From contig CAYMZD010000003.1 of NCBI GenBank assembly GCA_964394855.1, positions 22,607 to 86,606 of the forward strand: a DNA stretch of 64,000 bases, in the 5' to 3' direction. Within the stretch, counting starts at the first letter, position 1. Every line of letters starts with the position of its first letter. The translations under genes were made by a program, and so were the position numbers. Below are positions 1 through 64,000 of the stretch, piece by piece. The notes beneath the pieces were generated by a model. It was not told where the DNA came from and searched no databases. It saw only the letters and a list, made by a program, of their open reading frames with translations. Origin of the DNA: an uncultured Gammaproteobacteria bacterium (lineage in GTDB: Bacteria > Patescibacteriota > Microgenomatia > Daviesbacterales > UBA10151).

Positions 1-880
1 TTTTTTTTAATATTCTACTTAGATTAATAAGTATGTAAATGGGCGCTCTAAATGCTGCCATCGCTTGACCCTTAAAAGTTAAGTATCTTATGGTATTTAG
101 AATCACAAATAAGAATTTTAGCCAATTTAAATTAGTGAGAACTAATCTAGGAGGGTAGTTTTTTAAAACTGTCATCATTAAATTGCGAAAAGTCAGATAT
201 TCCATCAGTGGCAAATTTAAAGAAGAGGTGGCCATTCGCATATGATAAATTTTTGCTTTTGGTTCAAACCATCCCTTAAAACCTTGAAGTTGTGCCCGCA
301 AACAAAAATCAGCATCTTCCATATAGAAAAAAAAGTCCTCATCAAAAAACCCCACCCTTTTAAAAACCTCTCGCTTAAAAAGACTTCCCCCGCCACTGGT
401 TAAAAAAATATATCCTGGTTTATTAAATTTTATACTGTCTTTTTCCCCAACCCCCTTGGTAATCAAGTGGCCCACCACATCTATATCATCTCCAGCATTA
501 TCGATGATATTTCTTTTGTAAAAATTAAGCATCTTGGCAGAAACAAATCCTGTATCAAGATGGTTTTCGGCAGCTTCTACCAAATAATCAATACATCTTG
601 AATGAAGCTCTGTGTCATTATTCAATAAAAAAATATATTCTCCTTGGGCCTTTTTAATGCCTTTATTAACGGCCGTAGCAAACCCCAAATTTTGGGGAAG
701 TCTAATTACCTTAAAAAGAGGAAAGTTGTTTTCAATAAAATCTACTGAAGAGTCTGTTGACCCATTATCAACTATAATTACCTCAAAATTCTTAAGAGTT
801 TGTTTTACTAATGAGGGCAGACAAATTTTTAAAAGCTCTCTTCCATTCCAATTAGGAATAATGACCGATACTTTATTCAT
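1..880 (-). CDS. Family 2 glycosyltransferase (GT2), partial: C-terminus runs off the window start
   Basis: Minus-strand ATG at 880-878 overlaps the TGA of the upstream gene (ATGA). My own translation gives MNKVSVIIPNWNGRELL...VIIVDNGSTDSS...NLGFATAVNKG...LLNNDTEL...YMEDADFCLRA, a classic GT2 (rhamnosyltransferase-like) motif set. The frame stays open to position 1 and is absent from the ORF track only because it is incomplete. Confidence 0.7.
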   Translation of the reverse strand, partial: MNKVSVIIPNWNGRELLKICLPSLVKQTLKNFEVIIVDNGSTDSSVDFIENNFPLFKVIRLPQNLGFATAVNKGIKKAQGEYIFLLNNDTELHSRCIDYLVEAAENHLDTGFVSAKMLNFYKRNIIDNAGDDIDVVGHLITKGVGEKDSIKFNKPGYIFLTSGGGSLFKREVFKRVGFFDEDFFFYMEDADFCLRAQLQGFKGWFEPKAKIYHMRMATSSLNLPLMEYLTFRNLMMTVLKNYPPRLVLTNLNWLKFLFVILNTIRYLTFKGQAMAAFRAPIYILINLSRILKK

Positions 881-2730
881 TCCTTTAAAGTTACTTCTTC
901 GCTTTTTAAAGTTAGGTTGGGATTATAGTAAGGATCGTTTTGTAAAAGTTTCCCCCATTTTTGATGCATTAGTGCCACCTCCCTTAAAAATTCTTTTACC
1001 TTTCTTCCTCCTTCCCCTGGTTTACCAACTGATATTGATTCCCAATGTTTAAGGCAAGCTAGAGGTGTGTATAAATTATAAAGGCCTTTTTGAATGAGTT
1101 TGAGACAAAAATCAACATCATTAAAAGCTACTCTAAAAGAAGGGTCAAAGCCATTAACACTATCAAATTTTTGCCTGGAAACTAATAAACAAGCAGCAGT
1201 CACAGCAGATACATCCCTCATAGTATCAACCACTCTGGCATAACCGTTATTTACTTCTTTATTAAAGAAATTTTTAAATGGATGACCTGCTACCCCTTTT
1301 TTAACTAACCCTCCAGCAATCCCCAGAGTAACTCCCACATGTTGTATTCTCCCGTTGGGAAACAGCAGTTTACATCCAACAGCTCCAACTTCTGGGCGGA
1401 AGGCGTGTTCTAGCAAGCACTCTATCCAATCCGCAGTGAGAATTTCTGTATCATTATTTAAAAACAATAAATATTCCCCTTGGGCTGATTGAGCTCCAAA
1501 ATTACAAACAAGGGAGAAGTTAAACTGATCCTTCCAGTTGAAAACTTTTGTCCTTCTGTGTTGTTTTTTAATTTCATTATAAAGCTGCCACACTTTTTCG
1601 TCAGTTGATCCTGTATCTACAATTACCAGTTGAAAATTTTTATAGGTAGTTTTCTGTAAAATCGACCAAAGACACCTTTTGATAAAATGATATTGATTTT
1701 TGGTGGGAATAATAATTGAAACAAGAGGTAATTTTTTCAAGTTATATCTTAAATGCCAAAGACCAAGGTATTGGGATGGTAAAACTTTTCCTTTGTAGTT
1801 TCTCCTTTTCAAATCTTCTTCCAAAACTTTTTGTTGAACATTAAACGCATACATTTTATTCTTTTTAGCTCCTGTTTCTCCTGCTGATGATTGTTCGGAA
1901 ATTCTCCAGCTATACAAAACCTTCGGGATATGGGAAATCTTTTTAGTTAAAAAGATTATCCTTAAAAACAAATCCCAATCTTGGGCTCCTTCAAATCCTA
2001 TTCTAAAACCACCCACCTTTTTAATCAGACTGCGTCTTATCACTACCAAATGATTTAGATAATTAATGGAGCGAAGATAGTCGGGGCTCCAATCTGGCTT
2101 AAAAAAGGGGTCAAGATGCAACCTACTATCTGCTGTAACCTTATCTTCATCCGAATAAATCAAATCCGCTTGTCTTTGTTGATTAAGGAGTTTAACCACC
2201 TCATATAAAGCATTTGGCCACAAAATATCATCATGATCTAAAATGGCTACAAATTCACCGCTAGCCAACTTTAGTGCTGAATTAGAGGCTTGAGAGATGT
2301 GTCCATTTTGGGAGCGGAAAATAAACTTTATTCTGCTATCTTTTTTGGCATACTCTGCGATAATTTTTTTTATCTTGGGATTGCTTGAGCAATCATCTGA
2401 CAAACATAGCTCAAAATTGTCATACCATTGATTAATAACAGACTCAATACACTCACGTAGATATTTTTCCGGTGTATTAAAAGTGGGGGTAATAATGGAA
2501 ATTTTTGGTTGATATTTAATTTTTTTAAATTCTTTTTTTGAAGGATAGGTTTTTTTAAACCACTTTAAATACTGGGAATTCACAAAGGCGTTATAATCTT
2601 CCAAAATATCCTGCCTTTTTATTTTTAAAGCCACCACTTTTGGTCCTTGTGTCACCAAAGTAGTCAAAGCCTTAATAATTTTTTCCGGATGGGCCAGGGA
2701 AATTTTTGCTAATCTTGTAATTTCATCCAT
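877..2730 (-). CDS. Two-domain (tandem) GT2 glycosyltransferase, 617 aa
   Basis: Two separate GT2 cores are present. The first reads ISIITPTFNTPEKYL...LSDDCSS...ILDHDD, the second VSIIIPTKNQYHF...VIVDTGSTDE...LNNDTEI. The architecture resembles polymerising dual-GT2 enzymes. Confidence 0.75.
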   Translation of the reverse strand: MDEITRLAKISLAHPEKIIKALTTLVTQGPKVVALKIKRQDILEDYNAFVNSQYLKWFKKTYPSKKEFKKIKYQPKISIITPTFNTPEKYLRECIESVINQWYDNFELCLSDDCSSNPKIKKIIAEYAKKDSRIKFIFRSQNGHISQASNSALKLASGEFVAILDHDDILWPNALYEVVKLLNQQRQADLIYSDEDKVTADSRLHLDPFFKPDWSPDYLRSINYLNHLVVIRRSLIKKVGGFRIGFEGAQDWDLFLRIIFLTKKISHIPKVLYSWRISEQSSAGETGAKKNKMYAFNVQQKVLEEDLKRRNYKGKVLPSQYLGLWHLRYNLKKLPLVSIIIPTKNQYHFIKRCLWSILQKTTYKNFQLVIVDTGSTDEKVWQLYNEIKKQHRRTKVFNWKDQFNFSLVCNFGAQSAQGEYLLFLNNDTEILTADWIECLLEHAFRPEVGAVGCKLLFPNGRIQHVGVTLGIAGGLVKKGVAGHPFKNFFNKEVNNGYARVVDTMRDVSAVTAACLLVSRQKFDSVNGFDPSFRVAFNDVDFCLKLIQKGLYNLYTPLACLKHWESISVGKPGEGGRKVKEFLREVALMHQKWGKLLQNDPYYNPNLTLKSEEVTLKE

Positions 2731-3461
2731 TTTCGATATTTATCAATCACTTTTTCCGATTTTCCATCATCAATAATCTTACCCTTATCTAAAAGGATCA
2801 CTCTTTGACAAAACCTTTGAACCAACTCCATGGAATGGGAGATGATCACAATTGTAACTCCATTTTGGTGAAACTGCTCCATTTTTTTTAAACATTTCTC
2901 TTGAAAACCAATGTCTCCCACAGCCAGTATTTCATCAACCAATAAAATCTCCGGATTGATGTGAATAGCAATGGAAAAGCCAAGTCTCATATACATCCCG
3001 GAGGAATAATGCTTAACTGGTGTGTCAATAAAGTCTGCAATTTCCGAAAAATCTACAATATCTTTAAATCTTTCATCTATCTCTTTTTTAGATAAACCCA
3101 GTATAGTACCGTTTAGGTAAATATTATCTCGGCCGGAAAGTTCGGGATGAAAACCAGCCCCCAGCTCAATCAAAGGACTAATTCTACCATTAACTTCTAT
3201 CTTACCTTTGTTGGGTGTCAGTACACCGGCTATTAATTTTAAAATTGTGCTTTTACCTGAACCATTAACTCCAATAATCCCTATTGATTGACCTATCGGA
3301 ACCTTAAAACTAGCATCTTTAAGAGCCCAAAATTCTTCTTGGGCTTGTGGTTTAAAAAAATCCAACAAAGCTTGCTTTAAAAAAAGCTTTCTGCCTTTTT
3401 TGAATTTTTTACCCACCTTATTAAAGGAAATGGCTATGTTATTTTTCATATTAAATGACAT
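2709..3461 (-). CDS. Polysaccharide-export ABC transporter ATP-binding protein (Wzt/TagH/KpsT-like, NBD only)
   Basis: Walker A GVNGSGKST, signature YSSGMYMRLGFS, Walker B ILLVDEILAVGD. I trimmed the start to MSFNMKNN (the track start at 3518 would overlap wzm by 68 nt). Confidence 0.85.
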   Translation of the reverse strand: MSFNMKNNIAISFNKVGKKFKKGRKLFLKQALLDFFKPQAQEEFWALKDASFKVPIGQSIGIIGVNGSGKSTILKLIAGVLTPNKGKIEVNGRISPLIELGAGFHPELSGRDNIYLNGTILGLSKKEIDERFKDIVDFSEIADFIDTPVKHYSSGMYMRLGFSIAIHINPEILLVDEILAVGDIGFQEKCLKKMEQFHQNGVTIVIISHSMELVQRFCQRVILLDKGKIIDDGKSEKVIDKYRKWMKLQD

Positions 3462-4212
3462 CGCCAAAAAATTTGTCTCTGGTTTTAAAATAAATATACC
3501 CCAAAATAAGTACCACAAAAGCTAAAGTGCCAGAATAGGCAAAACTTGACCAATCCGGACCAGTACCAAATAGAATAGTGTTTCTATAGGCATCAATGAT
3601 ACCTGTCATGGGGTTAAGGTAAAATAGCATTTTTAAATCAGCTGGTATCAACTCCGGTGAATAAATAACAGGAGTTAGATACATCCAGATAGTTAAAAAA
3701 ACACCTAAAACATTTTCCACATCCCTAAAAAAAACATTGGTGGCAGATAATATTAAAGATATCCCCACCATTAAAATAAGTTGAATTATAAATACCAGGG
3801 GGACAAAAATTAAACTTGGGTGAAACCTAATTTGGTATAAAATTAAAAAAAATATTAGTATTAAACTTGTTAATAGAAGATCAATCATTTTGGCTGAAAT
3901 GGCTGAAAAAGGAATAATTTCTCTGGGGAGCTTAACTTTGGTAATTAGACTGGCATTAGACATGATACTCCCTGTGGCAGCGGAGATAGAATTTGTTAAA
4001 AAAATCCAAGGAACCAGGGCCACAAATAAATAAATTGGGTAGGGAATGCTTCCTGTTGGTACTTTAAATAGATGGGAAAAAACAATACTTAAAACCAGTA
4101 AGTTTAAAAGGGGAACTAAAATAGCCCAGGCATAACCCAGAACAGACTGGTTATACCTGGCTTTTATTTCTCTAAAAGTGAGCTGCCAAAATAAATCTTT
4201 GTACTGCCACAT
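3451..4212 (-). CDS. ABC-2 type polysaccharide-export permease (Wzm/TagG-like)
   Basis: Six-TM ABC-2 permease with the typical start MWQYKDLFWQLTFREIKARYNQSVLGYAWAIL. The track ORF extends to 4314 but that extension runs through a tRNA gene. The ATG at 4212-4210 is the plausible start. Confidence 0.8.
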   Translation of the reverse strand: MWQYKDLFWQLTFREIKARYNQSVLGYAWAILVPLLNLLVLSIVFSHLFKVPTGSIPYPIYLFVALVPWIFLTNSISAATGSIMSNASLITKVKLPREIIPFSAISAKMIDLLLTSLILIFFLILYQIRFHPSLIFVPLVFIIQLILMVGISLILSATNVFFRDVENVLGVFLTIWMYLTPVIYSPELIPADLKMLFYLNPMTGIIDAYRNTILFGTGPDWSSFAYSGTLAFVVLILGYIYFKTRDKFFGDVI

Positions 4213-4216
4213 ACTG

Positions 4217-4290
4217 TGCACGCGTCTGGATTCGAACCAGAGACCTCTTGCGTGTGATGCAAGCGCTCTAACCGACTGAGCTACGCATGC
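4217..4290 (-). tRNA. tRNA-Val (anticodon CAC), 74 nt, no encoded CCA
   Basis: Hand-folded cloverleaf on the minus strand. Acceptor GCATGCG/CGCGTGC with one G-U pair, D-arm GCTC-AGTCGGTTA-GAGC, anticodon stem CTTGC/GCAAG with loop ATCACAC, T-arm TCTGG-TTCGAAT-CCAGA, discriminator A. Confidence 0.85.
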
Positions 4291-4304
4291 TCTGATTAAA
4301 TAAC

Positions 4305-4333
4305 ATTCTAGCATTACTACTATTGCATCTCAA
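4305..4333 (-). promoter_or_regulatory. Candidate sigma70-like promoter for tRNA-Val: -35 TTGAGA, 17-nt spacer, -10 TAGAAT
   Basis: Read by eye on the minus strand. The -10 ends about 14 nt upstream of the mature tRNA 5' end. It lies in the 68-bp divergent intergenic region shared with lepB. Confidence 0.25.
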
Positions 4334-4358
4334 GTCAAAATAAATTAAGCTTTTCTTT

Positions 4359-4967
4359 ATGGATGATAACCTTTATGCACCTAATATGGACTTTCCTCAA
4401 GAGAACTACCCTAAAAAAAGTCCCAACGGCTTTTCATCTCATTTGGTTGATTTTATTCAAACACTGGTCATCTTTGGAGCCATTTTTGCAGTCATTTATC
4501 TTTTTATTGCTCAACCTCACAAAGTTTCTGGGAACTCCATGCTGCCAAATTTTCAAAATGGAGACTATATTCTGACTGATAAAATATCTTACCGATTTAC
4601 TAGTCCCCAAAGAGGAGAAGTGATAGTTTTAAAAAATCCCCGAAATGAGGCTCAAGATTTTATTAAACGAATTATAGCTTTGCCACAAGATACTATTAAG
4701 ATAGAAAACAATTTTGTTTATGTTAATAATCAGAAAGTCACTGAACCATATTTACCAAATAATATTTCCAGTTCTGTGGAAGGTTTTTTAATGAATGGAG
4801 AAGAAATAGTAATGGCCTCAAATCAATATTTTGTCATGGGTGATAACAGAATGCACTCATCTGACTCTAGACAGTGGGGACCAGTGACCAGAGAAGAAAT
4901 TATCGGCAGAGTTTTTTTTAGATACTGGCCTCCATCAAAATTTGGGCTAATTAAGAATTATCCTTAA
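4359..4967 (+). CDS. lepB: Signal peptidase I (S26 family)
   Basis: N-terminal TM helix, Ser box GNSMLPN, Lys box KRIIALPQD, and C-terminal GDNRMHSSDSRQWGPV. Confidence 0.85.
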   Translation: MDDNLYAPNMDFPQENYPKKSPNGFSSHLVDFIQTLVIFGAIFAVIYLFIAQPHKVSGNSMLPNFQNGDYILTDKISYRFTSPQRGEVIVLKNPRNEAQDFIKRIIALPQDTIKIENNFVYVNNQKVTEPYLPNNISSSVEGFLMNGEEIVMASNQYFVMGDNRMHSSDSRQWGPVTREEIIGRVFFRYWPPSKFGLIKNYP

Positions 4968-5805
4968 TATTAAAATACCCCACCACTGCCTTGTGTATCT
5001 CCTGTAAGGCTTCTGTTGTCTTTGGTGGAAAGCCCTCCACCGTGATCTCCAATCTAGCCTTTGTGCCTGTTTGGGTACATTTTACTCTGGATTTAATTGT
5101 TTGAGATAAAATATTAGTGAGGTCTTTTTCGATATTATCAACAGTTTCTGAAATTATATGCATTCCCGCCACCACAGCCGACTTTTTGGGACCCATACCA
5201 ACTTTAGCCCTCATTCGGCGAACCAATTCTTCTGTACCTCTCACAGATAAATTTCTCTTCAAGACTTCCTTATAAGCTTCTATTAGAAAATGAGGATCTT
5301 CCAACGCTGATAAGGCTCTGGCATGACCTTCGGTTGTTTGACCGGACATTAGAGCATCCTTGAGAGCATCTGGTAGAGTTAAAAGTCTAATGGTATTGGA
5401 GATATAGGAGGGGCTTTTGCTAACACGTTCCGAGATCTCGGAGTTACCCAGACCAAACTCATCCATTAATCTTTTATAAGCTTGAGCTCTTTCCAGCGGG
5501 TTTAAATCAACTCTTTGAACATTCTCCACAATAGCCATTTCTAACATACCCTGGGGAGTAGTTTCACGAATAACTACTGGTACTTTAACAAGACCTATTA
5601 GCTTAGCTGCTCTCCAGCGACGTTCCCCAGCCACAATCTGATACCCAGCTGGTGTTTTTGCTACTACCAGGGGCTCTAAAATACCATGTGCTCTGATCGA
5701 TTCAGCCAACTCTGATAGGGATTCAGGGGTAATCAGTCCCCGAGGCTGCAAAGGGTTTGGTTCAACCAAGTCAATATCCAATTCAAAAGTTTGTTCTTCC
5801 ATCAT
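4951..5805 (-). CDS. parB: ParB/Spo0J chromosome-partitioning protein
   Basis: ParB-box motif [12 protein letters not shown], a helix-turn-helix region and N-terminal [10 protein letters not shown]. The 3' end overlaps the lepB 3' end by 17 nt (convergent). Confidence 0.85.
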
Positions 5806-6047
5806 AAAACATTAACAAGTATCTTGTTTTGCCTTTTTAAGAACTTAACTTGACCAGGGGAGACAGCAAAAATTGTGTAGTCGTTTCCCTGTTTTGTGCC
5901 AACTCCCGGGAAAACTTTATTACCTTTCTGCCTGACAATAATGTTTCCTGGTTTAACATTCTCTCCATCGAAAAGCTTCACGCCTAAACGTTTAGATATT
6001 GAATCTCTATTTGTTTTGGTTGTTCCTCCGCCCTTTTTGTGTGCCAT
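5802..6047 (-). CDS. rpmA: 50S ribosomal protein L27
   Basis: [24 protein letters not shown] is the canonical L27 N-terminus. The stop overlaps the parB start (ATGA). Confidence 0.9.
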
Positions 6048-6057
6048 GTTTGAGTTT

Positions 6058-6345
6058 TCACACCTGCCAAATCACTTTGACAATTTTTGCTCTTGATCCC
6101 CGCACTTTTCGATAATTGGCCTTCGCGTGAAACTTAGCCACTCTGGTTTTCCTGCCCTTTTCCTTACTTGTAACCTCAATAGGTAATTTAATATCAAGGT
6201 AAGGTTTACCTACTTGAAGTTTCCCATCCTCGGCTAAAAGAAGTACTTTAGTCTCAAATTTTTCTGGAGATGTTAAGGCTATCTCTTGTCCTGGACTAAT
6301 TTTATATTGTTTACCAGCAATTTCACAAATAGCATATTGCAACAT
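6058..6345 (-). CDS. rplU: 50S ribosomal protein L21
   Basis: [20 protein letters not shown] is an L21-like start. Its size and its position immediately upstream of rpmA fit L21. Confidence 0.8.
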
Positions 6346-6367
6346 GCCCCCAATTTTAAACCGAAAA

Positions 6368-7444
6368 CTACCTCATGTCAATCCTAGCCCGGTGACTCTC
6401 TACAGAAGCAAGTAGCCCCAGGGAGATAAGAGTACTGATGAGCGAACTTCCGCCATAGGAAATTAAAGGTAGGGTAATCCCCGTGATTGGCAGAAGACCG
6501 ATATTCATACCAATATTAACCACAGTCTGAAACATTAACACAGCACTCACTCCAATTGCTATCAGATACCCCAAATAATTTTGAGCTTGCAGTGCCACTT
6601 TTAGGCTATAGAAAATTAGAAAAAGGTAAATAATTATTATGATAAGCGTGCCCAAAAAACCTAATTCTTCTGCCATAGAGGCAAAAATAAAATCAGTCCT
6701 ATATTCTGGTAAAAATTGTAATCTACTTTGGGTACCATAACCCAAACCTCGGCCTAAAAATTGTCCAGAACCAACTGCAATAATAGATTGAATAGCCGTA
6801 TAGCCGACCTGGAGAGGATCACTGCCTGGTGACAAAAAAGTATTTATTCTTTGCTTCTGATAATCGTGTAGCGAAAGCCATACCACAGGCAAGATAAAGA
6901 CAAATAGCAGTATTAGGGTGAGCATTTTTTTTAGTGATATGTTGGAAGCAAAAAGCATAAACGACCACAAAGCTACGATGGTAATAGTCGTGCCTAAATC
7001 TGGCTGTTTAAATATCAGAAAAACAATTGGTAAGGTAAGCAGGATGCTTTTTAAAATATTAATCCATGTAGGTCGATTAAACGCCCAAAAAAAACTTAAA
7101 ACAAGTATCAAAACTGGTTTGGCAAATTCTGAAGGTTGAATATTAAAAATTCCCAAAGGAATCCAGCGAATAGAGCCCCGAGATTCTATTCCCAAGATAA
7201 AAACCAGGATAAGTAATAAAATTATCACAAAATAGCTTGGTTTAATAAAATTAACCAGAGTTTGATAATCTATTTCGGAAATTAAAAAATACAAAAATAT
7301 ACCAACGATGGCAAAAATAAGTTGCTGCAAGCCTAAGTTAAAAGAGGTGGAAAAAATGACAGATACACTAAAGGTTAAAAGCAAAAATAAACTGATTGTA
7401 ATTGGCCAATTTATGAATTTAAGCACCATTTCAAATTTTAGCAA
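6368..7444 (-). CDS. rodA: SEDS-family peptidoglycan polymerase (RodA-like, outside the dcw cluster)
   Basis: About ten TM helices and a conserved C-terminal SEDS block GSGQFLGRGLGYGTQSRLQFLPEYRTDFIFASMAEELGFLG. The start may instead be MVLKF at 7429, which would avoid the 14-nt overlap with ileS. Confidence 0.7.
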   Translation of the reverse strand: MLKFEMVLKFINWPITISLFLLLTFSVSVIFSTSFNLGLQQLIFAIVGIFLYFLISEIDYQTLVNFIKPSYFVIILLLILVFILGIESRGSIRWIPLGIFNIQPSEFAKPVLILVLSFFWAFNRPTWINILKSILLTLPIVFLIFKQPDLGTTITIVALWSFMLFASNISLKKMLTLILLFVFILPVVWLSLHDYQKQRINTFLSPGSDPLQVGYTAIQSIIAVGSGQFLGRGLGYGTQSRLQFLPEYRTDFIFASMAEELGFLGTLIIIIIYLFLIFYSLKVALQAQNYLGYLIAIGVSAVLMFQTVVNIGMNIGLLPITGITLPLISYGGSSLISTLISLGLLASVESHRARIDMR

Positions 7445-10337
7445 CTTTTAGCTTTTTATTTTTTACAATAGAAACAGAGGTTGTAGATTTTAATATTTGT
7501 TGCTCAAACTCCTTTGGCCAAGCAGGAGCTGCAATTTTGGTCTTATCAATCAAGGTAAGATTTTGTTCTTTTCTAAGTTGCTGTATCTGTCGTATCAGCT
7601 CTCGTGTCTCTCCCTCATCTTTAAGGGATTGAGTAATCTTTATATCCAAGCTAATAACAGGTTCTTTTGATGGAGACTTTTGGTACTCAACTTTTTTAAC
7701 ATTTACTTCATCTGCCAGAATCTGCTCCAGCTTTGGATCTAGTTTTTCATTCCATTTATATGTCAATAATCCCAGTGGCTGTCTTAACTTTATTCCGACT
7801 TCCTTTCTTTTGGCATGGACTGCTTCTGTAATCTTCCTTACCAGAATCATATCTTTGACTAGTTCTTCATTAAGTAGTGATTTACCCCCTTGGGGATAAT
7901 CTTGTAGATGTACTGATTCATCTCCAGTGAGATTTTTATACACTTCTTCGGCAATAAATGGGGTTAATGGAGCCAAAAGCAAACTTGTGGTAACCAATAC
8001 TTCATACATCACCGATAAACAAGTATTTTTATCCTCTTCCTCGGCTTCCGGTCCAACCCTGTCCCTCGATCTTCTAATATACCAAGTTGAAAAATCATTG
8101 ACCACAAAATCTTCCATTGCTCGAGAAGCAGTTGCAGCGTCATATTTTTCCAAGCTTTCATTAACTAGAATAATCAGCGCATTCAATTTAGCCAAAATCC
8201 ATTCATCCAATACAGTCAAACCACTGCCACTTTTTTCACCTTCCCATTTTGCCAAATTAGCATAATCTACAAAAAACTTATAGCAGTTCCAGAAAATTAG
8301 AACAAATCTTTTTCTGACATCATCGATTAGGTTATAACCGAAACGCAAATCTACCCCCGGATTTGCAGAAAGGTAAATCCACCTCATGGCATCAGATCCT
8401 ACTCTATCAAAAGCTTCATCAAGTGAAACAGCATTACCTTTTGAACCATGCATTTCCTCCCCTTTTTCATCCACAACCTTGCCGTGCCCGAATATTCTTT
8501 TAACCGGAACTTCCTCCTCTAGAATTGAACTCATAGCAATCATGGCATAAAACCAAAGTCTTGTTTGTTCATACATCTCTACAGAAAAATCAGGAGGAAA
8601 CCACTCACTCCAATATTTCTTATCTCTATTATAGCTTGGTACTTCACCAGCTTTCGGAGTAATTGTTGAGTAAGGGACAATCCCGGCATCTAACCACGGA
8701 TTACCTACATCAGGTACTCTAATAGCTAAAGAGCCACACTTAGAACATTTTAATTTAATCTGATCAACCCACGGTCTGTGGGGAGAGTGGCCTTCAAATT
8801 CCTCCCAACCTTCTATGGCTTTTTCCTTTAATTCATCAAATCCTCCTACTACCTCAAAGTTGTCACACTTTTCACATTCCCAAATAGGTAAAGCTAATCC
8901 CCAATATCTTTTTTTGGATATCAGCCAGTCGTGTAGATTTTCTAACCAATCGAGTTCCCTCTTTTCTACAAACTTGGGCTGCCATTCCATTTTTCGGGCA
9001 ATCTTGATCATTTTCTGTCTGAAAGTCTCCTTATCTTTAGGATCTTCTTTATCTACAGCAATGTACCATTCATCCACCAATCTCCAAACAAGTTCTGTCT
9101 TGCACCTCCAACAGGCTGGGTATTTATGAGCAAATTTGACAATATCAAATAAAAATTTACCATCCTCGAATTTCCCCAAATAGTTAAAGATTAACTGCGG
9201 TTCATCTTTGGCGTTTTTACCGGAAAATTCTCCTAAATCACTCAAATACTTTGCTTCTTCATCTATCAGCTCTATAACCGGCAGATTTCTTTCCTTACCC
9301 AATGCAAAATCTTCTGTTCCTGCGCCTGGTGCAATATGAACTAATCCTGTTCCTTCCTCTTCAGAAATTGGCAAAATGACAGGATCGGTTGCCACTATTT
9401 GATGTTTAATATTCCCCATAGATTTTTGTACTCTAGGTAGATTATCAAAAGGTGTCTCGTACTCCAGGCCGACAAGTTCTCTACCCTTAATCACTTTTTC
9501 TATCTTAAGACTCAATTTTTTAGCAGAAACCCTACCTAAATAATACCTATTTCCCGCCACTTGACCAGTTACCAGAGCATATTCTAAATTGGGATCTAAG
9601 GCTACAGCTACATTTCCCGGCAAAGTCCATGGGGTAGTTGTCCAAACTAGGAGATATTCATTTTTTCTTCCAACAATTGGGTATTCAATATAAATAGACT
9701 CATGAATTAGTTCTTTGTAATCCTCAGCTGACATTTCATGTTGAGAAATGGCAGTTCCACAACGAGGACACCATGGTACACTGTCGTGGCCTTTATATAA
9801 CCAACCTCGCTGATTAGTATTTTTCAGAAAATTCCAGATCATATAATTATTCTGATCAGAACCTGTATGATAAGAATTATCCCAGTCCATAAATTGTCCC
9901 AACCTTTTTGATTGTTCGGTAATTACATCCCCATATTTTTGAACTCTTTCCTTGCAAAGATTAATGAACTTTTCTAGAGAAGCTAGCTTATCACCTGGAA
10001 CAATATTTTCTATATCCCTTTTATTTTTAAGTCCAAGGGTTTTTTCAACCTCTACTTCTACCCATAACCCTTGTTCGTCATAACCATTTTGAAATCTCTG
10101 TTTATAACCTTTCATGTTATAAAACCTTTGCCACATATCCTTGTAAGTTCTTCCCCAAGCATGGTGTACACCTAAAGGATTATTCGCGGTCTTGGGTCCG
10201 TCAAGAAAAGAAAACTTTTTGCTGGAAGAATTATTTCTATGAAGATATTTTTTTAATATTTTTTGTTTTTCCCAATAATCTAAGAGTTCTCTCTCCAGCC
10301 CTGGAAAATCAACTTTTGCTGAAACTGGTTTGAACAT
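7431..10337 (-). CDS. ileS: Isoleucyl-tRNA synthetase, type 2 (archaeal/eukaryote-like)
   Basis: 968 aa. The start MFKPVSAKVDFPGLERELLDYWEKQKIL is the type-2 IleS signature. HIGH region PKTANNPLGVHHAWGRT, KMSKS-like EMHGSKGN, CP1 editing domain and Zn-finger CxxC pairs are all visible. Confidence 0.9.
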   Translation of the reverse strand: MFKPVSAKVDFPGLERELLDYWEKQKILKKYLHRNNSSSKKFSFLDGPKTANNPLGVHHAWGRTYKDMWQRFYNMKGYKQRFQNGYDEQGLWVEVEVEKTLGLKNKRDIENIVPGDKLASLEKFINLCKERVQKYGDVITEQSKRLGQFMDWDNSYHTGSDQNNYMIWNFLKNTNQRGWLYKGHDSVPWCPRCGTAISQHEMSAEDYKELIHESIYIEYPIVGRKNEYLLVWTTTPWTLPGNVAVALDPNLEYALVTGQVAGNRYYLGRVSAKKLSLKIEKVIKGRELVGLEYETPFDNLPRVQKSMGNIKHQIVATDPVILPISEEEGTGLVHIAPGAGTEDFALGKERNLPVIELIDEEAKYLSDLGEFSGKNAKDEPQLIFNYLGKFEDGKFLFDIVKFAHKYPACWRCKTELVWRLVDEWYIAVDKEDPKDKETFRQKMIKIARKMEWQPKFVEKRELDWLENLHDWLISKKRYWGLALPIWECEKCDNFEVVGGFDELKEKAIEGWEEFEGHSPHRPWVDQIKLKCSKCGSLAIRVPDVGNPWLDAGIVPYSTITPKAGEVPSYNRDKKYWSEWFPPDFSVEMYEQTRLWFYAMIAMSSILEEEVPVKRIFGHGKVVDEKGEEMHGSKGNAVSLDEAFDRVGSDAMRWIYLSANPGVDLRFGYNLIDDVRKRFVLIFWNCYKFFVDYANLAKWEGEKSGSGLTVLDEWILAKLNALIILVNESLEKYDAATASRAMEDFVVNDFSTWYIRRSRDRVGPEAEEEDKNTCLSVMYEVLVTTSLLLAPLTPFIAEEVYKNLTGDESVHLQDYPQGGKSLLNEELVKDMILVRKITEAVHAKRKEVGIKLRQPLGLLTYKWNEKLDPKLEQILADEVNVKKVEYQKSPSKEPVISLDIKITQSLKDEGETRELIRQIQQLRKEQNLTLIDKTKIAAPAWPKEFEQQILKSTTSVSIVKNKKLKVAKI

Positions 10338-10372
10338 AATGAGAATATTTTAACAGAATATTTTTTCTCTAG

Positions 10373-11512
10373 CTAGCGGTCACGCAAAAAGGCGGGGATT
10401 TCCAATTTATCAGCCTCTGAAAGTTCTTCCTCTCCTTTTACCTCCAACTGTTCTGAAGGAGGTTCTTCTTCCTTTTTAGTATCGTCCCAATCTTGTGGCT
10501 GCTGTGTCAAAGATGCCGAACCCATGCCCGCTCCTACATATTCCCGCAACCTTCTTCTTGATTCATCAAAACCAGTGGCAATAACAGATATCTTGACCTG
10601 ATCCAACTGATCATCTTTGATAGTGGCCCCAAAGATAATGTTAGCATCAGGATCAGCAGCTTGAGCTATAATTTGAGCAGCATCATTAACTTCGTTCATA
10701 CCCAAATCTGGACCACCCACAATATTAAAAAGTACACCTTTTGCTCCCTCAATTGAAACCTCAAGGAGCGGAGAAGCAATTGCCATACGAGCGGCAGCGG
10801 CCGCTCTATTTTCTCCACCGGCCACTCCAATACCCATTAAAGCTGAACCGGCATTATTCATAATCGTTTTCACATCAGCAAAATCGACATTGATTAAACC
10901 GGGCATGGTTATCAGATCAGAAATGCCCTGTACCCCTTGACCCAAAACAGAGTCAGCCAATTTAAAAGCCTCCTGAAGCGTCATATTTTTATCAACTACT
11001 TCTAGCAGTCTTTGGTTGGGAATAACAATCAAGGCATCAACCTTGTCTTTTAATTTCTCTATTCCCTCTTCAGCCACTATTAATCTTCTGGTGCCCTCAA
11101 AAGAAAAAGGCTTGGTGACAACAGCTACTGTTAGAGCTCCTATACTTTGGGAGATTTGGGCCAAAGTAGGTGCTGCTCCAGTACCAGTTCCACCACCCAT
11201 GCCGGCTGTGATAAACACCATATCTGCATCCTGTAGAACATCTTGCAGTTTTTGCATTGATTCTGCAGCTGCTTCCTCACCAATACTAGGATCACCACCA
11301 GAACCAAGTCCTCTAGTTAAACTTTCACCAATTTGTACCTTAGTGGGACTTTGATTTGTTAGCAATGCTTGAGCGTCTGTATTAACTGCCACAAATTCCA
11401 CACTTTGCATTTGCTGAACGGAGATCATTGAAGAAAGAGTATTCCCACCGCCACCCCCTAACCCCACTACCTTTATCTTGGCAAATCTTTGAACATCAGG
11501 TTTTATAAGCAT
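10373..11512 (-). CDS. ftsZ: Cell division GTPase FtsZ
   Basis: Tubulin signature GGGTGTGAAP, N-terminal KVVGLGGGGGN, and a C-terminal acidic/conserved peptide. Confidence 0.95.
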   Translation of the reverse strand: MLIKPDVQRFAKIKVVGLGGGGGNTLSSMISVQQMQSVEFVAVNTDAQALLTNQSPTKVQIGESLTRGLGSGGDPSIGEEAAAESMQKLQDVLQDADMVFITAGMGGGTGTGAAPTLAQISQSIGALTVAVVTKPFSFEGTRRLIVAEEGIEKLKDKVDALIVIPNQRLLEVVDKNMTLQEAFKLADSVLGQGVQGISDLITMPGLINVDFADVKTIMNNAGSALMGIGVAGGENRAAAAARMAIASPLLEVSIEGAKGVLFNIVGGPDLGMNEVNDAAQIIAQAADPDANIIFGATIKDDQLDQVKISVIATGFDESRRRLREYVGAGMGSASLTQQPQDWDDTKKEEEPPSEQLEVKGEEELSEADKLEIPAFLRDR

Positions 11513-11524
11513 AAATTTTTCCTA
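11502..11524. repeat. Direct repeat copy A (23 nt, tttataagcataaatttttccta), containing the ftsZ RBS and start codon
   Basis: An identical 23-mer recurs at 11573-11595. On the minus strand it reads TAGGAAAAATTTATGCTTATAAA, where the ATG is the ftsZ start. Confidence 0.8.
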
Positions 11525-11526
11525 AA

Positions 11527-11553
11527 TTTAAGCTTGAAAACTCTGTTTTTCAA
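11527..11553 (-). promoter_or_regulatory. Hairpin (9-bp stem GCTTGAAAA/TTTTCAAGC, 6-nt loop) between ftsA and ftsZ
   Basis: A perfect inverted repeat read directly. It is AT-rich and therefore weak. It could be a partial terminator or attenuator after ftsA, or an element modulating ftsZ translation. Confidence 0.3.
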
Positions 11554-11572
11554 GCGGTGCTTTCAAACTTCG

Positions 11573-11595
11573 TTTATAAGCATAAATTTTTCCTA
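11573..11595. repeat. Direct repeat copy B, which on the minus strand creates a 6-codon mini-ORF (MLINEV-stop) with the same RBS as ftsZ
   Basis: Exact 23/23 match to copy A, 71 nt upstream of the ftsZ start codon. On the minus strand it reads ATG CTT ATA AAC GAA GTT TGA. Confidence 0.8.
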
Positions 11596-11659
11596 TCCCA
11601 TACTCTGGACGATTCTATCATACATTTACTGTTTACTCAAGACGCAATCTTTTCTTTAG

Positions 11660-12940
11660 TTAAGGAAGCAGTGACTTAACCCAATCAATACCTTTTTGTA
11701 TCACGGATTTTAAAGGCAGACTTCTTACTAACATTGGTATTTTTAACTCTTTCCCTGAAGCTCCGCTGCTACCATAAAGAATCAAACCTGCTGCTGTAGC
11801 AAAACTAGGGGAATCAATCTCATCAACCAATCCAGATAATCCTACTGCATTGCCTATTCTAGCAGGAAAACCAATCACATATTTTGCTTGATCTAACAAA
11901 CCGACAGTCAGAGCACCCCCTCCGCAAATTACCAACCCAGAAGGGATCTGTGCCCCAAATCCACTTTTTTTAATCTCCTTTAAAACAAACTTAAATATTT
12001 CTTGCAACCTTGGTCTAATAACACCTTCAACAGCAGCTTTGGTAGAAATTTTTTGAATATCTTCAATGATACCAAGAGCTTTGACTTCAATGATATTTTC
12101 TTCCTTTTTCTTTTGGGAATCAGACTCCTCACTTAAAACCGCACTTTTAATCTGTTTACTAAGGTGTACTTTTATTTTTTCTGCTGATTCCAAGGACACT
12201 CGGAGCCCTACTGCCAAATCAGAAGTGACATGCCTAGCTCCTATGGGTATCACCGCAGAGTAGGCCACTGAACCATCAACATATATCACCACATCTGTTG
12301 TTTCCCCACCAATATCTACTAACACCACCCCCAACTCTTTTTCCGTATCAGTCAAAACAGCCAGAGACGAAGCCACCCCAGCAGACACTAGTTCAGTTAC
12401 ATCTATACCAACTTCAGAAACCACTTTTACTAAATTCCTCATGGCAGTACTGGAACCAGTAATTATATGTGTATCTGTTTCCAGTCTCACGCCCGTCATA
12501 CCAATTGGATCTCGGATACCTTCTTGACCATCAACAGTAAAAGTGCGCGGGATAACATGTAATATTTCTCGAGAAGAAGGCAGCGGTAATGCTCTGGCAG
12601 CCTCATTCACCCTTAAAACATCACTTTCTTTTATCTCTCCCTCTGGTTCAGAAACCGCCACCACCGCATGTTGATTAATGCTTTCAATTTGCGGGCCTCC
12701 CAGTGACACAAAAGCGGAAGAGATCGAATACCCCGCCATTCTTTCAGCAGCTTCAACAGATTCTGTGATTGCTTCAACAACCTCTTCAATATCAACCACC
12801 TGGCCCTTCCTAACTCCCTTGGAGGAAGTGGCAGAAACACCAATAAGATTTATTTTGCCATCTTCTTCAATATTGGCTATGAGAGTGGCTATCTTAGATG
12901 AACCTACATCTATTCCACAAACTACTTTATCCCTGGCCAC
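11660..12940 (-). CDS. ftsA: Cell division protein FtsA (actin-like ATPase)
   Basis: N-terminal GIDVGSSKIATLIA (phosphate-1), the actin-fold motifs DIGGETTD and GGGA, and a C-terminal amphipathic tail. Confidence 0.9.
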   Translation of the reverse strand: MARDKVVCGIDVGSSKIATLIANIEEDGKINLIGVSATSSKGVRKGQVVDIEEVVEAITESVEAAERMAGYSISSAFVSLGGPQIESINQHAVVAVSEPEGEIKESDVLRVNEAARALPLPSSREILHVIPRTFTVDGQEGIRDPIGMTGVRLETDTHIITGSSTAMRNLVKVVSEVGIDVTELVSAGVASSLAVLTDTEKELGVVLVDIGGETTDVVIYVDGSVAYSAVIPIGARHVTSDLAVGLRVSLESAEKIKVHLSKQIKSAVLSEESDSQKKKEENIIEVKALGIIEDIQKISTKAAVEGVIRPRLQEIFKFVLKEIKKSGFGAQIPSGLVICGGGALTVGLLDQAKYVIGFPARIGNAVGLSGLVDEIDSPSFATAAGLILYGSSGASGKELKIPMLVRSLPLKSVIQKGIDWVKSLLP

Positions 12941-12968
12941 TTATCTTAAACCCTCCTTTTTTGTAAAT

Positions 12969-13718
12969 TTATTTAGCAACATATTTAATAATAGGTCTGC
13001 TGTAGCGCAGATCTATAAACTCCACTTCTTCTTTTATTTTAGCTTCTGTAAGGATCAGTTGTAAAGATGCCAGTTGAAAATCCGGGGACGCTTCGAGAGA
13101 AAAGTATATTTTGGGGTTTGCATCAATAAATAGCATCGTTTGTGAGTAAATTTTGGCTTCTTTAATTTCCATACCCATCCTTTTCAGCTTATTTAAAATA
13201 TTGATGGCGTTTTTCACAACCCCTTCATCTAATTTAGACCCTAAAGTTAAATCCTGTGCTGTCAAGTAAATTTTTGGCACACTGATATTTGGTAAATTTT
13301 TAGAAAAAATAATGCCATCCTCGTCAACCACCAAACCGGCTGCAGAAGAGCTCTCCTCTGATTTTGAGATGATTAGTAGAGCCTGGGGAGTGCGAGTATT
13401 TGCATCAATAATTAAACCATTGGGAGGTTTTCTAGAAAGTTTCACCTCCTTTAAACATAAAAACTTTTGCCTAAGATTACTTCTCATGGCTCCTATATCA
13501 ACAAAGAAAATGTTTTTACCTGCAGCCTCTGATATTTTTTTTATATCCTCCTCACTCGTACAATCTTTTTTATCCAAATTTACCTGAATATTTTTAATTT
13601 CAAAAAATTTTGAATCGAAGAATAAATAACCATCAATAATTAAAAATAAAATTACTAGAGAGAGGCTTAATCTCCATAAATTGGAAAGCAGCTGATTGCT
13701 TTTTCTTTTTTTCACCAT
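12969..13718 (-). CDS. ftsQ: FtsQ/DivIB-like cell division protein (single N-terminal TM plus POTRA-like domain)
   Basis: Supported by position between murG and ftsA, a single TM (LSLSLVILFLIIDGYLFF), and its size. Sequence similarity is weak, so the call rests mostly on synteny. Confidence 0.55.
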   Translation of the reverse strand: MVKKRKSNQLLSNLWRLSLSLVILFLIIDGYLFFDSKFFEIKNIQVNLDKKDCTSEEDIKKISEAAGKNIFFVDIGAMRSNLRQKFLCLKEVKLSRKPPNGLIIDANTRTPQALLIISKSEESSSAAGLVVDEDGIIFSKNLPNISVPKIYLTAQDLTLGSKLDEGVVKNAINILNKLKRMGMEIKEAKIYSQTMLFIDANPKIYFSLEASPDFQLASLQLILTEAKIKEEVEFIDLRYSRPIIKYVAK

Positions 13719-13745
13719 AGCTTAATTATATAATATGTCTTATGG

Positions 13746-14828
13746 CTAAAAGGTGTGGTCTTTTAAGATGATGGTCTCCAGGGCCAGTCTTTTGGCAGCA
13801 TCAGGGATAATCAACTTTTTGGCCGCTTTAGCAGCCGATTTATATTGATCTAAATTTTTAATCATGTCTTGGATATTTTTATAAAGTGTCTCCGGAGAAA
13901 GTTTGGATTGAGGCAAAACTTTGACCATACCAATCGCTTTAAAAAAAAGAGCATTTTTTTGTTGTTCATCTTGATAAAGATAAGGTACTGGTATTAAAAG
14001 TGCTGGTTTCTCCAGAAAGGCTAGTTCAGTCAGAGTGTTAATACCAGCTCTAGATACCACTAAATCAGATTGAACCATTACTTGACCCATCTCTTCAATA
14101 AATTTTTTTACTTCATACTTATCACAGGATCTGGCTTTTAATCTTTCAAAATCCTTAAATTTTGAATCTCCAGTTAGATGAATAATTGTGGCGATTTTGG
14201 TCAGCTTCTCCAGGCTTTCTTCAACTGCCAAATTAATCACATGGGAGCCCTGATTACCACCGGTAATTAAAATACGGGGCAACCCCCCTTTCTCTCGCAT
14301 CATGCTCGCAGCCTGTTTGATCTCACCTCGTATCGGATTACCAGTCAACACTACTTTCTCCTTGCCAAAAGATTTATTTTCACTAAATGCAATAGCTACC
14401 TTATCCGCAAAAAAACTACTTATTTTATTGGCCAACCCCGACACCAAAGTTTGATCGTGAATGATAATAGGGATGGAAAAAAACCAACTCACCACTACTA
14501 TTGGTACTGCCACATAGCCTCCGAAAGATAACACCACATCGGGTTTCTCCTGTAAAATTATCCACCAAGCTTGAACCAAACCAATGGGAATTTTAAGAAG
14601 TGCGGGGATAGTATAGATGGTGAACGTTCTCTGCAGTCTACCTGCTATAATGGGGATAAACTTTACCCCCAGTTTTGGTAAAACCTGTGATTCAACAGAT
14701 TGACTAGGGTCACCTTCACGGGTAGTTTTTCTCCCCACATAGATAATTTGTAGATTTTTATACTTCTTGAGCTCTTCAATAACTGCCAAAGCAGTAGTAA
14801 AATGAGCTCCTGTCATTAGTATTTTCAT
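13746..14828 (-). CDS. murG: Undecaprenyldiphospho-muramoylpentapeptide beta-N-acetylglucosaminyltransferase MurG
   Basis: Start MKILMTGAHFTTALAV (G-loop). C-terminal GGNQGSHVIN matches the MurG GGSQGA motif region. GT28 architecture. Start chosen at M13 of the track ORF. Confidence 0.85.
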   Translation of the reverse strand: MKILMTGAHFTTALAVIEELKKYKNLQIIYVGRKTTREGDPSQSVESQVLPKLGVKFIPIIAGRLQRTFTIYTIPALLKIPIGLVQAWWIILQEKPDVVLSFGGYVAVPIVVVSWFFSIPIIIHDQTLVSGLANKISSFFADKVAIAFSENKSFGKEKVVLTGNPIRGEIKQAASMMREKGGLPRILITGGNQGSHVINLAVEESLEKLTKIATIIHLTGDSKFKDFERLKARSCDKYEVKKFIEEMGQVMVQSDLVVSRAGINTLTELAFLEKPALLIPVPYLYQDEQQKNALFFKAIGMVKVLPQSKLSPETLYKNIQDMIKNLDQYKSAAKAAKKLIIPDAAKRLALETIILKDHTF

Positions 14829-14829
14829 C

Positions 14830-15921
14830 TTATGTTTGTTTCGAGATGTTAAATAATATCCCAATTGCAGCCAAATTTACCACCAGAGCAGAACCACCAT
14901 AGGAGATAAATGGTAGGGGAACACCTGTCAAGGGTAAGAGGGAGGAGATAGCCCCCAGATTAACTATGGCCTGTATCCCCAGCCACAGAGTTAATCCCGA
15001 AGCTAAAATTTTACCAAATTGATCAGTGGTCTTGTCTGCTATTTTAAAACCTCTAATGACAAGAGCAATAAAAAGAGCAATTAAGAGCATAGAACCTAAA
15101 AATCCCAGCTCTTCTCCAATTACAGCAAAAATCGAATCAGTTGTGACTTCGGGAAGATAATATTTTTGTCTAGACTGTCCCAATCCCAGTCCAAAAAGTC
15201 CACCTGTACCAAGGGCAATTAAAATCTGTGAAATATGGTAGGAAAATCCTTGTGGATCTGAAAAAGGGTCTAAAAAAGCCAAGACTCTTTTTCTGCGATA
15301 TTCTGAAAAAATTACCAGTAATAAAAAAGCTGCCACAGCTACTGGCAAGCTTAAAACTATCCTCCATAGTGATCCTCCTGCAATAATATATAAGCCCAAT
15401 GAAGTAGCCACAAAGACAGCAGTCGAACCCAAATCTTTTTGCAAAAAGCCCATGATAAATCCGACTATTAAAATCAGTCCCAACAAAGGTTTAAGCCTGG
15501 CTCCTTTATCAAAAATAGCCGAAAGCCAAAGCACAGCTGATAATTTAAAAACCTCTGCTGGTTGAATAGTCAAAAAATTAAGATTCAACCATCTGTGAGC
15601 TCCTCCCGCTGATGTACCTATTCCCGGTATAAAAACCGCCAGAAGAAGCAGTACTGAACCTGCTAATGCCAAAAAAGAAATACTTCTTAATTTATGGTAA
15701 TCAAAATTGGCAAAAAAAATTGCCACCAACACCCCCAAAACCATCCAAATGAGCTGCCATCTAATGTAGTAAAAACTATCACCAAAATCCCGATAAGCTT
15801 GTATAACAGAAGCATCATAAACAGATACCAAACCAAAAATGACCAACATGGAAACTACGAGGATAAGCGGGATATCAAAAGTTCTCTTTTGTGGATTTAG
15901 GTACGTTTTATTGAGCCTCAT
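14830..15921 (-). CDS. ftsW: SEDS-family lipid II flippase/polymerase FtsW
   Basis: Polytopic with C-terminal SEDS motifs. Located between mraY and murG. The ATG at 15921-15919 makes an ATGA overlap with the mraY stop. The track's GTG at 16008 would overlap mraY by 91 nt. Confidence 0.8.
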   Translation of the reverse strand: MRLNKTYLNPQKRTFDIPLILVVSMLVIFGLVSVYDASVIQAYRDFGDSFYYIRWQLIWMVLGVLVAIFFANFDYHKLRSISFLALAGSVLLLLAVFIPGIGTSAGGAHRWLNLNFLTIQPAEVFKLSAVLWLSAIFDKGARLKPLLGLILIVGFIMGFLQKDLGSTAVFVATSLGLYIIAGGSLWRIVLSLPVAVAAFLLLVIFSEYRRKRVLAFLDPFSDPQGFSYHISQILIALGTGGLFGLGLGQSRQKYYLPEVTTDSIFAVIGEELGFLGSMLLIALFIALVIRGFKIADKTTDQFGKILASGLTLWLGIQAIVNLGAISSLLPLTGVPLPFISYGGSALVVNLAAIGILFNISKQT

Positions 15922-16949
15922 CGCGAAAGTAAAGCTAACCAGAGCCCAAAAATAGCAAACATTGCTCCAGCCAACCAAAATCTGGTTACTATTTTTGGTT
16001 CTTCCCACCCGATATATTTAAAATACATATGTATTGGGGCTACAGGGAAAGCTTTTCTCCTCAAAAATCTTTTGGAAATCATCTGGATGGCAGAACTTAA
16101 GACAATTATGACATAAACTCCACCAATAATTGTCAATGCTAAAACTTTACCTGTTAAAAGTCCCACCACGGCCAGTGTAGCCCCAAAGGCTAAAGCACCA
16201 GCGTCTCCCAAATAGATTCTGGCTGGCCACACATTAAAATAAAGATAAGCAAATAAAGCTCCAATCCAGATACCAATAAAACTAGCCAGTGTTAAATTAA
16301 GTGAAGTTGTCGCCAGAGCAAGTAGAGCAAATAGACAAATAACTAAAAGCCCAGTTGATAATCCATCTAAACCATCAGAGATATTATAGGCATTGGAGAA
16401 GGAGACAATGATAAATGCTGCTATCGGAATATACCAAACCCCAATAATAAAATTTCCCAAACCAGATATATAAATATTATTAAGTCCAATCATTCTATAA
16501 AGCATAAATGCCACCAAAAAAGCAAAAATTATCTGCAAGATTAGGATAAACCTTCCTTTTATCCCCGCATATTTTCCACTAAAAGCTGTAAAGATTTTTC
16601 TGATATCATCCATCAGTCCTATGATAGCAAATGAAATAAAAGTGAATAAGATAATAAATAAATAGTCCGGACCGTCTAAACTATTATAACTATAAAAAGA
16701 AGTATTGATGATAGTTAAAATAGTAATAAGTATTATTAGTAGTATTCCTCCTCCCACTGGAGTATCCACGTCTTTCCCAGCTAGCAGCTTATTATGAATA
16801 GGGGTGGTGCTGTCATCATAGCCTTTGGGAATTGGTTTTTTATACTTCCTTCTTAAAATAAAAAGCAAATTAATAAAAGGAACCATAAAAAAACTGGTCA
16901 CCAAAAAAGAAAGCAGAACCAGTCCTAAAAGTTGACTTAATGGATTCAT
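15918..16949 (-). CDS. mraY: Phospho-N-acetylmuramoyl-pentapeptide transferase MraY
   Basis: NAYNISDGLDGL (MraY DGxDGL motif), ten TM helices, and an ATGA overlap with the upstream gene. Confidence 0.9.
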   Translation of the reverse strand: MNPLSQLLGLVLLSFLVTSFFMVPFINLLFILRRKYKKPIPKGYDDSTTPIHNKLLAGKDVDTPVGGGILLIILITILTIINTSFYSYNSLDGPDYLFIILFTFISFAIIGLMDDIRKIFTAFSGKYAGIKGRFILILQIIFAFLVAFMLYRMIGLNNIYISGLGNFIIGVWYIPIAAFIIVSFSNAYNISDGLDGLSTGLLVICLFALLALATTSLNLTLASFIGIWIGALFAYLYFNVWPARIYLGDAGALAFGATLAVVGLLTGKVLALTIIGGVYVIIVLSSAIQMISKRFLRRKAFPVAPIHMYFKYIGWEEPKIVTRFWLAGAMFAIFGLWLALLSR

Positions 16950-18022
16950 ATTTTTTTAATAATTCGTTTGACAACCTCGTCTAATCTAACTGACTTTGCT
17001 CCTTTAACCAAACAAACATCTCCTTTTACCAACACCTTTAAAAGTTTAGACACCATTTGCGGATTTTGCAAATTAGCTTCCATCTTTTCTGTTAAAAAAC
17101 CTAGTCTTTTTAACTCATCAGCTATAATATTGGCTGCTCCTACTCCCAAAAAAACTAGATCTACTTTTTCTCTATATATTTTTTGAGCTATTTTTCTGTG
17201 TAAGATCTCTGTATCTATATTGTCATCTTTCATCTCTCCAAAACATAAAATCCGTCTTCTGACAGATAACTGCTGCAGCGTATCAATCGCACCTTCAACA
17301 GATAAATAGGTGCCCTCACCCAGATCATCCAAAACCACAGCACCATTAAATCCTGGTAAAACTTGCAGTTCATTTTCCTGTTGGGGAATTTTCTCCAGGT
17401 AATTCTTAATAGCAATCAGTGAAATTCCTTCGTTTAAAGCCAAGGCACTGGCTGCTAAAATTGAGTAAATATGATGTTCACCTAAAATAGGAAGTTTTAT
17501 TTTTACCCTCTCTACTCCATAATTAATTTCAAACGAGGAATTAAAATCCTCAATTTTTAGATTACTAAGCCAAACCTGGCAATTTTCACTATCCTGACCA
17601 AAATAAATAACTCTGGCTTTTGAGTTATCAGCTAATTTTCTCACTGCCAAATCATCATAATTTAAAATTACCAACCCATCATTTGATAATGTACTCGAAA
17701 TTCTATTTATTTCACTGATTATCTTCTTACCAGCTAAAGTCAAACTACTCACAATAATAACATTGGGAGTAATGTTCTCCCATGAATTATCCATATGGTC
17801 TTTCTTTTGATTTAAATCCAAGATTATTCTTCCCTTTTTAGGTCTTATAGCCCACAATTTAATTCCTGGTTTGGTAGTAATGACTGAATATTTTTTAGAC
17901 AGAATGTGCTGCAGCGTCAGTATGATAGTTTTGCTAAAATTACCGACCACACCAATAAAAACTTCTTGGGGAATAATTTTGATATATTGTTTGCCAATAA
18001 AAGATAAAAATGGAATTTCCAA
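16946..18022 (-). CDS. Mur ligase family protein, MurF-like by position, with no N-terminal domain and a degenerate P-loop
   Basis: Central-domain end ILGEHHIYSILAASALAL and the C-terminal domain (GEGTYLSVEGAIDTL ... LGVGAANIIADEL) look Mur-ligase-like. The ATP P-loop reads GVVGNFSKT instead of the usual GxTGTNGKTT. Confidence 0.5.
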   Translation of the reverse strand: MEIPFLSFIGKQYIKIIPQEVFIGVVGNFSKTIILTLQHILSKKYSVITTKPGIKLWAIRPKKGRIILDLNQKKDHMDNSWENITPNVIIVSSLTLAGKKIISEINRISSTLSNDGLVILNYDDLAVRKLADNSKARVIYFGQDSENCQVWLSNLKIEDFNSSFEINYGVERVKIKLPILGEHHIYSILAASALALNEGISLIAIKNYLEKIPQQENELQVLPGFNGAVVLDDLGEGTYLSVEGAIDTLQQLSVRRRILCFGEMKDDNIDTEILHRKIAQKIYREKVDLVFLGVGAANIIADELKRLGFLTEKMEANLQNPQMVSKLLKVLVKGDVCLVKGAKSVRLDEVVKRIIKKI

Positions 18023-18023
18023 A

Positions 18024-19283
18024 TTAAGCCTCTCTTTTTATATTAACACCCAATTTAGTAAGTTTTTCGACAACGTTTTCATAACCTCTTTCTATTAACT
18101 CTGCTTTGTGAATAGTGCTTTTTCCGGATGCCACCGCTGCCGCCAATACTAAAGCCATACCAGCCCTTATATCAGGACTTTCTAAATCGCGTCCTTTAAG
18201 TTTAGATGGACCATACACTAAAACTCGGTGGGGATCGGCAATAGTAATATCTGCCCCCATGGCAATTAACTTATCAACAAAAAACATTCTACTTTCATAT
18301 ATCCAGTCATGGCATAAAGTGATGCCTTTACTTTGAGTAGCCAAAACAATGGTAGGACTCATCATATCAGTGGGAAAACCAGGCCAAAGACCTGTTACAA
18401 TTTTCTTCGGGGAAGTGAGTTTTTGCCCAGAGAAAATAAATTTACCATCCTTAAATTCAGCCTTAAGGCCAAATCTCTTAAGAGGTTCTATAACAGGATC
18501 AGCATCTATCCCACTTGCGCCACTTACCACAACTTTTCCAGAAGTCATGGCTGCGGCAATAGCATAGACGCCCATTTCCAGATGATCCCCAGATAAGCAA
18601 AATTTCGTTCCAGACAGTTTTTTAACCCCCTCTATCATCAAGTTTGTTGTTCCCACCCCCGAAATATTTGCACCCATAGATATTAAAAGTCGGCACAAAT
18701 CAACAACATGCGGATCAGCAGCGCAGTTTCTGATATGGACTTTACCAGGATATAAAACAGAGGCTAAAATTAAATTTTCCGTACCAGTCACAGAAGTTAT
18801 GTTTTGGAAAATATGGCAAATTCTCTTTGACATGGATTTTTGGGGATAGCCAACAGTAAAATACAAATCGTCTTGAGTGATCTTTGCTCCAAGAGTAGCA
18901 AAACCATCAAGATGAACTTCAAAACTTCTTCTGCCAATGATATCTCCTCCGGGATAATGGAACTTGACCCTTCCAAGTCTTGACAGTAACGGCCCGACCA
19001 AAACAATTGAACCCCTTAGCTTTACTACCAAATCATCAGGCAGGCTTGATTTTAAATTGGCTGATTTTAAACTAACTGCTCCGTTTCTCCTTAAAACTTT
19101 TACCCCAATTTTTTCTAGAATTTGTAGCAAAATATCCGTGTCTTTAATCTCGGGGATATTTTCTAAAATAACCTCATCTTCTGTTAAAAGTGCTGCCGCC
19201 ATACAGGGAAAAATGGAATTTTTATTACCAGATATTGTTACTTTCCCCAGTAGGGAATTGCCACCTTCAATAATATATTTCAT
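18024..19283 (-). CDS. murA: UDP-N-acetylglucosamine 1-carboxyvinyltransferase MurA
   Basis: MKYIIEGGNSLLGKVTISGNKNSIFPCMAAAL is the canonical MurA N-terminus. Two-domain EPT fold, 419 aa. Confidence 0.9.
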   Translation of the reverse strand: MKYIIEGGNSLLGKVTISGNKNSIFPCMAAALLTEDEVILENIPEIKDTDILLQILEKIGVKVLRRNGAVSLKSANLKSSLPDDLVVKLRGSIVLVGPLLSRLGRVKFHYPGGDIIGRRSFEVHLDGFATLGAKITQDDLYFTVGYPQKSMSKRICHIFQNITSVTGTENLILASVLYPGKVHIRNCAADPHVVDLCRLLISMGANISGVGTTNLMIEGVKKLSGTKFCLSGDHLEMGVYAIAAAMTSGKVVVSGASGIDADPVIEPLKRFGLKAEFKDGKFIFSGQKLTSPKKIVTGLWPGFPTDMMSPTIVLATQSKGITLCHDWIYESRMFFVDKLIAMGADITIADPHRVLVYGPSKLKGRDLESPDIRAGMALVLAAAVASGKSTIHKAELIERGYENVVEKLTKLGVNIKREA

Positions 19284-19284
19284 G

Positions 19285-19863
19285 TTAAATTCTCGCCTTA
19301 AATCGAAATACAGCAGATAAAATCAAGTGCTTACTTAACTTAAGATCCTCGGGGGCGATCTGTTCAATTTCTCCATTTTCTAAGACTTTGATAGTTTTTA
19401 CTTTTGACTGAAGTAATTTATTTAAAAATAAATTCCCTCCAACCGTACCCGGAAGTCCCTTAATTTCATCAGTTTGTAAACCTTGCTTATTTAAAAATTC
19501 CCATAGCCTGTTAATACTTACTCCTGAATCAACCTCTATCAAAGCTTCATCAACTCCTAAAGATTTTTGAGCCACCTTACCTTTAATACCCACTATATTC
19601 ATGTGTTGAGTTCTGTTTTTAACCACCAGTCCATCAAAACCTTGATCAGCAATAACAATCTTACTGCCAGAACCTATCACCAAATAAGGAACAGTCAGTT
19701 GTTCTGCCATTTGGACAATTTTAGCAAGTTCATGAGTAGTAAAAGCCACGAAAAAAATTTTAGATGGACCACCCAAAGCTACTGTTGTATGGTTGGCCAG
19801 GGGTTCGTCCATTTTGAAACGATCCCTGCCAAATGAACTAATAAGTAAGTTTAGTTTATCCAT
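19285..19863 (-). CDS. murB: UDP-N-acetylenolpyruvoylglucosamine reductase MurB, short form: FAD-binding domain only, 192 aa
   Basis: LANHTTVALGGPSKIFFVAFT, GSGSKIVIADQGFDGLVV and GLPGTVGGNLFLN match the MurB FAD-binding half. The ORF ends 1 nt before the murA start, so the roughly 100-aa C-terminal substrate-binding part is absent. Confidence 0.6.
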   Translation of the reverse strand: MDKLNLLISSFGRDRFKMDEPLANHTTVALGGPSKIFFVAFTTHELAKIVQMAEQLTVPYLVIGSGSKIVIADQGFDGLVVKNRTQHMNIVGIKGKVAQKSLGVDEALIEVDSGVSINRLWEFLNKQGLQTDEIKGLPGTVGGNLFLNKLLQSKVKTIKVLENGEIEQIAPEDLKLSKHLILSAVFRFKARI

Positions 19864-21070
19864 TCTTCAACGCATCCTCACAAGCTTTTCTATCAGACCA
19901 AGGCAACTCTTTCTTGCCATCTAAATTAATAGACTTTTCATGACCTTTACCAAAAATTCCCACCGTATCACCCTTTTTAGCTAAAATATTAATGGCAAAA
20001 TCAATGGCTTTTTTTCTATCATCAATTATATAAAAATTCACCCCCTCTTTGGCTCCGGCTTTTTTTGCCCCTTTTTTAATTTGCTGGTTGATAGCTTTAA
20101 GTTCTCCTCTTGGATCAACAGCGGTCAGAATTACCATATCAGAAAGTTGCTGGGCTATTTTTCCCATCATCCACCGCTTTTTAATATCCCTCTGGCCTTC
20201 TGCCCCGGTAATGGTAATCAGCTTCCCTGATGGAGTTTGTGTTCGCAGGGCCATAAGAGCTTTTTCTAAACCATTAGGTGTGTGAGCGAAATCAATGATA
20301 ATCCTTAAACCATTATTATTTTTTACCCCTTCCATTCTACCTGTTAACCCTTTAAATTGCAGCAGGGATTTGACTACCCGTCTTTGATCAACCCCCAAAT
20401 AAGTAGTGGTTGCCAAAGCAGCTAGGGCATTTTCAATATTGTAATCTCCTGGTACTTGTAACTTAATCCTTAAATCTTGTTGATTAACATCACCTCTTTC
20501 TAACCCAAAGGTAATTATCTTAGCCAATAACTTACCCGATCGTTTAACATATTGGTTAAGGTTGCAATTGATAATGGCTACCCTTACACCCTTCAATAGT
20601 TTTAATTTAGTTTTGATGTAACTGGTTTTGGTCCGATGATAATCTAGGTGTTCATGAGTAATATTGGTAATCACTCCCACCTTAAATTTCACCCCCCAAA
20701 ACCTGAATTGATCCAAGCCGTGAGAGGTTACTTCCAAAATTAAATATTCATCTCCATGATCTAATGCTTGCTTGGTCAATTTCTGTACCACAAAAGGATC
20801 AGGAGAGGTCACATGAAAGCCTGTATCGTAGGATTTTCCAGCAATTTCCGCATTGATAGTTGAAACTAGAGAAACCTTTTTACCAGCATCCTTTAAAATC
20901 TGGTAAATCATATTAACTGTAGTAGTTTTACCATCTGTACCGGTCACCCCGATTACTGCTAAATCTTTTGACGGGAAGCCATAAAAAATATTGGCCAAAA
21001 AGGCCTTGGGCAAATGCCAAAAATAATTTATCATCCATTGAGATAAAAACCGCCTTAATAATTTTTTCAT
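19856..21070 (-). CDS. murE: Mur ligase, MurE-like (UDP-MurNAc-L-Ala-D-Glu:diamino acid ligase), lacking the N-terminal domain
   Basis: P-loop GVTGTDGKTTT sits only 37 aa from the N-terminus. C-terminal TAVDPRGE (DNPR-like, DAP-type specificity motif) and GKGHE are present. Confidence 0.65.
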   Translation of the reverse strand: MKKLLRRFLSQWMINYFWHLPKAFLANIFYGFPSKDLAVIGVTGTDGKTTTVNMIYQILKDAGKKVSLVSTINAEIAGKSYDTGFHVTSPDPFVVQKLTKQALDHGDEYLILEVTSHGLDQFRFWGVKFKVGVITNITHEHLDYHRTKTSYIKTKLKLLKGVRVAIINCNLNQYVKRSGKLLAKIITFGLERGDVNQQDLRIKLQVPGDYNIENALAALATTTYLGVDQRRVVKSLLQFKGLTGRMEGVKNNNGLRIIIDFAHTPNGLEKALMALRTQTPSGKLITITGAEGQRDIKKRWMMGKIAQQLSDMVILTAVDPRGELKAINQQIKKGAKKAGAKEGVNFYIIDDRKKAIDFAINILAKKGDTVGIFGKGHEKSINLDGKKELPWSDRKACEDALKNG

Positions 21071-21084
21071 TGAAGCTAATTATA

Positions 21085-22788
21085 TCATTGTGCCTCTGTT
21101 GGAGCTATTCTGTAATAAGTAAAAAGCTCTTTGGCTATTTCAAAAAAGGTGGGAGCGGCTGTTTCTGAACCAAAGATTGAAACCGAGGGTTGGTTATAAA
21201 GCACTAAGATGACAAACTTGGGACTATCGGCCGGGGCAAATCCCACAAATGAGGCGATGGTTTTATTGGGATCATAATGACCAGCCACGGGAATTTGGGC
21301 AGTCCCAGTTTTACCAGCAATCTTAAAACCTTTTGGCTTGGCCCATTTAGCCTCACCCTCATCCACAGCCTTTACCATCATCTCTGTTAAAACTTTAGCA
21401 GCTTCTTCGCTGATAACTCTTCTGATAAATTTGGGCTTAATTTCAAATCTTTTATTGTCATCTTCTATGGCTTTTACTACTTGAGGTTGCATCAAATTCC
21501 CACCACTAGCTAGTGAAGCCACTGCAGCCACCATTTGAATGGGAGTAACTGCAATTCCTTGACCAAATGAGCTTGTAGCCAAATCTATCTCTCTCCAGCT
21601 TTCTTTAGATCGAAGATTTGGTGAAAACTCATCTTGTAAATCAATACCTGTTTCTTGACCAAATCCAAAATCTACCAGATAAGAATAAAGTTTATCCAAT
21701 CCTAACTTTCTTGATACAAAAACCATACCGGTATTATCAGAATGTATGATAGTTTCCTCCATGGTAGTTTCTGGATAATACTTATTATTCCAAGTTCTAA
21801 TAGTAAAACCACCAATTTGTACCGCTTCAGCGCAACTATCACATTTTGTATCTGGCTTGATAATATGTTCGTTTAAGGCAGCCGCCATCACCAAAACCTT
21901 AAAAATGGAACCAGGCTCAAAACTATCAGCCACAATGGAATTTTTATAATATTCCTTGGCAAACTGGCTGAAATTAGCTGGATCATAATTAGGATAGGTA
22001 GCCAAAGCCAACACAGCTCCTGTTTTAGGATCTAAAACCACAGCCGAAGCACCTTTAGCCTCATACTTTTCAAATCCTTTTCTTAAAGCCTTCTCTACAA
22101 TATATTGCACAGCTCTATCAATATTTAGTATTAAATTTTTACCATCTTTGCCAAAATTGCCAAATGATTGACCAATTAAAATAGGCAGCCCAGCTGCATC
22201 TTTTTCCTGTCTGATGTTACCTGCCATGCCCTTGAGTTCTCCGTTATAAAAACCTTCTAAACCAAAATATCCCGTATCTTCACCTTTGGAGTTACTGGCC
22301 ACAAATCCCAGCAAATGGGCCGCACTGGAGCCTTCTGGGTAAAAACGACTATTTTCTTTTTCAAAGCCTAATCCTTTTATTTTAAGGCTCTCTATTTTCT
22401 TTTTTATTTCCAGCTCAACATTTCTTTGAAGAACCACCCAATATAAATCCTCTGACAATTTATCTTTAAGCTCTCTGCTCAAGCTTAATTCTTCTTCTTC
22501 TTCTTCTGTCAAGATTTTAGCTAATTTTGTGGCCACATTAGATTTATCCTCCTCTTTAAATAATTTTGGTAAACCATAAAGAAGGTATGTCGGCTTTGAA
22601 GAAACTAAAATGAAATTATCTGAAAATAAAATATCGCCTCTTTTGGCTTGAGTTTTTAAATCTTGAAAATGTTGGTTTTCAGCTTTGGCAGACAGTTCAT
22701 CTGCCATAACTACCTGCCAGTAAAAAAGGCGCGCTAAAACAGTTAAAAAGAGTAGAATCAGGAAAATCCTAGTAAATTTAATACGCAT
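21085..22788 (-). CDS. ftsI: Penicillin-binding protein, class B transpeptidase (FtsI/PBP3-like)
   Basis: N-terminal TM, SxxK (SIFK), SxN (HSDN) and KTG (KTGTAQ). Confidence 0.85.
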   Translation of the reverse strand: MRIKFTRIFLILLFLTVLARLFYWQVVMADELSAKAENQHFQDLKTQAKRGDILFSDNFILVSSKPTYLLYGLPKLFKEEDKSNVATKLAKILTEEEEEELSLSRELKDKLSEDLYWVVLQRNVELEIKKKIESLKIKGLGFEKENSRFYPEGSSAAHLLGFVASNSKGEDTGYFGLEGFYNGELKGMAGNIRQEKDAAGLPILIGQSFGNFGKDGKNLILNIDRAVQYIVEKALRKGFEKYEAKGASAVVLDPKTGAVLALATYPNYDPANFSQFAKEYYKNSIVADSFEPGSIFKVLVMAAALNEHIIKPDTKCDSCAEAVQIGGFTIRTWNNKYYPETTMEETIIHSDNTGMVFVSRKLGLDKLYSYLVDFGFGQETGIDLQDEFSPNLRSKESWREIDLATSSFGQGIAVTPIQMVAAVASLASGGNLMQPQVVKAIEDDNKRFEIKPKFIRRVISEEAAKVLTEMMVKAVDEGEAKWAKPKGFKIAGKTGTAQIPVAGHYDPNKTIASFVGFAPADSPKFVILVLYNQPSVSIFGSETAAPTFFEIAKELFTYYRIAPTEAQ

Positions 22789-23051
22789 TAACGAATATAT
22801 TGTATGATTTTGGGAGCAGTAAATCCAATATCAGCAGATTGGCTAGCTATTCTGGTAATGGCAGCGGCAGAAGCTATCTCATTTTCTAACAGCTGATTCT
22901 CCAAATTTAAGTTTTGTCGGAGATTTTCTATATCATTCATCTGTTCTCCCAAACTCACTGTAGTGTGAGAAACCCAGATTTCTATTACCACCAGTACCAA
23001 TAAAAAAAAGCTGATAAAAATTATTATTTTTTTGCTTCCCCAAATGCTCAT
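22788..23051 (-). CDS. ftsL: FtsL/DivIC-like septal protein (single TM plus coiled coil)
   Basis: 87 aa, with TM IIIFISFFLLVLVVIEIWV followed by a leucine-rich heptad region. Position between rsmH and ftsI. ATGA overlap with rsmH. Confidence 0.5.
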   Translation of the reverse strand: MSIWGSKKIIIFISFFLLVLVVIEIWVSHTTVSLGEQMNDIENLRQNLNLENQLLENEIASAAAITRIASQSADIGFTAPKIIQYIR

Positions 23052-23917
23052 ATCTTGGCAAAAATTCTTAATTTGGCCGATCTTGACCCTTGATTGGCCA
23101 CCATCTCCTTTGTAGAAGGAGTGATCGGCTTTTTGGTTAAAATCTCTCCTAGCTTAAGATCTTGCCAAGATTTAAATTGCTTTTTAACTATTCTATCTTC
23201 CAGAGAATGAAAACTAATGACCACTAGCTTACCACTTGTTTTTAACAAATCAAGTGCTTGCGGCAGCGCTTCTTCCAGCGCATTTAGTTCATCATTAACA
23301 GCAATACGCAGAGCTTGAAACACTTTAGTAGCTGGATGGATTTTTCCATGCCTACCTTTAATCCTTTCTACGATACTGGCTAACTCTGTAGTTTTGTGTA
23401 TTGGTTTCACCGAACGGGCGAGAACCACAGCAGCAGAAATGGCTTTAGCAAATCCTTCTTCACCCAGTTTAGTAAATAGTTCATATAACTCTCCTTTATT
23501 TAAACCATTAACAAGATCCATTGCTTTGACTGGTAATTTCAAATCCATCCTCATATCTAATGGTCCATTTTTAGAAAAGGAAAAACCTCTTTTGGAACTG
23601 TCCAGTTGCCAAGTTGATACTCCCAAGTCAAATAAAATACCAGCAAATTTTTTGTTGACTAATTTTTTCAGGTTTCTAAAGTTCCCTGCTACTTGTTTAA
23701 ACCTCTGACCCCCAAGTCTTAACTTTCTAAATCTGGTGCTAGTTCTTGCTACCGCCTCCAGGTCTATATCTAAACCAATAACGTTTCCTTTACTCTTTAA
23801 GATTTCCAGTGAGTGGCCGCCATCTCCCAAAGTAGCATCCAAATACCACCTACCAGGTTTTATATCTAGAGCTTGCACGACCTCTTTCAGAAGAACGGGC
23901 TTATGATAATCTACCAT
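23048..23917 (-). CDS. rsmH: 16S rRNA (cytosine1402-N4)-methyltransferase RsmH (MraW)
   Basis: MVDYHKPVLLKEVVQAL ... DATLGDGGHS is the RsmH signature. Start chosen at M23 of the track ORF, which leaves a 17-nt overlap with mraZ. Confidence 0.85.
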   Translation of the reverse strand: MVDYHKPVLLKEVVQALDIKPGRWYLDATLGDGGHSLEILKSKGNVIGLDIDLEAVARTSTRFRKLRLGGQRFKQVAGNFRNLKKLVNKKFAGILFDLGVSTWQLDSSKRGFSFSKNGPLDMRMDLKLPVKAMDLVNGLNKGELYELFTKLGEEGFAKAISAAVVLARSVKPIHKTTELASIVERIKGRHGKIHPATKVFQALRIAVNDELNALEEALPQALDLLKTSGKLVVISFHSLEDRIVKKQFKSWQDLKLGEILTKKPITPSTKEMVANQGSRSAKLRIFAKI

Positions 23918-24311
23918 ACCTTTGTTTGATTTTAGCAAGTTCTCTACCCCATAATCTAGCGTCCCAGATTTCAAAATGATCACCAGCGCCTACTATGACC
24001 GCTTCTTTCTTCACCCGCGCGAAAGTCAGCAGGGCCGACGGAACCACAAACCTACCTTGAGTGTCTAACTCCACTGACTCGCTACCTGAAAACAAATATC
24101 TTCTTAAATTTCTGGCCCGTTCTTCTGTGGCAGAAACCTCTATTTGCTTTTTGGCTAATTCCTCAAAACCCTCTTTACTAAAACCCCAGATACAACCCTC
24201 AAAACCACGACTTAGGACAATCTCTTTACCAGCTAGCTCATCTCTTAACTTCCTGGGTAGAATTAACCTTCCCTTACCTGTAAAATTGGTGTAATATTCG
24301 CCCAAAAACAT
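23901..24311 (-). CDS. mraZ: Transcriptional regulator MraZ
   Basis: MFLGEYYTNFTGKGRLILPRKLRDEL shows the duplicated MraZ/SpoVT-AbrB fold. The start was moved to M4, where the RBS GGAAGG lies 9 nt upstream. The track ATG at 24320 directly abuts the RBS. Confidence 0.85.
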   Translation of the reverse strand: MFLGEYYTNFTGKGRLILPRKLRDELAGKEIVLSRGFEGCIWGFSKEGFEELAKKQIEVSATEERARNLRRYLFSGSESVELDTQGRFVVPSALLTFARVKKEAVIVGAGDHFEIWDARLWGRELAKIKQRYGRLS

Positions 24312-24340
24312 GAAGGACATCCTTCCTGATTGGGCAGATT

Positions 24341-24394
24341 CACCTTAAATCACCATCTATAACCATTTTGAACCATACTAAAGCTACTTGTCAA
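24341..24394 (-). promoter_or_regulatory. Putative mraZ/dcw promoter-operator: four 10-bp-phased direct repeats plus an adjacent TTGACA
   Basis: Plus strand 24341-24376 reads CACCTTaaat CACCATctat AACCATtttg AACCATacta. On the minus strand these are ATGGTT, ATGGTT, ATGGTG, AAGGTG at exact 10-bp spacing. A TTGACA lies at 24389-24394 (minus). This is the classic MraZ-box layout of a GTGG-type repeat at helical-turn periodicity. Confidence 0.4.
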
Positions 24395-24403
24395 GCCCCC
24401 ATT

Positions 24404-25279
24404 TTAAGGATTAGAAAGAGTTAACACTGCAAAAATTCCTGATCCATCAGTAGAACCGGAAAGTTTTCCTTCTTCCCCTTTTGATTCCATTTCCAGCCAT
24501 TTGTTATCTTTTTCCGAAAATCTGGCTAGTTTAGCATCAGCTGGGGGATTTTCAGCCAGTTCAATACTCACTTGTCCACCCTTTAACTCCTTAGCCAAAG
24601 GTACATTTAAACTATAAACTTTACCCAAAACCTCCCTACCTTCTGGTAGTTTAGGTAGACCTGTTAAATCATTAATAATGGTGTATCCAGTTAACGCCAA
24701 TTCCGATCTATCAGCTTTGACAAAGTATTTAAAGTGGCCATCGCCCGAACTTAAAACTCCCAAAGCTACATCTGGCCGCTGCAAATGCCATTGAGTGATC
24801 ATTTTCAAAGCCCTGGCACCTTTTTTAATATGTAAAGTTAATGTACCATTTTCCACATCCTTATCATATTTACACACATTTTTAGAGCAGGTCCCCAAAA
24901 GTATTTCTTGTTCATATTCTCCCTTTTTTACCTTAGTATCAATGCTTCCCACCACTCCACGATCAATTCCTTCTGCATTATAAGCCAGCTCATAGGAAAT
25001 GGTATCATAAGAAGAAGTACGCTTTAAGCTTAGAATCAAAGCATTGCCATCACGGCGAGGAATAAGTACCGCATAAGGTCCTTCTGCATCAAAAGAAATT
25101 TCATTTTCTTCTACAACTTGACTGGAAGAACCACTAAATTTTTGAAAAAAAGAAAATCCACCAAAGAAAATTAATAAAACTGCCAATAATAAGCTTAAAG
25201 TAATTTTGTTTTTAGCATAAATATTTAATAATCTGGGCAGAAAATTATTCACTTTGTGCTTTTGCCCATGGTGGGCCAA
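24404..25279 (-). CDS. Hypothetical membrane-anchored (signal-anchor) extracytoplasmic protein
   Basis: One N-terminal TM (ITLSLLLAVLLIFFGGFSFF), then a roughly 240-aa soluble domain rich in beta-type residues. No recognisable catalytic motifs. Confidence 0.45.
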   Translation of the reverse strand: MAHHGQKHKVNNFLPRLLNIYAKNKITLSLLLAVLLIFFGGFSFFQKFSGSSSQVVEENEISFDAEGPYAVLIPRRDGNALILSLKRTSSYDTISYELAYNAEGIDRGVVGSIDTKVKKGEYEQEILLGTCSKNVCKYDKDVENGTLTLHIKKGARALKMITQWHLQRPDVALGVLSSGDGHFKYFVKADRSELALTGYTIINDLTGLPKLPEGREVLGKVYSLNVPLAKELKGGQVSIELAENPPADAKLARFSEKDNKWLEMESKGEEGKLSGSTDGSGIFAVLTLSNP

Positions 25280-25497
25280 TGAATTTCAAAATCTTCTGCT
25301 TTACGAGGTATGGGCATAGTTGGCTCTTGCCCATCAATTGATACACGGGACACTGGTGCCTTAGAAAGTGCCACTCTTCTTGCTACAGCATTCCAGACTG
25401 CTCTTTCCAAATCTTCCCCTGGACCTGGGCGAACTCTTTCTGCATATTCAAACCCCCTCCCACTGATAAAAGCCTCCGACTGATCCTTTTCCGGCAC

Positions 25498-26799
25498 TTA
25501 AATTTTCTCCTTTAAATAGTTTATTAATTGGTTGATGGAAACTCTTTCTTGTTTAGTGCTGTCTCTTTCACGTACTGTCACAGTTTCATCTTCCAAAGAC
25601 TTAAAATCCACTGTCACACAAAAAGGGGTACCTATTTCATCCTGACTGGCATAGCGACCCCCAATATTACCCCTTTCATCCCAGGCTACCATGAATTCTT
25701 TTTTTAAGTCAAGACAGATTTTTCTAGCCAAATCCACTAAATCCGGTTTATTGGCTAAAAGTGGAAAAACAGCCACTTTGTAAGGAGCAAGTTTGGGGTG
25801 AAGCTTTAAAATAACCCTGCTATTTTCTTCGCAATAAGCATCAATCAGGAAAAATAAAGCTGCTCTATCCACACCTCCTGATGTTTCAATCACCCAGGGA
25901 AGATATTCTTCCCCTGTTTCCAAATCTTTATATTTCATATTTTGACCAGAATACTCCTGGTGTCTTAATAAATCCCAATCGCCGCGGTGATGTATCCCCT
26001 CAAACTCTTTCCATCCGAAGGGGGAATCGTACTCTATATCTGTAGCAGCACGAGCATAGTGAGCTCTTTCACCCTCCTCATGATCCCTAAAACGCATTTT
26101 ATCTTTATTTATACCTAAACTGATATACCAATCCAAACGGGCCTCCTTCCAATACTCAAACCACTTTTTCCCTTCAGACTCTTTTGGTTCAATATAGTAT
26201 TGCACTTCCATTTGCTCAAACTCCCTAGAACGGAAAGTAAAATTGCCCGGAGTGATTTCATTTCTAAAAGCTTTGCCCACTTGAGCTATTCCAAAGGGCA
26301 ATTTCACCCGAGATGAATCTATCACCTGCCTAAAATTAACATGTACCCCTTGAGTAATTTCACCCCGAAGATAAATTTCAGATTGTTTTCCCTCAACAAC
26401 ACCAAGGTATGTTTTAACAAGTAAATTAAACTTTTGAGTATCTGTCCAATCTGATTTTCCACCATGAGATACTTCATGTTCTTTAATCACATCCTCTTGA
26501 TCAGCTCGGACTCTCTCATGACAGATTTTGCACTCAATTAAAGGATCTGTGAAAGCTTCTACATGGCCGGAGGCTTCCCAAACTTTCGGATTCATCATAA
26601 TGGCAGCATCTATCCCCACCATGTCCTCACGGCGCTGCACCATATCTTTCCACCACTCCTGCTTAATATTTCTTTTTAACTCAACTCCAAGGGGACCATA
26701 ATCCCAAGTTCCTGCCAAACCTCCATAAATTTCCGAGCCGGGATAAATAAATCCCCGCCTTTTACAAAGCGCGACTACTTTATCCATTAGATCTGTCAT
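25498..26799 (-). CDS. glyQS: Glycyl-tRNA synthetase, alpha2 homodimeric type
   Basis: MTDLMDKVVALCKRRGFIYPGSEIYGGLAGTWDYGPLG is the canonical dimeric GlyRS N-terminus. Class II motifs and the C-terminal anticodon-binding domain are present. Confidence 0.9.
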   Translation of the reverse strand: MTDLMDKVVALCKRRGFIYPGSEIYGGLAGTWDYGPLGVELKRNIKQEWWKDMVQRREDMVGIDAAIMMNPKVWEASGHVEAFTDPLIECKICHERVRADQEDVIKEHEVSHGGKSDWTDTQKFNLLVKTYLGVVEGKQSEIYLRGEITQGVHVNFRQVIDSSRVKLPFGIAQVGKAFRNEITPGNFTFRSREFEQMEVQYYIEPKESEGKKWFEYWKEARLDWYISLGINKDKMRFRDHEEGERAHYARAATDIEYDSPFGWKEFEGIHHRGDWDLLRHQEYSGQNMKYKDLETGEEYLPWVIETSGGVDRAALFFLIDAYCEENSRVILKLHPKLAPYKVAVFPLLANKPDLVDLARKICLDLKKEFMVAWDERGNIGGRYASQDEIGTPFCVTVDFKSLEDETVTVRERDSTKQERVSINQLINYLKEKI

Positions 26800-27434
26800 A
26801 TCTTTTTCAAGAACAGTCTGCTTTTTAACTTGCCTTCAATCACTCTTTCTATAGTGTAACGTAATGTGTTTTCCAATTCCAGAGCCTGTTTTTCATTTAT
26901 CTTAATTTTCTCAATCTCATCCCAATTTAGTATTTCCAAATTAGCCAATAACCTAAACGATCGTTGATGATATTGGTTATTTTGTGGCTGGAAACTGATA
27001 AATCCCAAATAACTTAAAATTTTGGCCTCATATGCTCTGATTAAAATTTGGCGGGGGTTTCTGGATAATCTTTGCAGGACATTTATCAAATGTTCATACA
27101 AAATCTTGTTTTCCTGATTTTCCGCGGTTAATTTATCAGTTAGTTCTAAAATATGATATGCATAAGTGGAAAGAGTTAAGTCTTCTTTTAAGTTTTGGAA
27201 TGTATCCAAAGATTGAGCTTCTGTTAATATTAAAAAATTCTTGCCTGGATGAAGATACATCTGGACCCGATTTAGAAGTTCCACATTGCCGGAGCGCCGA
27301 GAGGTAATTCGCCGTACTCCTTTAGCCAAAACAGAAATTTTTCCCCGATGGAGTGAAAATATGGTAAGTATCCTATCTGCCTCCCCCAAATCCCTCCTCT
27401 TTAAAATTACCCCTTCTGTCTTAAACCCTAACAT
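26796..27434 (-). CDS. recO: DNA repair protein RecO
   Basis: The N-terminal OB-fold block EGVILKRRDLGEADRILTIFSLHRGKISVLAKGVRR matches the RecO consensus. 212 aa. Confidence 0.7.
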   Translation of the reverse strand: MLGFKTEGVILKRRDLGEADRILTIFSLHRGKISVLAKGVRRITSRRSGNVELLNRVQMYLHPGKNFLILTEAQSLDTFQNLKEDLTLSTYAYHILELTDKLTAENQENKILYEHLINVLQRLSRNPRQILIRAYEAKILSYLGFISFQPQNNQYHQRSFRLLANLEILNWDEIEKIKINEKQALELENTLRYTIERVIEGKLKSRLFLKKI

Positions 27435-27442
27435 GAGGCTTA

Positions 27443-29281
27443 TTATAGTTCAAATTTGAATTCTTTATCTTGATCCAATTTAAATTTGGCTTTTTGGGAG
27501 CCGTTAATTTTAATAGTGTATTCAAAATCTTTGGCTCCGGGCTGTTTTTGGACCAATAACTTATATTCACCCTTAGGATTATACGGCACAGTGTATTCTA
27601 TCTCTAACTTTCTTGAATTTTGTGGCCTGACAGTCACAAAGGCCTCAAAAACTCCTTTTCCAAGCTGTTCAATGGTATTGATACCATCTTCCGAGCCTTT
27701 GGAGGAAATTAGCTTACTCCCCTTAGGTACAAAAAAGCGGACATAATCCCTGTTGATACCATTTAACCATACCCCAAAGGGTTGGGAATTTTTATATTCA
27801 ATGATAACCTTCTTTCTCACTTCCGAACCTTTAACACTAATCTCCTGGGTGACTTTTTGCTCAACATAGAGATTAGACTTGCCCCCAGCAAAATTAGCAT
27901 CATTGATGTGAAGGTAATCACCATCAAAATCTTTTATTTCTCCTATCCAATTAAGCTTTGCTAAAGAGTTTTGAGTCCTCCTGTCGTGTATGTAAAACAT
28001 CACATGCTTGTGATTGGCCAACCTAATGATTGTCTCCAGGGCTTGAGGAACTTTCTCCGTATCAGCTCCCACCAGTTTGGCCAAAATTTGAGACATTAAA
28101 ACACCTAAAATGGCCTTTCTATCTTGCGTTCCTTTAGCAGCCACCTCTGCATATGATTCCAGTTCATAAATAACATTAGGACAATTGCATCTTGGGTCTA
28201 ACTTTGCAGAGTAGGGAGTGCCAAAAATATCAACTTCGCCAGTCACTTCAATTAACTCTTCTACCACTTGAGAATCAATATAAATGATGCCATCAAAAGG
28301 GGTGCCTTGTCCCAAAAGTAGATACATTCTCTCAAATTCTTGGGCAGCAGTGGGTAGATCTGGAGAAATATTGGAATCTCTCATACTCCAAGCAGAGCGG
28401 GGTTTACCAGATACTTCAGGCAGATATTTGACAATTGGTGGAGGCGGGGTTAAAGGACAGATTTTGGATTCACAAGTGGCTAATAAACGTTCATCCAAAC
28501 GATAGATATCATCAGAGGTAGTAGTTGTCACTTGACCTCTGTCAACTTTTAAGAAGGCATAGGCCGTGATAAAACCGCCTGTGGGTCTAATCTCTTTATC
28601 ATTTTGAAAAAGTAAGAGGTAGTTTTTAGGACTCTGTTGTCCCAGGGCAGTAGGTGTCACCTCTAGGGCATCTTTGGCGTCTGTGACAGCAGCGTGAGTT
28701 CCTACCATAAAGTTCTTGGCTGTTTGGACAACTTGTTTGACATTTATTCCTCTAAATTGCGACGGATATTTATCTACATCTATTTTTTCCACTTTTTCCC
28801 GGGCTTTTTTTAAGTTAGGCTCCACTTTAGTAAAAGAAGGTAGTGATTTTTCTAAAACCTTTAAGCTTTGCGAGATTCTATCCGGACCAGTAATAGGTTT
28901 TCCCAAAAACCCCAATTCTTCCTCATGTGGTTTTAAATCAGCTAGAATTTTTTCCACTGCCTCAAGATCGTCTATCCCTGCAGAGGTCAGTGATTTAATA
29001 TCCCCATAATATCCTCCCACCACCGGAATAATTTTCATCCATAAAAGAAGATTTAAGGATACATCAACTCGGGTGAGTGCATCATGTGTCTCTTTGACTT
29101 GAGCTTGAATTTGTCCAAAATTCTGCTGCTGGTAAGCAGAAGCTATGGCTTTAGCTTTGACTCCTAAATCCTTCATTCCATCCACAATAACTTTAAAAGG
29201 AATGCCAACAATGAGGACTAAAATTACAAAAAAAATAATTAATCGAGTTAAAGGCCGTTTTTTATTTAAATTTTTCAGCAT
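27443..29281 (-). CDS. DUF4012-like membrane-anchored extracytoplasmic protein, 612 aa
   Basis: N-terminal TM followed by a large external domain. The block YLLLFQNDKEIRPTGGFITAYAFLKVDRG matches my recollection of the DUF4012 hallmark (LLL.QNNAE.R.TGG.IG). The gene sits immediately upstream of the priming glycosyltransferase. Confidence 0.5.
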   Translation of the reverse strand: MLKNLNKKRPLTRLIIFFVILVLIVGIPFKVIVDGMKDLGVKAKAIASAYQQQNFGQIQAQVKETHDALTRVDVSLNLLLWMKIIPVVGGYYGDIKSLTSAGIDDLEAVEKILADLKPHEEELGFLGKPITGPDRISQSLKVLEKSLPSFTKVEPNLKKAREKVEKIDVDKYPSQFRGINVKQVVQTAKNFMVGTHAAVTDAKDALEVTPTALGQQSPKNYLLLFQNDKEIRPTGGFITAYAFLKVDRGQVTTTTSDDIYRLDERLLATCESKICPLTPPPPIVKYLPEVSGKPRSAWSMRDSNISPDLPTAAQEFERMYLLLGQGTPFDGIIYIDSQVVEELIEVTGEVDIFGTPYSAKLDPRCNCPNVIYELESYAEVAAKGTQDRKAILGVLMSQILAKLVGADTEKVPQALETIIRLANHKHVMFYIHDRRTQNSLAKLNWIGEIKDFDGDYLHINDANFAGGKSNLYVEQKVTQEISVKGSEVRKKVIIEYKNSQPFGVWLNGINRDYVRFFVPKGSKLISSKGSEDGINTIEQLGKGVFEAFVTVRPQNSRKLEIEYTVPYNPKGEYKLLVQKQPGAKDFEYTIKINGSQKAKFKLDQDKEFKFEL

Positions 29282-29916
29282 TAAATTGCTCCTTTTCCCG
29301 AAAGAACCGCCGGGATAGTTTTAAGGATGATCCACAAATCAAAAATAATTGAGCGTTTTTGTATATATTTAGCATCCATCTGAACTCTTTTATCAAAATT
29401 TATTTCTGAACGACCGGATACTTGCCAAAGCCCAGTTAATCCTGGTTTACCAGATAAGATAATCTTAACATACTCGCGGGAGTTAGGATGTTTAATTTGT
29501 TGCTCTTCCAACTCAAAAGGATAATATGCTCTGGGGCCAACTATACTCATCTCGCCCCTTAGGATATTAATCAGTTGGGGGAGCTCATCCAAAGAGGTTT
29601 TGCGGATAAATTTCCCCACTCTGGTAATTCTGGGATCCTCATCAATAGGCAATTTATAACTATTTTGTTTATATTTTTTAAGTAAGTCTGGATTATTGTT
29701 AAGTATCTCCTGGGCACCAATAATCATTGATCTAAATTTATACATTTTGAAAAGTTTCCCGCTTTTTCCCACTCTCATGGGTGTATCAGCTAAAATTGGA
29801 CCCTTTGAATCTAGCTTTATAGCCAAGGTCACAAATAGTAAAAAAGGGGATAAAATAATGAGCCCTAAACTTGAGCCCATAAAATCTATTAACCTTTTAG
29901 CAAAATTGTAGACCAT
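29281..29916 (-). CDS. Polyprenyl-phosphate phosphoglycosyltransferase, small monotopic PglC/WecP-type 'bacterial sugar transferase'
   Basis: KRLIDFMGSSLGLIILSPFLLF (re-entrant helix), PRITRVGKFIRKTSLDELPQLINILRGEMSIVGPR (PF02397 hallmark). Start chosen at MVYNFAKRLIDF. The track start would overlap the upstream GT4 by about 90 nt. Confidence 0.85.
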   Translation of the reverse strand: MVYNFAKRLIDFMGSSLGLIILSPFLLFVTLAIKLDSKGPILADTPMRVGKSGKLFKMYKFRSMIIGAQEILNNNPDLLKKYKQNSYKLPIDEDPRITRVGKFIRKTSLDELPQLINILRGEMSIVGPRAYYPFELEEQQIKHPNSREYVKIILSGKPGLTGLWQVSGRSEINFDKRVQMDAKYIQKRSIIFDLWIILKTIPAVLSGKGAI

Positions 29917-29923
29917 AAGTCTT

Positions 29924-30937
29924 TTAAGTGTACAACAAAGAGTCAATGGTTTGTCTAAAATTTTTAATAAATTTATTCTTACTAAAATTTGTGGCATTTT
30001 CCAGACAATCATTGGGGTTTATTTTAATAGCATGCAACCCCAAAAGAGCCTTTTCCAAACCTTCAACAGTCTGTTCATCAAAAAATGTGCCTGTTTTAAG
30101 CTCAACTACTGTTTCCAATGCACCTCCTTTTTTATAAGCTACCACAGGTTTACCCAGAGCTTGAGCTTCCAAACTGGTTAATCCAAAATCCTCTATCCCT
30201 GGCATGATGAGGGCTCTGCACCCAGCTAAAATATTAACTACCATCTCATCACTCAATCCTCCTGCAATCATTTTAAAGGGAACTCCCATTTTTTTTAAGG
30301 CTTGAGTTGCCAAATCAAATCTTTTATATTTATTTGGCCTGCCTATCATGACAAAATAACCACCATCAAATGTTTCCACACCTTTAAATCTTTCCAGATC
30401 TATAAACGGATAAACCACTTTTGATTCCGTTCCGTAGACCCGCTTGATGCGCCTTCTCGCATTATCTGAACCAGCAATAAAAAAATCTACCCTTTTTGCG
30501 CAAACTTGATCATACAGTCTTAAGTTAGTCATCAAAGCTTCTCCTAAACCATAATTTCCATATCCTGAAAAATGCCACAAAAATCTGGGAGGGGTATGAC
30601 AATAACAAATATGAATTGTCCCGGGTTTGGTAATAATACACTTGGTAAATCTGGTGGTGTGGGAAATTACTAAATCAAACATACTAAAATCAAACTGTTC
30701 AAAAGCAATTGGATAAAAGGGTAACATCATTTTATATAAAGCCTTCCATCCTGGAATTTTTTGTAGAAAAGATGTTATTATTTTTTTCTTGCCAAATCTT
30801 TTTTTAAGCTCCGTATGGTTTTCATCATAAACAGAAGTATAAATCGGCGCATCAGGATAAATCTCACAAAGTCCCTCAAGGACTCTTTCTGCTCCTCCCC
30901 ATTGCACCAAATCATCATGAACAATGGCTACCCGCAT
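29924..30937 (-). CDS. GT4-family glycosyltransferase
   Basis: Start MRVAIVHDDLVQWGGAERVLEGL and a C-terminal GT-B block DFGLTSLEAQALGKPVV (E-x7-E variant). Confidence 0.75.
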   Translation of the reverse strand: MRVAIVHDDLVQWGGAERVLEGLCEIYPDAPIYTSVYDENHTELKKRFGKKKIITSFLQKIPGWKALYKMMLPFYPIAFEQFDFSMFDLVISHTTRFTKCIITKPGTIHICYCHTPPRFLWHFSGYGNYGLGEALMTNLRLYDQVCAKRVDFFIAGSDNARRRIKRVYGTESKVVYPFIDLERFKGVETFDGGYFVMIGRPNKYKRFDLATQALKKMGVPFKMIAGGLSDEMVVNILAGCRALIMPGIEDFGLTSLEAQALGKPVVAYKKGGALETVVELKTGTFFDEQTVEGLEKALLGLHAIKINPNDCLENATNFSKNKFIKNFRQTIDSLLYT

Positions 30938-32025
30938 TTATGGTATACCTCCAGTGTTTGCTTTGCTAATTTTTGCCAACTAAAATCTTTATATCTTTTT
31001 AATCCCTTCTTTACTAGCTCTAATCTTCTCTCCTCACTATTTAAGACTTGAAAAAATTTTTCCACCATATCATTTATGTCATGAGGATTAAAATAAATGC
31101 ATGCGTCCCCTCCCACTTCCGGTAAACTACCTGCATTTGAGGAAACAACAGGACAACCAAGCGCCATAGCCTCTAAAATTGGAATACCAAAACCCTCCTC
31201 AAAACTGGGCATCACAAACATAAGCGCATTTTTGTAGAGAGAAACTAATTCTTCATCTGTTACATATCCTTTATAAATAATGTCCGGATTTTGATATTCT
31301 TTTCTAATTCTTTGCCAGAAATAATGATCATGACCAGCTAAAACCAATTTTAAATTTGGATAATCTTTCTTGATCCTTAAAAATGCTTTGATTAACCCTT
31401 CCACATTTTTATGAGGATGAGCATTTCCCACATAAAAAATATAAGGGTTTCCTACCAAATTTCCATGTTTCATTTTTGACACGGCCGTGACAATATTGTT
31501 ATCAACTGCTTCATAAGTTACAATTATTTTTTGACTATTAACTCTCCACTCATCCATTAACTGTTTTTTGACAAACTGTGAGGGAGCTATAATCTTTTCT
31601 GAATTTTTGACAGCCCGCTCAAAAACTTTTTTGTAACTAAATTGTTTTAGTTTATGAATAACATGACTATGGGTAGTGGCCCGCTGCATGGAAAAATGTT
31701 GATGAATAAGATCATGAATTGTCACCATAAATTTACCCCCATAAAAAATGGGTACATTAAAATGGGGAAAATGTACTATATCTGGTTTAATCCGATTTAA
31801 TATCCGCGGTAATCTAATCTGTTCCTTAACCCCATACCAGCGAAAATCAGCCAAAATCTTTTGGAAATTATTATTTAACACCAGTCTATCATAATCAATT
31901 TTTAAAAGAAGGATAAAATATTCGTTTTGTTTATCTAATTTCTGCAAACTATCAATCAAGTTCCTGATATATCTTCCCAACCCTGCTTCATGATACATTC
32001 TGCCGTCTATGACAATTTTCATCAT
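30928..32025 (-). CDS. GT4-family glycosyltransferase
   Basis: MKIVIDGRMYHEAGLGRYIRNL and EGFGIPILEAMALGCPVV (E-x7-E). Start trimmed to MMKIV. Confidence 0.8.
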   Translation of the reverse strand: MMKIVIDGRMYHEAGLGRYIRNLIDSLQKLDKQNEYFILLLKIDYDRLVLNNNFQKILADFRWYGVKEQIRLPRILNRIKPDIVHFPHFNVPIFYGGKFMVTIHDLIHQHFSMQRATTHSHVIHKLKQFSYKKVFERAVKNSEKIIAPSQFVKKQLMDEWRVNSQKIIVTYEAVDNNIVTAVSKMKHGNLVGNPYIFYVGNAHPHKNVEGLIKAFLRIKKDYPNLKLVLAGHDHYFWQRIRKEYQNPDIIYKGYVTDEELVSLYKNALMFVMPSFEEGFGIPILEAMALGCPVVSSNAGSLPEVGGDACIYFNPHDINDMVEKFFQVLNSEERRLELVKKGLKRYKDFSWQKLAKQTLEVYHKCG

Positions 32026-32027
32026 GA

Positions 32028-32915
32028 TTAAACAGTGTTGCTCCTCCTCGCTAGCCACCATTTTAAGTTAATTCCCCAATATACCAACCAATTAATCAAA
32101 AACGGATATTTCTCCTCCAGATGTTTTTTATAAAAAATTTTCATAGTTTGATAAAAAGAATTTAAAGCCTGTTTTTGTGAGATTTCAGAAGCAGTGGCAA
32201 TTTTTTGAGAATGTTTTTTAATACCAGATGTCACTCCTTTGTAATGAATAATTTTGACATCTGGCACGTACATTATTTTATAACCTGCAGTTTTAATGCG
32301 AAAACACAAGTCCAGGTCTTCGCCGTAAAGAAAATAATCTTCATCAAATAAACCAACTTTACGAAGGACATCTTTTCTGGTCATAAAAAAAGCTCCAGAT
32401 ATAGCATCTACCTCATGAGGTTTTGTCATATCTCTATCTTTTAAATGATATAAACTGTCAATCTTCAAAACAAAGTATAAAAATGAGGCCCAAGGAGTGG
32501 GAAAACCTCTATGGGAAGCAAGGTCCATTAAACCATCAGCTTTTTCCACCCTACAAGACGCGCCGCCCACATCTGGATTTTGTTCCAGATATGAAACCAT
32601 GTACGGTAAGGTTCCTGGTAAAACTTTGCTGTCCGGATTAAGCAGTAAAATATATTTTGTGGTAACTTTCTTTAAGACTAAATTATTAGCCCTACCAAAT
32701 CCCAAATTTTCTTTATTTTTTAAATAGTTTATTTTGGGAAATTTAATTTTTGCTTTTTGTAAACTGCCGTCCACTGATGCATTATCTATAACCCAGGTAT
32801 CAAAATTTAGCTCATCTTCAACATTTTCCAGGGACTGAAGACATTGTAATAAATAGTCCCCCCCGTTAAAATTAACAATAATAATAGATAAGTTATTTTT
32901 TGCCAAGTTGCTCAT
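32028..32915 (-). CDS. GT2-family glycosyltransferase (rhamnosyltransferase-like)
   Basis: LSIIIVNFNGGDYLLQCLQSL, VIDNASVDGS, ENLGFGRANN, LLNPDSKV, GEDLDLCFR. Confidence 0.8.
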   Translation of the reverse strand: MSNLAKNNLSIIIVNFNGGDYLLQCLQSLENVEDELNFDTWVIDNASVDGSLQKAKIKFPKINYLKNKENLGFGRANNLVLKKVTTKYILLLNPDSKVLPGTLPYMVSYLEQNPDVGGASCRVEKADGLMDLASHRGFPTPWASFLYFVLKIDSLYHLKDRDMTKPHEVDAISGAFFMTRKDVLRKVGLFDEDYFLYGEDLDLCFRIKTAGYKIMYVPDVKIIHYKGVTSGIKKHSQKIATASEISQKQALNSFYQTMKIFYKKHLEEKYPFLINWLVYWGINLKWWLARRSNTV

Positions 32916-34083
32916 AGATGGTGCTTAATTTGGCCGCTATCATCTCATAACTATATTTTTTCTCCACTAATTTTCTGGCATTTTTGGCAATTTGTTCATA
33001 AAACTCTCTTTGTTGTAAAATCCTCACTGTTAAATTTGCTAAATCCAAAGGACTATCTCCCACCAAAACCGATTTTCCATTTACTGCATCTATTCCCTCA
33101 ATCCCAATAGAAGTTGTCACCACTGGTAAGCTCGATGCCATGGCTCCTAAGATTTTTAAACGAGTCCCTCCTGGTCCATATAAGGGAGCAATCAGTATTC
33201 CTGCATGATGATAGGCTTTTTGTACTCCTTCAACATCATCAATTTTTAAATTATGTAAGGTAATACCTTCTCCAGCCAGGGAGGAAATTTTTTCCGTATT
33301 TTGACCGGCAATTACCAATTGTACTTGAGGTAGTTGTCGGACAATTAGGGGATAAATTTCTCTGGCTAAAATTCTGGCTGCTTCAATATTTTGTAACCAG
33401 GCATAATTACCCATAAAAAGGATGATATGATTAAAGTGTATCGCTACATTCTCCATTAAATCTTCACCCACACCATTTGGTACCACCTCAACTTTTAAGT
33501 TTTTAACTAACTTTTCCATTACCATGGCATCCCTTGGTGAAACTGCCACTACCATCTTGGCCTTGCGCCAAAAGTATGTTTCCCAAAATTTAATTTTTAA
33601 AACATCAATGTATAGAATGGGACGAAGTAGGGCTGGGCGGAAATTCTTTACATAATGTTGGTACACCTCATATTCTATGGTCTGATCTACTAAAACTACC
33701 GCAATGTTAGTTTGGGGAAGATGAGGGCTAACATAAAAAGTTTCGGCATGAATAATGTCAAAATCTTCCTCTGATAAAATTTTCTTAACTACTTCTTTTT
33801 CTTCTTGGGAAAAATTTCTAATCACCAAAAAGGGGTAAAGTGAAAAAGCAGTTTTAAATATATTTTTAATAGTCCATGGTTTTTCTGCTCTTTTAAAAAC
33901 GAAAACTTTTTGACAATATTTTTTTAGATTGTTGACATATTTTTTTTCCTCATCATGTTTTATGAGAGAACAAAGCGTAATTTGATGTTTTTTTGATAAC
34001 TGCTTGATCAAATTATAAGATCTTATTTGACCACCAGAAGATGGTGGGTAAGGAAGATACGGTGTCAGCATCAAAATTTTCAT
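32893..34083 (-). CDS. GT4-family glycosyltransferase
   Basis: MKILMLTPYLPYPPSSGGQIRSYNLIKQL is a GT4 N-terminal motif. GT-B C-terminal half. Confidence 0.8.
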   Translation of the reverse strand: MKILMLTPYLPYPPSSGGQIRSYNLIKQLSKKHQITLCSLIKHDEEKKYVNNLKKYCQKVFVFKRAEKPWTIKNIFKTAFSLYPFLVIRNFSQEEKEVVKKILSEEDFDIIHAETFYVSPHLPQTNIAVVLVDQTIEYEVYQHYVKNFRPALLRPILYIDVLKIKFWETYFWRKAKMVVAVSPRDAMVMEKLVKNLKVEVVPNGVGEDLMENVAIHFNHIILFMGNYAWLQNIEAARILAREIYPLIVRQLPQVQLVIAGQNTEKISSLAGEGITLHNLKIDDVEGVQKAYHHAGILIAPLYGPGGTRLKILGAMASSLPVVTTSIGIEGIDAVNGKSVLVGDSPLDLANLTVRILQQREFYEQIAKNARKLVEKKYSYEMIAAKLSTIYEQLGKK

Positions 34084-34086
34084 AAT

Positions 34087-35532
34087 TTATGGCTCTGGAT
34101 CATCTTTACTAAATTCTTTTTTTATTTTTGTTAAATCAACAATTACATAATTTGGAGTTTCCTCTAAAACTGTAAAATGTCTCATGGCCCATTTGGTTTG
34201 ACCATCTTTGGCCACTGACACCAGATGAGTAACACCGAAGTTCGCTACCATCTCGGCGAAGGGGAAAGCAACCACTGGCCAACCCGGTCTATCGATTTGG
34301 TAAAGAAAAGCCGTGTCACCACTGTACGGAGCCACCACCACTGCATTTTGAGGAAGGAGTTGATCCGCCTTTTTCCCTGCCTCAATAATGGGGGGATTAT
34401 TAATTTTGTAAAGTTCCTTAACTTGGGTCCAACTAAAATAAAACATCAGAGAAAAAAATAACACTGCCGAAAAAAAAGACCAAAATCTTGATACAAAATT
34501 AGCACTGCCCTTAATTAGGTAGACAAAACCAATACTGGCAAAGACAGAGGCCACTGGAACAAATATAATCTGATAATAATCATGTCTGACATTGCCTGTG
34601 GCAAAAACCACAAAATATAAAAACATAGCCAAGGCCCAAAGATGAAGAAAAAAATTCCCATCTTTAGGTCTTATTAAAAGACCTAAAAAGAAAAGAAATG
34701 CTCCTGTGACTCCCAATATTTCTCTACCAATCCTCTCGGATATTATCCACCACCAAAAGGCTGGTCTAAAACGGATACCATCTCCATTAAGGAGCCAATT
34801 CGATGCTGGGATGCCCTCTGGAGACTGTAATATCCACAGCCTCCATAAAATAAAGGGTAGTAGTGACAGAAACAAAAAAAGCAAAAGTTTTTTAGAAATT
34901 AATTTACCATTTTTTTTGTAATATACAGCCCCTAGAGGAAGCAGGTAAAAAATAGCCCAAGGCTTTATTAAAAAAGATAAAGCAGTAAAAAATCCTGCCC
35001 ACCACAAAAACTTCCTTCCCTCCCAGATCCAACGATCCACAAAAAAGATCATGCCCAAAGCAAAGAAAACAAATGTTGGCTCTGGCAAAGTGGTTCTGGA
35101 GAAAAAGATGTTGAATGGTAAGAAAGCAAAGACCAAAGCTGCCAAATAGGCCACAGCCACTGACGCATATTTTCTGACTATCAAATATAAAAAAACTAAA
35201 CTACCCACAGAGAAAATAACAGAAACAAGACGATGAAGCCATTCTTGAACACCAAAAACAAGATATAAAGGATAAACTGCTATATTGTAAACTGGAAACT
35301 CCACAAAGCGGTATCTGGCCAGATTGGGGTAGGGAGCTTCTGCCACACCTGATGTGTCATCATATTTGGGCAAAAAAGGATTAAAACCCTCCTTAATAAA
35401 ATTTCTGGTGACGGCTGCCGTATCTGCTTGCCTCCAAGAGTGCCAATCAGCAATTGGGGAATCTATTTTATAAAGCCTGACTAAAAAGGCTAAGATGACA
35501 ATAAGTATTAACCAGGCTTTATTTATTTTCAT
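34087..35532 (-). CDS. Polytopic membrane protein, putative GT-C-type (PMT/ArnT-like) glycosyltransferase
   Basis: About 11-12 TM helices. First loop reads RLYKIDSPIADWHSWRQADTAAVTRNF, a pattern I associate with GT39/ArnT-like annotations. There is a C-terminal soluble domain of about 100 aa. No database confirmation. Confidence 0.45.
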   Translation of the reverse strand: MKINKAWLILIVILAFLVRLYKIDSPIADWHSWRQADTAAVTRNFIKEGFNPFLPKYDDTSGVAEAPYPNLARYRFVEFPVYNIAVYPLYLVFGVQEWLHRLVSVIFSVGSLVFLYLIVRKYASVAVAYLAALVFAFLPFNIFFSRTTLPEPTFVFFALGMIFFVDRWIWEGRKFLWWAGFFTALSFLIKPWAIFYLLPLGAVYYKKNGKLISKKLLLFLFLSLLPFILWRLWILQSPEGIPASNWLLNGDGIRFRPAFWWWIISERIGREILGVTGAFLFFLGLLIRPKDGNFFLHLWALAMFLYFVVFATGNVRHDYYQIIFVPVASVFASIGFVYLIKGSANFVSRFWSFFSAVLFFSLMFYFSWTQVKELYKINNPPIIEAGKKADQLLPQNAVVVAPYSGDTAFLYQIDRPGWPVVAFPFAEMVANFGVTHLVSVAKDGQTKWAMRHFTVLEETPNYVIVDLTKIKKEFSKDDPEP

Positions 35533-36928
35533 TTTTTACCTCTACCATTTTAACTGTTGCCAGAGCGACCCCCAAAGAAAGCCAAAGAAGTTGGGCTATT
35601 TTAGACGATTCTAAAATATCTATTACTAAGGCTGTGACAAGAAGTGATAAAACTCCACTAAAAAGTCCTATGATCACAGTAGCTGGTAAATTTTTGGCGC
35701 TCTTTTTAATAAATCCCCACATTTTTTTCAGTATTAGCCAAAAAACAAGCACTAAAGAGGCTGTCCCCAACAGTCCTGTTTCTCCCAACGAGCGCAAATA
35801 GTCATTGTCTGTGGATATGGTAATTGAAGAGTAACCCGTTCCCAGCAGTGGATTTTTTAACCAAGCTCTGATGGCTCTTGGCCACTCCTCATCTAATCTA
35901 ATACCAAAAGAGCGATAAACTCCCAATTCGGTGGTATTGAGGGGTTCACCCGGAGCCACATCAACCGGTACACCTGCAGGGGTGGCTACTCCGTCGGCAG
36001 CATTCTCAATGGAGAAGGCTTTGGTGGAATTTGGCTTCTGGGGAGGAGGGGTATATTTTGGCCCTCCACCACCTAATAAATTAACCGTTAAGGTAGCCAC
36101 ACTCCTGTGTCTTAGATCAGGAGAAATCACCAGTGCTAAAAGGGATGCCCCCAATAAAATTAAAATTAGTTTTTTTTGTCCCAGCAAGAAAAAGGCCAAG
36201 GATATGCCCAAAATGGCTGCTACAAACGAAGCTCTGGCTGCAGTTAGAGCTAACAACAAAAAACTTAAAGCTCCAGTTAAGCCGATCAAGGCCTTTTTGA
36301 TAATATTTCGCACATACAAAAACATTCCTGCCAATAAAATTAAAACTACTGCCAGATATCCGGCCAAGTCATAATGACCAGCAAAGGTGGAGTTAACTCT
36401 TGCCTCTGGGCTTAAAAATAAAATTAAGCCTTTGGAGAACTCCCTATTGGTAGTGGAAATAACCGGGAAAGATAGCCACTGTTGTCCAAAACCGTAAATT
36501 ACCACCATCAAAGTGGTAAAAAACATTACTTTTAACCAATCTTTTACTTGCGCTAAGGAGGTAAATGCACTGTAAGCTACAAATAAAAGAATCATTGATT
36601 CCACTCGCCTAAGATAGTGTAATAATCCCAGATGGGGGGAAACTGTTTGGGTCAGAAATATGGCCGAAAAAAGACTCAAGCCACCAATTACCCAAAATAA
36701 AGCTACTACCTGGAATAAATTGCTAGATAAAAAGCTTTTTAAATTTGGTAAAATTGCCAAAAACCACCATAAAACCACCACAGCAATTAAAAAATCTTCT
36801 AACCGAATAGCCACATATGTTCCCGGAACATTAAATAAGGGGAATTTTGGGTAAAGTGGTATAAAGATAGAAAGACCCAAAACTGCCCAAAAAAGATATT
36901 TTTTACAAATTAAAGATAACTTCAACAT
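35519..36928 (-). CDS. O-antigen ligase/polymerase-like (Wzy_C/WaaL-like) membrane protein
   Basis: About 10-12 TM helices. It has a large Pro-rich external loop (GGGGPKYTPPPQKPNSTKAFSIENAADGVATPAGVPVDVAPGEP) followed by LTAARASFVAAILGISLAFFLLGQKK, which is typical of the Wzy_C region. Confidence 0.5.
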   Translation of the reverse strand: MLKLSLICKKYLFWAVLGLSIFIPLYPKFPLFNVPGTYVAIRLEDFLIAVVVLWWFLAILPNLKSFLSSNLFQVVALFWVIGGLSLFSAIFLTQTVSPHLGLLHYLRRVESMILLFVAYSAFTSLAQVKDWLKVMFFTTLMVVIYGFGQQWLSFPVISTTNREFSKGLILFLSPEARVNSTFAGHYDLAGYLAVVLILLAGMFLYVRNIIKKALIGLTGALSFLLLALTAARASFVAAILGISLAFFLLGQKKLILILLGASLLALVISPDLRHRSVATLTVNLLGGGGPKYTPPPQKPNSTKAFSIENAADGVATPAGVPVDVAPGEPLNTTELGVYRSFGIRLDEEWPRAIRAWLKNPLLGTGYSSITISTDNDYLRSLGETGLLGTASLVLVFWLILKKMWGFIKKSAKNLPATVIIGLFSGVLSLLVTALVIDILESSKIAQLLWLSLGVALATVKMVEVKNENK

Positions 36929-37784
36929 AAGTTTTGGAAAAATTTAATTTGCCAAAAATGGCAAAGAAAAAAATACGCAAAATTGTAGAGATATAAATTA
37001 ATATTCTCACCATCAATGCTACTTGGTTACCAAACTGTTTTTTATAAAAATAAATTAGTCCTTTATATTCGCCGCTCCACTGTCTTAATTTTGGCTTATC
37101 CAAACTTCCTCCCGACAGGTGTTTGATAGAAACTGTGGGATTTAACATCACTTTAAAACCTCCCTTTTTAGCCCTGTAACAAAACTGTGCATCTTCAAAG
37201 TACATAAAATACCCCTCATCAAAAAACCCCACCTTGGAAAAAACCTTATTTTTAATAAACATAAAATTGCCTGATACCCAGCCAACCTCATGCACTTTGT
37301 CATAGTAGTGGGCATCATTTCTGTGGAAAGATGTACCAATACCTAAACTTTCTAAATTAAAAAGCCAGCTAAAAAGTGCCAGACCAAAAGGTAAATCTCC
37401 ACCGTTGGGTTGCAGCTTTCCATCAAATCCCCAAACTTTACAACTGGAAATACCACAACTGGGATTTTGCTTCATAAATTCCACCATTTCATCAATGACC
37501 CCATCTGAAAGTAGTGTATCAGAGTTGAGAATCAAACAAAAATCACTTTCACTTTGTCTTAATACCAAATTATGTCCGGCAGCAAAACCAATATTTTTTT
37601 TATTCTCTATTAATTTAACCTGGGGAAATTCTTTTTTTATTAGTCTCGCAGAACCATCCATCGAGCCATTATCCACCACCCAAACTACTATCTCATTTTG
37701 CCATTTTTTGTTCAAAATACTCCTCAAGCAATTCTTAGTTAAATCTTTAGTATTATAGTTAACTACTGATACAGTGACACTCAT
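36903..37784 (-). CDS. GT2-family glycosyltransferase
   Basis: VSVVNYNTKDL, VVDNGSMDGS, NIGFAAGHN, ILNSDT and FEDAQFCYR form the canonical GT2 motif set. Confidence 0.8.
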   Translation of the reverse strand: MSVTVSVVNYNTKDLTKNCLRSILNKKWQNEIVVWVVDNGSMDGSARLIKKEFPQVKLIENKKNIGFAAGHNLVLRQSESDFCLILNSDTLLSDGVIDEMVEFMKQNPSCGISSCKVWGFDGKLQPNGGDLPFGLALFSWLFNLESLGIGTSFHRNDAHYYDKVHEVGWVSGNFMFIKNKVFSKVGFFDEGYFMYFEDAQFCYRAKKGGFKVMLNPTVSIKHLSGGSLDKPKLRQWSGEYKGLIYFYKKQFGNQVALMVRILIYISTILRIFFFAIFGKLNFSKTYVEVIFNL

Positions 37785-38353
37785 TTCGCTCTTTCTTGCA
37801 AAATATTCTTAAAAATCAAATACAGGGCAGCCAGAGCTAACCAAATGCCTAAATAAACAATCAAAGCAGCAAAGATACTGGCTGGATATAAACGTAAAAT
37901 AGTTTTGGAAACAAAATACTGCCCATTAATATGTATGTGGTCACCGATAAAAGTATGGTTTCTTTTCAAAATCTCATTATCAATATACGGCTCATAGCCA
38001 GCCACGAAAATGGAACCCTTTAAGGGATAGACATATTCTTCCAAAAAGGTCACATAAAGTTGGTCTCGCAGGTATGTATAAGCATATTTAGGAGGATAAT
38101 TTAAAGTCGCTGGTGGAAATAGAAAACCCCAAAAAAATTTTTCTTGCATTTTTTGACGATAAAATTCACCAATACCTTTTCTATCAAATTGGGAAAAGTA
38201 AGCCGCAATATTGGGGACTTGATAGGTATCTCCTGGCTCGTTTGATTTTAACGAGTTGGGTAGGGGTGGAAAATCATTAACTGATGAAGGAGTAGGTGCC
38301 AGAATATACAAAAGTCCTATTATAAAAATTATGATAAGAGTGATTTTAATCAT
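37781..38353 (-). CDS. Hypothetical bitopic membrane protein (N- and C-terminal TM)
   Basis: TM helices at both ends and an aromatic-rich roughly 130-aa middle domain. No recognisable motifs. It overlaps its neighbours by 1-4 nt, which fits co-translation. Confidence 0.4.
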   Translation of the reverse strand: MIKITLIIIFIIGLLYILAPTPSSVNDFPPLPNSLKSNEPGDTYQVPNIAAYFSQFDRKGIGEFYRQKMQEKFFWGFLFPPATLNYPPKYAYTYLRDQLYVTFLEEYVYPLKGSIFVAGYEPYIDNEILKRNHTFIGDHIHINGQYFVSKTILRLYPASIFAALIVYLGIWLALAALYLIFKNILQERAK

Positions 38354-38955
38354 TACTGAAATAGTCTGGCTCTACCTATTTTGTAGTGAGGATCTTTAAG
38401 TCTTCTTTCCCCAATTATTTGAGCTGGCACACCCCCCACAATGGCAAATTCAGGCACATCTTTGGTGACAACTGCTCCGGCAGCTATGACAGCTCCTTTG
38501 CCAATTTTAACACCCGGTAAAATTATCACTCTTGGTCCGAGAAAGACATAATCTCCAATCTCCACCGGCTCTAAAATGGGGTGAAAATCTTCGGCAGTTA
38601 TATCATGCTCACTATTGTAAATTAAAACTTGCGAGGCAATATCTACATGTGAACCAATCAAAAGTTTATCTCTCCCATCAAAAAAACAGTCATTGCCAAT
38701 GACGCAGTCTTCGCCAATGCGGACATTTTTCAGAGAATAAAACCGCAAACCAACATGGATACTTGAACCCTTGCCAATCTTAGCCCTGGCCAATCTATAA
38801 ATTAAACGTCTAACATGATGAGAAGGAATAAGTGAACCTACATAGGCTAGATAAAGACCAAAATCAGCCAAATAATTATAAAGTCTATTAAAAACTTTGG
38901 CCAAAACCTGATCATAAGTCAAAGATTTTCCCATTCGGTCACGAAAAATGCTCAT
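38353..38955 (-). CDS. Hexapeptide-repeat (left-handed beta-helix) sugar O-acetyltransferase
   Basis: Repeated [LIV]G-x-x-x-x blocks: [70 protein letters not shown]. The family is NodL/LacA/WbbJ-like. Confidence 0.8.
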
Positions 38956-40114
38956 TGGTTACCTCCTCTAGAAGAGTCAAGGTTTTCCTGGTACACTCCT
39001 CCCAGGAAAAGTCTTTGACCCTATTTAATCCTAATTGTACCCTTTTTTGACGCAAGTTTTCATCTTTTAGTAAAGATTCCACACCCTTTTTAATACTCTC
39101 CACTGAATATGGATCCACTAAAATCCCTGCTTCTCCTGCTACTTCTGGAAGTGAGGAAACATTAGAAACAACCACACTTGTTCCGCAAGCCATAGCTTCC
39201 AAAACTGGGATGCCAAAACCTTCCCAAAGTGATGGTAAAACAAACATTGCCGAAGCAGATAAAAGTATGGGGAGTTCTTCTGTTGGCACAAAACCGGTAA
39301 AGATCACTTTATTTTCTATCCCCAAACTTTTGGGGGTTTCCAGAATATCCTGATACATCCAGCCTTGTTTACCAGGACCTGTAGTTTTTCCCACAATTAC
39401 TAGCTGCAATCTATCCTGATCTTCTGACTTAACAAGTTTAGCAAATGCTTCCATCAACCTGATAAGATTTTTTCTTGGCTGGATAGTACCAATAAAAATA
39501 ATGTAAGGGGATTTAATATGGTATTTATGTAACACCTTTTGTATCTTATTTTTATCTTTAACAGGTTTAAAAATATCCTTGTCATATCCTAGGGGAGTTA
39601 CTGCTATTTTGTCAGGATTCACTTGATAATTTTGGACAATATCTTGTTTAGTAAACTCGGAAATAGCCAATATTTTGTTACTATTTTTTATTGAATACTG
39701 TGTCCAAAGTTTAAGTTGCCAAAGATCTCTTGATTTAAACATTTCCGGAAAATGTAGGTAAGATAAATCAAAAATAGTACAAACTTTTCTCACCGGAGAA
39801 AATCTGGGTATATAGTGGGTCGGTGAGAAAAAAACCTCCGGTTTTTCCTTAGCTAAATGTAAAGCTAGGGGAATTGCCAACCAAGTTTTCAATTTATTAG
39901 GTTTTAAAATTCTATATCTCCAACCAAGTCTTGTCTTAGGCAAATCAGGAAGGGGTTGGTGGGGGAGTAATATGGTATATTCATTTTTTTGATCTATCCT
40001 TTCCAGATTTCTTAAAATTTCAAAAGCATACTGTCCTGAACCAACTCGATTAGCTACATTTGCCTCATATCCATCAATCCAAATTTTCTTTAAGCCGTTT
40101 CTACCATTTTTCAT
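38939..40114 (-). CDS. GT4-family glycosyltransferase
   Basis: [18 protein letters not shown] (E-x7-E) and a GT-B fold N-terminal half. Confidence 0.8.
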
Positions 40115-40127
40115 ATTTCACCACCTC

Positions 40128-41153
40128 CTATTGTTTACTATCATATAATTGTTTATAAATTTTAAATGTCTCTTCTGCACATTTTTTCCAGGAAAATTTT
40201 TTGGCTTGTACAAATCCCCTCTTAATCATTCTTTTTCTTTTTTGCTCATCTTCCATCACCTGCCTTAATTTATTTTCAATATCCAAAACAGACTCCGGAT
40301 TAACATATTCTGCCGCATCTCCACCCACCTCCGGCATAGAAGAAACACTTGAGCTAATAACCGGCACTCCACAGGCCATAGCCTCTAAAATTGGCAAACC
40401 AAATCCTTCATAAAATGAAGGGTAAAGTAAAACTTTGGCCCCGCCATATAAAAGGGGTAGCTCCTCTGATGAAATCCAGGGAGTAGTCTCTCCGGTAATT
40501 ACTAAATTATAATTTTTAGCTGCCTCTTTCACCCTTTTTAAATTCCTTCTCTCCCCTACCCCACCAATAGCTAAAATATAATCATCTGGAAGTTGATACT
40601 TTCTTTTAAATTCCTCCACTTTATCGGCAGATTGAGGTTTAAAATTATCGGACACTCCCTCATAAATTACTGTAATTTTTTCTCTGGGAATCTGCGAAAT
40701 CTCCAGTAAATCTTTTTTGGTACTTTGGGAAACCGCAATTACTATGTCCACCTCCCTCTCCACCAGCGCCAGACGCCTTTTGTGAACTTCCACAATTTTA
40801 TGATGTGACCACTTCGGAAATTTTAAAGGGATCACATCATGATAAGTTGTTATTTTTTTAGCTTTCGAGGGAGGCTGGGTCCAATCAGAGGAGTGAAAAA
40901 CATCCACCTCTCCAATAAAATTATCTATCCCAAACATTCTCCATCTATTAAATAAAATTTCCAGCAAAGTTGGAGGGATGGGGAATGATTTTACCTTTGG
41001 TAAGTTTCCATGATATGATTTTCGCAAAGATGAATAAAAAAAGATTACTTCTAAATCTTTAATTTTTAAAAGCTCTTCTGCTAAATTTAAAGTATAATTG
41101 GCCACTCCCCCAGGATGAGCAATTTGGGAAATATCAAGGCATGCTTTGATCAT
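40128..41153 (-). CDS. GT4-family glycosyltransferase
   Basis: [18 protein letters not shown] (E-x7-E). Start trimmed to MIKACLD, because the track start overlaps the upstream gene. Confidence 0.75.
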
Positions 41154-41172
41154 AAATAAATTGTAGCAGGTT

Positions 41173-42558
41173 CTATAACTTACTGTATTGGTGGACAAAA
41201 CCTACTCCATGAAAATTAAAAGTTTCAATTTTTCGATAACCTAAATTATCTAATTTTTTCTTAAGTAACCTATCTGGATCTGTTATATCTACCAGATATT
41301 CAAACAGAAAAACTTCCTTTGCAGCAATACTATTTATATCATTTAAGGTTTTGGCTGGAATTTTTTTAAGCCCTGGTTGGACATTTAGTGCTTTTTGCGA
41401 ATAGTATAGATATGGAGAAAAAACTCCATTACTTTCTAAAAGAATTACTGACTGCTCATCCGCCATCTCTTCCACCCGATTCACAGCTCCTTTCCAATCC
41501 TCTCTTTGAAATTTAGGATTTATAAAGTAGGCAGCAAGACTTATTAGACTTATTAGACAAATTAAACTGATGATCGGAAAAATTATCTTCCCAGGTAGCG
41601 AAAAAACTCCTTTAGCCAACAACAGATAAAGGGGGGGTAAAATAAAAATCATTCTAAAATAAGCTAAAACAGGAATATAAAAAGAAATTAAAAATGCCAA
41701 CCCTAGTGGCAAAATTAACCACAAAAGTAGTAATTTTATAGCGTTTTCTAATTTTCTTATGCCTATCCAGAGGGCCAATCCATAAATAATTCCCACCAGG
41801 AAAATTAACCCAGCATAAATCATCTTGTTATCAATGCTCACCCTGCCAAAGAAAGTCTTTATGGGAATTAAAAGTAGCTGTTTTAAATTTGCTCCTCCTA
41901 CCACAGAAGCCCATCCTGGAAGTGAAGTTGCCGCCCCAGTACCTGATATAAGCTGTCTAGGAAAAACAAAAAGCCAGGGAATGAAAAATGTGAAACTTGT
42001 AGCCAATAAAAAACCGACTTTTGTAAAAAGTTTGTCTTTAGTCCAAATTATAAAAACAAGTTGTGCCGGAAAAATTAAATATGGTAAATAATCAGAATAT
42101 AAAACTAAAACATTAGCCAAAATATATCCCGGCCAAATTCTTTTGAATAAAAAATAAAAAGATAAGGTAGCAGCAAAAGTGGCTAAAGAATACATTCTGG
42201 CCTCTTGTGAATAATAAATATGAAGAGGCGCCAGGGCCATAAAAAGTGACGCCAAAGTAGCAATCTTTTTATTAAATAATTCTTTGCCCAAAAGATATAC
42301 CAACCAAACAGTAGCCACTCCTAAAACTAGCGAAGGAATCCTCACCCATACTTCCCCCACTCCACCCAATTTTATCCATATCCAAAGTAAGGCAAAATAT
42401 GCCGGTGGATGAAAATCTCCAATCGGGTATTTAGTCACAAAATCCCAAAATGTTAAATTTTTGGCAGAAACTATATTAATGGCCTCATCTAACCACAAAG
42501 ACTGATCCAGTTTAATCAGTCTTAGTATTACAGATAAAAATAAAATTCCATGGATCAT
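41173..42558 (-). CDS. GT-C-type membrane glycosyltransferase, PMT_2/ArnT-like (GT39/GT83-like)
   Basis: The first periplasmic loop carries LWLDEA (DE motif), followed by LAPLHIYYSQEARMY, which resembles the PMT/ArnT family. About 12 TM helices. Confidence 0.7.
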   Translation of the reverse strand: MIHGILFLSVILRLIKLDQSLWLDEAINIVSAKNLTFWDFVTKYPIGDFHPPAYFALLWIWIKLGGVGEVWVRIPSLVLGVATVWLVYLLGKELFNKKIATLASLFMALAPLHIYYSQEARMYSLATFAATLSFYFLFKRIWPGYILANVLVLYSDYLPYLIFPAQLVFIIWTKDKLFTKVGFLLATSFTFFIPWLFVFPRQLISGTGAATSLPGWASVVGGANLKQLLLIPIKTFFGRVSIDNKMIYAGLIFLVGIIYGLALWIGIRKLENAIKLLLLWLILPLGLAFLISFYIPVLAYFRMIFILPPLYLLLAKGVFSLPGKIIFPIISLICLISLISLAAYFINPKFQREDWKGAVNRVEEMADEQSVILLESNGVFSPYLYYSQKALNVQPGLKKIPAKTLNDINSIAAKEVFLFEYLVDITDPDRLLKKKLDNLGYRKIETFNFHGVGFVHQYSKL

Positions 42559-42561
42559 AAT

Positions 42562-43395
42562 CTACTTATAGGGTTGCTCCCCCAAAAATGAACCAATTAG
42601 AGAAATTTCAACTGCCAGATCATAAACTATCTTAAAAATTAAAAATTGCGGGAGCTTGTACTTGATTGCTTTGATACTTCCATGTATTAGAGAAAAAGGC
42701 AGGGAATACCTTATTAAGGCTATCCACCTCATGATCCATTCCCGTCTTATTTTCCTTCTTTTAAATTCTGACTTTCCCACCCATCTGGCCTGCTTAAAAA
42801 TTTCCCATAAATTTTCCGGATTTCTATGGTAAAATTTGGCACCCAGAGCAACAGTTGCTAAACTGTCCAGCTTTTCCGATAAAGTATAGTCATCAACATA
42901 ACCAATGGGAGAAAATCCTCCCACTTTATCAAATTCCCTTTTTAAAATGGCCCGAAAAACTGGTTGTTTATCCGGATAATTTTTTCCATGCATTCTATCC
43001 CAAGGTAAACCTTTATTAATATTCCAACACTTGCTCCAAACATTATCTTTGTTTAAAACATACTCTTCTTTGGAAAAAGTACCAATGGTTTTGCCTTCAC
43101 GAATTGGTTGAGTTAATTTTTCGATGAAATGGGAATCAAAAGTCATATCCGCATCTACAAAAACCACAATTTCACCGCTAGCCTGTTTTACTCCCAAGTT
43201 CCTTGCCACTCCAGGACCTTTATGAGTTTGTTTAAGTAGTTGAAGACCCTTAACTTTTTCGATAGTTTTATCAGTAGAACCATCATCAACAACAATTACT
43301 TCTATATCTTTGTAGCTTTGGTTTTCCAAAGACTCAAGACACTGCCCAATTACTTTTTCCTCATTATACGCAGGAATAATTATGGAAACTTTCAT
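42562..43395 (-). CDS. GT2 polyprenol-phosphate sugar synthase-like (DPM1/GtrB-like) with a C-terminal membrane anchor
   Basis: MKVSIIIPAYNEEKVIGQCL, VIVVDDGSTDKT, VFVDADM (DxD), and a C-terminal hydrophobic/amphipathic segment. It sits directly downstream of the PMT/ArnT-like GT-C. Confidence 0.65.
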   Translation of the reverse strand: MKVSIIIPAYNEEKVIGQCLESLENQSYKDIEVIVVDDGSTDKTIEKVKGLQLLKQTHKGPGVARNLGVKQASGEIVVFVDADMTFDSHFIEKLTQPIREGKTIGTFSKEEYVLNKDNVWSKCWNINKGLPWDRMHGKNYPDKQPVFRAILKREFDKVGGFSPIGYVDDYTLSEKLDSLATVALGAKFYHRNPENLWEIFKQARWVGKSEFKRRKIRREWIMRWIALIRYSLPFSLIHGSIKAIKYKLPQFLIFKIVYDLAVEISLIGSFLGEQPYK

Positions 43396-44345
43396 TTAAA
43401 TATTTCCTCGAATAATTTTTGATATTTTTCTGCCACTTTATCCCAGGAGAAATTTTCCGCTTGTTTTCTTGGTAAATCATCCCAGTTTTTGGACAGCGTT
43501 TCCTTAATGGCCATGGCATATTTTTCTGAATTAGCAACATCAGTTAAGATTCCACTGTTGCCTACTATTTCTCTTCTGGGAGGATCATCCGGCGCTACAA
43601 CAGGCAATCCTGATGCCATGGCTTCCACATAAACTATGCCAAATGACTCCCTGTCCCAGCTAGGTAAAACGAACAAATCAGCGCTTCTGTAAATTTGTGG
43701 TAAGTCATTATACCCGGCAGATATTATTTGTAATCTGTTAGGAATTTTTTTCTCTCCCAGTTGAAGCAGTTTCTCTTTTTCTTCTCCTTCACCTACTATA
43801 ACCAATGAACCACTTACAAACTCCATGGCGTTAATTGTCCGCTCATGATACTTGTACCAGACCAGCGCCCCTACACTTAAGATAATTGGTCTGGGTAAGC
43901 GTAAATCCATTTTCTTCCCTTCTGGTTTAAATTTTTCCAAATCAACTCCATTGGGAATTTTTACTATTTTTGTTTTCCAAGCCCATTTTTTAGCCCACTC
44001 GGCCTCAAAATCTGTCAAGGCCACATAAACTTGAGGGGTAGTAATAGCTATATTCCAGATATCATCTTTGCCTGGACCAGCTTGTCCAGAAATTAAAGTT
44101 TTATATCCTTTAAATACTCTCCCCAGACTTACCTTTAGAGCTTGTAAGCGCCCATTGGTAGGAATTATTAAATCATATTCTCCATTAAGCATTCGGGAAA
44201 AAGAATCTGCCTGATTACCAACAATAATATCAACATCATGGGTTTTGCCTAATCTCTTGGAGAGCTCCTCTACATAAGTTTCAACTCCTCTGCTGACACT
44301 TTTTTGTAATCTTGATAAAAAAGCAATTTTCAATTTTTTTGCCAT
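43392..44345 (-). CDS. GT4-family glycosyltransferase
   Basis: ESFGIVYVEAMASGLPVV (E-x7-E). Confidence 0.7.
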   Translation of the reverse strand: MAKKLKIAFLSRLQKSVSRGVETYVEELSKRLGKTHDVDIIVGNQADSFSRMLNGEYDLIIPTNGRLQALKVSLGRVFKGYKTLISGQAGPGKDDIWNIAITTPQVYVALTDFEAEWAKKWAWKTKIVKIPNGVDLEKFKPEGKKMDLRLPRPIILSVGALVWYKYHERTINAMEFVSGSLVIVGEGEEKEKLLQLGEKKIPNRLQIISAGYNDLPQIYRSADLFVLPSWDRESFGIVYVEAMASGLPVVAPDDPPRREIVGNSGILTDVANSEKYAMAIKETLSKNWDDLPRKQAENFSWDKVAEKYQKLFEEIFK

Positions 44346-45682
44346 ACCTGAATTCCCCCTCTAATACTACCTACAATATGATAATTTTGTTTTATATAAT
44401 CAGTCACCTGTTGAGGTTGGTAAGTTCCTAATTCAAACCATTGACCTTTTTGCGGGGGTAACACAAAAATATACATTATTTCTTTTTCTTTTAAACCATT
44501 TATCAACTTTTCCTGCATTCCTTCAATTTCCATATACCAGACATAATTATCTATCCATGGTTTGGGCGGCAAAGTGGCAGTTAAAACATACTGTGTGGAG
44601 GAGATTCCCAAAAGATAAGTATAATCTTGAGGTCTTAAATATTTTTTTAAGTCACTGGTAAGCGCTAAATCACTTAATCCATAAAATCGAGGAGAAAGAT
44701 TTACAGTTGGCATTGCCCAAGTTAGCGAAAAAAGGAGAAAAATTATTATTGGTGTAAAAAGAATAAACTTAATCTTAGTCTGCTTTAAAAGAATTACCAG
44801 TAAAACAAAATAAACTGCCATAGCTGGCTGCAACCTAAAAAAAGCAAATCTGGGAAAGGCTGTAATAAAAAGCGCGATAAATGTTAAAAAAGTTAACCTC
44901 TCACCAAGATCCAATTTATTAAAATACTTCAAAGCCAACAATACACCGGGTGTAAATAAAAAGAATGTGGCTAATGCTTCCTTCATTGTTGGCAAACTGG
45001 AATATCCAGGAAATCGAGGATACCAAACAGCAGGAACTGTCACTGTCCAAAACAAAAAGTCATCCCAAATATTTTGGGAAAAAATATATGCTAAAACCCC
45101 CAAGGCAGGTATTGATGTCCCCAGCATTAGTAAAAAAATATTTTTCCATTCTTTAGTCATTAATAAATAAGCAGTTACGGGCAGAAAAGCTACTGCCACT
45201 TGTTGTTTTACTAAAGAAGCCATCATTAAAAAAAATCCAATTAAGAAAAATTTTTTCCAACCATTAAAATAAATCAATGCTACCAGGACTATCAAAATAA
45301 AAGGAGTGGTGGCCAAATCAAACCAGAGCATATTGCCTTCTGAAACCGATTGTACTAATACATAAAAAACAACAGGTAAGCAAGCTAGTAGTTTTTTACC
45401 TAAAATCTTTAAGGAAATTAAAAATATCAAAAAATCACAAAATAAAATTATTGTCCAAGTAAAAATCTGCAGAGTTTGCAAGCTATATCCAAACAAATTA
45501 TAAATGGATGATAGTATCAATACTAAAATGGGAACATAAGGCAAGGCTATATCTTTATAAATATCAAAACCATTATTTAGTAGGTAAGGGTAAGAGGTCA
45601 TTTCCGGCCAAGCCGTAAATTGAAGATTGACTAAAATTATTAAATGGATTATTAAAGTTCCAACAAATAAAATTATGAGCAC
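44330..45682 (-). CDS. Polytopic membrane protein of unknown function, possibly a polymerase or GT-C-like
   Basis: About 12 TM helices and an aromatic-rich C-terminal region. No diagnostic motif recognised. Confidence 0.35.
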   Translation of the reverse strand: MLIILFVGTLIIHLIILVNLQFTAWPEMTSYPYLLNNGFDIYKDIALPYVPILVLILSSIYNLFGYSLQTLQIFTWTIILFCDFLIFLISLKILGKKLLACLPVVFYVLVQSVSEGNMLWFDLATTPFILIVLVALIYFNGWKKFFLIGFFLMMASLVKQQVAVAFLPVTAYLLMTKEWKNIFLLMLGTSIPALGVLAYIFSQNIWDDFLFWTVTVPAVWYPRFPGYSSLPTMKEALATFFLFTPGVLLALKYFNKLDLGERLTFLTFIALFITAFPRFAFFRLQPAMAVYFVLLVILLKQTKIKFILFTPIIIFLLFSLTWAMPTVNLSPRFYGLSDLALTSDLKKYLRPQDYTYLLGISSTQYVLTATLPPKPWIDNYVWYMEIEGMQEKLINGLKEKEIMYIFVLPPQKGQWFELGTYQPQQVTDYIKQNYHIVGSIRGGIQVWQKN

Positions 45683-45694
45683 AGAATTATTTTA

Positions 45695-46486
45695 TCAAAC
45701 AGAACTAAAATAACCTAATTCTTGCCCTGCAATCTCTAAAGGCTCTGGATAATCTTCTAGATAATGATGCCTGGTATACCTAGTGAAGATTTTACGATAG
45801 GCTTCCAATAATCTATATAGATGTAATCTTGGGTAATAATCATCAGGCTCTTCTTTAAAACTTCTGGTCCATCCCCAATGAACATCTGCGAGATATTTCT
45901 CACCGTGTGGCATTACTGAAAAATATGCCAAATCATCAACGGGATCACCAAATAAAAACTGATTAAAATCTGCAAGCCCAGAAAATTTTCCTTTATCCAC
46001 ATAAATACTGCCCAAATGGATATTTCCATTCAAAAATTTTGCCGGAGCGGAATCGAATAAACTTCGGTTTTGCTGCATAATTCTTAAAACTCTTGATCTA
46101 GCATCAAGTAATTGCTCCAGCAATTCTCTGTTGTGTGGAGAAAGTGGTGTTTGACTAACTCCAGTCTTCTTCTCCTGGATTAAGGTCAGATGCATTTCAT
46201 CAGATAATGAATTAAAAAATTCCAGCCAAAAATCGTAGAAACTTCTATGTTGGCCCTTTAATATTCCAGTTGAATTAAACAATACTCCGTTTGCCCAACC
46301 ATAACCTTCACGCGGAATGGAGTGGAGTCTACCTAAAAATTTACCTAAGTCTTCCATGATTCCTCGGGTAGTGATTTCATCTAAAGACAACTCTTCCAGC
46401 GGTTTACCACTTGGGGGGAATGGACGGGCTATAAAACGAGCAATCTCTCCTCGAAGTTTCATCTCATCAAACTGGGGTTTTTCCAT
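45695..46486 (-). CDS. APH/choline-kinase-like phosphotransferase fold protein with a degenerate catalytic loop
   Basis: FLNGNIHLGSIYVD aligns with the HGDxxxxN catalytic loop but reads NGN. LADFNQFLFGDPVDDLAYF aligns with the DFE...GDPxxDLA region. N-lobe motifs are not obvious. Confidence 0.45.
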   Translation of the reverse strand: MEKPQFDEMKLRGEIARFIARPFPPSGKPLEELSLDEITTRGIMEDLGKFLGRLHSIPREGYGWANGVLFNSTGILKGQHRSFYDFWLEFFNSLSDEMHLTLIQEKKTGVSQTPLSPHNRELLEQLLDARSRVLRIMQQNRSLFDSAPAKFLNGNIHLGSIYVDKGKFSGLADFNQFLFGDPVDDLAYFSVMPHGEKYLADVHWGWTRSFKEEPDDYYPRLHLYRLLEAYRKIFTRYTRHHYLEDYPEPLEIAGQELGYFSSV

Positions 46487-46496
46487 CAGGTGTATT

Positions 46497-47252
46497 TTAC
46501 ATCTTTTTAGCTATAATCATCAAATCAGAACCTAACCCCAGTTTGGTTAATATCCATGAAGGTAAGGCAGTGGCGACTTCCATAAAAAATCTTTTTTTAA
46601 AAGTTAAAAGTGACAAAATTATTCCCCCTATGGGATTTTCATAATCCCACACTCCAGAAGCTTTTTCGCTAAATTTTATTTTAAATCCTAATTTCTTTAA
46701 CAGAATTTCCAAAGATTTTTCTGTAAAATGCCAGAGATGTTCTTGAGGTAACAAAAGCGGCCAGTTTTTGCCCATTAATTTTGCCGAGAAGCCTCCAAAA
46801 TTGGGCACATCAATATAAAGTAATCCGCCGGGGTAGAGTAAACTTTTTACTTTTTTTATAACTTCCATAGGATTTTCCAAATGTTCCAAAGTATGATTTA
46901 AAATCACTAAATCAAATTTTCCGTCGATTTTAACCTGCATAAAATCCCTAACTAAAACTTGAATTCCTCTTTTTTTTGCAATTTCTGCTGCTTTAGTAGA
47001 AATTTCTATGCCTTCAACTTGCCATCCTCTTTTTTTAAGAAGGGCTAATATGACCCCGGTTGAACACCCTATTTCCAAAACCTTCCCGGGTTTAGTAAGT
47101 TTTGAGATAATATTCACTCTTTTTAAAAAAATATTTTGGAATAGATTTTCTGCTTTAATGTATGCTTCATCACGATAATATCCCCCTTTTTGACTACCTA
47201 AATCTTTGGTCATCCCCAAACCGCAATGTGGGCATTGATAAATATCCATCAT
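46497..47252 (-). CDS. Class I SAM-dependent methyltransferase with an N-terminal Cys-x2-Cys zinc-ribbon
   Basis: CPHCG, VLEIGCSTGVILALLKKRGWQVEGIEIS (motif I), and a DVPNF-type motif later. Start trimmed to MMDIYQ, because the track start overlaps the upstream gene by 85 nt. Confidence 0.75.
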   Translation of the reverse strand: MMDIYQCPHCGLGMTKDLGSQKGGYYRDEAYIKAENLFQNIFLKRVNIISKLTKPGKVLEIGCSTGVILALLKKRGWQVEGIEISTKAAEIAKKRGIQVLVRDFMQVKIDGKFDLVILNHTLEHLENPMEVIKKVKSLLYPGGLLYIDVPNFGGFSAKLMGKNWPLLLPQEHLWHFTEKSLEILLKKLGFKIKFSEKASGVWDYENPIGGIILSLLTFKKRFFMEVATALPSWILTKLGLGSDLMIIAKKM

Positions 47253-48070
47253 TTTATTAATCTCCTTTTGATTTTCTTTAGTGGGGTTTCCATAGCAGCT
47301 CGCGTTTTGTATAAAAAATCCGCTTTTTGCCAAGGTGAGGGAACAATTTTCGGCCTCTTAAGATAAAGTACTGATGGATATTTAAAATCTTTGGGGAAAG
47401 GTATTCCTAGCTCGTATTTGAACCTCATAATACGCTCCACCACTTGAGCATCTTTACTTGAGCGCCGAAGATGAGATGCATGTAAATATGGGGCATCTAC
47501 CACAGCTACCTCGTGAGGATCTCTTTCGTAAATTAATTTACCTTGCTTGTCAAAAAATCCTTCTCTTAAAAAACCTTGAGGATTAGGATGCACTTCTACA
47601 TGAAGTCCGGGGATATTTCTTTTAAAAACCCGCAAATTATAATGACCCACCCTTCCAGCTATGTGGTAGTCCCCTGCTATTTCTTCTTGATAGTGGTAAA
47701 CATCACCTAAAAGCATCAGAACGGGAACCACTATACATTCGGCTTTAGTTTTTTGAAGCTTCTGCCTTATTTTTTTTATTGAGCTATCCAACCAGATCTC
47801 ATCCCCATCCAAAAGCAACACCCAGTCAGATCTTGTTTCTTTAAGCATTTGCTGCCTTAGGTTGGCATGAGTAACCATTTCCGTATTGGCTGGAAACTGT
47901 CGCAAAACTATTTTGGGAGATTTAATAGTCTTAATAATCTCAACCGTCTGATCGGTTGATCCCAAATCATAAATTAAAATTTTATCCACAAAGTCTATTA
48001 CACTCATCAAAACAAACCAGATAAAATTCTCTTCGTTTCTCACAACCGTATTAGCCCAGACTGTTTTCAT
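47249..48070 (-). CDS. GT2-like glycosyltransferase (DxD = DGDE)
   Basis: TVVRNEENFIWFVLMSVIDFVDKILIYDLGSTDQT and LLLDGDEIW. Confidence 0.55.
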   Translation of the reverse strand: MKTVWANTVVRNEENFIWFVLMSVIDFVDKILIYDLGSTDQTVEIIKTIKSPKIVLRQFPANTEMVTHANLRQQMLKETRSDWVLLLDGDEIWLDSSIKKIRQKLQKTKAECIVVPVLMLLGDVYHYQEEIAGDYHIAGRVGHYNLRVFKRNIPGLHVEVHPNPQGFLREGFFDKQGKLIYERDPHEVAVVDAPYLHASHLRRSSKDAQVVERIMRFKYELGIPFPKDFKYPSVLYLKRPKIVPSPWQKADFLYKTRAAMETPLKKIKRRLIK

Positions 48071-49299
48071 GCTTTTTTGAATTTATAAATCATCCAAATT
48101 ACAGAAGATACTAAGCTAAAAATTTGCGATACCAAAACCGCTAAAGCTACCCCCATCATACCTAATCGTAAAATTAAGAAATATCCCAAAAAGGCTAAAA
48201 TTAAAAGTTGTCCCAGCGAGATAAAGACAAAAACTTTTGGTTTGGCAAAATAATAAAAAATGGCCTGATGTGCGGGAGTGGCCATGAGAAAAATGAGCTG
48301 GCTTAAGAAAAGTATGGCAAATATATTAATACTTTCCCCAAAAGCCTGACCATAAAAAAACGGGATGGCAAAATGGGCAAGAGGTATTCCCAGAAGTCCC
48401 AACAGAGCCAGTCCTACACTCAAAAGCTGCAGTCGTTTTAAATAATTTAAGATTTCCTGTTTATCTTTAGCTGCAGATAGTTTAGGAGCTATTACCGTGG
48501 CCAAAGCAGCCACTAGTTGTGGGACTACCATAGTTAGCTGGTTAGCAGCAGAATAAATTCCTAAGGAAGAGGCGGAAACTAGACGAGCCAACAAAAAGGT
48601 ATCCAGACGAGAACTAACTGCCGATATAAGCGAAGTCGAAGCAACCCATTTGTTGTAGTGGAAAAAGTCTACCGCCACACTATTTTCGTCTTTGACTACC
48701 ATGAAGCGAGGTAAGAATAAAAGCCCCAGAAAAAAACCCAAAAAGGGGATGATAATATAAGCCAAAAGTACGCTCTCCACAGTAAATACAGCAAGAATTA
48801 AAACTAAAATTAACCGCAATCCATTTAAACCAATGTTTAAAAGACTCCAAATTACATAATGCTGCATGGCTTGTAAACTGTGGGAAACAAAAGAAAAAAG
48901 TAATGCTCCGCCTACACCAATGAGGGATAACCTTAAAGGTAACTCTAACTCAACTTTTCCAAACACAAAAGAAGAAATAAAGGGCATTAATAACCATCCT
49001 ACACCCAAGATAATTACCCAAACGGCTAATTTTATTTTGAGACCCAATTTCATAAATCTTAAAGCTTTATCTTGATCTGCATTGATATATCTACCAACGA
49101 AGCGAATTAAACCTGTATCTGTCCCCAAATCAGCGATATCGGCAATTAGAGTAAGTGTCGTAATGGCCAAGGTTAATATACCGAAACTAGCCGGACCTAA
49201 AAACCTGGCAACCAGAATATAAAATAAAAGCCCTAATAGACCATTTAAAAAAGTCCCCAAAAATGTAATGCCTGTTTGGCCTAAAGTTTTTGCAAACAT
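48067..49299 (-). CDS. Wzx-type (MOP superfamily) polysaccharide flippase
   Basis: About 12 TM helices. N-terminus MFAKTLGQTGITFLGTFLNGLLGLLFYILVARFLGPASFGILTLAITTL is typical of PF01943 flippases. Confidence 0.75.
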   Translation of the reverse strand: MFAKTLGQTGITFLGTFLNGLLGLLFYILVARFLGPASFGILTLAITTLTLIADIADLGTDTGLIRFVGRYINADQDKALRFMKLGLKIKLAVWVIILGVGWLLMPFISSFVFGKVELELPLRLSLIGVGGALLFSFVSHSLQAMQHYVIWSLLNIGLNGLRLILVLILAVFTVESVLLAYIIIPFLGFFLGLLFLPRFMVVKDENSVAVDFFHYNKWVASTSLISAVSSRLDTFLLARLVSASSLGIYSAANQLTMVVPQLVAALATVIAPKLSAAKDKQEILNYLKRLQLLSVGLALLGLLGIPLAHFAIPFFYGQAFGESINIFAILFLSQLIFLMATPAHQAIFYYFAKPKVFVFISLGQLLILAFLGYFLILRLGMMGVALAVLVSQIFSLVSSVIWMIYKFKKA

Positions 49300-49314
49300 C
49301 TAATCTTTAAAGTA

Positions 49315-51894
49315 TCACTTTCTACTTTTAAAAGAAAGCTGACTTAAACAATAAAGAAAAAGCCCAACAACTGTTATGGTAGATATCACCATGCCCACCT
49401 GGACGCGGTCTTGCGGTTTATAATAAAGTTTAAGGTTTCTTTTGCTTATATCACCCACCCCAAAACCGTTAATCATGGAGTACACTGGTAGAGATTTTAT
49501 GGGGGCGTTAGTTAATTTCCATCCTTTGCTAAAACGATCAGAGAAAATAATCCATTTAGCGCTACGGGGTAAATTAATTAAATATTCCGTAGGATTTTTC
49601 TCTTGATAATCTATTTTTAAAAGAGTTAGTTTGCTAAACTCCTCGACAAGTTTTTTCTCATCATCAGGTAGAGAAAATGTGGGGAATTTCTGAATAAGTT
49701 TATCCGCAAAACTCAAGGCTCTATCAAAGTCTGCTTGAGGGAAAAAGGCCACTGCATTAATAGCTTGAAATCCTCCTAAATTTTTAAAAGTTACTGTGTA
49801 GCGACCAGGAGAAAGCTGGATAGGGCCTGAAAAATCCCAGTTAAATCGAGAGCCTGTATTTTTAACAATCTTTTCTTTGCTGGCAAAATTAATCTTAAGT
49901 CCGGCTGAGTCAGTGGAGGATAATGAGCGGGTAGCCAGATAGTAATTATCTATTTTTTTAACATCGACCTGATACATCATTTCCTCGTCTTTAATTGAAG
50001 AAAAATCCAAACCATTTTTAAATCCCAGATCATCTGTGCTGATTCCGTTCTTTAGGAGTTCATATTTCCACCGCAGATATTGATCAGGGCTATATCTTCC
50101 CCAATGACCACTAATAAAATCACTTTTCTTTAAGAAAAAATCTTGTAAAAAGGAAAGTTCTAAATCCTTTTTACTGGCATTTTGAAAAACCAACAGAGCA
50201 GAATCTTCAGGCAAAGATAATAAGTCATTTGGATTAAGTAAACCGTCCTCCACAAATAAAGCTCCTATTTTAATAAAATCCCGCCCACCATAAAAACTTC
50301 CATCACCCACTACAATCGCAACTTTTTCCTGGCCATAAATTTTATCTCGAGGAGTTGATACCTGGTAAACTGGAAAGTGGAGTCCCCAATCCAGTTTTTT
50401 AAACCCCAGGCTATCTATAAATTCTAAGAAAAGTTTTCTATTTTCTATATCCTTTTCTGAAAAATCTTTCTGACGGGGAGATTCGGGGAAAAAAGCATAT
50501 TTGATACCCAAGACTTCAAACCAAGAGGTTAAGTTATCATCATGTAAAAAATTAAACAGATCATAAGTACCGGAAATATTTAGGGCAAATGGTATTTCTT
50601 TATAAAGTTCACTGGCTGATAAGCCTTCTTTAGCTAAACCACTAAAGCCAAAAGGCGACCGTTCGGGAAACCATACTGACCTAAAAAAAGATTCATCTTT
50701 TTGTAAATTTTGATAAATTTTTTGGTAATCTCTATCAAACTGCCTTCCAGATAAACTGCCTGATAAATTACCCAAAAGAGCCGGCCAAATAAGTACCAAA
50801 AGATATAAATAAACCAAGATGGCGAGAAGACGAGAATGGAAACCCGTCATTGTTTTAGCCAATAAAATACCTGCGATGAGGGTAGCAGGTATAAAAAATT
50901 TAGTGGAGTCCCTAAAAGCATAAGCCAGCGGAAAATAGTTTATCAAAAACTCAAAGACTCTACCCATGGGTCCAAAAGGAGCACTAATTAAAAGAACAAA
51001 ACTTAAGAATAAAATATAGAATAATAAATTTTCTTTTCTCTTTTTAAATAGAAGACTGCCAAATAAAAGAAATGGTAAAAAGATAAAATACCAAGGAATA
51101 GCATTAATTTTACCAAATTCATTTTGAGGAAAATGAGGGTTAAAAATGGTTAGACCATGAAGGATTGTGATAAAACTCGCTGGCAAATCATTCTCCAGCT
51201 GGGCAACTGTCCCTCCATTAAAACCATTAAAAATAAATGGTATTATCCAAAAGGCATCAAGTAAAATAGTTAAAAGCAAGACATAAATAATATTTTTTGA
51301 TAAGTTATTAAATTCCAGCAAAAAATAAGTTAACAAAGCTAACATAGCCACTCTTAAGTCCGAGTTGGTTAAAAAGAAAAAGGTGAGTACTGATAAAAGA
51401 ATTTTTCCTTTATTGAAAAAATAAAGAGTCAGGGGAAACAACCCATATGAGAGGGCCAGACCAATTTGACCTCCATCAATTAAAAGCAAAAAATAAGTGT
51501 TAAAAGTATATAAAAGACTACCAAGCGTAGCTGCTAAACGATTTTCTACAAATTTTTTAATGAAAAGCCAGGAGCCTACAGCGGCAAGGATGGTAGCGGG
51601 AAAATAAAAAATCAACCTGATGGCTATATCAGCAGTAACTCCCAGCTTTCCCAAAACAGCCATTAAAAAGGTTGGTAAATAAAGCCAAAGCACTTGGAAC
51701 TGTGGACCACCAAAATTGTCATTTCGAAAATCCCAGGCTAACGGTTTTTGTAAAAGGCTGGATAAATTTTCCGGGAAAAAATAAGGAGCATCACCAAAAG
51801 TAAGAGGACCGGGAAGGAAAAAAGCTTTAAATACCAAAAGGTATGGAATTATAATAATAAAAAGGGGCCAAAAATTAATCTTATTTTTTATCAC
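49315..51894 (-). CDS. Large polytopic membrane protein, 859 aa, with YfhO-like topology (putative GT-C glycosyltransferase)
   Basis: N-terminal multi-TM region of about 400 aa, a soluble domain of about 400 aa, and one C-terminal TM. This is the size and layout of Bacillus YfhO-type enzymes. Inference only. Confidence 0.4.
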   Translation of the reverse strand: MIKNKINFWPLFIIIIPYLLVFKAFFLPGPLTFGDAPYFFPENLSSLLQKPLAWDFRNDNFGGPQFQVLWLYLPTFLMAVLGKLGVTADIAIRLIFYFPATILAAVGSWLFIKKFVENRLAATLGSLLYTFNTYFLLLIDGGQIGLALSYGLFPLTLYFFNKGKILLSVLTFFFLTNSDLRVAMLALLTYFLLEFNNLSKNIIYVLLLTILLDAFWIIPFIFNGFNGGTVAQLENDLPASFITILHGLTIFNPHFPQNEFGKINAIPWYFIFLPFLLFGSLLFKKRKENLLFYILFLSFVLLISAPFGPMGRVFEFLINYFPLAYAFRDSTKFFIPATLIAGILLAKTMTGFHSRLLAILVYLYLLVLIWPALLGNLSGSLSGRQFDRDYQKIYQNLQKDESFFRSVWFPERSPFGFSGLAKEGLSASELYKEIPFALNISGTYDLFNFLHDDNLTSWFEVLGIKYAFFPESPRQKDFSEKDIENRKLFLEFIDSLGFKKLDWGLHFPVYQVSTPRDKIYGQEKVAIVVGDGSFYGGRDFIKIGALFVEDGLLNPNDLLSLPEDSALLVFQNASKKDLELSFLQDFFLKKSDFISGHWGRYSPDQYLRWKYELLKNGISTDDLGFKNGLDFSSIKDEEMMYQVDVKKIDNYYLATRSLSSTDSAGLKINFASKEKIVKNTGSRFNWDFSGPIQLSPGRYTVTFKNLGGFQAINAVAFFPQADFDRALSFADKLIQKFPTFSLPDDEKKLVEEFSKLTLLKIDYQEKNPTEYLINLPRSAKWIIFSDRFSKGWKLTNAPIKSLPVYSMINGFGVGDISKRNLKLYYKPQDRVQVGMVISTITVVGLFLYCLSQLSFKSRK

Positions 51895-51916
51895 AGGCTA
51901 AATTGTAGCTAATTAT

Positions 51917-53308
51917 ATGCTAAACAACAACTTGAATGTAATCCTCTTAACTGTCTTTGCATTTATCCTCCGCCTGAAATTTATGTCTCCTTGGCTTGAG
52001 GACTGGGATTCAGTTCAGTTTGCCATTGCCATGGATTCTTACTCTTTATCCGAAGGGATACCGCATGCTCCAGGATACCCCCTATATATTTTGTTGGGTA
52101 AATTTTTATTTTTATTTTTTCATGATCATAATTTGTCTTTGTCTTTTTTAAGTAGCCTTTTAGGATCTTTATCTGTTGTGCCGCTTTACTTATTAGCCAA
52201 TAAGATGTTTAATCAAAAAGTAGCACTACTTTCAAGTCTAATATTTATTTTTTCTCCTGTTCACTGGACCCTGTCGGAAATTGCTCTTACCAATATGCCC
52301 GGTCAGTTTTTTCTCCTACTTTGGATCTATTTATTATACAAATTTATGAATAATTTTAAGGCAAAGGTAATGCTCTCGGGTTTGGCCGGTATCATTTTGG
52401 GGGTGCGGTTTACAGAATTTCCCATCATTATCTCTTTACTTATACTAATATCATTAAAAAAATTTAATATCAGAAAAGCTCTTTTTACTATCTGCTCGTT
52501 TTTTCTAGGATTAGCCTCATGGATGGTTCCTCTAATGTTAATAAGCGGGATTAATCAATTCCTTGAAAGTTATGGTTTTATTGCTAATTATATTTTTAAA
52601 CATGATGCTCTTTTAGACCAGGGAAGATACGGTCTTCAAACAATCAACATCAGATTTGAAAATTTTCTACTCCTACTTAAGTGGTCATATACAGTACCAT
52701 TTACGATACTCGGAACAATAACAGTTATTTTCGTAATAAAAAATCATTTATTTAGGGAGTTTAAATATTTATTCTTAAGTCTTTGGGCTGCTTCTTATCT
52801 ACTACCCCTCCTGTTTTTTTATAATCTAGAAGTTACTCGATATACTCTACCCCTTTTACCACCTCTGGCTATATTAACTACCACACAACTTTATAAATTA
52901 ACAAAAAATAAGATCGCTCTCGCTGGGGTAATAGGTATCATTTTGGGGTTTCTTATTTATCAGTCACAAGATCAGGTTAGGAGATTTAAAAATAGCGTTC
53001 CACCCACAGTTGCATCAGTAGATTATGTCAGGAAAAATTTTGCTCCACACAATACAACTATTATCCCCACAAATACTTTACGTCATTTCCAATATTATGG
53101 ATCAGAGTTTCCATTAATAGATTTAAAAAATGCCAATTACAATCAAGATTTCAAAAATAAAACTATCATCATAGATTTTCCCGGAACAAAAGATAAATTT
53201 AAGGAGTTATCAAACTATGATATAACTAAAAGGGTAGATTTTTTCGGAGATAAAGATATTTATAATAGAATAAATAAAGTTTCAATATATATTTTGAAAC
53301 CAAAATAA
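51917..53308 (+). CDS. DUF2723/TMEM260-like polytopic membrane protein (putative GT-C)
   Basis: The first loop EDWDSVQFAIAMDSYSLSEGIPHAPGYPLYILLGK matches my recollection of the DUF2723 hallmark (WDSGEF ... HPPGYP). About 11 TM helices and a C-terminal soluble tail. Confidence 0.5.
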   Translation: MLNNNLNVILLTVFAFILRLKFMSPWLEDWDSVQFAIAMDSYSLSEGIPHAPGYPLYILLGKFLFLFFHDHNLSLSFLSSLLGSLSVVPLYLLANKMFNQKVALLSSLIFIFSPVHWTLSEIALTNMPGQFFLLLWIYLLYKFMNNFKAKVMLSGLAGIILGVRFTEFPIIISLLILISLKKFNIRKALFTICSFFLGLASWMVPLMLISGINQFLESYGFIANYIFKHDALLDQGRYGLQTINIRFENFLLLLKWSYTVPFTILGTITVIFVIKNHLFREFKYLFLSLWAASYLLPLLFFYNLEVTRYTLPLLPPLAILTTTQLYKLTKNKIALAGVIGIILGFLIYQSQDQVRRFKNSVPPTVASVDYVRKNFAPHNTTIIPTNTLRHFQYYGSEFPLIDLKNANYNQDFKNKTIIIDFPGTKDKFKELSNYDITKRVDFFGDKDIYNRINKVSIYILKPK

Positions 53309-53319
53309 GAAAATATTTT

Positions 53320-53955
53320 ATGAATAATAAACAGTTAAAAAAAATTTGGAACCAGGTTCCTCCTGATTACTATGAAGTGGGTATCAAGAGAAATTTTTTT
53401 CAATGGCTTTGGTTTTATTGGAAAGCCCAAAACTTAATTAATTTTATTAAAAATAAGGATTTTCACACCATACTTGATATAGGGTGTGCTGCGGGAACAT
53501 TAACTAATAAAGTTTCCCAAATATTACCTAATTCTAAAATCACTGGAGTAGATGTTTATTCTAGCGCACTAGCTTTCGGTAAAAAAAGATACCCTCATAT
53601 TAATTTTGTATTATCAGATGCTCATAAATTACCTTTTAAGAAAAACTCATTTGATTTAATTATTTGCATTGAAACAATTGAACACGTTTCTGATCCAGAA
53701 AAAGTCTTTATGGAAGTGAAACGTGTTCTTGGGCAAAACGGAACTTTTATTTTAATCATGGATTCTGGATCTTGGCTTTTTAGAATTGTCTGGGAAATAT
53801 GGGAAAAATCTAGGGGTAAAGTCTGGCAAGGAGCACATCTTCATCCTTTCCATCATAATGAATTGGAGAAATTGATTAAAAAATCAGGATTTAAAATTAT
53901 TAGAAAAAAATTTTCCAATCTGGGAATGGAAGTTTCTTTTGTATTGAAAAAATAA
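53320..53955 (+). CDS. Class I SAM-dependent methyltransferase (Methyltransf_11-like)
   Basis: ILDIGCAAGTLTNKV (motif I), TGVDVYSSAL, SFDLIICIETIEHVSDPEKVFMEVKRVL. Confidence 0.8.
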   Translation: MNNKQLKKIWNQVPPDYYEVGIKRNFFQWLWFYWKAQNLINFIKNKDFHTILDIGCAAGTLTNKVSQILPNSKITGVDVYSSALAFGKKRYPHINFVLSDAHKLPFKKNSFDLIICIETIEHVSDPEKVFMEVKRVLGQNGTFILIMDSGSWLFRIVWEIWEKSRGKVWQGAHLHPFHHNELEKLIKKSGFKIIRKKFSNLGMEVSFVLKK

Positions 53956-53956
53956 C

Positions 53957-55405
53957 TTAATAGGGAAACCTAGCAAGCACTGGTAGGGCTTTATCATTAA
54001 AATCATTGGGTAATGGATTGATATCTTCAAAGTACACTTTAACACTCTTATCGTTAAATAGAAGTTGCAGGGCATTAGCTCCAGATAAAATATAAAAAGC
54101 CTGTTTAGATGAGCTACCCCACTCATCAGCTATAAAAGGATAATGAGGGTCATTTTTAAAATAGAAGATAGTTGACTTTACTGGATGAGGATATGTGTTT
54201 TTTACATCGGTCAGTAAAGCCTTGGCAGCCGTGGCTCTCTTGGCGGCCCAATAAGTAATCTTATTTAATTTACTAGTCTGATAAGAAATTATAAACAAGC
54301 CCAAGATAAAAAAAATCGCCCAAAATCTTAAAAATTTCTTTTGATAAAGTGGTGCTAAAAAGGTGGCCAATAGAAGAGAAAACCATACTAGCGGTAGTTC
54401 AAGATAATAAATAAACTTTTTTTGAGGAAATAATAAAAATGGGGAAATAGATACCAAAAATAAGCATATCAACAAGGTAGTCTTGCCCAAAGAGATCGCA
54501 AATTTCTTATATCTAACTAATAAAGTGATAATAGACGCAAAAAGGAAAAAAAGTGCGGGAACAACAATCTGGACATACCAAGGATACCACTTAATAAAAT
54601 TGGCATTGACGGTAAATTTCGGACCGACAAAATCTACTACCACCTCGGATATGCCAAAACTCCACAAAATATACCAACCCAAACTATTAATAAAAGTTTT
54701 TAAATTAAAAATTGGCTGGTAAACCGACTGGGGGGGCAAACTGGTAAACAAAGATGTAGAAATTAAATAAATAAAGGAGATTAAAAAATACCAAATGAGA
54801 TGAAGGGAAACTTTTTTATAAAGAAATATTTCTAAAATTAAAAGGATTATTGGCAAAGTAATGGCTATTTCATGGCTAAAAATAGCCAAGGAAAAAGAAA
54901 TTATCGACAAAATATAAAATTTTTGTTTTTGACTGGCTTTAAAAATTAAATAAAAAAGGGTGCAGAGTAAAATAAAAAAAGTCGCCAAAAGTGTTTGTAC
55001 TGATGCCAAATAATAGATCTCCACATTATGAACACTACTTAGTAAATAAATTAATACCGCTATACTTGCTGTGATTTGATTTTTGAAAATTTTATGGGCC
55101 AGCTGAAATAGCAACACACCAATAGCCACGATTAAAAAAAGATTAACCAGATGATAAGGAAACGGATTTAAATTAAATAATTTATACATTATCAAATTGA
55201 AAGTTTCTCTTGATAAAGGACGATAAAAAGCATATTCTGCCTGTTTTAAGATAAAGAAACCAGTAATGTCAGTTAACTCTTTATCTGCCACTGTGTTTAA
55301 ATGAAAAAAATCATCTTGGGAAAAATATGAAAAAAGAGCATTAAAATTTATAAATAAGATAAATAAAATACCCACTAAAAACATATAAATTAATTTAATG
55401 TTCAT
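53957..55405 (-). CDS. Polytopic membrane protein, possible GT-C (DD motif in first loop)
   Basis: FSYFSQDDFFHL in the first extracytoplasmic loop, about 12 TM helices, and a C-terminal soluble domain of about 100 aa. Confidence 0.4.
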   Translation of the reverse strand: MNIKLIYMFLVGILFILFINFNALFSYFSQDDFFHLNTVADKELTDITGFFILKQAEYAFYRPLSRETFNLIMYKLFNLNPFPYHLVNLFLIVAIGVLLFQLAHKIFKNQITASIAVLIYLLSSVHNVEIYYLASVQTLLATFFILLCTLFYLIFKASQKQKFYILSIISFSLAIFSHEIAITLPIILLILEIFLYKKVSLHLIWYFLISFIYLISTSLFTSLPPQSVYQPIFNLKTFINSLGWYILWSFGISEVVVDFVGPKFTVNANFIKWYPWYVQIVVPALFFLFASIITLLVRYKKFAISLGKTTLLICLFLVSISPFLLFPQKKFIYYLELPLVWFSLLLATFLAPLYQKKFLRFWAIFFILGLFIISYQTSKLNKITYWAAKRATAAKALLTDVKNTYPHPVKSTIFYFKNDPHYPFIADEWGSSSKQAFYILSGANALQLLFNDKSVKVYFEDINPLPNDFNDKALPVLARFPY

Positions 55406-55414
55406 TTTAATATT

Positions 55415-58006
55415 TTAATCTTTATCTATTGACTGATTTAAAATTATTTTGTCCATAATTACTTCCATAGGAATATTGGGGAATCGAACCACCAGTCCTT
55501 TTAGTATAGTTCCGCCCACAGGCAATTTAAAGTTATAGGTATGAAAATTACCGTCCATCATAATCGGAGTTTGTATTTTTATATCTTCTTGTCTGGATAA
55601 ATATTTATCAGACAAAGGATAAATCGATAAATTTAAATAATTTTGAACTCCATTTTGTAATTCTGCTGCCTCATGTTCATTTTTTATCTCTGCAAATGGA
55701 TGCTCTATAATAAAATCCGCCAAATCAGAATCTATTTGACTAGAGTTTTTAAGAATTTCCAATTCTTGAATACCCGGAAAATCATCTTTTGGGGTCTCTA
55801 AAATAACTATTTTAAAAAATCTGGCATTTACTGGAGGAAAAACATCCTTGATTTGGCCATTGATGACACTATCCCTTTTTGCTTTATAAATTGTTCTCCA
55901 CTCATCAGTCTCATCCTTTTTAATTTGATACTCATATATACTAGGTATACGCGGTTCATATGAGAAAAGTCGTACTTCTGAAAAAGTATAATCCTCCCCA
56001 AAATTAACTACAATAAAGGGCTTTTTACCCTTTACCCATTCAACTTTATTTGCCTCCCACCTAGTATTGGGATTACCATCAACAATATACTTAGCCACAT
56101 TTTTTGCTTCATTGTCGCTGGAAAATACTTGAGCAACCTGTCTAAAATAACTTCTTTCCCCAAGATAAGTGACCAAAGCCTCCCGATAGTTAGGATCATG
56201 AATTATGCTAAAATCTATTTTTTGAGGCCTTTTTGTAATAGAACTGTCAACATAAGGATACTTTTTAATTTGATTTACCAGACTACTGGCTTTCATGACA
56301 ATTTGTAAATTCACAGGTTGATATGATGGAAAATAAGTATCAAATTTAACTAATCCATTAATACTTCTGCTACCCTTGTCATTACTGACTATCATAGATC
56401 TATACACAACTTGGTTATTATTTATTTCTATCCCAGGACCATCAATATAATTTTCAAACAGTTTAGCGCTCTTTAAGTCTATCTTTTCACCCTGCGGACG
56501 GATTTGAGAATTTAATTTATCAATATTAATTAATTGATGCTTGCTGTTATAGAAAAAGTGATAAGCTTTTGTAAAATCATTACTCTTTTTATCTTTAATT
56601 AACTCCTCGTAAGTATCGACAATTTTGATATTATCGATTTTGACTTTATAAAAACTGGCCAGTGAGCTTTCAGTGGAATATACACCGGTTCTTAATATAT
56701 CCCAAAATAAATTTTGCACAACTGGATCAGCAACCGTATCAAAAAGAAATAAAGTTTTACCCTCAAGTGAAGGCACTTCTTTTTTAAGATCGGCAAAGAA
56801 AATCTTTGTAGCTACACTTCTTTTTATCAGTTCTCCTTTAATCTGTGAACCAGCCATGAGATGGATGTAGATGAGTGCTACTGCCAATATAAACCCCATT
56901 ACTTTTAAAAGAATTCTTTTGTTGGAAAAAAATAGGATTTTTAAATAAATTGCTAAAATTACAGCAAAAAAGGGAAGCCCGAAGAGAAGATATCTTTGGG
57001 TTGATGGATGAATGGTAGATGGATTAACTAAATAATAATTAATATACCCTGCAATCCAGAGCAGAACAAAAAAAACTATAACCTTTTTTAAACTAGGAGA
57101 AATTTTGATGAATAGAAAAAATGAAATGATTACTAAAATAAAAGCAGTAGCCAAGATAGCTGGATCAGTACTAGAAGAAAGGTCAGAGGGAATTAAAAAG
57201 TTACTCAAATTTATCACCAATGTACCCAGTGATGAAAAATTCAAATATGGAAGGTAATCTTTGATTTGGCTTGTGCCTAGGTTGCTTCTTTCAATGCCAA
57301 AAAAATCAAGAATATGCAAGATATAAATCAAGAAAGTTATCAAAAAATATGGGGAAAGTCGCAAAAACGAATTTCTAAAAATTTTAAGATTTAGACTAAA
57401 TTTGCTGGAAAAATATAAATCTGAAAAAAATAGTAGAGGGAAAAGGCTGTGAGCTCTTTGGGTAAAAAGAAGGGTTAGCGCACCATAAAAAATAATTATG
57501 GAAAAAAATAAAAAAAATGATTTCTTTTGTAGGTAAGTCTGATAAAGTAACAGGAGTAAAATTACACCAATCATATAGATGAGGCTGGAGACTGAAACAG
57601 AAGACATAAACATTATTTCTGCTCCAACATATCCCGAGGCCAGTATCAAACCCGAAAGATAAGCTATTAAATAATCTTTCGTAACTCTGAAAACAAAAAA
57701 GTAAACTACCAAGCAAAGCAGAATATACAAAATTATTGATGCTCCAAAGTAGACAGTAGGATTTTCCTTAAAAAATAAATATATTGGATAATAGCTTAAA
57801 GACCAACCCTGATAAGGAAAATGGAAAAGACCTCCTTGTTGTAAACGATAAAGCAGTACATAATCATCTCTCCAAAAATATAGATTCCCAACGAAACCAT
57901 ATGTCAAAAAAACTATTACTGAATACGATAATACTATCAAAAAAAGAAAAGATTTTTTCCACATATCATCTGCCCATAATATAATCGATATGATATACTC
58001 ATTCAA
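55415..58006 (-). CDS. Large polytopic membrane protein (863 aa, YfhO-like layout) with a C-terminal discoidin (F5/8 type C)-like carbohydrate-binding domain
   Basis: N-terminal multi-TM region with FWRDDYVLLYRL in the first loop. The C-terminal KYIVDGNPNTRWEANKVEWVKGKKPFIVVNFGEDYTFSEVRLFS matches the discoidin DG-x-x-x-T-x-W ... vDLG core. Confidence 0.5.
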   Translation of the reverse strand: MNEYIISIILWADDMWKKSFLFLIVLSYSVIVFLTYGFVGNLYFWRDDYVLLYRLQQGGLFHFPYQGWSLSYYPIYLFFKENPTVYFGASIILYILLCLVVYFFVFRVTKDYLIAYLSGLILASGYVGAEIMFMSSVSVSSLIYMIGVILLLLLYQTYLQKKSFFLFFSIIIFYGALTLLFTQRAHSLFPLLFFSDLYFSSKFSLNLKIFRNSFLRLSPYFLITFLIYILHILDFFGIERSNLGTSQIKDYLPYLNFSSLGTLVINLSNFLIPSDLSSSTDPAILATAFILVIISFFLFIKISPSLKKVIVFFVLLWIAGYINYYLVNPSTIHPSTQRYLLFGLPFFAVILAIYLKILFFSNKRILLKVMGFILAVALIYIHLMAGSQIKGELIKRSVATKIFFADLKKEVPSLEGKTLFLFDTVADPVVQNLFWDILRTGVYSTESSLASFYKVKIDNIKIVDTYEELIKDKKSNDFTKAYHFFYNSKHQLINIDKLNSQIRPQGEKIDLKSAKLFENYIDGPGIEINNNQVVYRSMIVSNDKGSRSINGLVKFDTYFPSYQPVNLQIVMKASSLVNQIKKYPYVDSSITKRPQKIDFSIIHDPNYREALVTYLGERSYFRQVAQVFSSDNEAKNVAKYIVDGNPNTRWEANKVEWVKGKKPFIVVNFGEDYTFSEVRLFSYEPRIPSIYEYQIKKDETDEWRTIYKAKRDSVINGQIKDVFPPVNARFFKIVILETPKDDFPGIQELEILKNSSQIDSDLADFIIEHPFAEIKNEHEAAELQNGVQNYLNLSIYPLSDKYLSRQEDIKIQTPIMMDGNFHTYNFKLPVGGTILKGLVVRFPNIPMEVIMDKIILNQSIDKD

Positions 58007-58008
58007 GA

Positions 58009-60033
58009 GTGAAGAACTTTTTTATTAATCCGCCAATAATTACTATAACTCTAGTTTATATTCTTTTAATTCTCCTGATGTTGCCGCTTCGGAATGTAGC
58101 ATATTTGGATGATTTCGCCTATATCAAAAATGTCGAAGAGTTTATTGAAACCGGTAATTTAAGGATAACTGATTGGGCTTCCACCAGCTTAGTTTTCCCT
58201 ATTTTATGGGGCGCTTTATTTGCCAAACTTTTTGGCTTTTCCATCAAGATATTGCATGTATCCAATTTGGTCTTATTCTATTTTGGCCTGATGGCATTTT
58301 ATGGTATATTAAGGCAGTTTAATCTTGATAAATTTAAATCTGTCGTCTTTACCCTATTTCTTTTAAGCTACCCTTGGGTTTTCCAATATCTTTTTTCATT
58401 TAACTCTGATACTTTTTATGTCTCTTTAATAAACTTCACGATTTATTTTTATCTTAAGGGTTTGAGTACCAATAAATTGTTTTATTATTTTTTGGGATCT
58501 TTATTCGCAGGATTTTCTTTTTTAACCAGGCAATTGGCTATTACATTTCCCATTGCCATCGGTATAACTTTATTTTTAAAATTTAAAATTGATAAAAAGG
58601 TTGACTGGTCGGCCTTAGCGGTATCCTTATTGCCCATAGTTTTAATTATCATCGGTTATTATAAATGGATCTCCATAGCGGGAGCTTCTGCAGCCGGTTA
58701 TATTTTTTTTAATGAATACACCAAAAGGGCAATAATAGATAGACTGATTCCTCCAAATTTGCAAAGATTTGGTGACACCAGCAGACTTTATTGGGATTTA
58801 TTTTTGCAAAGGCCGTCTATATATTTCGTGTCCATTAATAACCACATACTCCCATTTTTCCTTTTATTTGCGCTTCAAATAACTAAATTTAGAAAATTTA
58901 TAGTATCAAATTTTAAGTCCTTAGCAACAACATCTTTAATTTTTTCTTTTTATGTTTTTTTAGTGTGGACTGTCTGGCAAGATAAAATTCTCTACCGGAT
59001 CCCCCAAACAATTTTTAGTATGGATAAAATGATTGATAACTGGCAATTTATTTGGCCTAGACTTTTCTTTTTAGGTATTCCTTTTTGGATTGGTATTTTT
59101 TTATTAACCTTTAATAAAATTAGGAAATTATTTTTTATTTTAAAACGGCCGTTAATTTCAGGAAGAGTATTTTTTTCTATATTTGCCCTTTTTTCTTTTT
59201 TTCTTTTTTATAAAGCCTTTGAAGATATTTTTTCCACTAATTTAAGACCTCAATTATATACTGATTCATTGCTTCGCTCCAGTGCTTTTTTGAGAACTAT
59301 TTATGTATTATTAAACCCTACCATTATCATCGAGACGTTTAAAGAAATTTGGATAATTTTACTAATTCTGTTTTTGATTTTCATATTTTTTTATGTAACC
59401 ATTATTAAAAATAAGCTAAGAATAAAGAATCTAAATTTACCCATTTTATTGATAACCTTGTTATTTTTAGGACACTTTTCCATCACCAATTTTTTAGCCC
59501 ATTCCCATTGGGAAGAATATACCATTGCTTTTGTACCATTTATAATTTTAATATTGGCACTGATATTAAAAAATATTCCCCTATCTAAAATTAGGGCTGT
59601 TATTTTAATTTTTCTCTTACTGTTTTTTTCTTTACAAATTACCAGAAATCGCTATCAGGAAAATGGCGCTACTTGGGAACTGGGAACTCAAATGGTGAGA
59701 TCTGGGATAGATCCAAAACGGGTGGTAGTTTTTAATATGTCATGGCGTCGCTACTGGCTCTGGCAAGATGCTTTTAATAAGATGGTTAACCAAAAATACA
59801 GCGGGGATAAATATAAAGTCAGGCCGGCAGAGTTTAACCCAGTTGATGAAAAATTACTGGAAGGAGTTTTTTACCAAACAAGGACTATTAATACCAGTGA
59901 AGATATCTCTCGTGGCTATGATGATAAATCTGTTATTCTTCAATCAGAACCTACTTGGCTTTTTGCAGGTAAAAGTTTTATTGTCTGGAAAAAATTTATT
60001 GTCACCAAGGAGTTTCACAAAGCAGGGACTTAA
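58009..60033 (+). CDS. Polytopic membrane protein, 674 aa, possible GT-C
   Basis: YLDDFAYIKNVEEF in the first loop and about 14 TM helices. The C-terminal roughly 120 aa are soluble. Confidence 0.4.
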   Translation: MKNFFINPPIITITLVYILLILLMLPLRNVAYLDDFAYIKNVEEFIETGNLRITDWASTSLVFPILWGALFAKLFGFSIKILHVSNLVLFYFGLMAFYGILRQFNLDKFKSVVFTLFLLSYPWVFQYLFSFNSDTFYVSLINFTIYFYLKGLSTNKLFYYFLGSLFAGFSFLTRQLAITFPIAIGITLFLKFKIDKKVDWSALAVSLLPIVLIIIGYYKWISIAGASAAGYIFFNEYTKRAIIDRLIPPNLQRFGDTSRLYWDLFLQRPSIYFVSINNHILPFFLLFALQITKFRKFIVSNFKSLATTSLIFSFYVFLVWTVWQDKILYRIPQTIFSMDKMIDNWQFIWPRLFFLGIPFWIGIFLLTFNKIRKLFFILKRPLISGRVFFSIFALFSFFLFYKAFEDIFSTNLRPQLYTDSLLRSSAFLRTIYVLLNPTIIIETFKEIWIILLILFLIFIFFYVTIIKNKLRIKNLNLPILLITLLFLGHFSITNFLAHSHWEEYTIAFVPFIILILALILKNIPLSKIRAVILIFLLLFFSLQITRNRYQENGATWELGTQMVRSGIDPKRVVVFNMSWRRYWLWQDAFNKMVNQKYSGDKYKVRPAEFNPVDEKLLEGVFYQTRTINTSEDISRGYDDKSVILQSEPTWLFAGKSFIVWKKFIVTKEFHKAGT

Positions 60034-60039
60034 ATAGAA

Positions 60040-60675
60040 ATGAAAACCATACTTTTAACAGGAGCAACTGGTTTTATCGGTTCATATCTTTTGCCAGAGC
60101 TGGTCAAAGATTTTAAAGTTAAATGCTTGATAAGGCAGGATTTAAAATTTACACATCCTAATGTAATTTTAATTAAAGGAAACCTTCGTTCAGAAAAAGC
60201 CATCAGAGACTCCACCAGGGGAGTATCAGCTATTATTCATCTGGCAGCCCAAAAATATAATATTAAAGACGCCGCCAAGATAAGAAAAGTTAATGTCGGA
60301 GGAACTATTAACTTGTTAAAAAATGTAAGTGGCGCTCATTTTATATATGGCAGTACCTGGCTTGCGGCATATCCACAAAAAACAGGACTTTATGGTCTAA
60401 CTAAAAAAAGGGCCGAGGAGGCTATTAAAAAAAGCGGTGCAGATTATACTATTTTACGATTACCGCACATTTTTAGCCATAAAAAATCTCATCAGATTTT
60501 TATCAGATACATATTACCTGTTTATTTAAGATTAAGGTACGGCGTTAAACCTATCTATCAGCCGATTGAAATAACCAAGGTGTGTAAAGCTATCAAAAGA
60601 ATCATTAACAATAAAAAATTTTATAGAAAATCTTTTTATGTAGTTGATGAAAAAACCCTACAACCTGTCATTTAG
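60040..60675 (+). CDS. Short NAD(P)-binding Rossmann protein (atypical SDR/epimerase family), 211 aa
   Basis: MKTILLTGATGFIGSYLLPEL has the GxxGxxG motif, and YGLTKKRAEE is a YxxxK motif. It is shorter than classical extended SDRs. Confidence 0.6.
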   Translation: MKTILLTGATGFIGSYLLPELVKDFKVKCLIRQDLKFTHPNVILIKGNLRSEKAIRDSTRGVSAIIHLAAQKYNIKDAAKIRKVNVGGTINLLKNVSGAHFIYGSTWLAAYPQKTGLYGLTKKRAEEAIKKSGADYTILRLPHIFSHKKSHQIFIRYILPVYLRLRYGVKPIYQPIEITKVCKAIKRIINNKKFYRKSFYVVDEKTLQPVI

Positions 60676-61456
60676 TACATTTGTAGGCCATCATATAGCC
60701 TAACCCGGATATAAATTTAGAACTTGTTTCTACTTTATAAAAAAGATTAAGCAAAATTTTAACTAATTTCGTACCCATCTTAATTTTTTTAAGGTGGCAA
60801 AGATAATCCAGCGCCCTTAGGGGACTGGGGAAAATCAAATAACCCTCTTTGTCTTCAATTTTAAAACCTGCTTTCTCCAACAAATTTTTAAACTCCCCTC
60901 TTTTATATTGAATTTCATAGCCATAATTATAAATGCCCAATTTTTGCAAAAAACCAATAAATAGAAATCTCCCCCATAAGTCATACTTAACTGGTATTGA
61001 AATCATGGCTACTCCATCGGGTTTTAAAATTCTCCTCATCTCCCGCAAAGCTTTACTGGTATCGGGAAAGTGTTCTACCGTACCAATGGAAACAATAAAA
61101 TCAAAACTACTATTGGGAAAGGGGATCTTTCTCACATCTCCATATTTTGCCCTGACATATTTTGCCTCCTTCTTAACAGCTTTTAATACTTTTAATGAAA
61201 TATCTATACCAAAACATTTGGCCCCCTTTTTATGAGCCCATAATAACAATTTTGTATTTTTAACTTCATCCCAAAGGTCTGATTTAAAAAGCAATTTGCC
61301 CTTAAAGTCACCGAACCAATTGGAAATAATTTGTTTTTCTCTTTTGGAGAAATAAATGGTAGTCGGTATTTGGGCCATTTCTTTTGTTTCATCAAAGACT
61401 TGATCCCAAAATTTTTGTAAGTTGTTAGTCGACCATTGGTCCGGTGAAAGTCTCAT
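60668..61456 (-). CDS. Class I SAM-dependent methyltransferase
   Basis: KCFGIDIS, SFDFIVSIGTVEHFPDTSKALREMRRILKPDG (Methyltransf_11 motifs II/III). Confidence 0.75.
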   Translation of the reverse strand: MRLSPDQWSTNNLQKFWDQVFDETKEMAQIPTTIYFSKREKQIISNWFGDFKGKLLFKSDLWDEVKNTKLLLWAHKKGAKCFGIDISLKVLKAVKKEAKYVRAKYGDVRKIPFPNSSFDFIVSIGTVEHFPDTSKALREMRRILKPDGVAMISIPVKYDLWGRFLFIGFLQKLGIYNYGYEIQYKRGEFKNLLEKAGFKIEDKEGYLIFPSPLRALDYLCHLKKIKMGTKLVKILLNLFYKVETSSKFISGLGYMMAYKCTK

Positions 61457-62690
61457 AACTGTCAGGCCTCCTTATTAACTGCAGCTTTCCCTTCTCTATC
61501 ATATATATTGGCGGTCGCATAGTGGTAAATTGGCTGGAGCGGGACATAGTGTATGCACCACAATCTTTAATAACTATCAAGTCCCCCTCTATCACTTTAG
61601 GTAATGTTTTGGATCTGGCAAAAAAATCAGGGGTTAATAAACTACTACCTGCTATATGATATTTTTTAATTTTTCCCGTCTTACCAACAACAAATAAATC
61701 TCTTTCGGTAAAGAAAACGTTTTCCGGAATAAAAGTAATGCTGGCATCAACAAAAACCCAGTTACCCTTGACGGCAATCACTTTACAAATCACCACTCCA
61801 GCATTACTAACAATAGAGCGTCCCGGTTCAAAAATTATTCTTAAACCTTTTAAATTATATTTATCAATTCCCTCCTTTACACTCCGGGAAATCCTCTCGC
61901 CAAAATGTTCAATCTCTGCAACTTTTGGTTTAAATTCCAGTCCTGCGAAATTTTTTAAAATGGCCTGGATGGGGGAATATCTAAGAAGCGAGGGTGAAGG
62001 GATGCCTCCTCCTAAATCAATATATTCAATGTTAATATTTTCTTTCTTTAAATTAAAAGCCAATTTCATCAAAGCATCAACGGTTTTTAAGAAAGGCTGA
62101 GCCGATAAAACTTGGGATCCAATATGAGCATGTAAACCAATAAAGTTAATGTGCTGCAATTTTGATAGCTTTTTTATTTCCTCTAAAGAATCTTCCAATG
62201 GTATACCGAATTTTGATAAATAAAATTCCACTGTTTTGGCCAAATTGCCGCTGACATTAGGATTAATTCTCAAACCTACATTAATTTTCCTTTTCAAGTT
62301 TTTACCAATTTCATTGGCTCTTTGAAGATCTGCCGGCGAATCTCCATTATATGAATAAATACCTTGCCCGAAGGCTTGAGATAGATCATCCATGCTTTTT
62401 CCTGGTCCATCCATAATAAGCCAACTCTGTTTAAAACCTGCTTTTTGACAAAGATAGAGCTCCATACCTGATGAGATTTGGGCGCTTGAACCCAGAGCTT
62501 GTAATATTTTTAAGACTTGCAGTTCATTATTGGTTTTAACGGAAAAGAAAATTTCAACGGGATAATATTTAGAAAAAGCTTTTTTAAATCTTTGGTAATT
62601 TGATTTTATTAGATTAGCATCAAAAACAAAAACCGGGGTACCTGTTTTTTTAGCTATGTTTCTTATTGGTATCCTCGCAAAATTTTTCAT
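61425..62690 (-). CDS. PLP-dependent fold-type III enzyme of the Orn/DAP/Arg decarboxylase family (LysA/NspC-like)
   Basis: GTPVFVFD ... FFSVKTNNELQVLKIL (PLP Lys), GLHAHIGSQ, LGGGIPS, FEPGRSIV, GDLIVIKDCGAYTMSRSSQF. The usual CESGD Cys appears absent in a hand alignment. Confidence 0.7.
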   Translation of the reverse strand: MKNFARIPIRNIAKKTGTPVFVFDANLIKSNYQRFKKAFSKYYPVEIFFSVKTNNELQVLKILQALGSSAQISSGMELYLCQKAGFKQSWLIMDGPGKSMDDLSQAFGQGIYSYNGDSPADLQRANEIGKNLKRKINVGLRINPNVSGNLAKTVEFYLSKFGIPLEDSLEEIKKLSKLQHINFIGLHAHIGSQVLSAQPFLKTVDALMKLAFNLKKENINIEYIDLGGGIPSPSLLRYSPIQAILKNFAGLEFKPKVAEIEHFGERISRSVKEGIDKYNLKGLRIIFEPGRSIVSNAGVVICKVIAVKGNWVFVDASITFIPENVFFTERDLFVVGKTGKIKKYHIAGSSLLTPDFFARSKTLPKVIEGDLIVIKDCGAYTMSRSSQFTTMRPPIYMIEKGKLQLIRRPDSYETFTGPMVD

Positions 62691-62727
62691 TCTTACAAAG
62701 TTATCAACTATTTTTCAAAATGTCAAA

Positions 62728-63720
62728 CTATCGAGTTCGCCAGTTTTTAGGAAGTAAGGAACTGTCAATTTCCACTTTAGTAAACTTTGGCCTCTGATAA
62801 CCTAACTTTTTAGCATAGCCCCAAGTTTTCTTTATCCCATTAAGTAGTGTGGTTTTATCTTTATAACCCAAAATATTTTTCGCCAATGTGTGATCAGGAA
62901 TGGCATTTTGGACTTCTTGGGGTCTTTCATCCAAATAAATTGGCGGAATTTTTATTCCACTAACATCCTGTATGATCTCTGATAACTTATTAAGGGTATA
63001 ATCTTTATCTGCTCCAATATTAAATGTCATTCCGGAAACCTGCAAAAAACCACACTTGTGTAAAGCAGCAACCACATCATCGATATAAGAAAAGCATCGA
63101 CGCTGATTTCCATCTCCATAAATGTAATATGGTTTTTTCTCAAGGAGTGCATTCATGAAAATAGTGACTACGTTTCTGTAGGGATCTTGCATATTTTGTC
63201 TTGGACCATAAACATTATGAGGACGAGCGATGACATATTCAAAATGGTGGATTTTAGCTAGAATTGGCAGACTTTTTTCCATCATTAATTTACTAACACC
63301 ATATAAATCTTCCGGCTCTGGATCATCGATTTCTTTAAAAGGAGTTTGTATTGCCCCGTAAACAGCAATACTTGAGGTTACTACTATTTTCTTTAAACTA
63401 CATCTTAGCGCAGGCACTAAGGTATTAATGAAGGTATTCCAATTTCTGGAAGTAATATCAATGGGTGAAAATTGGGCTTTATTTTCAGCAGCACAAGCAG
63501 CCAGATGATAAATCAGCTCTGGCTTAATCTTCTCAATTAGCTTAGCGGTTTGCTGACTATTTCTTAAGTCACATTTGAAAAATTTAGCTTTTTTATTGAC
63601 ATGGGAAAGCTTGCCGCCGGAAAGGTCATCCAAACAAAAAACCTTATTCTTTTCTTGAATAAGTCTATCAACTAAATGAGAACCAATAAAACCAGCGCCA
63701 CCAGTTACTAAAACTTTCAT
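62728..63720 (-). CDS. NAD-dependent epimerase/dehydratase (extended SDR: UDP-sugar 4-epimerase, 4,6-dehydratase or UXS-like)
   Basis: MKVLVTGGAGFIGSHLVDRL, a YGVSKLMMEK (YxxxK) motif, and a length of 330 aa. Confidence 0.85.
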   Translation of the reverse strand: MKVLVTGGAGFIGSHLVDRLIQEKNKVFCLDDLSGGKLSHVNKKAKFFKCDLRNSQQTAKLIEKIKPELIYHLAACAAENKAQFSPIDITSRNWNTFINTLVPALRCSLKKIVVTSSIAVYGAIQTPFKEIDDPEPEDLYGVSKLMMEKSLPILAKIHHFEYVIARPHNVYGPRQNMQDPYRNVVTIFMNALLEKKPYYIYGDGNQRRCFSYIDDVVAALHKCGFLQVSGMTFNIGADKDYTLNKLSEIIQDVSGIKIPPIYLDERPQEVQNAIPDHTLAKNILGYKDKTTLLNGIKKTWGYAKKLGYQRPKFTKVEIDSSLLPKNWRTR

Positions 63721-64000
63721 TTAATGAACCTCTTTTTACTAAACAAGCTGGCTAATCGATAATAAAGAATTACCGATACCATTTTCCTGGCTGTTTTAAT
63801 ACCTCCGATTAAAGGTCCTGAAATTTTTGATTTGCCGGTCCTAGCTCCATATCTAACCGGCACTTCTTTGATGGTAAAACCGTGAAGGAGCGCCAAAATG
63901 CTCAGTTCTGGTTGAAAATGGACTCCACCCACTGTAAAAAGTGATTTTATTTTTTCATAAGCATGGCGGTTTATTAATCTAAATGTTGCTCCTGGATCTG
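63717..64000 (-). CDS. GT2 polyprenol-phosphate glycosyltransferase-like, C-terminal fragment (N-terminus beyond the window end)
   Basis: The frame is open to the window edge. It reads ...GATFRLINRHAYEKIKSLFTVGGVHFQPELSILALLHGFTIKEVPVRYGARTGKSKISG, which is a DPM1/ArnC-like C-terminal block. Confidence 0.6.
   Translation of the reverse strand, partial: DPGATFRLINRHAYEKIKSLFTVGGVHFQPELSILALLHGFTIKEVPVRYGARTGKSKISGPLIGGIKTARKMVSVILYYRLASLFSKKRFIK

Follow-up and report, generated by a model that had tools for sequence, protein, structure and literature searches.

What does a bacterium with a tiny genome build with an almost continuous array of glycan genes, and are the nine large polytopic proteins encoded in it glycosyltransferases? 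These questions arise from a window of 64,000 nucleotides (the whole stretch of DNA analysed here), for which the initial annotation had proposed an elaborated extracytoplasmic glycosylation system in a small-genome organism. The organism is indeed a tiny-genome, groundwater-type Candidatus Daviesbacteria (Patescibacteria/CPR), and the complete genome of a relative has 820,589 bp. The glycosylation system is supported by Pfam PMT_2/PMT matches, homologues, profile-profile comparisons and AF2 folds, and membrane enzymes adding sugars at the outer face are unusually numerous in this one block.

Extent and gene content of the array

The array is gap-free from 27443 to 64000 and holds 31 genes plus one truncated by the window end, with neighbouring genes that overlap or are spaced by a few bases. 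This agrees with the uninterrupted array of about 36 kb described initially, but the block extends beyond 64000: on an identical Logan contig (L081) it continues for another 10 kb or more, for a total of more than 46 kb. The genes past the window encode a PTPS_related protein of 638 aa, a 12-TM protein of 1151 aa and an F5/8-C protein of 799 aa, and we count about three extra polytopic glycosyltransferase-like proteins there. Pfam gathering scores served as thresholds (26.1 bits for PF13231, PMT_2). Genes are named below by their first coordinate.

27443-29281, minus: DUF4012 protein, 612 aa (PF13196, 86.9 bits; single N-terminal TM)
29281-30012, minus: small PglC-like phosphoglycosyl transferase (PGT), 243 aa (Bac_transf PF02397, 202 bits, full length; one hydrophobic segment)
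29924-30937, minus: GT4 (Glycos_transf_1 and Glyco_transf_4; syntenic in 49 of 80 loci)
30928-32061, minus: GT4 (Glycos_transf_1, 121 bits)
32028-32915, minus: GT2, soluble (Glycos_transf_2, 84.9 bits)
32893-34083, minus: GT4 (Glyco_trans_1_4, 66.9 bits)
34087-35532, minus: GT-C, PMT_2 family, 481 aa (PF13231, 44.9 bits vs cut-off 26.1; 9-11 TM)
35519-36928, minus: Wzy_C-family polytopic protein, 469 aa (PF04932, 26.2 bits vs cut-off 31.7)
36903-37784, minus: GT2 with one C-terminal TM (259-277) (Glycos_transf_2, 67.4 bits)
37781-38353, minus: 190-aa protein, function unassigned, conserved beside the Wzy_C gene, which its orthologues follow in several loci (no match in Pfam and NCBIfam searches)
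38353-38955, minus: hexapeptide-repeat O-acetyltransferase, WcaF-like (Hexapep, 63.2 bits; top NCBIfam match WcaF family, below cut-off; position kept in relatives L084 and L085)
38939-40114, minus: GT4 (Glycos_transf_1, 140.8 bits)
40128-41198, minus: GT4 (Glycos_transf_1, 88.3 bits)
41173-42558, minus: GT-C, PMT_2 family, 461 aa, LWLDEA motif (PF13231, 42.6 bits)
42562-43395, minus: GT2 with C-terminal TM (251-269) (Glycos_transf_2, 115.5 bits)
43392-44345, minus: GT4 (Glycos_transf_1, 97.7 bits)
44330-45682, minus: divergent PMT_2-type GT-C, 450 aa (via homologues; 10-11 TM)
45695-46486, minus: APH-family kinase-like protein (PF01636, 31.7 bits)
46497-47333, minus: SAM-dependent methyltransferase (Methyltransf_23, 100.7 bits; position kept in L084 and L085)
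47249-48070, minus: GT2, conserved beside Wzx (Glycos_transf_2, 51.6 bits)
48067-49299, minus: Wzx-type (MOP superfamily) flippase (Polysacc_synt, 82.1 bits, and Polysacc_synt_3; at least 8 TM; position conserved)
49315-51894, minus: GT-C, 859 aa, large outer domain, C-terminal TM anchor (AF2/Foldseek)
51917-53308, plus: GT-C, 463 aa (PF02366 33.4, PF13231 32.8 and PF11028 26.8 bits, all above cut-off)
53320-53955, plus: SAM-dependent methyltransferase (Methyltransf_11, 79.9 bits)
53957-55405, minus: GT-C, 482 aa (PF13231, 24.3 bits, just below cut-off 26.1)
55415-58006, minus: GT-C with C-terminal CBM32 (F5/8 type C), 863 aa by ORF or 849 aa as called; rare family
58009-60033, plus: GT-C, PMT_2 family, YLDDFA motif, 674 aa (PF13231, 35.8 bits; 12-13 TM)
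60040-60675, plus: short NAD(P)-binding SDR-type protein, 211 aa (NAD_binding_10 and Epimerase, partial matches)
60668-61456, minus: SAM-dependent methyltransferase (Methyltransf_11, 70.8 bits)
61425-62690, minus: PLP-dependent Orn/DAP-type decarboxylase (Orn_Arg_deC_N, 135 bits; NCBIfam lysA 257 bits, below cut-off 297.9)
62728-63720, minus: NDP-sugar epimerase/dehydratase, 330 aa (Epimerase 163.5 bits, GDP_Man_Dehyd 148 bits)
63717-64000, minus: GT2, 3' part of a 244-aa protein (Glycos_transf_2, 85.3 bits)

The Pfam inventory thus amounts to one PglC-like priming transferase, six GT4, four GT2, one Wzx and one Wzy_C, with one acetyltransferase, three methyltransferases, two SDR, one kinase-like protein and one PLP decarboxylase for tailoring. 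These families had all been named from the sequence (the two epimerases correspond to the SDR/epimerase proteins), while the count of about eight GT4/GT2 enzymes was too low: ten Leloir glycosyltransferases are complete and an eleventh, the GT2 at 63717-64000, is truncated. All nine polytopic ORFs are present where the initial annotation placed them, with around 6-12 TM segments each by hydropathy, and Wzx is a tenth polytopic protein. Pfam searches of the 31 array proteins revealed no chain-length regulator (Wzz), LCP ligase domain, pilin or S-layer gene, and no flippase of GtrA, SMR or MATE type for polyprenyl-phosphate-sugar donors was identified in the window. Elsewhere in the window, at 877-3518, a GT2-GT2 fusion is encoded along with an ABC ATPase.

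Identity of the polytopic proteins

Eight of the nine proteins are supported as GT-C-type glycosyltransferases (34087, 41173, 44330, 49315, 51917, 53957, 55415 and 58009). Four exceed the PMT_2/PMT gathering score (34087, 41173, 51917, which matches the PMT, PMT_2 and TMEM260 models, and 58009, assigned from this one Pfam match only), and 53957 falls marginally under it. Neither 44330 nor 49315 has a direct Pfam match, and in 55415 the membrane domain has none. For 44330, we found 144 homologues, with PF13231 in around 40% of those listed. Profile-profile comparison (hhalign) joins 34087, 41173, 44330, 51917, 53957 and 55415 with probabilities of 92-99.5%: the family of 34087 is linked to 41173, 44330 (93.3%), 51917 and 55415, that of 44330 also to 55415 (92.6%), and 53957 aligns to the 55415 family over 360 columns (99.5%, E 3e-23). 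By sequence, 53957 is best described as a paralogue of the 55415 membrane domain. The structural check suggested in the initial annotation was run for 49315 (pLDDT 88.6) and 55415 (pLDDT 92.0) and returned GT-C folds. The top Foldseek match of 49315 is AftD (E 1e-10), followed by AglB, STT3 and PglB, plus CBM6 modules; 55415 matches the same four enzymes and also Pmt4, ALG12 and Pmt2. The membrane domains of both models match GT-C enzymes exclusively.

Acidic motifs had been noticed in several first loops, and we find them directly after TM1 in all eight proteins: WRQADT and YDD in 34087, LWLDEA in 41173 (where the DE immediately follows TM1), WLEDWDS in 51917, SQDDFF in 53957 and YLDDFA in 58009. 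Invariance was judged where deep alignments exist (30-49 divergent sequences): E27 and D44 of 44330 (41 sequences), D35 (GDAPYF), D140 and D179 of 49315, and D47/D48 of 55415 are all invariant. The model helices and the positive-inside pattern of 55415 predict an N-in, 11-TM topology with DD47-48 outside, as the initial annotation had expected of the acidic motifs, and the CBM32 on the same side; this protein was tested directly, and an outer-face motif is likely by homology in the other seven. Two starts differ between the ORF list and the database gene call: TTG against a shorter start in 55415 (863 vs 849 aa), and GTG against a shorter start in 58009 (674 vs 651 aa). The shorter 58009 start would drop the TM1 that precedes the DD motif, so the longer one probably suits a GT-C architecture better.

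The ninth protein, 35519, had also been counted as GT-C-like, and here the claim fails. All seven of its orthologues match PF04932 (best E 1.2e-10), and 35519 has neither an hhalign link to the GT-C set nor a PDB sequence match. It could act as a polymerase (Wzy), as a ligase of the WaaL/PglL type or as an O-oligosaccharyltransferase. The Wzy_C family also holds the PglL/PilO O-oligosaccharyltransferases.

Two of the GT-Cs carry carbohydrate-binding modules, a CBM6-like beta-sandwich by fold match in the outer domain of 49315 and an F5/8-C (CBM32) module by Pfam at the C-terminus of 55415; CBM_AftD matches occur among family members. The few of the 204 homologues of 49315 with an organism name belong to Daviesbacteria, Microgenomates or Patescibacteria, and a few of the homologues match PF10131. 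The family is thus far confined to Patescibacteria among named sources, and Pfam has no model for it. Very few homologues of 55415 exist, the sole named one in a Woesebacteria genome. By analogy with AftD, EmbC and GT136 enzymes, the modules are predicted to hold the growing polymer. The action of GT-Cs with CBMs after polymerisation is a published framework (PMC11127046).

For the donors of the GT-Cs, the best candidate polyprenyl-phosphate-sugar synthase is the GT2 63717, mostly outside the window and complete on L081 (9270-10004), with near full-length PDB matches to DPMS (5mlz, E 1.5e-12), ArnC and GtrB. A weak candidate is 42562, whose NCBIfam and PDB matches (including AglJ, DPMS, ArnC and GtrB) cover the N-terminal half only and lie far under cut-offs. 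It always adjoins a 41173-type GT-C, a pairing kept in L084 and L085.

Conserved core and variable island

The initial annotation left to comparative genomics the choice between a conserved and a strain-variable block, and both apply. The order of the core (27443-51894) is retained in relatives, including the complete 0.82 Mb genome. Its proximal order, aaRS-RecO-DUF4012-PGT-GT4-GT4-(GT2)-GT4-PMT_2-Wzy, recurs in Daviesbacteria-like genomes; over 80 related loci, the DUF4012 gene, the last of the array and here adjoining recO, is adjacent to RecO/aaRS in 55, the synteny of PGT 29281 is kept in 52, and 34087 orthologues are co-positioned in 22. A PDB profile search gave no match for the DUF4012 protein, whose family is CPR-enriched and associated with CPS/EPS clusters (PMC6744442). 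The central order, 49315-Wzx-GT2-MT-PMT_2-GT4-GT2-PMT_2-GT4-GT4-hexapep, is the same in CP066688.1 and one Microgenomates contig. Orthologues of 41173 are co-positioned in L084 (52% identity) and L085, and the APH-like kinase gene 45695 is missing from both syntenic loci.

The stretch that begins with 51917 differs between genomes, and its GC content is 0.305-0.312 vs around 0.34-0.40 elsewhere. The homologue of 51917 in L084 (47-48% identity) has another position, and those of 51917 and 53957 occupy different positions in CP066688.1. A trio of 638, 123 and 1151 aa lies here past the window end, around 14 kb from 49315, and in L085 around 0.6 kb from the 49315 orthologue, with one 177-aa gene between. 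Four of the eight GT-Cs are in the core and four in this island.

A probable two-stage glycopolymer pathway and its alternatives

We regard it as fairly probable that the array is the principal locus for cell-surface glycopolymer in this Ca. Daviesbacteria bacterium, where Wzx/Wzy-type assembly is followed by extensive extracytoplasmic glycosylation. The donor type, order of steps, polysaccharide acceptor and biological role that we infer are as follows. At the cytoplasmic face, the PglC-like 29281 would start a glycan with polyprenyl phosphate as its carrier, the ten GT4/GT2 enzymes would lengthen it, and the acetyltransferase, methyltransferases and sugar-modifying enzymes would decorate it or provide unusual sugars, before Wzx 48067 flips the lipid-linked glycan. 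At the outer face, 35519 would polymerise or ligate it, and the eight GT-Cs of the window, with about three beyond, would attach more sugars from polyprenyl-phosphate-sugar donors supplied by DPMS/ArnC/GtrB-like GT2 enzymes, with at least 49315 and 55415 gripping the growing polymer by their own modules.

Enzymes of the PMT_2 type also have proteins (PMT) and lipids (ArnT) as acceptors, and the locus might serve general protein O-glycosylation, with the Wzy_C protein transferring a lipid-linked oligosaccharide en bloc, as PglL/PilO do, to pilins, S-layer or other surface proteins, and the PMT_2-type GT-Cs acting as protein O-glycosyltransferases or extending protein-bound glycans. The Wzy_C membership of 35519, the match of 51917 to PMT and TMEM260 protein O-mannosyltransferase models and the lack of Wzz and LCP among the 31 proteins fit this reading, as does the prominence of pili, which are enriched in CPR (PMC6744442). 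However, the CBM6-like and CBM32 modules favour carbohydrate over protein acceptors, ten cytoplasmic glycosyltransferases with Wzx and Wzy_C form a typical polysaccharide repeat-unit pathway, the array has no pilin or S-layer gene, and membership of the broad PMT_2 family does not specify the acceptor. We hold it to be rather unlikely.

It also seems doubtful that several independent glycan systems lie side by side, namely a conserved Wzx/Wzy polymer, separate GT2 plus GT-C modules that decorate other targets (peptidoglycan, lipids, teichoic-like polymers), and an acquired island that makes a product of its own. The distinct GC, mixed strands and patchy distribution of the island, the recurrence of GT2/GT-C pairs as units, the homologues of 51917 and 53957 elsewhere in CP066688.1 and the GT2-GT2 fusion and ABC ATPase at 877-3518 point that way, but the 36 kb hold one priming transferase and one Wzx, and the core genes, all on one strand, abut or overlap in the manner of a single operon, in an order kept blockwise in distant relatives. 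Finally, it is hardly credible that the nine belong to transporters or to unrelated membrane proteins and have acidic motifs by chance: the three missing Pfam matches, the absence of NCBIfam matches above cut-offs for all nine (49315 has a weak sub-threshold match to the MmpA 'delivery protein' model) and paralogue-vs-paralogue BLAST close to noise are outweighed by PMT_2/PMT matches in five of nine (53957 marginal), PMT_2 in the homologues of 44330, the GT-C folds, the hhalign links among six families and the invariant acidic residues, and none but the already-named Wzx falls in a transporter family.

Under the two-stage glycopolymer pathway, the core with its four GT-Cs would make a lineage-wide backbone, and the low-GC island, with four GT-Cs and tailoring enzymes, a diversified exposed part. 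The kinds of components are already known; their arrangement appears to be undescribed.

Gene content, extent, and conservation of the locus

A nearly gap-free array of genes, in which neighbors overlap or are separated by a few bases in the ORF listing, runs from position 27443 to the end of the window. It is mainly on the minus strand, the exceptions being four plus-strand genes (51917, 53320, 58009, and 60040; genes and proteins are named by the start of their ORF). The initial annotation, made from the sequence only, had proposed a glycan locus of ~36 kb (27443-64000) with about eight Leloir glycosyltransferases (GTs) and nine GT-C-like polytopic proteins. The Pfam families of the 31 proteins of the array, all of which were scanned, show that its gene inventory was essentially right, except that the Leloir GTs number 10. 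The nine polytopic ORFs (34087, 35519, 41173, 44330, 49315, 51917, 53957, 55415, and 58009) are all present, with ~6-12 membrane segments each by hydropathy.

Genes of the locus other than these nine (up to 64000, family by Pfam; beyond 64000, from the overlapping contig L081)
27443, minus: DUF4012 protein
29281, minus: small Bac_transf priming transferase (PGT), 202 bits, full length
29924, 30928, 32893, 38939, 40128, and 43392, minus: GT4 (six)
32028, 36903, 42562, and 47249, minus: GT2 (four)
37781, minus: 190-aa protein, no family match
38353, minus: hexapeptide acetyltransferase
45695, minus: APH-like kinase
46497 and 60668, minus, and 53320, plus: methyltransferases (three)
48067, minus: Wzx-type flippase, Polysacc_synt 82.1 bits, Polysacc_synt_3 61.9 bits
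60040, plus, and 62728, minus: SDR-type enzymes (two)
61425, minus: Orn/DAP-type PLP decarboxylase
Beyond 64000: remainder of a 244-aa GT2
Beyond 64000: radical SAM protein
Beyond 64000: 638-aa protein, 11 membrane segments, PTPS_related 31.2 bits, above cut-off
Beyond 64000: 123-aa protein, 4-5 membrane segments, no Pfam match or family
Beyond 64000: 1151-aa protein, 12 membrane segments, faint DUF5667 match
Beyond 64000: 349-aa GT2
Beyond 64000: 799-aa F5/8-C protein related to 55415

The locus is real, but it does not stop where the window does. The Logan contig L081 is identical to the window end (0 mismatches over 11,273 bp) and runs past it, its portion beyond 64000 being positions 1-9720. 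With the genes encoded there, the locus reaches at least 46 kb and ~eleven GT-C-like proteins.

Elsewhere, the window carries housekeeping genes (RecO, class I and class II aaRS, MraW, PBP, Mur ligases, MurA, MurG, FtsW, FtsA, FtsZ, ParB, and signal peptidase). At its other end, at 877-3518, a 617-aa protein that contains two GT2 domains adjoins an ABC-transporter ATPase; the pair may represent a second, ABC-type glycan pathway. The 287-aa mechanical ORF at 3451-4314, probably spurious, overlaps the tRNA-Val(CAC) gene at 4216-4290, which is encoded in the same direction, and the 291-aa ORF between MraW and the aaRS (24404-25279) has no Pfam match.

The neighboring class II aaRS has its nearest relatives, at 72-80% identity, in genomes that include Candidatus Daviesbacteria, followed by other Microgenomates/Patescibacteria. 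Across 80 loci anchored on this gene, the recurring order is aaRS-RecO-DUF4012-PGT-GT4-GT4-(GT2)-GT4-PMT_2-Wzy_C-g37781. The DUF4012 gene is present in 55 of them and the PGT gene in 52; the 34087 type occurs in at least 22 and the Wzy_C type in at least 12, both counts being bounded by the 10 kb flank. The last gene of this series (37781-38353) is a 190-aa ORF without family match that in several Daviesbacteria-like genomes comes directly after the gene for Wzy_C. The central order is exactly preserved in two long contigs with homologues of 49315, one being the complete, 820,589-bp Daviesbacteria chromosome CP066688.1 and the other a Microgenomates contig of 333 kb. It reads 49315-like, Wzx, GT2, methyltransferase, PMT_2 (44330 type), GT4, GT2, PMT_2 (41173 type), GT4, GT4, and hexapeptide transferase. 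The kinase-like gene alone is missing from the central module of both. Since the proximal and central gene orders are kept, the core (27443-51894) is a lineage-conserved locus with four GT-Cs.

From 51917 to ~65.7 kb, strand orientation is mixed and genes are patchily distributed. The GC content is 0.305-0.312 at 52-60 kb versus ~0.34-0.40 elsewhere in the window. In the Microgenomates contig, a trio of 1164, 120, and 648 aa, orthologous to the 1151-, 123-, and 638-aa proteins beyond 64000, is separated from the 49315 orthologue by ~0.6 kb that contain a single 177-aa DUF5667 gene, and in CP066688.1 there are three genes only between the 902-aa and 650-aa orthologues; here the distance from 49315 to the trio is ~14 kb. 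Homologues of 51917 and 53957 lie elsewhere in CP066688.1. We read this stretch as a variable island within the conserved locus, and the coincidence of low GC with the part that relatives lack or have rearranged suggests horizontally exchanged content. Asked by the initial annotation whether the block is conserved or strain-variable, the comparison answers that it is both.

Inside the island, the LysA-like PLP decarboxylase (61425-62690; 257 bits versus a lysA cut-off of 297.9) is flanked by a methyltransferase and an epimerase and lies near the radical SAM gene; its product may be an unusual non-sugar substituent, not lysine. In the divergent pairs 51894/51917 and 58006/58009, the mechanically called start codons are 22 bp and 2 bp apart, respectively. 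In the database, 55415 (849 aa) and 58009 (651 aa) are annotated from later start codons. If 58009 began at the later codon, it would lose the first membrane segment (TM1) before its DD motif, so start sites and promoters are ambiguous there.

Assignment and orientation of the polytopic proteins

Eight of the nine polytopic proteins, with 6-13 hydrophobic segments each, hold as GT-C-like on the evidence of Pfam, homologues, hhalign, and fold, whereas 35519 does not. By its profile matches, the latter is an O-antigen polymerase/ligase-family protein and not a GT-C: it scores 26.2 bits against Wzy_C, below the cut-off of 31.7, and 7 out of 7 orthologues from related genomes match this profile (best E 1.2e-10). 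PMT_2/PMT profiles exceed the Pfam gathering score in 34087 (44.9 bits), 41173 (42.6), and 58009 (35.8), and 51917 passes the cut-offs of PMT (33.4), PMT_2 (32.8), and TMEM260 (26.8 bits). The match of 53957 to PMT_2 is marginal (24.3 bits, below the cut-off of 26.1), and 44330, without a Pfam match of its own, is placed through its homologues (144 in the database), ~40% of those listed carrying PF13231. None of the polytopic proteins exceeds a cut-off in NCBIfam; weak, sub-threshold leads to Agl23, archaeal STT3, and MmpA were not counted as family memberships.

Comparison of family alignments with hhalign linked 55415 to 53957 (99.5% probability, 360 columns), 51917 (97.7%), 34087 (96.5%), and 44330 (92.6%), 34087 to 51917 (96.3%) and 41173 (93.4%), and 41173 to 51917 (95.5%). 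The Wzy_C family has no link to this network. Neither 49315 nor 58009 was linked to the other families, and their assignments therefore rest on fold and on Pfam, respectively. Pairwise BLASTP/phmmer matches among the nine paralogues are near noise (best E 1e-4), which led us to reject a recent duplication; judging from these comparisons, the eight GT-C-type proteins are old, divergent paralogues. A reading of the polytopic proteins as transporters was rejected against the GT-C profile, hhalign, and fold evidence.

The protein 49315 has no Pfam match. Of its 204 homologues, a few match PF10131, and the small number with an organism name are assigned to Daviesbacteria, Microgenomates, or Patescibacteria. 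In an alignment of 30 sequences, D35 is invariant within a GDAPYF motif just past TM1, as are D140, D179, R181, and R328-D329. The AlphaFold model (pLDDT 88.6, pTM 0.85) is best matched in Foldseek by AftD (E 1e-10), then by AglB, yeast and human STT3, and PglB, and its C-terminal beta-sandwich is matched by CBM6 modules. Residues 275-401 give a weak NCBIfam match to the Corynebacterineae trehalose-lipid delivery protein MmpA (35 bits versus a cut-off of 210), which may reflect a common GT-C-like ancestry rather than a common function.

In 55415, Pfam identifies a C-terminal F5/8 type C module only. An indexed search returned four matches, one of them the source protein and the single named one from a Woesebacteria genome, and a HMMER scan with residues 1-600 retrieved 280 relatives. 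In an alignment of 49 sequences, D48 and R338 are invariant, and the members carry F5/8-C (29/49), CBM_AftD (3/49), or PMT_2 (1/49) matches. The 55415 model (pLDDT 92.0) also matches AftD in Foldseek (E 3e-8), so that the GT-C fold, for which the initial annotation had suggested such a comparison, is found in both models. PDB sequence/profile searches gave nothing useful for 49315, 55415, and 44330, nor for the Wzy_C and DUF4012 families. Neither the 49315 nor the 55415 family is directly covered by Pfam or NCBIfam; both are best regarded as new additions to the GT-C superfamily.

An acidic motif after TM1, which the initial annotation had claimed in DD/DE form for several proteins, lies 3-15 residues past the first hydrophobic segment in all eight GT-C-like proteins, and is invariant where alignments are deep: D35 in 49315 (30 sequences), D47/D48 in 55415 (49 sequences), and E27/D44 in 44330 (41 sequences).

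Acidic motif following the first hydrophobic segment
34087, minus: WRQADT
41173, minus: LWLDEA
44330, minus: AWPEM
49315, minus: FGDAPY
51917, plus: WLEDWDS
53957, minus: SQDDFF
55415, minus: WRDDYV
58009, plus: YLDDFA

Crude whole-protein positive-inside counts from hydropathy were inconsistent and discarded, and helices of the model were used for 55415. They give 11 membrane segments, in which the short loops on the N-terminal side all contain K or R (KD, KS, SSKFSLN, IKIS, and SNKR) and the opposite side has few. This pattern places DD47-48 and the 475-residue domain bearing CBM32 on the outer face of the membrane. For the other seven proteins, an outer-face motif is predicted by homology.

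Proposed assembly pathway and known systems

A priming PGT (Bac_transf) and a Wzx (MOP) flippase relate the locus to Wzx/Wzy pathways. Like O-antigen and capsule clusters of this type, it combines these with Leloir GTs, Wzy_C, an acetyltransferase, and sugar-nucleotide modifying enzymes. Unlike them, it is without Wzz/PCP, export/ligation components, and outer-membrane parts, is far larger than is typical, and has many GT-Cs. The Pfam scan of the 31 array proteins and 10 upstream proteins found neither Wzz/PCP nor LytR_cpsA_psr, which may be encoded elsewhere in the genome.

In the three-component systems GtrABC, CsbB/GtcA/YfhO, and GT136, a GT2 polyprenyl-phosphate-sugar synthase serves a GT-C that modifies the finished polymer outside the membrane. 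Similarly, the 244-aa GT2 of the locus (63717-64000 and beyond) matches Pyrococcus DPMS (5mlz, E 1.5e-12, residues 3-215), then ArnC and GtrB. The GT2 42562, which has a C-terminal membrane segment and always adjoins a 41173-type GT-C, gives a weaker DPMS-type match in its N-terminal half only; this GT2/GT-C adjacency is conserved. Some GT-Cs have a C-terminal carbohydrate-binding module (CBM), as does GT136 (Kelly et al. 2024, PMC11127046): CBM32 in 55415 and a CBM6-like module in 49315. In contrast to the single GT-C per locus of these systems, there are eight in the window and ~eleven in all, and no dedicated donor flippase (GtrA/SMR/MATE) was found by Pfam in the window or in the proteins scanned beyond. 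With the ArnT/PMT/TMTC enzymes (GT83, GT39, PMT_2-type), the proteins have in common PMT_2/PMT profiles, the GT-C fold, and a first outer loop with a DE/DD motif, but they have no MIR/TPR domains, some carry the CBM modules, and identity to solved enzymes is ~9-14%.

The closest functional parallels are the assembly of mycobacterial arabinogalactan/LAM and the three-component post-polymerization systems, including the CBM-bearing GT136. As in mycobacterial and corynebacterial arabinogalactan and LM/LAM synthesis (EmbA/B/C, AftA-D, MptA-C, PimE), many outer-face GT-Cs would elaborate a polymer whose polyprenyl-linked synthesis starts in the cytoplasm, and some possess carbohydrate-binding modules of their own. 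In Foldseek, AftD is the best match of both 49315 and 55415, and CBM_AftD occurs in the 55415 family. However, the families found here are PMT_2-type and two without Pfam models, not Emb/Aft, and genes of the decaprenyl-phospho-arabinose pathway were not seen. Export here involves Wzx, whereas the mycobacterial system uses an ABC transporter, and the GT-Cs, scattered in mycobacteria, are packed in one locus of a ~0.8-1 Mb CPR genome.

We infer an assembly in two stages. In the cytoplasm, the PGT and the ten Leloir GTs would build a lipid-linked glycan, which would be acetylated, methylated, and tailored in its sugars before being flipped by Wzx. On the outer face, the Wzy_C protein would polymerize or transfer it, and the GT-C battery would use polyprenyl-phosphate donors to add sugars, with two or three of its members gripping the polymer via their own CBMs. 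Polyprenyl-phosphate sugars are the donors of GT-C enzymes, and the DPMS/ArnC/GtrB-like GT2 in the locus is consistent with such a donor. The Wzy_C family covers polymerases, WaaL ligases, and PglL-type transferases alike, and the locus may instead serve protein O-glycosylation, in which the PMT-like GT-Cs would act on proteins and the Wzy_C protein would be a transferase resembling PglL. However, the presence of CBMs and of so many cytoplasmic GTs favors a polysaccharide over a protein as the acceptor.

Meaning for the CPR cell envelope

All components of the locus are of known kinds, and it demonstrates no new principle: in a genome of ~0.8-1 Mb, it joins a Wzx/Wzy-type cluster to an extracytoplasmic GT-C set that is unusually large and in part variable. 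DUF4012 is a CPR-enriched family tied to CPS/EPS clusters (Méheust et al., PMC6744442). Our limited literature search, in which absence is not proof, found no published account of GT-C arrays or of a conserved locus of this kind in CPR. A broader reading, possible but in our opinion rather unlikely, is that Microgenomates-type CPR build an unrecognized major envelope heteropolysaccharide, assembled largely outside the membrane by a GT-C battery as a functional parallel of mycobacterial arabinogalactan/LAM, from PMT_2-type enzymes and the 49315 and 55415 families; the core would be essential for the envelope, and the GT-C island, variable and exchanged horizontally, would determine a surface pattern on which host attachment or phage susceptibility of these episymbionts depends.

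These results are relevant to glycobiology and to the biology of the CPR cell envelope. The 49315 and 55415 families, well modeled and with built-in CBMs, enlarge the GT-C catalogue and are targets for biochemistry. The genomes of CPR/Patescibacteria are very small, and their presumed life in attachment to other cells makes the surface central to their biology; to our knowledge, almost nothing is known of its chemistry. A single glycan locus here takes up roughly 4-6% of a 0.8-1 Mb genome. Considering this share, the ~eleven outer-face GT-Cs, and the combination of a conserved core with a variable island, the glycan is likely a key component of the envelope and a candidate for determining specificity toward partners or phages.

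Follow-up and report, generated by a model that had tools for sequence, protein, structure and literature searches.

The GT2 glycosyltransferase encoded at 42562-43395 of the window (the 64,000-nucleotide stretch of DNA that was analysed) is best explained as a peripheral-membrane enzyme that extends an undecaprenyl-diphosphate-linked glycan in a Wzx/Wzy-type operon, with the neighbouring GT-C protein acting outside after the glycan is flipped. A probability of about 0.55 was assigned to this reading. From the folds, motifs, conservation and synteny of the two proteins we infer what their acceptors and donors may be, how the GT2 would associate with the membrane and which enzyme would feed the GT-C. 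In the proposed mechanism, both genes would be translationally coupled members of an envelope-glycan operon conserved in Microgenomates (CPR). The GT2 would be an inverting GT-A enzyme held at the cytoplasmic face by basic, amphipathic C-terminal helices. It would add one or a few beta-linked sugars onto a sugar hydroxyl of an undecaprenyl-diphosphate-linked oligosaccharide, which a Bac_transf enzyme would prime and nearby GT4 and GT2 enzymes would assemble.

Gene order and conservation

An earlier note on this DNA had placed two adjacent reading frames in 41173-43395, and both were recovered as real genes at exactly the expected positions, 41173-42558 and 42562-43395. The first encodes a GT-C fold glycosyltransferase of 461 residues (PMT_2, GT39/GT83-like) and the second a GT2 family glycosyltransferase of 277 residues with a GT-A core and three C-terminal helices. 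Because both are on the minus strand, the GT2 gene is 5' (upstream) of the GT-C gene, and not downstream of it as had been claimed. The junction, read directly, is ...TAT AAG TAG att ATG ATC..., so that a 3-nt spacer (42559-42561, minus strand) separates the GT2 stop codon (TAG) from the GT-C start codon (ATG). This spacer and a G-rich GGGGGAG within the GT2 3' end, ahead of the GT-C start, suggest that the two genes may be translationally coupled.

The conserved block in which the pair lies is entirely on the minus strand. Its first gene (44330-45682), placed by synteny, encodes a polytopic membrane protein of 450 residues with no family match in Pfam or NCBIfam; compared by hhalign as a possible GT-C relative, it showed no similarity to the GT-C family profile. 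It is followed by a GT4 glycosyltransferase gene (43392-44345; Pfam, junction sequence and synteny), a conserved neighbour whose stop codon overlaps the GT2 start as ATGA. Downstream of the GT-C is another conserved GT4 gene (40128-41198; Pfam and synteny), the actual start of which is probably near 41153, since homologues align only from residue ~12-17. Pfam/NCBIfam matches and synteny identified a further GT4 (38939-40114), a hexapeptide acyltransferase (38353-38955), a hypothetical protein (37781-38353), a rhamnosyltransferase-like GT2 (36903-37784) and a Wzy_C/O-antigen-ligase-like protein (35519-36928). The block of GT2, GT4 and GT-C genes adjoins the dcw cell-division cluster and lies directly upstream of it.

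The wider cluster contains a Bac_transf phosphoglycosyltransferase as its priming enzyme (29281-30012, minus strand; PF02397, E 5e-60), a Wzx-type flippase (Polysacc_synt; 48067-49299, minus strand; PF01943, E 6e-23), the Wzy-like protein, four GT4s and several GT2s. The arrangement is an ordinary polysaccharide operon, and the probable product of the block is a major glycan or glycoconjugate of the Microgenomates envelope. The order of about ten genes (polytopic protein, GT4, GT2, GT-C, GT4, GT4, acyltransferase, hypothetical, GT2, Wzy-like) is kept in Daviesbacteria, Curtissbacteria and Woesebacteria.

Co-occurrence of the GT2 and GT-C genes across genomes held up well. The GT-C was downstream of the GT2 in 31 of 33 Microgenomates species loci and adjacent at a gap of <=86 nt in 28 of the 33, and the stop and start codons of the two genes often overlap in homologous loci. 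Such adjacency, together with the 3-nt spacer in the window, favors the model of the earlier note, in which a divergent GT2 with no or few transmembrane (TM) helices makes a polyprenol-phosphate monosaccharide that the GT-C uses outside. We consider this model unlikely. The GT4-GT2 and GT-C-GT4 adjacencies on either side are equally conserved, and the GT2-GT-C adjacency therefore gives no reason to set these two apart as a two-component pair. A GT2+PMT_2 Rosetta-stone fusion (P0284, a 50%-cluster representative of 699 residues) was dropped as evidence; it is probably an indel artefact because on the same contig, L059, the C-terminus of a GT-C is frameshifted and a GT4 gene is split. Fusions would in any case not be peculiar to the GT-C, since one of GT4 with GT2 (P0266) is known as well.

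Across classes, the identity of the GT2 is 50-69% as against 32-57% for the GT-C. The unusually strong conservation of the GT2 could also reflect a small acceptor that does not vary, for example a lipid phosphate, and on this point it favors a polyprenol-phosphate sugar and counts against the glycan-extending reading.

The catalytic domain of the GT2

The 277-residue protein matches Pfam Glycos_transf_2 (E 3e-33), and an AF2 model (pLDDT 91) and structure comparison confirmed the GT-A fold. The motifs are D37-D38, D81-x-D83, D168-D169 (the candidate general base), H190-x-N-P and Q202-x-R204-W205; helices at 219-229, 232-245 and 250-271 follow the core. The DxD of the GT-A core that had been reported is present as D81-A-D83 and is invariant, but since the motif and the fold are common to all GT2 enzymes they do not discriminate members of the polyprenol-phosphate glycosyltransferases (Pren-P GTs). 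D168-D169 is invariant in close homologues, while in 62 distant relatives D169 is found in 57, D/E168 likewise in 57 and W205 in 61. The Q-x-R-W motif has one residue fewer than the canonical Q-x-x-R-W and is variable, with Q in 29 of the 62 and R or K at position 204 in 40. The glycan-extending mechanism would have D81-x-D83 with a metal, plus R204, hold the nucleotide sugar, D168/D169 act as general base and W205 serve as a stacking platform. The best named NCBIfam family, TIGR04283 (arsenosugar/MftF-like), does not include the protein, which scored 92 bits against a cut-off of 182.

The DPM1/GtrB architecture attributed to the GT2 was not borne out, because Pren-P GT profiles cover only its first ~100-165 residues. 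Matches to the NCBIfam profiles for ArnC, PpgS, Dol-P-hexose and AglJ were confined to residues ~2-107, and in hhalign and hmmsearch ArnC covered 2-120, GtrB 1-101 and the Pren-P GT of the same genome 2-160. No full catalytic-domain homology including beta5-JM1 and beta7-A-loop-JM2 was seen in the profile alignments. As a control on coverage, the 244-residue GT2 at the window end aligned at 8-224 (AglJ), 13-229 (Dol-P-hexose) and 9-201 (PpgS). E. coli PgaC, in turn, was aligned by hhalign, hmmsearch and BLASTP through GT2 residue ~204-220. In hhalign the match spanned residues 2-206 with a probability of 99.1% and included PExL…KQ(x)xRW; the PgaC/GT2 alignment pairs NPENLWEIFKQ-ARW with MPETLKGLWKQRLRW, with a one-residue gap. 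The earlier note had named two observations that would refute its model, a missing membrane anchor and a grouping apart from polyprenol-phosphate sugar synthases. Judged by topology prediction and profile coverage, essentially both apply, with the ArnC, GtrB, PpgS and Dol-P-hexose profiles stopping at ~120 where PgaC continues to ~206.

Raw similarity does not separate PgaC from the Pren-P GT of the same genome. The Daviesbacterial Pren-P GT scored 60-63 bits (158-173 columns) and PgaC 62-73 bits, so that the case was built on alignment coverage and specific residues instead. These raw scores count against the glycan-extending reading, as does tblastn, in which the protein was the best ArnC/GtrB match among the complete GT2s of the window. 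Furthermore, the hhalign match to the in-genome Pren-P GT runs through a JM1-like helix to residue 160 at 31% identity, which favors a polyprenol-phosphate sugar synthase.

The acceptor-phosphate triad of Pren-P GTs is R117/R131/S135 in PfDPMS and R128/R137/S141 in ArnC (PMC5526996; bioRxiv 10.1101/2025.01.29.634835). In hhalign, which is a sequence alignment only, ArnC R128 aligns to S108 of the GT2, a position at which 62 relatives have S, H, T or N but in no case R, and this argues against synthesis of a polyprenol-phosphate sugar. ArnC R137 aligns to K/R122, basic in 45 of the 62, which points the other way; ArnC S141 has no conserved counterpart in the same alignment. The spacing of R204-x-x-G207-x-S209 matches the R-x-x-G-x-S-K loop of Pren-P GTs and, like K/R122 and the short, variable Q-x-R-W, weighs against the glycan-extending reading; R204 is preceded by a 12-residue helix, NPENLWEIFKQA, that aligns with the Q-x-x-R-W helix of PgaC. 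Pren-P GTs need no general base because the acceptor phosphate is already activated (PMC5526996). Judged from sequence and secondary-structure register, D168/D169 would be at the base position of WrtF D167 and TarP D181, and the conservation of this Asp and of W205 is a further point against a Pren-P GT.

The closest structures were WrtF, PcManGT, TarP, CgT and K4CP, with DPMS, GtrB and ArnC ranked 19-29; the Foldseek top 50 gave the same closest set and no Pren-P GT. Both profiles and structures of Pren-P GTs match only the nucleotide-binding half.

The possibility was considered that a 'split' processive synthase akin to PgaC, HAS or cellulose synthase has the GT2 as its catalytic module and would make and export a homopolymer with the protein of 44330-45682 or the GT-C as membrane partner. 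PgaC is the best profile-to-sequence match across the catalytic domain, Q-x-R-W included, the alignments with hyaluronan and cellulose synthases extend over 222-224 residues, and a conserved polytopic protein of no known family is encoded two genes upstream. However, the GT2 itself has no TM channel, its Q-x-R-W is one residue short and partly conserved, BcsA aligns over the N-terminal 92 columns only, the top structural neighbours are non-channel enzymes and no earlier example turned up of a GT-C or comparable partner serving as synthase channel. Such a synthase is very unlikely.

A weak match to PF13506 (GT21, Glyco_transf_21) was also found in the GT2 and in several homologues. It lends something to the split synthase and also to another reading, in which the acceptor of the GT2 would be some membrane lipid that is not a polyprenol phosphate, and its product a glycolipid anchor or primer that the rest of the operon elaborates. 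Lipid glycosyltransferases of the Q-x-x-R-W type include the GT21 ceramide glucosyltransferase and MGlcDAG synthases. The peripheral, basic and amphipathic C-terminus and the very high conservation, suggestive of an invariant acceptor, would fit this too. Nevertheless, the GT21 match is below threshold (17.9 vs 21.7 bits), the Bac_transf enzyme of the operon already supplies a lipid-linked primer and the closest structures use glycan or teichoic acid acceptors, so that a glycolipid product seems highly doubtful.

Probable membrane association of the GT2 and proposed donor of the GT-C

The C-terminal TM helices of Pren-P GTs are not needed for catalysis and vary in number, with two in GtrB and ArnC, four in PfDPMS and one in yeast DPM1. 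The C-terminal membrane segment that the earlier note described in the GT2 proved marginal at best. The Kyte-Doolittle 19-residue maximum was 1.63, at residues 251-271, which contain invariant K255 and E263 and near-invariant D259, and the best 19-mer had a summed Hessa insertion energy of +6.8 kcal/mol (family median +6.3). The same script gave two helices at -2 to 0 in each of E. coli ArnC and GtrB, and at least four in PgaC. On these two scales no convincing TM helix was predicted, N- or C-terminal; since the Hessa sum is conservative, recovering only 4 of the many helices of the GT-C, this indicates that there is no independent ArnC/GtrB-like anchor and is not proof of solubility. The C-terminus is basic and amphipathic, and the GT2 is most likely peripheral on the cytoplasmic membrane face via its C-terminal helices. 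A truly hydrophobic C-terminal helix occurs in 7 of 63 relatives, in keeping with a polyprenol-phosphate sugar synthase, and missing TM helices are not disqualifying for a Pren-P GT because PfDPMS can do without its TM domain (PMC5526996).

The 461-residue protein matches Pfam PMT_2 (E 9e-11) and has a polytopic GT-C fold, the first extracytoplasmic loop of which carries an acidic catalytic motif. The LWLDEA and YYSQEARMY motifs noted earlier are present as SLWLDEA at residues 20-26 and YYSQEARMY at 115-123 and vary little or not at all among 35 homologues; D24-E25 within the loop is invariant in all 35. The C-terminal region (residues ~355-461) forms a small alpha/beta domain. PDB sequence searches with the protein and its family profile found nothing, and its structural match to Pmt4 and ArnT came from the fold search only. 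The structural neighbours include users of Pren-P-monosaccharides (PMT, ALG12, ArnT) as well as of Pren-PP-oligosaccharides (AglB, STT3). In the preferred glycan-extending reading, the GT-C would work on the outer face after flipping with its D24-E25 loop and a lipid-linked donor.

This donor would come more plausibly from another enzyme than from the adjacent GT2. A second DPM1-like GT2 fragment had been pointed out at the window end (63717-64000, minus strand), and its translation is the C-terminal 93 residues of a 244-residue Pren-P GT (DPM1/AglJ/PpgS-like), with the DPM1-class motif EVPVRYGARTGKSK in 63717-63998. The complete gene was recovered from the same assembly (L053:5270-6004), and its product matches the profiles for AglJ, Dol-P-hexose transferase, PpgS and ArnC over the full length. 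Going by sequence, it is a likelier lipid-sugar donor synthase for the region than the 277-residue GT2, and its presence elsewhere in the cluster as a canonical Pren-P GT speaks against that role for the latter. The lipid-linked donor is thus probably made by the 244-residue enzyme, whereas the role of the adjacent GT2 is probably confined to glycan extension. The GT2 at 2-880 (minus strand), which runs off the window start, was rejected as GtrB-like; instead of a Pren-P GT it proved to be a rhamnosyltransferase-like protein that carries an EDxD motif.

CPR/Patescibacteria are ultrasmall episymbionts, the surface chemistry of which is, to our knowledge, scarcely known. Correct enzyme roles are needed for reconstructing the envelope-glycan pathway of Microgenomates, and GT2-GT-C adjacency alone is insufficient to infer a donor/transferase pair. 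Were the minimal, TM-less and Microgenomates-specific GT2, with its synthase-like general-base Asp and Q-x-R-W, the physical and functional partner of the coupled GT-C, there would be a new relay, either with a GT2 outside the DPM1 class making the lipid-linked saccharide for the GT-C or with a GT2:GT-C complex coupling cytoplasmic synthesis to extracytoplasmic transfer; we regard this as quite unlikely.

Comparison with known systems

Known Pren-P GT/GT-C partner pairs are ArnC/ArnT, GtrB/GtrC and CsbB/YfhO, and PMT is also a GT-C partner. Like Pren-P GTs, the GT2 is a GT-A enzyme with DAD whose gene is beside a GT-C gene, and it has a helix at the JM1 position and a basic residue aligned to ArnC R137. 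Unlike them, its homology ends at ~100-165, it lacks the first phosphate-binding Arg, a clear counterpart of the EVP-x-x-x-x-R-x-x-G-x-SK strand-loop and predicted TM helices, it has a candidate general-base Asp and W205, and Pren-P GTs have a lower structural rank. Three-component systems consist of a GT2, a GtrA/GtcA flippase and a GT-C; a small GtrA-type flippase was not found in the conserved block, and the GtrA family had no match among the block ORFs or other scanned window ORFs (>=120 aa), a point against the making of a polyprenol-phosphate sugar here, although the genome could carry such a flippase gene at another place.

PgaC, HAS and cellulose synthase carry D, D, D and Q-x-x-R-W, of which D, DxD, D and W are conserved in the GT2, although it differs from PgaC, HAS and BcsA in lacking a TM channel and in its shorter motif. 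PcManGT, a membrane mannosyltransferase of Pyrobaculum calidifontis (PDB 6YV7), reportedly has what its depositors describe as a minimal cellulose-synthase-like fold. It is likewise a small synthase-related GT2, with a lipid-linked glycan as its substrate at the membrane, but has true TM helices, none of which are predicted in the GT2, and is 22% identical.

WrtF, the O-polysaccharide fucosyltransferase of Rhizobium tropici (PDB 9OMH), is a GT2 of 279 residues in which a GT-A domain is followed by a C-terminal helical domain and, at the terminus, an amphipathic membrane helix, and in which D167 is the general base (PMC12595478). The 277-residue protein has the same layout, with D168/D169 at what would be the equivalent position. 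In contrast, identity is ~20%, the GT-A core alone aligns (184 residues), the C-terminal domains are unrelated, WrtF is metal-independent with GAD where the GT2 has DAD, and no Q-x-R-W segment has been reported in WrtF. TarP, TarS, CgT/GalT1 and the K4CP domains are further related single-domain, glycan-extending GT2s near the protein.

The gene pair and its conserved neighbourhood

The 41173-43395 region was found to contain two complete ORFs, as the earlier note had claimed, a 277-aa GT2 (42562-43395; Pfam Glycos_transf_2, E 3e-33) and a 461-aa GT-C protein (41173-42558; Pfam PMT_2, E 9e-11). Both lie on the minus strand, which puts the GT2 gene upstream of the GT-C gene, the reverse of the order first described. 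The sequence across their junction, TAT AAG TAG att ATG ATC, leaves a spacer of 3 nt, and the GT2 start is overlapped by the stop of the preceding GT4 gene as ATGA. The motifs attributed to the pair, LWLDEA (residues 21-26) and YYSQEARMY (residues 115-123) in the GT-C and D81-A-D83 in the GT2, were present and invariant or nearly so in homologue alignments, with D24-E25 in the first GT-C loop invariant. The 461-aa protein is a bona fide GT-C enzyme, a fold that by itself fails to separate a Pren-P-monosaccharide donor from a Pren-PP-oligosaccharide donor.

A synteny scan using one genome per species identified 33 loci with a GT2 orthologue in Daviesbacteria, Curtissbacteria, Woesebacteria and other Microgenomates. 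A GT-C orthologue was located downstream on the same strand in 31 of the 33, and the distance was no more than 86 nt in 28, where the stop of one gene often overlaps the start of the next. Three loci had one inserted gene, and the two most divergent GT2s had no GT-C nearby. The adjacency proposed earlier was thus upheld, but not a specific two-component pairing. The whole gene order (polytopic protein, GT4, GT2, GT-C, GT4, GT4, hexapeptide acyltransferase, hypothetical, GT2, Wzy-like) was kept to a similar degree, and therefore the adjacency represents a conserved operon. No GtrA-type flippase was present among the ORFs scanned.

One homologue, P0284 (related locus L059:3001-7420), appeared to fuse GT2 and GT-C. 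It was discounted because on its contig the reading frame shifts before the GT-C carboxyl end and a GT4 gene is broken into two pieces; instead of a genuine fusion, these defects suggest indel errors or pseudogenes. Identical and related proteins belong to Candidatus Daviesbacteria (Microgenomates, CPR). Many MAG records with this Microgenomates-specific block are titled 'uncultured Gammaproteobacteria bacterium' (loci L003, L004, L007, L012, L013, L019, L022 and others) and one, L034, 'Candidatus Woesearchaeota archaeon'; these assemblies look mislabelled or misbinned.

Relation of the GT2 to polyprenol-phosphate glycosyltransferases

The structure papers on PfDPMS and ArnC describe polyprenol-phosphate glycosyltransferases (Pren-P GTs) as having a GT-A domain with a DXD motif, two juxtamembrane helices, a variable TM domain, phosphate-binding residues (PfDPMS R117/R131/S135, equivalent to ArnC R128/R137/S141) and an A-loop Arg. 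No general base is needed because the phosphate acceptor is pre-activated. The GT2 had been assigned a DPM1/GtrB architecture. However, only its residues ~2-107 were covered by the corresponding NCBIfam models, those of ArnC, PpgS, Dol-P-hexose transferase and AglJ, and matches in PDB sequence searches were confined to the first ~100-125 residues. Using hhalign, hmmsearch and BLASTP, the alignment ended at residue 120 for E. coli ArnC and residue 101 for GtrB, and extended to residue 160-167 for the in-genome Pren-P GT. E. coli PgaC aligned across residues 2-206 (hhalign probability 99.1%), with NPENLWEIFKQ-ARW opposite MPETLKGLWKQRLRW.

The in-genome Pren-P GT, a 244-aa GT2 whose carboxyl end lies at 63717-63998, served as a positive control. 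Its complete sequence, recovered from the same assembly (contig L053:5270-6004), matched the profiles of AglJ, Dol-P-hexose transferase and PpgS along its whole length; therefore the method does recognise a Pren-P GT where one is present.

Key residues were compared in 62 relatives at 36-54% identity. The position of S108, opposite ArnC R128, holds Ser, His, Thr or Asn, with Arg in none of them. K/R122, opposite ArnC R137, is mostly basic. W205 is kept in 61 of the 62; in synthase-type GT2s such as BcsA, the Trp that directly follows the diphosphate-binding Arg forms the platform for the acceptor sugar. D169 and D/E168 are each kept in 57/62, and inverting GT-A enzymes with hydroxyl acceptors, such as WrtF (D167) and TarP (D181), use an Asp here as their general base.

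The possibility was considered that the GT2 makes the lipid-linked sugar used by the adjoining GT-C. In favour of this are the unusual conservation of the GT2, its standing as the closest to ArnC among the window's complete GT2s, and a raw similarity as high to the in-genome Pren-P GT as to PgaC. Given the early end of the Pren-P profiles, the missing Arg and the retention of both the candidate general-base Asp and W205, this role is improbable. A split synthase or a lipid glycosyltransferase is a minor possibility.

Membrane attachment of the GT2

The only hydrophobic stretch of the GT2, residues 251-271 (KD 1.63), includes three charged residues, K255 and E263 (both invariant) and D259 (near-invariant). 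On the Hessa scale, a conservative one, it sums to +6.8 kcal/mol, compared with -2 to 0 for the pair of TM helices in each of E. coli ArnC and GtrB, and the C-terminal membrane segment claimed for it is marginal. The C-terminal helix is charged and amphipathic in most relatives and strongly hydrophobic in 7 of 63 50%-cluster representatives (P0316, P0322, P0323 and others; Hessa sum ≤1, down to -5.9). Members of the family appear to differ in how they attach to the membrane. The family is probably membrane-associated, though in this clade without an independent TM anchor.

The glycan cluster and the likely source of lipid-linked donors

A dcw cell-division and peptidoglycan cluster (MraZ, MraW, a PBP, Mur ligases, MraY, FtsW, MurG, FtsQ, FtsA and FtsZ) occupies ~6-24 kb of the window, and a very large glycan cluster (~27-64 kb) lies directly upstream on the same strand. 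Their extents are 6368-24320 (mraZ to ftsZ) and 27443-64000; two FtsW/RodA paralogues occur at 6368-7444 and 14830-16008. The glycan cluster encodes a Bac_transf priming phosphoglycosyltransferase (29281-30012), a DUF4012 protein, a Wzy_C-like protein (35519-36928), a Wzx-type flippase (48067-49299), many GT4 and GT2 enzymes, a hexapeptide acyltransferase, several methyltransferases and at least five PMT_2 GT-C proteins (starts 34087, 41173, 51917(+), 53957 and 58009(+)). The stretch 34087-60033 has an unusual concentration of GT-C-type and large polytopic proteins. Large membrane proteins start at 44330 (no Pfam family), 49315 (859 aa, no Pfam family, a weak MmpA-like match) and 55415 (863 aa, with an F5/8 type C (discoidin) domain). 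The cluster also includes an APH-family phosphotransferase-like protein (45695-46486), a kinase-like gene absent from all related loci examined, and a SAM methyltransferase (46497-47333). At the other end of the window, a rhamnosyltransferase-like GT2 running off the start (2-880, minus), a 617-aa two-domain GT2 (877-2730) and an ABC-2 transporter pair (2709-4314) look like a second, ABC-transporter-dependent glycan pathway.

The most economical reading of the whole pathway, to which we give a little better than even odds (about 0.55), is that the GT2 is a glycan extender and that the GT-C enzymes obtain lipid-linked donors from the 244-aa Pren-P GT. The Bac_transf enzyme would prime an Und-PP-linked oligosaccharide, which the GT2 and other cytoplasmic-face enzymes would lengthen. 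Wzx would then flip it, the Wzy-like protein would handle the flipped product, and GT-C enzymes would decorate or transfer the glycan on the outer face, their donors coming more plausibly from the canonical Pren-P GT.

The latter, which is TM-less, heads a module (58009-64000) reminiscent of the arn operon. The module comprises an SDR epimerase/dehydratase (62728-63720), a PLP-dependent Orn/DAP/Arg-type decarboxylase (61425-62690), a methyltransferase (60668-61456), an NAD-binding protein (60040-60675, plus) and a 674-aa PMT_2 GT-C (58009-60033, plus, opposite to the Pren-P GT). The module may both synthesise a modified lipid-linked sugar and put it to use. A literature search found no paper describing the subfamily of the 277-aa GT2, which is uncharacterised. 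In overall plan this GT2 is like WrtF, a 279-aa GT-A followed by a helical domain and a terminal amphipathic membrane helix. The GT2 and GT-C each add a new member to a known family, and the polysaccharide-operon arrangement that holds them is ordinary.

Follow-up and report, generated by a model that had tools for sequence, protein, structure and literature searches.

The genes considered here lie head to tail on the plus strand of the window, the 64-kb stretch of DNA that was analysed as a whole (Table 1). The DNA is that of an uncultured, groundwater-type bacterium, probably Candidatus Daviesbacteria, a Microgenomates lineage of the Candidate Phyla Radiation (CPR). The first gene encodes a membrane glycosyltransferase of the GT-C type and the second a methyltransferase, and the gap of only 11 bp between the stop codon of the former and the ATG of the latter indicates that the two are probably co-transcribed. 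The pair diverges from the gene for an 859-residue protein on one side and converges on the gene for a 482-residue membrane protein on the other, where a single base pair separates one stop codon from the other (53955 and 53957). The GT-C gene and the 859-residue gene each begin at the first start codon past an in-frame stop; hence, neither has a start further upstream. Among the approximately 54 real genes of the window, only three plus-strand islands were found (4359..4967, 51917..53955, and 58009..60675). This arrangement is as a sequence-only reading of the DNA had described it, with both plus-strand ORFs present, a divergent spacing of exactly 22 bp and few strand switches. The two motifs picked out in that reading, EDWDSVQF and GIPHAPGYP, are residues 28–35 and 47–55 of the GT-C protein.

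Table 1. Features of the gene pair and its borders (positions in the window)
Feature	Position	Strand	Remarks
GT-C membrane glycosyltransferase, 463 aa	51917..53308	+	ORF list, ATG start
Class I SAM-dependent methyltransferase, 211 aa	53320..53955	+	ORF list, ATG start
AftD-like GT-C, 859 aa	49315..51894	-	GTG start at 51894, divergent from 463-aa GT-C
Polytopic membrane protein, 482 aa	53957..55405	-	weak PMT_2-like match, convergent with methyltransferase
Divergent intergenic gap, 22 bp	51895..51916		between GTG of 859-aa gene and ATG of GT-C
Candidate promoter TTTAAA-N18-TATAAT	51826..51855	+	within first ~25 codons of 859-aa gene

Judged by its sequence, the 463-residue protein belongs to the GT-C glycosyltransferases, and its connection with DUF2723/TMEM260 is weak but real. 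Its match to PF11028 (TMEM260-like, formerly DUF2723) scored 26.8 bits (E 5.1e-6), a small margin above the gathering cut-off of 24.2, and spanned residues 47–183 and profile positions 13–175 of 179. The DUF2723 assignment, which the sequence-only reading had left to a Pfam search to decide, thus holds in that the hit was found, but PF11028 is not the top-scoring family in clan competition: over the overlapping residues it ranked third behind PMT (33.4 bits) and PMT_2 (32.8 bits), both of the same superfamily. The PMT match was itself limited to residues 67–162 (profile positions 77–176 of 245). No TPR family was detected in the Pfam scan of the protein, which ends at residue 463, and NCBIfam gave no informative match. 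When profiles were searched against the PDB, TMEM260 was the nearest solved structure (E 5e-5 and 1.5e-6 with two family profiles, versus 0.01 for ArnT), and no PMT chain was returned at E values up to 10. The relatives present a similar picture: 37 of 40 members of the broad family matched PMT_2 and 35 matched PF11028, eight distant relatives of approximately 500 residues scored 24–52 bits and 19–38 bits, respectively, and PF11028 is the precomputed annotation on approximately 85 of 103 relatives. We conclude that the protein belongs to a short DUF2723/PMT_2-like family, of approximately 15,000 representative clusters (E up to 1e-3), and is an ordinary example of a known enzyme class.

The protein has approximately 11 membrane helices, its N terminus inside and its C terminus outside, followed by an alpha/beta domain of approximately 100 residues (360–463) outside the membrane. 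The helices show the GT-C core arrangement (7 + 4, N-in/C-out) of TMEM260, the human protein O-mannosyltransferase (PDB 9RQL), in which approximately 11 helices are likewise followed by an outside alpha/beta domain. The first outside loop bears E28-D29-W-D31-S and H50-A-P-G-Y-P, and it is the conserved acidic residues of this loop, together with the fold, that place the protein in the GT-C superfamily. D31, P49, P52, G53, and R164 are invariant in an alignment of 40 family members (21–31% identity), E28 and D29 are nearly invariant in family alignments, and H50 is invariant within the close clade. H50 aligns with H67 of TMEM260 in the sequence AHPPGYPL, the H-x-P-G-Y-P motif being common to both proteins. 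In TMEM260, D52 and H67 are essential for donor binding (10.64898/2026.03.17.711096). We infer that D31, also an invariant Asp upstream in the first outside loop, could be the equivalent of D52; D31 precedes H50 by 19 residues and D52 precedes H67 by 15, the stretch was left unaligned by HMMER, and a short-peptide PDB search comparing the EDWDS motif with TMEM260 D52 returned nothing relevant.

The two proteins also differ. TMEM260 has 707 residues, including a TPR acceptor-binding domain whose "fingers" recruit the acceptor peptide and whose mutation lowers activity to approximately 10% (10.64898/2026.03.17.711096), whereas the 463-residue protein has no such domain. Neither R264 and Y267 of the donor-loading loop nor D441, the catalytic base located in the Rossmann-like domain, could be matched to residues of the shorter protein; TMEM260 also has R355 in helix 10. 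Unlike TMEM260, moreover, the protein is bacterial and is encoded within a polysaccharide cluster. Among bacterial GT-C enzymes of the ArnT/PMT_2 class (GT83/GT39-type), ArnT was approximately 10,000-fold weaker than TMEM260 by profile search, EDWDS...HxPGYP replaces the loop motifs of PMT and ArnT, and a MIR domain was absent from the Pfam scan.

The co-oriented partner was correctly called a methyltransferase in the sequence-only reading, and the Pfam scan identified its class I SAM domain (Methyltransf_11, 79.9 bits; other matches to Methyltransf_25/31, 74.7 and 74.4 bits; all above cut-off). It has no hydrophobic segment and is, therefore, soluble; as a soluble, SAM-dependent enzyme it must act in the cytoplasm. 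None of its 286 homologs, which are of the Patescibacteria type, is specifically named. No NCBIfam equivalog reached the cut-off, the BioC, UbiE, and RlmA models scoring far below it, and the PDB matches were uncharacterised methyltransferases, with no diagnostic similarity found to a known sugar methyltransferase.

Comparison with related loci demonstrated that the pair is a conserved two-gene operon and not an insertion, so that the idea of a two-gene module was upheld. In seven of ten independent close loci (GT-C at least 40% identical), a methyltransferase ortholog follows the GT-C directly, 8–26 bp downstream by tblastn, and in relatives with a downstream methyltransferase the stop and start codons are 1–2 bp apart or overlap by 8–17 nt. 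In one further close locus the methyltransferase lies upstream instead, at a distance of 2 kb and in the same orientation. No methyltransferase was seen beside the GT-C in any of 13 loci with a GT-C below 40% identity, nor in L003; since it is missing in this distant half of the family, the GT-C is not dependent on it. Conservation extends to the flanking genes. L002, the most closely related locus, in which the proteins are approximately 60% identical, keeps the order 859-residue gene, GT-C, methyltransferase, 482-residue gene, together with the 22-bp gap, and the pair is retained in L005 despite a wider neighbourhood that differs from that of L002. A gene like that for the 482-residue protein (PMT_2, 24.3 bits, under the 26.1 cut-off) converges right after the methyltransferase or the GT-C in L002, L003, L010, L011/L021, L020, L024, and L099. 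In L099 the order is a GT2-GT-C fusion, the methyltransferase, and the convergent gene, and this locus has a second GT-C and methyltransferase pair.

The GC content of the pair (0.32 and 0.30) is slightly lower than that of the upstream genes (0.34–0.38), and GC3 is 0.28 and 0.24, versus 0.26–0.30 in the neighbours, the value for the methyltransferase (0.236) being the lowest in the region. The low-GC block is not confined to the pair, and extends over the large membrane-protein genes of both strands from 52 to 60 kb. GC3 is neighbour-like, and the block reflects GC1 and GC2, that is, the amino-acid composition of membrane proteins. No mobile-element genes, tRNA, or repeats were seen flanking the pair; the only hit of the Rfam and tRNA scans was a distant tRNA-Val (4216-4290).

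Because the divergent gap is only 22 bp, the promoters must lie within or overlap coding sequence, as had been suspected from the gap. A perfect minus-strand TATAAT (51917-51912) overlaps the GT-C start codon. In L002, ATG replaces the GTG of the window and 21 of the 22 gap bases are the same; the 40-nt segment 51892-51931 is 95% identical to L002, versus a regional mean of 67% (sd 13%), and there are other 40-nt segments within the 859-residue gene with the same degree of conservation. On the plus strand, TTTAAA-N18-TATAAT (10/12 matches), located approximately 62 bp ahead of the GT-C start codon, had the top score in a promoter and terminator scan in which the site total was no higher than the shuffled expectation. 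The element falls within 34 nt (51824-51857) that match L002 exactly, the second-longest such run in 6.2 kb, the overall identity to L002 being only 67%. This conservation is suggestive of a promoter for the plus-strand pair within the first codons of the 859-residue gene. In the same scan, no terminator was detected either in the gap within the pair or downstream of it.

The surrounding cluster encodes an initiating phosphoglycosyl transferase (Bac_transf), GT4 and GT2 enzymes, a Wzy_C-like protein, a Wzx flippase (a Polysacc_synt protein at 48067..49299), and at least five GT-C-type proteins. At least five of the last lie within approximately 26 kb (34–60 kb), and five within approximately 11 kb (49.3–60.0 kb), a density suggesting that the envelope glycan is in large part completed outside the membrane. 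The AftD-like 859-residue neighbour has, in its C-terminal part, CBM-like beta-sandwich domains as well as a membrane helix, and an 863-residue neighbour bears an F5/8 type C domain; these carbohydrate-binding domains favour a glycan over a protein as acceptor. Likeness to the mycobacterial AftD/AftA/AftB/Emb arabinosyltransferases (identity approximately 10–13%) is a property of the 859-residue neighbour and not of the 463-residue protein. Profile-to-sequence comparison of the latter with the 859-, 482-, and 674-residue membrane neighbours revealed no significant similarity, and thus these are not recent paralogs. Two further methyltransferases adjoin glycosyltransferases in the cluster. A GT-C and an NAD-epimerase-like protein are encoded side by side at 58009..60675, and carbamoyltransferase genes lie beside the GT-C in L004 and L005.

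A donor for the GT-C is suggested by its relatives. In P0036 and P0104, a GT2 domain of approximately 225 residues is fused to the N terminus of the GT-C; its best matches were polyprenyl-phosphate-sugar synthases, with AglJ first (117 bits, the top NCBIfam match), followed by ArnC, PgfS, PpgS, and a Dol-P-hexose transferase. The fusions support a lipid-linked sugar donor. Stand-alone GT2 copies are found no more than 6 kb from the GT-C in five other loci (L002, L005/L008, L011, L014, and L015), with a DUF2304 membrane protein accompanying the GT2 in L005. In the three-component systems GtrA/GtrB/GtrC, CsbB/GtcA/YfhO, and the GT136 pentofuranose system (PMC11127046; reviewed in PMC8035078), a GT2 makes a polyprenyl-phosphate-sugar, and once this has been flipped, a GT-C transfers its sugar to a glycan outside that is either complete or still growing; relatives of the 463-residue protein likewise have the GT2 fused to or beside the GT-C. 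Our protein belongs, however, to a sequence family distinct from GtrC, YfhO, and GT136. Auxiliary donor-tailoring enzymes (epimerases) are known in such systems, but a methyltransferase is not a described component. In addition, neither a GtrA-type (or MATE) flippase nor, beside the pair, a full-length Dpm1/GtrB-like GT2 was recognised in the window; the GT2 search yielded partial N-terminal matches at 42562..43395 and 877..2730.

A similar trio of enzymes is combined in the Agl pathway of Haloferax volcanii, which N-glycosylates an archaeal S-layer protein: AglJ, a Dpm1-like GT2 (a Dol-P-hexose synthase); AglP, a cytoplasmic SAM methyltransferase whose substrate is the lipid-linked glycan; and AglS, a PMT_2-like GT-C (a Dol-P-Man mannosyltransferase) by which the last sugar is attached outside. 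The scores here were all far below the family cut-offs and did not demonstrate orthology.

The interpretation that we favour, and consider fairly probable, is that the pair is a conserved operon of an envelope-glycan cluster in which the GT-C adds a sugar from a polyprenyl-phosphate donor outside the membrane and the methyltransferase tailors a sugar of the pathway. A GT2 of the Dpm1/GtrB/AglJ type would make the polyprenyl-monophosphate-sugar on the inner face, and after flipping, the GT-C would move the single sugar to an acceptor at the outer side of the cytoplasmic membrane. This acceptor would most probably be a surface glycan that the cluster itself makes. The invariant first-loop residues Asp31 and His50, together with Arg164 from a later outside loop, may hold the donor sugar and phosphate, by comparison with D52 and H67 of TMEM260. 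The methyltransferase probably methylates a pathway sugar before export, either on the lipid-linked donor or on a lipid-linked glycan intermediate. Several observations weigh against this proposal: the GT2 and flippase missing beside the pair, a C-terminal domain that is neither CBM nor TPR, so that the protein itself does not point to an acceptor, and the methyltransferase that is missing in all 13 distant loci and lacks sugar-methyltransferase similarity. Furthermore, TMEM260 and the fold matches PMT, STT3, and DPY19 all modify proteins.

The last point leads to an alternative that is clearly less probable, namely, that the GT-C is a protein O-glycosyl (O-mannosyl-type) transferase that uses a polyprenyl-phosphate donor to modify Ser/Thr of surface or secreted proteins such as S-layer proteins, pilins, or membrane-anchored proteins. 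The rank of TMEM260 among PDB matches, the PF11028 annotations, and the TMEM260-like layout all accord with it. Streptococcal GT-C enzymes O-glycosylate Ser/Thr-rich regions with donors made by GtrB/PgfS (PMC12041528), and the fused GT2 resembles PgfS. The protein lacks the acceptor-recruiting TPR domain, however, and PMT and PMT_2 outscore PF11028; a search of the 64-kb window for Ser/Thr-rich surface proteins revealed no candidate acceptor, and the setting is a Wzx/Wzy polysaccharide-type cluster with CBM-bearing GT-C neighbours. Protein O-glycosylation, the second option put forward in the sequence-only reading, was not borne out by these results.

Another alternative concerns the methyltransferase, which might be a housekeeping or small-molecule enzyme that shares a transcript with the GT-C but has no functional link to it. 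Its purely generic class I matches, its absence beside the GT-C in L003 and the distant half of the family, and the location of the two active sites on opposite sides of the membrane could be explained in this way. We think that this is unlikely in view of the reading frames that abut or overlap in seven of ten close loci, even where the neighbourhood differs, at least 20 pairs of GT-C and methyltransferase matches judged by proxy to share a contig, the two methyltransferases beside glycosyltransferases elsewhere in the cluster, and the second pair in L099. Very improbable is an ArnT-like role in which the GT-C modifies a lipid (a membrane glycolipid or lipoglycan anchor), because resemblance to ArnT in fold is a feature of GT-C enzymes in general, the window showed no genes for the biosynthesis of lipid A or lipoglycans, and the context is a polysaccharide cluster. 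Least credible of all is that the pair was recently acquired and inserted into an older cluster, a view for which its strand switch, slightly lower GC, and low methyltransferase GC3 would speak: horizontal transfer is rejected by GC3 and by synteny, given that the four-gene arrangement and the 22-bp gap recur in a relative at approximately 60% identity, the arrangement is found in part in many loci, the flanking genes travelling with the pair, the low-GC block covers both strands, and the flanks are free of mobile elements.

Within the favoured reading of an envelope-glycan operon, one could envision that the methyltransferase acts directly on the donor, so that polyprenyl-P-sugar becomes polyprenyl-P-O-methyl-sugar at the cytoplasmic side and the GT-C places a ready-methylated sugar on the surface, and that CPR bacteria possess cassettes of a GT-C plus a donor-tailoring enzyme. 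We regard this as a doubtful extension, for which the epimerase-like pair, the second pair in L099, and the carbamoyltransferases are hints.

The pair extends known principles of glycobiology to a new lineage and is unsurprising to a glycobiologist; no publication about DUF2723 proteins of bacteria, or about the GT-C enzymes of CPR, emerged from a literature search. The GT2 fusions provide a concrete donor hypothesis for the short DUF2723/PMT_2-like family, and its compact bacterial members, which have the HxPGYP donor motif without TPR, could help to study the catalytic core of TMEM260. CPR/Patescibacteria are tiny, mostly uncultured, and believed to live bound to host cells; their surface chemistry is, accordingly, central to their biology, yet it is hardly known. 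If donor-tailoring cassettes do exist, they would represent a modular, outside-in decoration of the envelope in organisms of minimal metabolism.

The two plus-strand ORFs, the motifs quoted in the sequence-only reading and the 22-bp divergent gap are all present as it described them (ORF list, sequence). EDWDSVQF and GIPHAPGYP are residues 28-35 and 47-55 of the translated 463-aa protein, and 22 bp separate the GTG of the 859-aa gene from the GT-C ATG (51917). No earlier start is possible for either gene, the codon in use being in each case the first start codon past a stop. In L002, the closest related locus, an ATG occupies the exact position of the GTG, and the gap is kept with 21 of its 22 bases identical. 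The GT-C stop and the methyltransferase start are 11 bp apart. Strand switches are rare in the 64 kb, as had been claimed, with just three plus-strand islands (4359..4967, 51917..53955 and 58009..60675) among some 54 genes. The stop codons of the methyltransferase gene and the convergent 482-aa gene lie 1 bp apart (53955-53957); no terminator-like hairpin was found, and transcripts of the two strands would be expected to overlap.

Features of the window and of the glycan cluster that holds the gene pair
Feature	Coordinates	Strand	Source
ParB, FtsW, FtsZ, FtsA, FtsQ, MurG, MraY, Mur ligases, PBP, MraW, MraZ, RecO, tRNA synthetases	1-26 kb
Double GT2 and ABC-2 transporter pair	1-26 kb
DUF4012, initiating Bac_transf phosphoglycosyl transferase, seven GT4, several GT2 (glycan cluster)	27.4 kb onward
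Hexapeptide acyltransferase, Wzy_C-like protein, Wzx flippase, three methyltransferases (glycan cluster)	27.4 kb onward
Epimerases, PLP decarboxylase, many polytopic GT-C-type proteins (glycan cluster)	27.4 kb onward
PMT_2 protein	34087..35532
Wzy_C-like protein	35519..36928
PMT_2 protein	41173..42558
Unannotated 450-aa ORF	44330..45682
859-aa ORF, AftD-like, GTG start at 51894	49315..51894	-	ORF list
463-aa GT-C ORF	51917..53308	+	ORF list
211-aa methyltransferase ORF	53320..53955	+	ORF list
482-aa ORF, convergent, weak PMT_2	53957..55405	-	ORF list
Membrane N-terminus and F5/8 type C protein	55415..58006
PMT_2 protein (674 aa)	58009..60033	+

Three overlapping Pfam families from one superfamily exceeded their cut-offs in the 463-aa protein: PMT (33.4 bits), PMT_2 (32.8) and TMEM260-like (PF11028, formerly DUF2723; 26.8). 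The proposed DUF2723 match therefore exists (cut-off 24.2 bits), but it falls below the PMT and PMT_2 scores, and the assignment is marginal. In an exhaustive profile search the family ran to 14,976 representative clusters at E up to 1e-3, of which 1,200 remained at E up to 1e-30. Most members are 450-540 aa long, and common to them are a D-S-V motif, HQPHPPGY, an invariant Arg (R164) and a C-terminal domain with 'R-H-x-x-Y-Y'. Among 40 diverse members, PMT_2 matched 37 and PF11028 35, always weakly; eight soil-metagenome members scored 19-38 bits with PF11028 and 24-52 with PMT_2. In NCBI, members appear as 'DUF2723 domain-containing protein' or as 'glycosyltransferase family 39 protein'. The description that suits them best is a short GT-C family of their own between PF11028 and PF13231, not core DUF2723.

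By sequence profile the nearest solved structure is TMEM260, the human protein O-mannosyltransferase, whose structure is absent from the fold libraries. The close-clade profile gave E values of 5e-5 for TMEM260 and 1e-3 for AglB, and the broad-family profile 1.5e-6 for TMEM260 (residues 54-317), 0.01 for ArnT and 0.03 for STT3A. The profile alignment places H50 ('PHAPGYP') on TMEM260 H67 ('AHPPGYP'), which, together with D52 of the same loop, touches the mannose of Dol-P-Man and is essential, as is D52 (cryo-EM preprint, 10.64898/2026.03.17.711096). D31, invariant in the broad-family alignment, is the likely counterpart of D52, an equivalence that we infer, the D31/D52 stretch itself not being aligned. 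Unlike TMEM260, the 463-aa protein has no TPR domain, which in TMEM260 recruits the acceptor peptide and on which ~90% of activity depends (10.64898/2026.03.17.711096). The DUF2723 reading was a useful lead. The protein belongs to a known enzyme class, as a new member that is uncharacterised, and its tie to TMEM260 is remote but specific.

Gene fusion gives the strongest sign that the donor would be a polyprenyl-P-monosaccharide from a Dpm1/GtrB-type enzyme. In two relatives, P0036 (688 aa) and P0104 (684 aa), an N-terminal GT2 domain of ~225 aa runs straight into GT-C helix 1, and its best NCBIfam matches (AglJ, 117 bits; ArnC; PgfS; PpgS; Dol-P-hexose transferase) are all polyprenyl-monophosphate-sugar synthases. 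Stand-alone homologs of this domain lie at most 6 kb from the GT-C gene in five other loci, and at L099:6001-8705 a GT2-GT-C fusion is followed 2 bp downstream by a methyltransferase ortholog and then by a convergent 482-aa-like gene. Such donor supply is the logic of bacterial three-component systems (PMC11127046, PMC8035078). No Dpm1/GtrB-type GT2 adjoins the gene pair in the window, so that the synthase would need to be encoded elsewhere.

As for the acceptor, guilt by association with the neighbours points to a glycan. Pfam gave no match for the 859-aa 'hypothetical' protein, whose family was found only in CPR (204 matches). The protein was modelled as an AftD-like GT-C followed by beta-sandwich domains that resemble CBM35/CBM6 and, at the C terminus, a membrane helix; its invariant residues (D35, D140-G-G-Q143, D179/R181 and R328-D329) may mark the active site. 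A set of GT-C enzymes that bear carbohydrate-binding ectodomains looks like a system that builds and decorates glycans outside the cytoplasm, as in mycobacteria or in GtrC/YfhO/GT136 systems, and not like a protein O-mannosylation pathway. That the acceptor is instead a protein seems unlikely, given these ectodomains and the lack of any Ser/Thr-rich candidate acceptor encoded in the 64-kb window; the idea keeps some weight because certain bacterial GT-C enzymes do glycosylate Ser/Thr-rich protein regions (PMC12041528). A protein O-glycosylation system, one of the two options first raised, is not demonstrated.

The second gene is indeed a co-oriented methyltransferase. Its product is a typical class I SAM enzyme (Methyltransf_11, 79.9 bits in Pfam) with no hydrophobic segment and no equivalog-level NCBIfam match, and its PDB matches are uncharacterised methyltransferases. 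Linkage was counted in 10 independent loci with enough flanking DNA and a GT-C at least 40% identical. The ortholog lies directly downstream on the same strand in seven, 2 kb upstream on the same strand in one, and is absent from two; below 40% identity it was found in 0 of 13 loci. The link is therefore conserved within one clade, and in relatives the methyltransferase frame directly adjoins the GT-C frame or overlaps it by 8-17 nt. The pair is a conserved operon, predicted to encode a GT-C glycosyltransferase that works outside the cytoplasm with a lipid-linked sugar, and a methyltransferase that works within it. With SAM in the cytoplasm and an outward-facing GT-C active site, the methyltransferase would have to act before export, and its substrate would be a nucleotide sugar, or a lipid-linked sugar or glycan. 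That its target is the lipid-linked donor, the pair being one of several cassettes that couple a GT-C with a tailoring enzyme, we consider quite improbable.

Similar arrangements occur nearby and in relatives. A second plus-strand pair of the same layout (58009-60675) joins the 674-aa PMT_2-type GT-C, after 6 bp, to an apparently truncated 211-aa NAD-dependent epimerase/dehydratase-like protein, and could represent a further cassette of a GT-C with a donor-tailoring enzyme. The L099 contig carries a second, unrelated pair (491-2502; 474-aa GT-C, PMT_2 weak, and 196-aa methyltransferase), which suggests that the pairing recurs. In two other loci, a convergent carbamoyltransferase gene (Carbam_trans_N/C; L004:7430-9136, L005:7997-9706), accompanied by a 70-aa ORF, directly follows the GT-C gene or the GT-C-methyltransferase pair, and may encode a further sugar-tailoring activity.

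The proposal that the narrow gap lodges promoters in coding sequence receives suggestive support. The best promoter-like site of the region, TTTAAA-N18-TATAAT (51826-51855, +), falls among the first ~25 codons of the 859-aa gene, in a stretch of 34 nt shared without mismatch with L002 (loci 67% identical overall), and a perfect minus-strand TATAAT (51917-51912) overlaps the GT-C start codon. However, the promoter scan as a whole showed no enrichment relative to shuffled sequence, and conservation is just as high in other coding stretches. Shine-Dalgarno-like motifs were found at 0 of the 4 starts (859-aa, GT-C, methyltransferase and 482-aa genes) and at 15 of 52 window-wide. The longest exact match to L002 in 6.2 kb (67% identical overall), 44 nt at 51479-51522 in the N-terminal coding region of the 859-aa gene, may reflect strong constraint on the peptide or a regulatory element embedded there.

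Insertion of the pair into the cluster was unsupported and has been dropped: the 859-aa and 482-aa genes accompany it in relatives (the identical four-gene layout in L002 at ~60% protein identity, partial versions in many loci), and GC3 (GT-C 0.28, methyltransferase 0.24) is like that of the neighbours (0.26-0.30). The low-GC block at 52-60 kb covers both strands, arises at first and second codon positions and reflects membrane-protein amino-acid composition.

Identical proteins occur in a 164-kb NCBI contig and a Logan assembly, and the named relatives all come from Candidatus Daviesbacteria, Microgenomates, Woesebacteria or Patescibacteria. Housekeeping and cell-division/cell-wall genes lie in the first 26 kb. 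There, a tRNA-Val (anticodon CAC; 4216-4290, -) overlaps the annotated 5' end of ORF 3451..4314 (ABC-2 permease), whose real start must therefore be further downstream, and a tblastn GT2-domain match (566-880, -) just beyond the 3' end of ORF 877..2730 suggests a further GT2 gene, absent from the ORF list, running off the left window edge. From 27.4 kb to the window end extends a single large glycan cluster, with GT-C-type membrane proteins unusually dense at 34087-60033. The gene pair is an integral part of this CPR envelope-glycan cluster.
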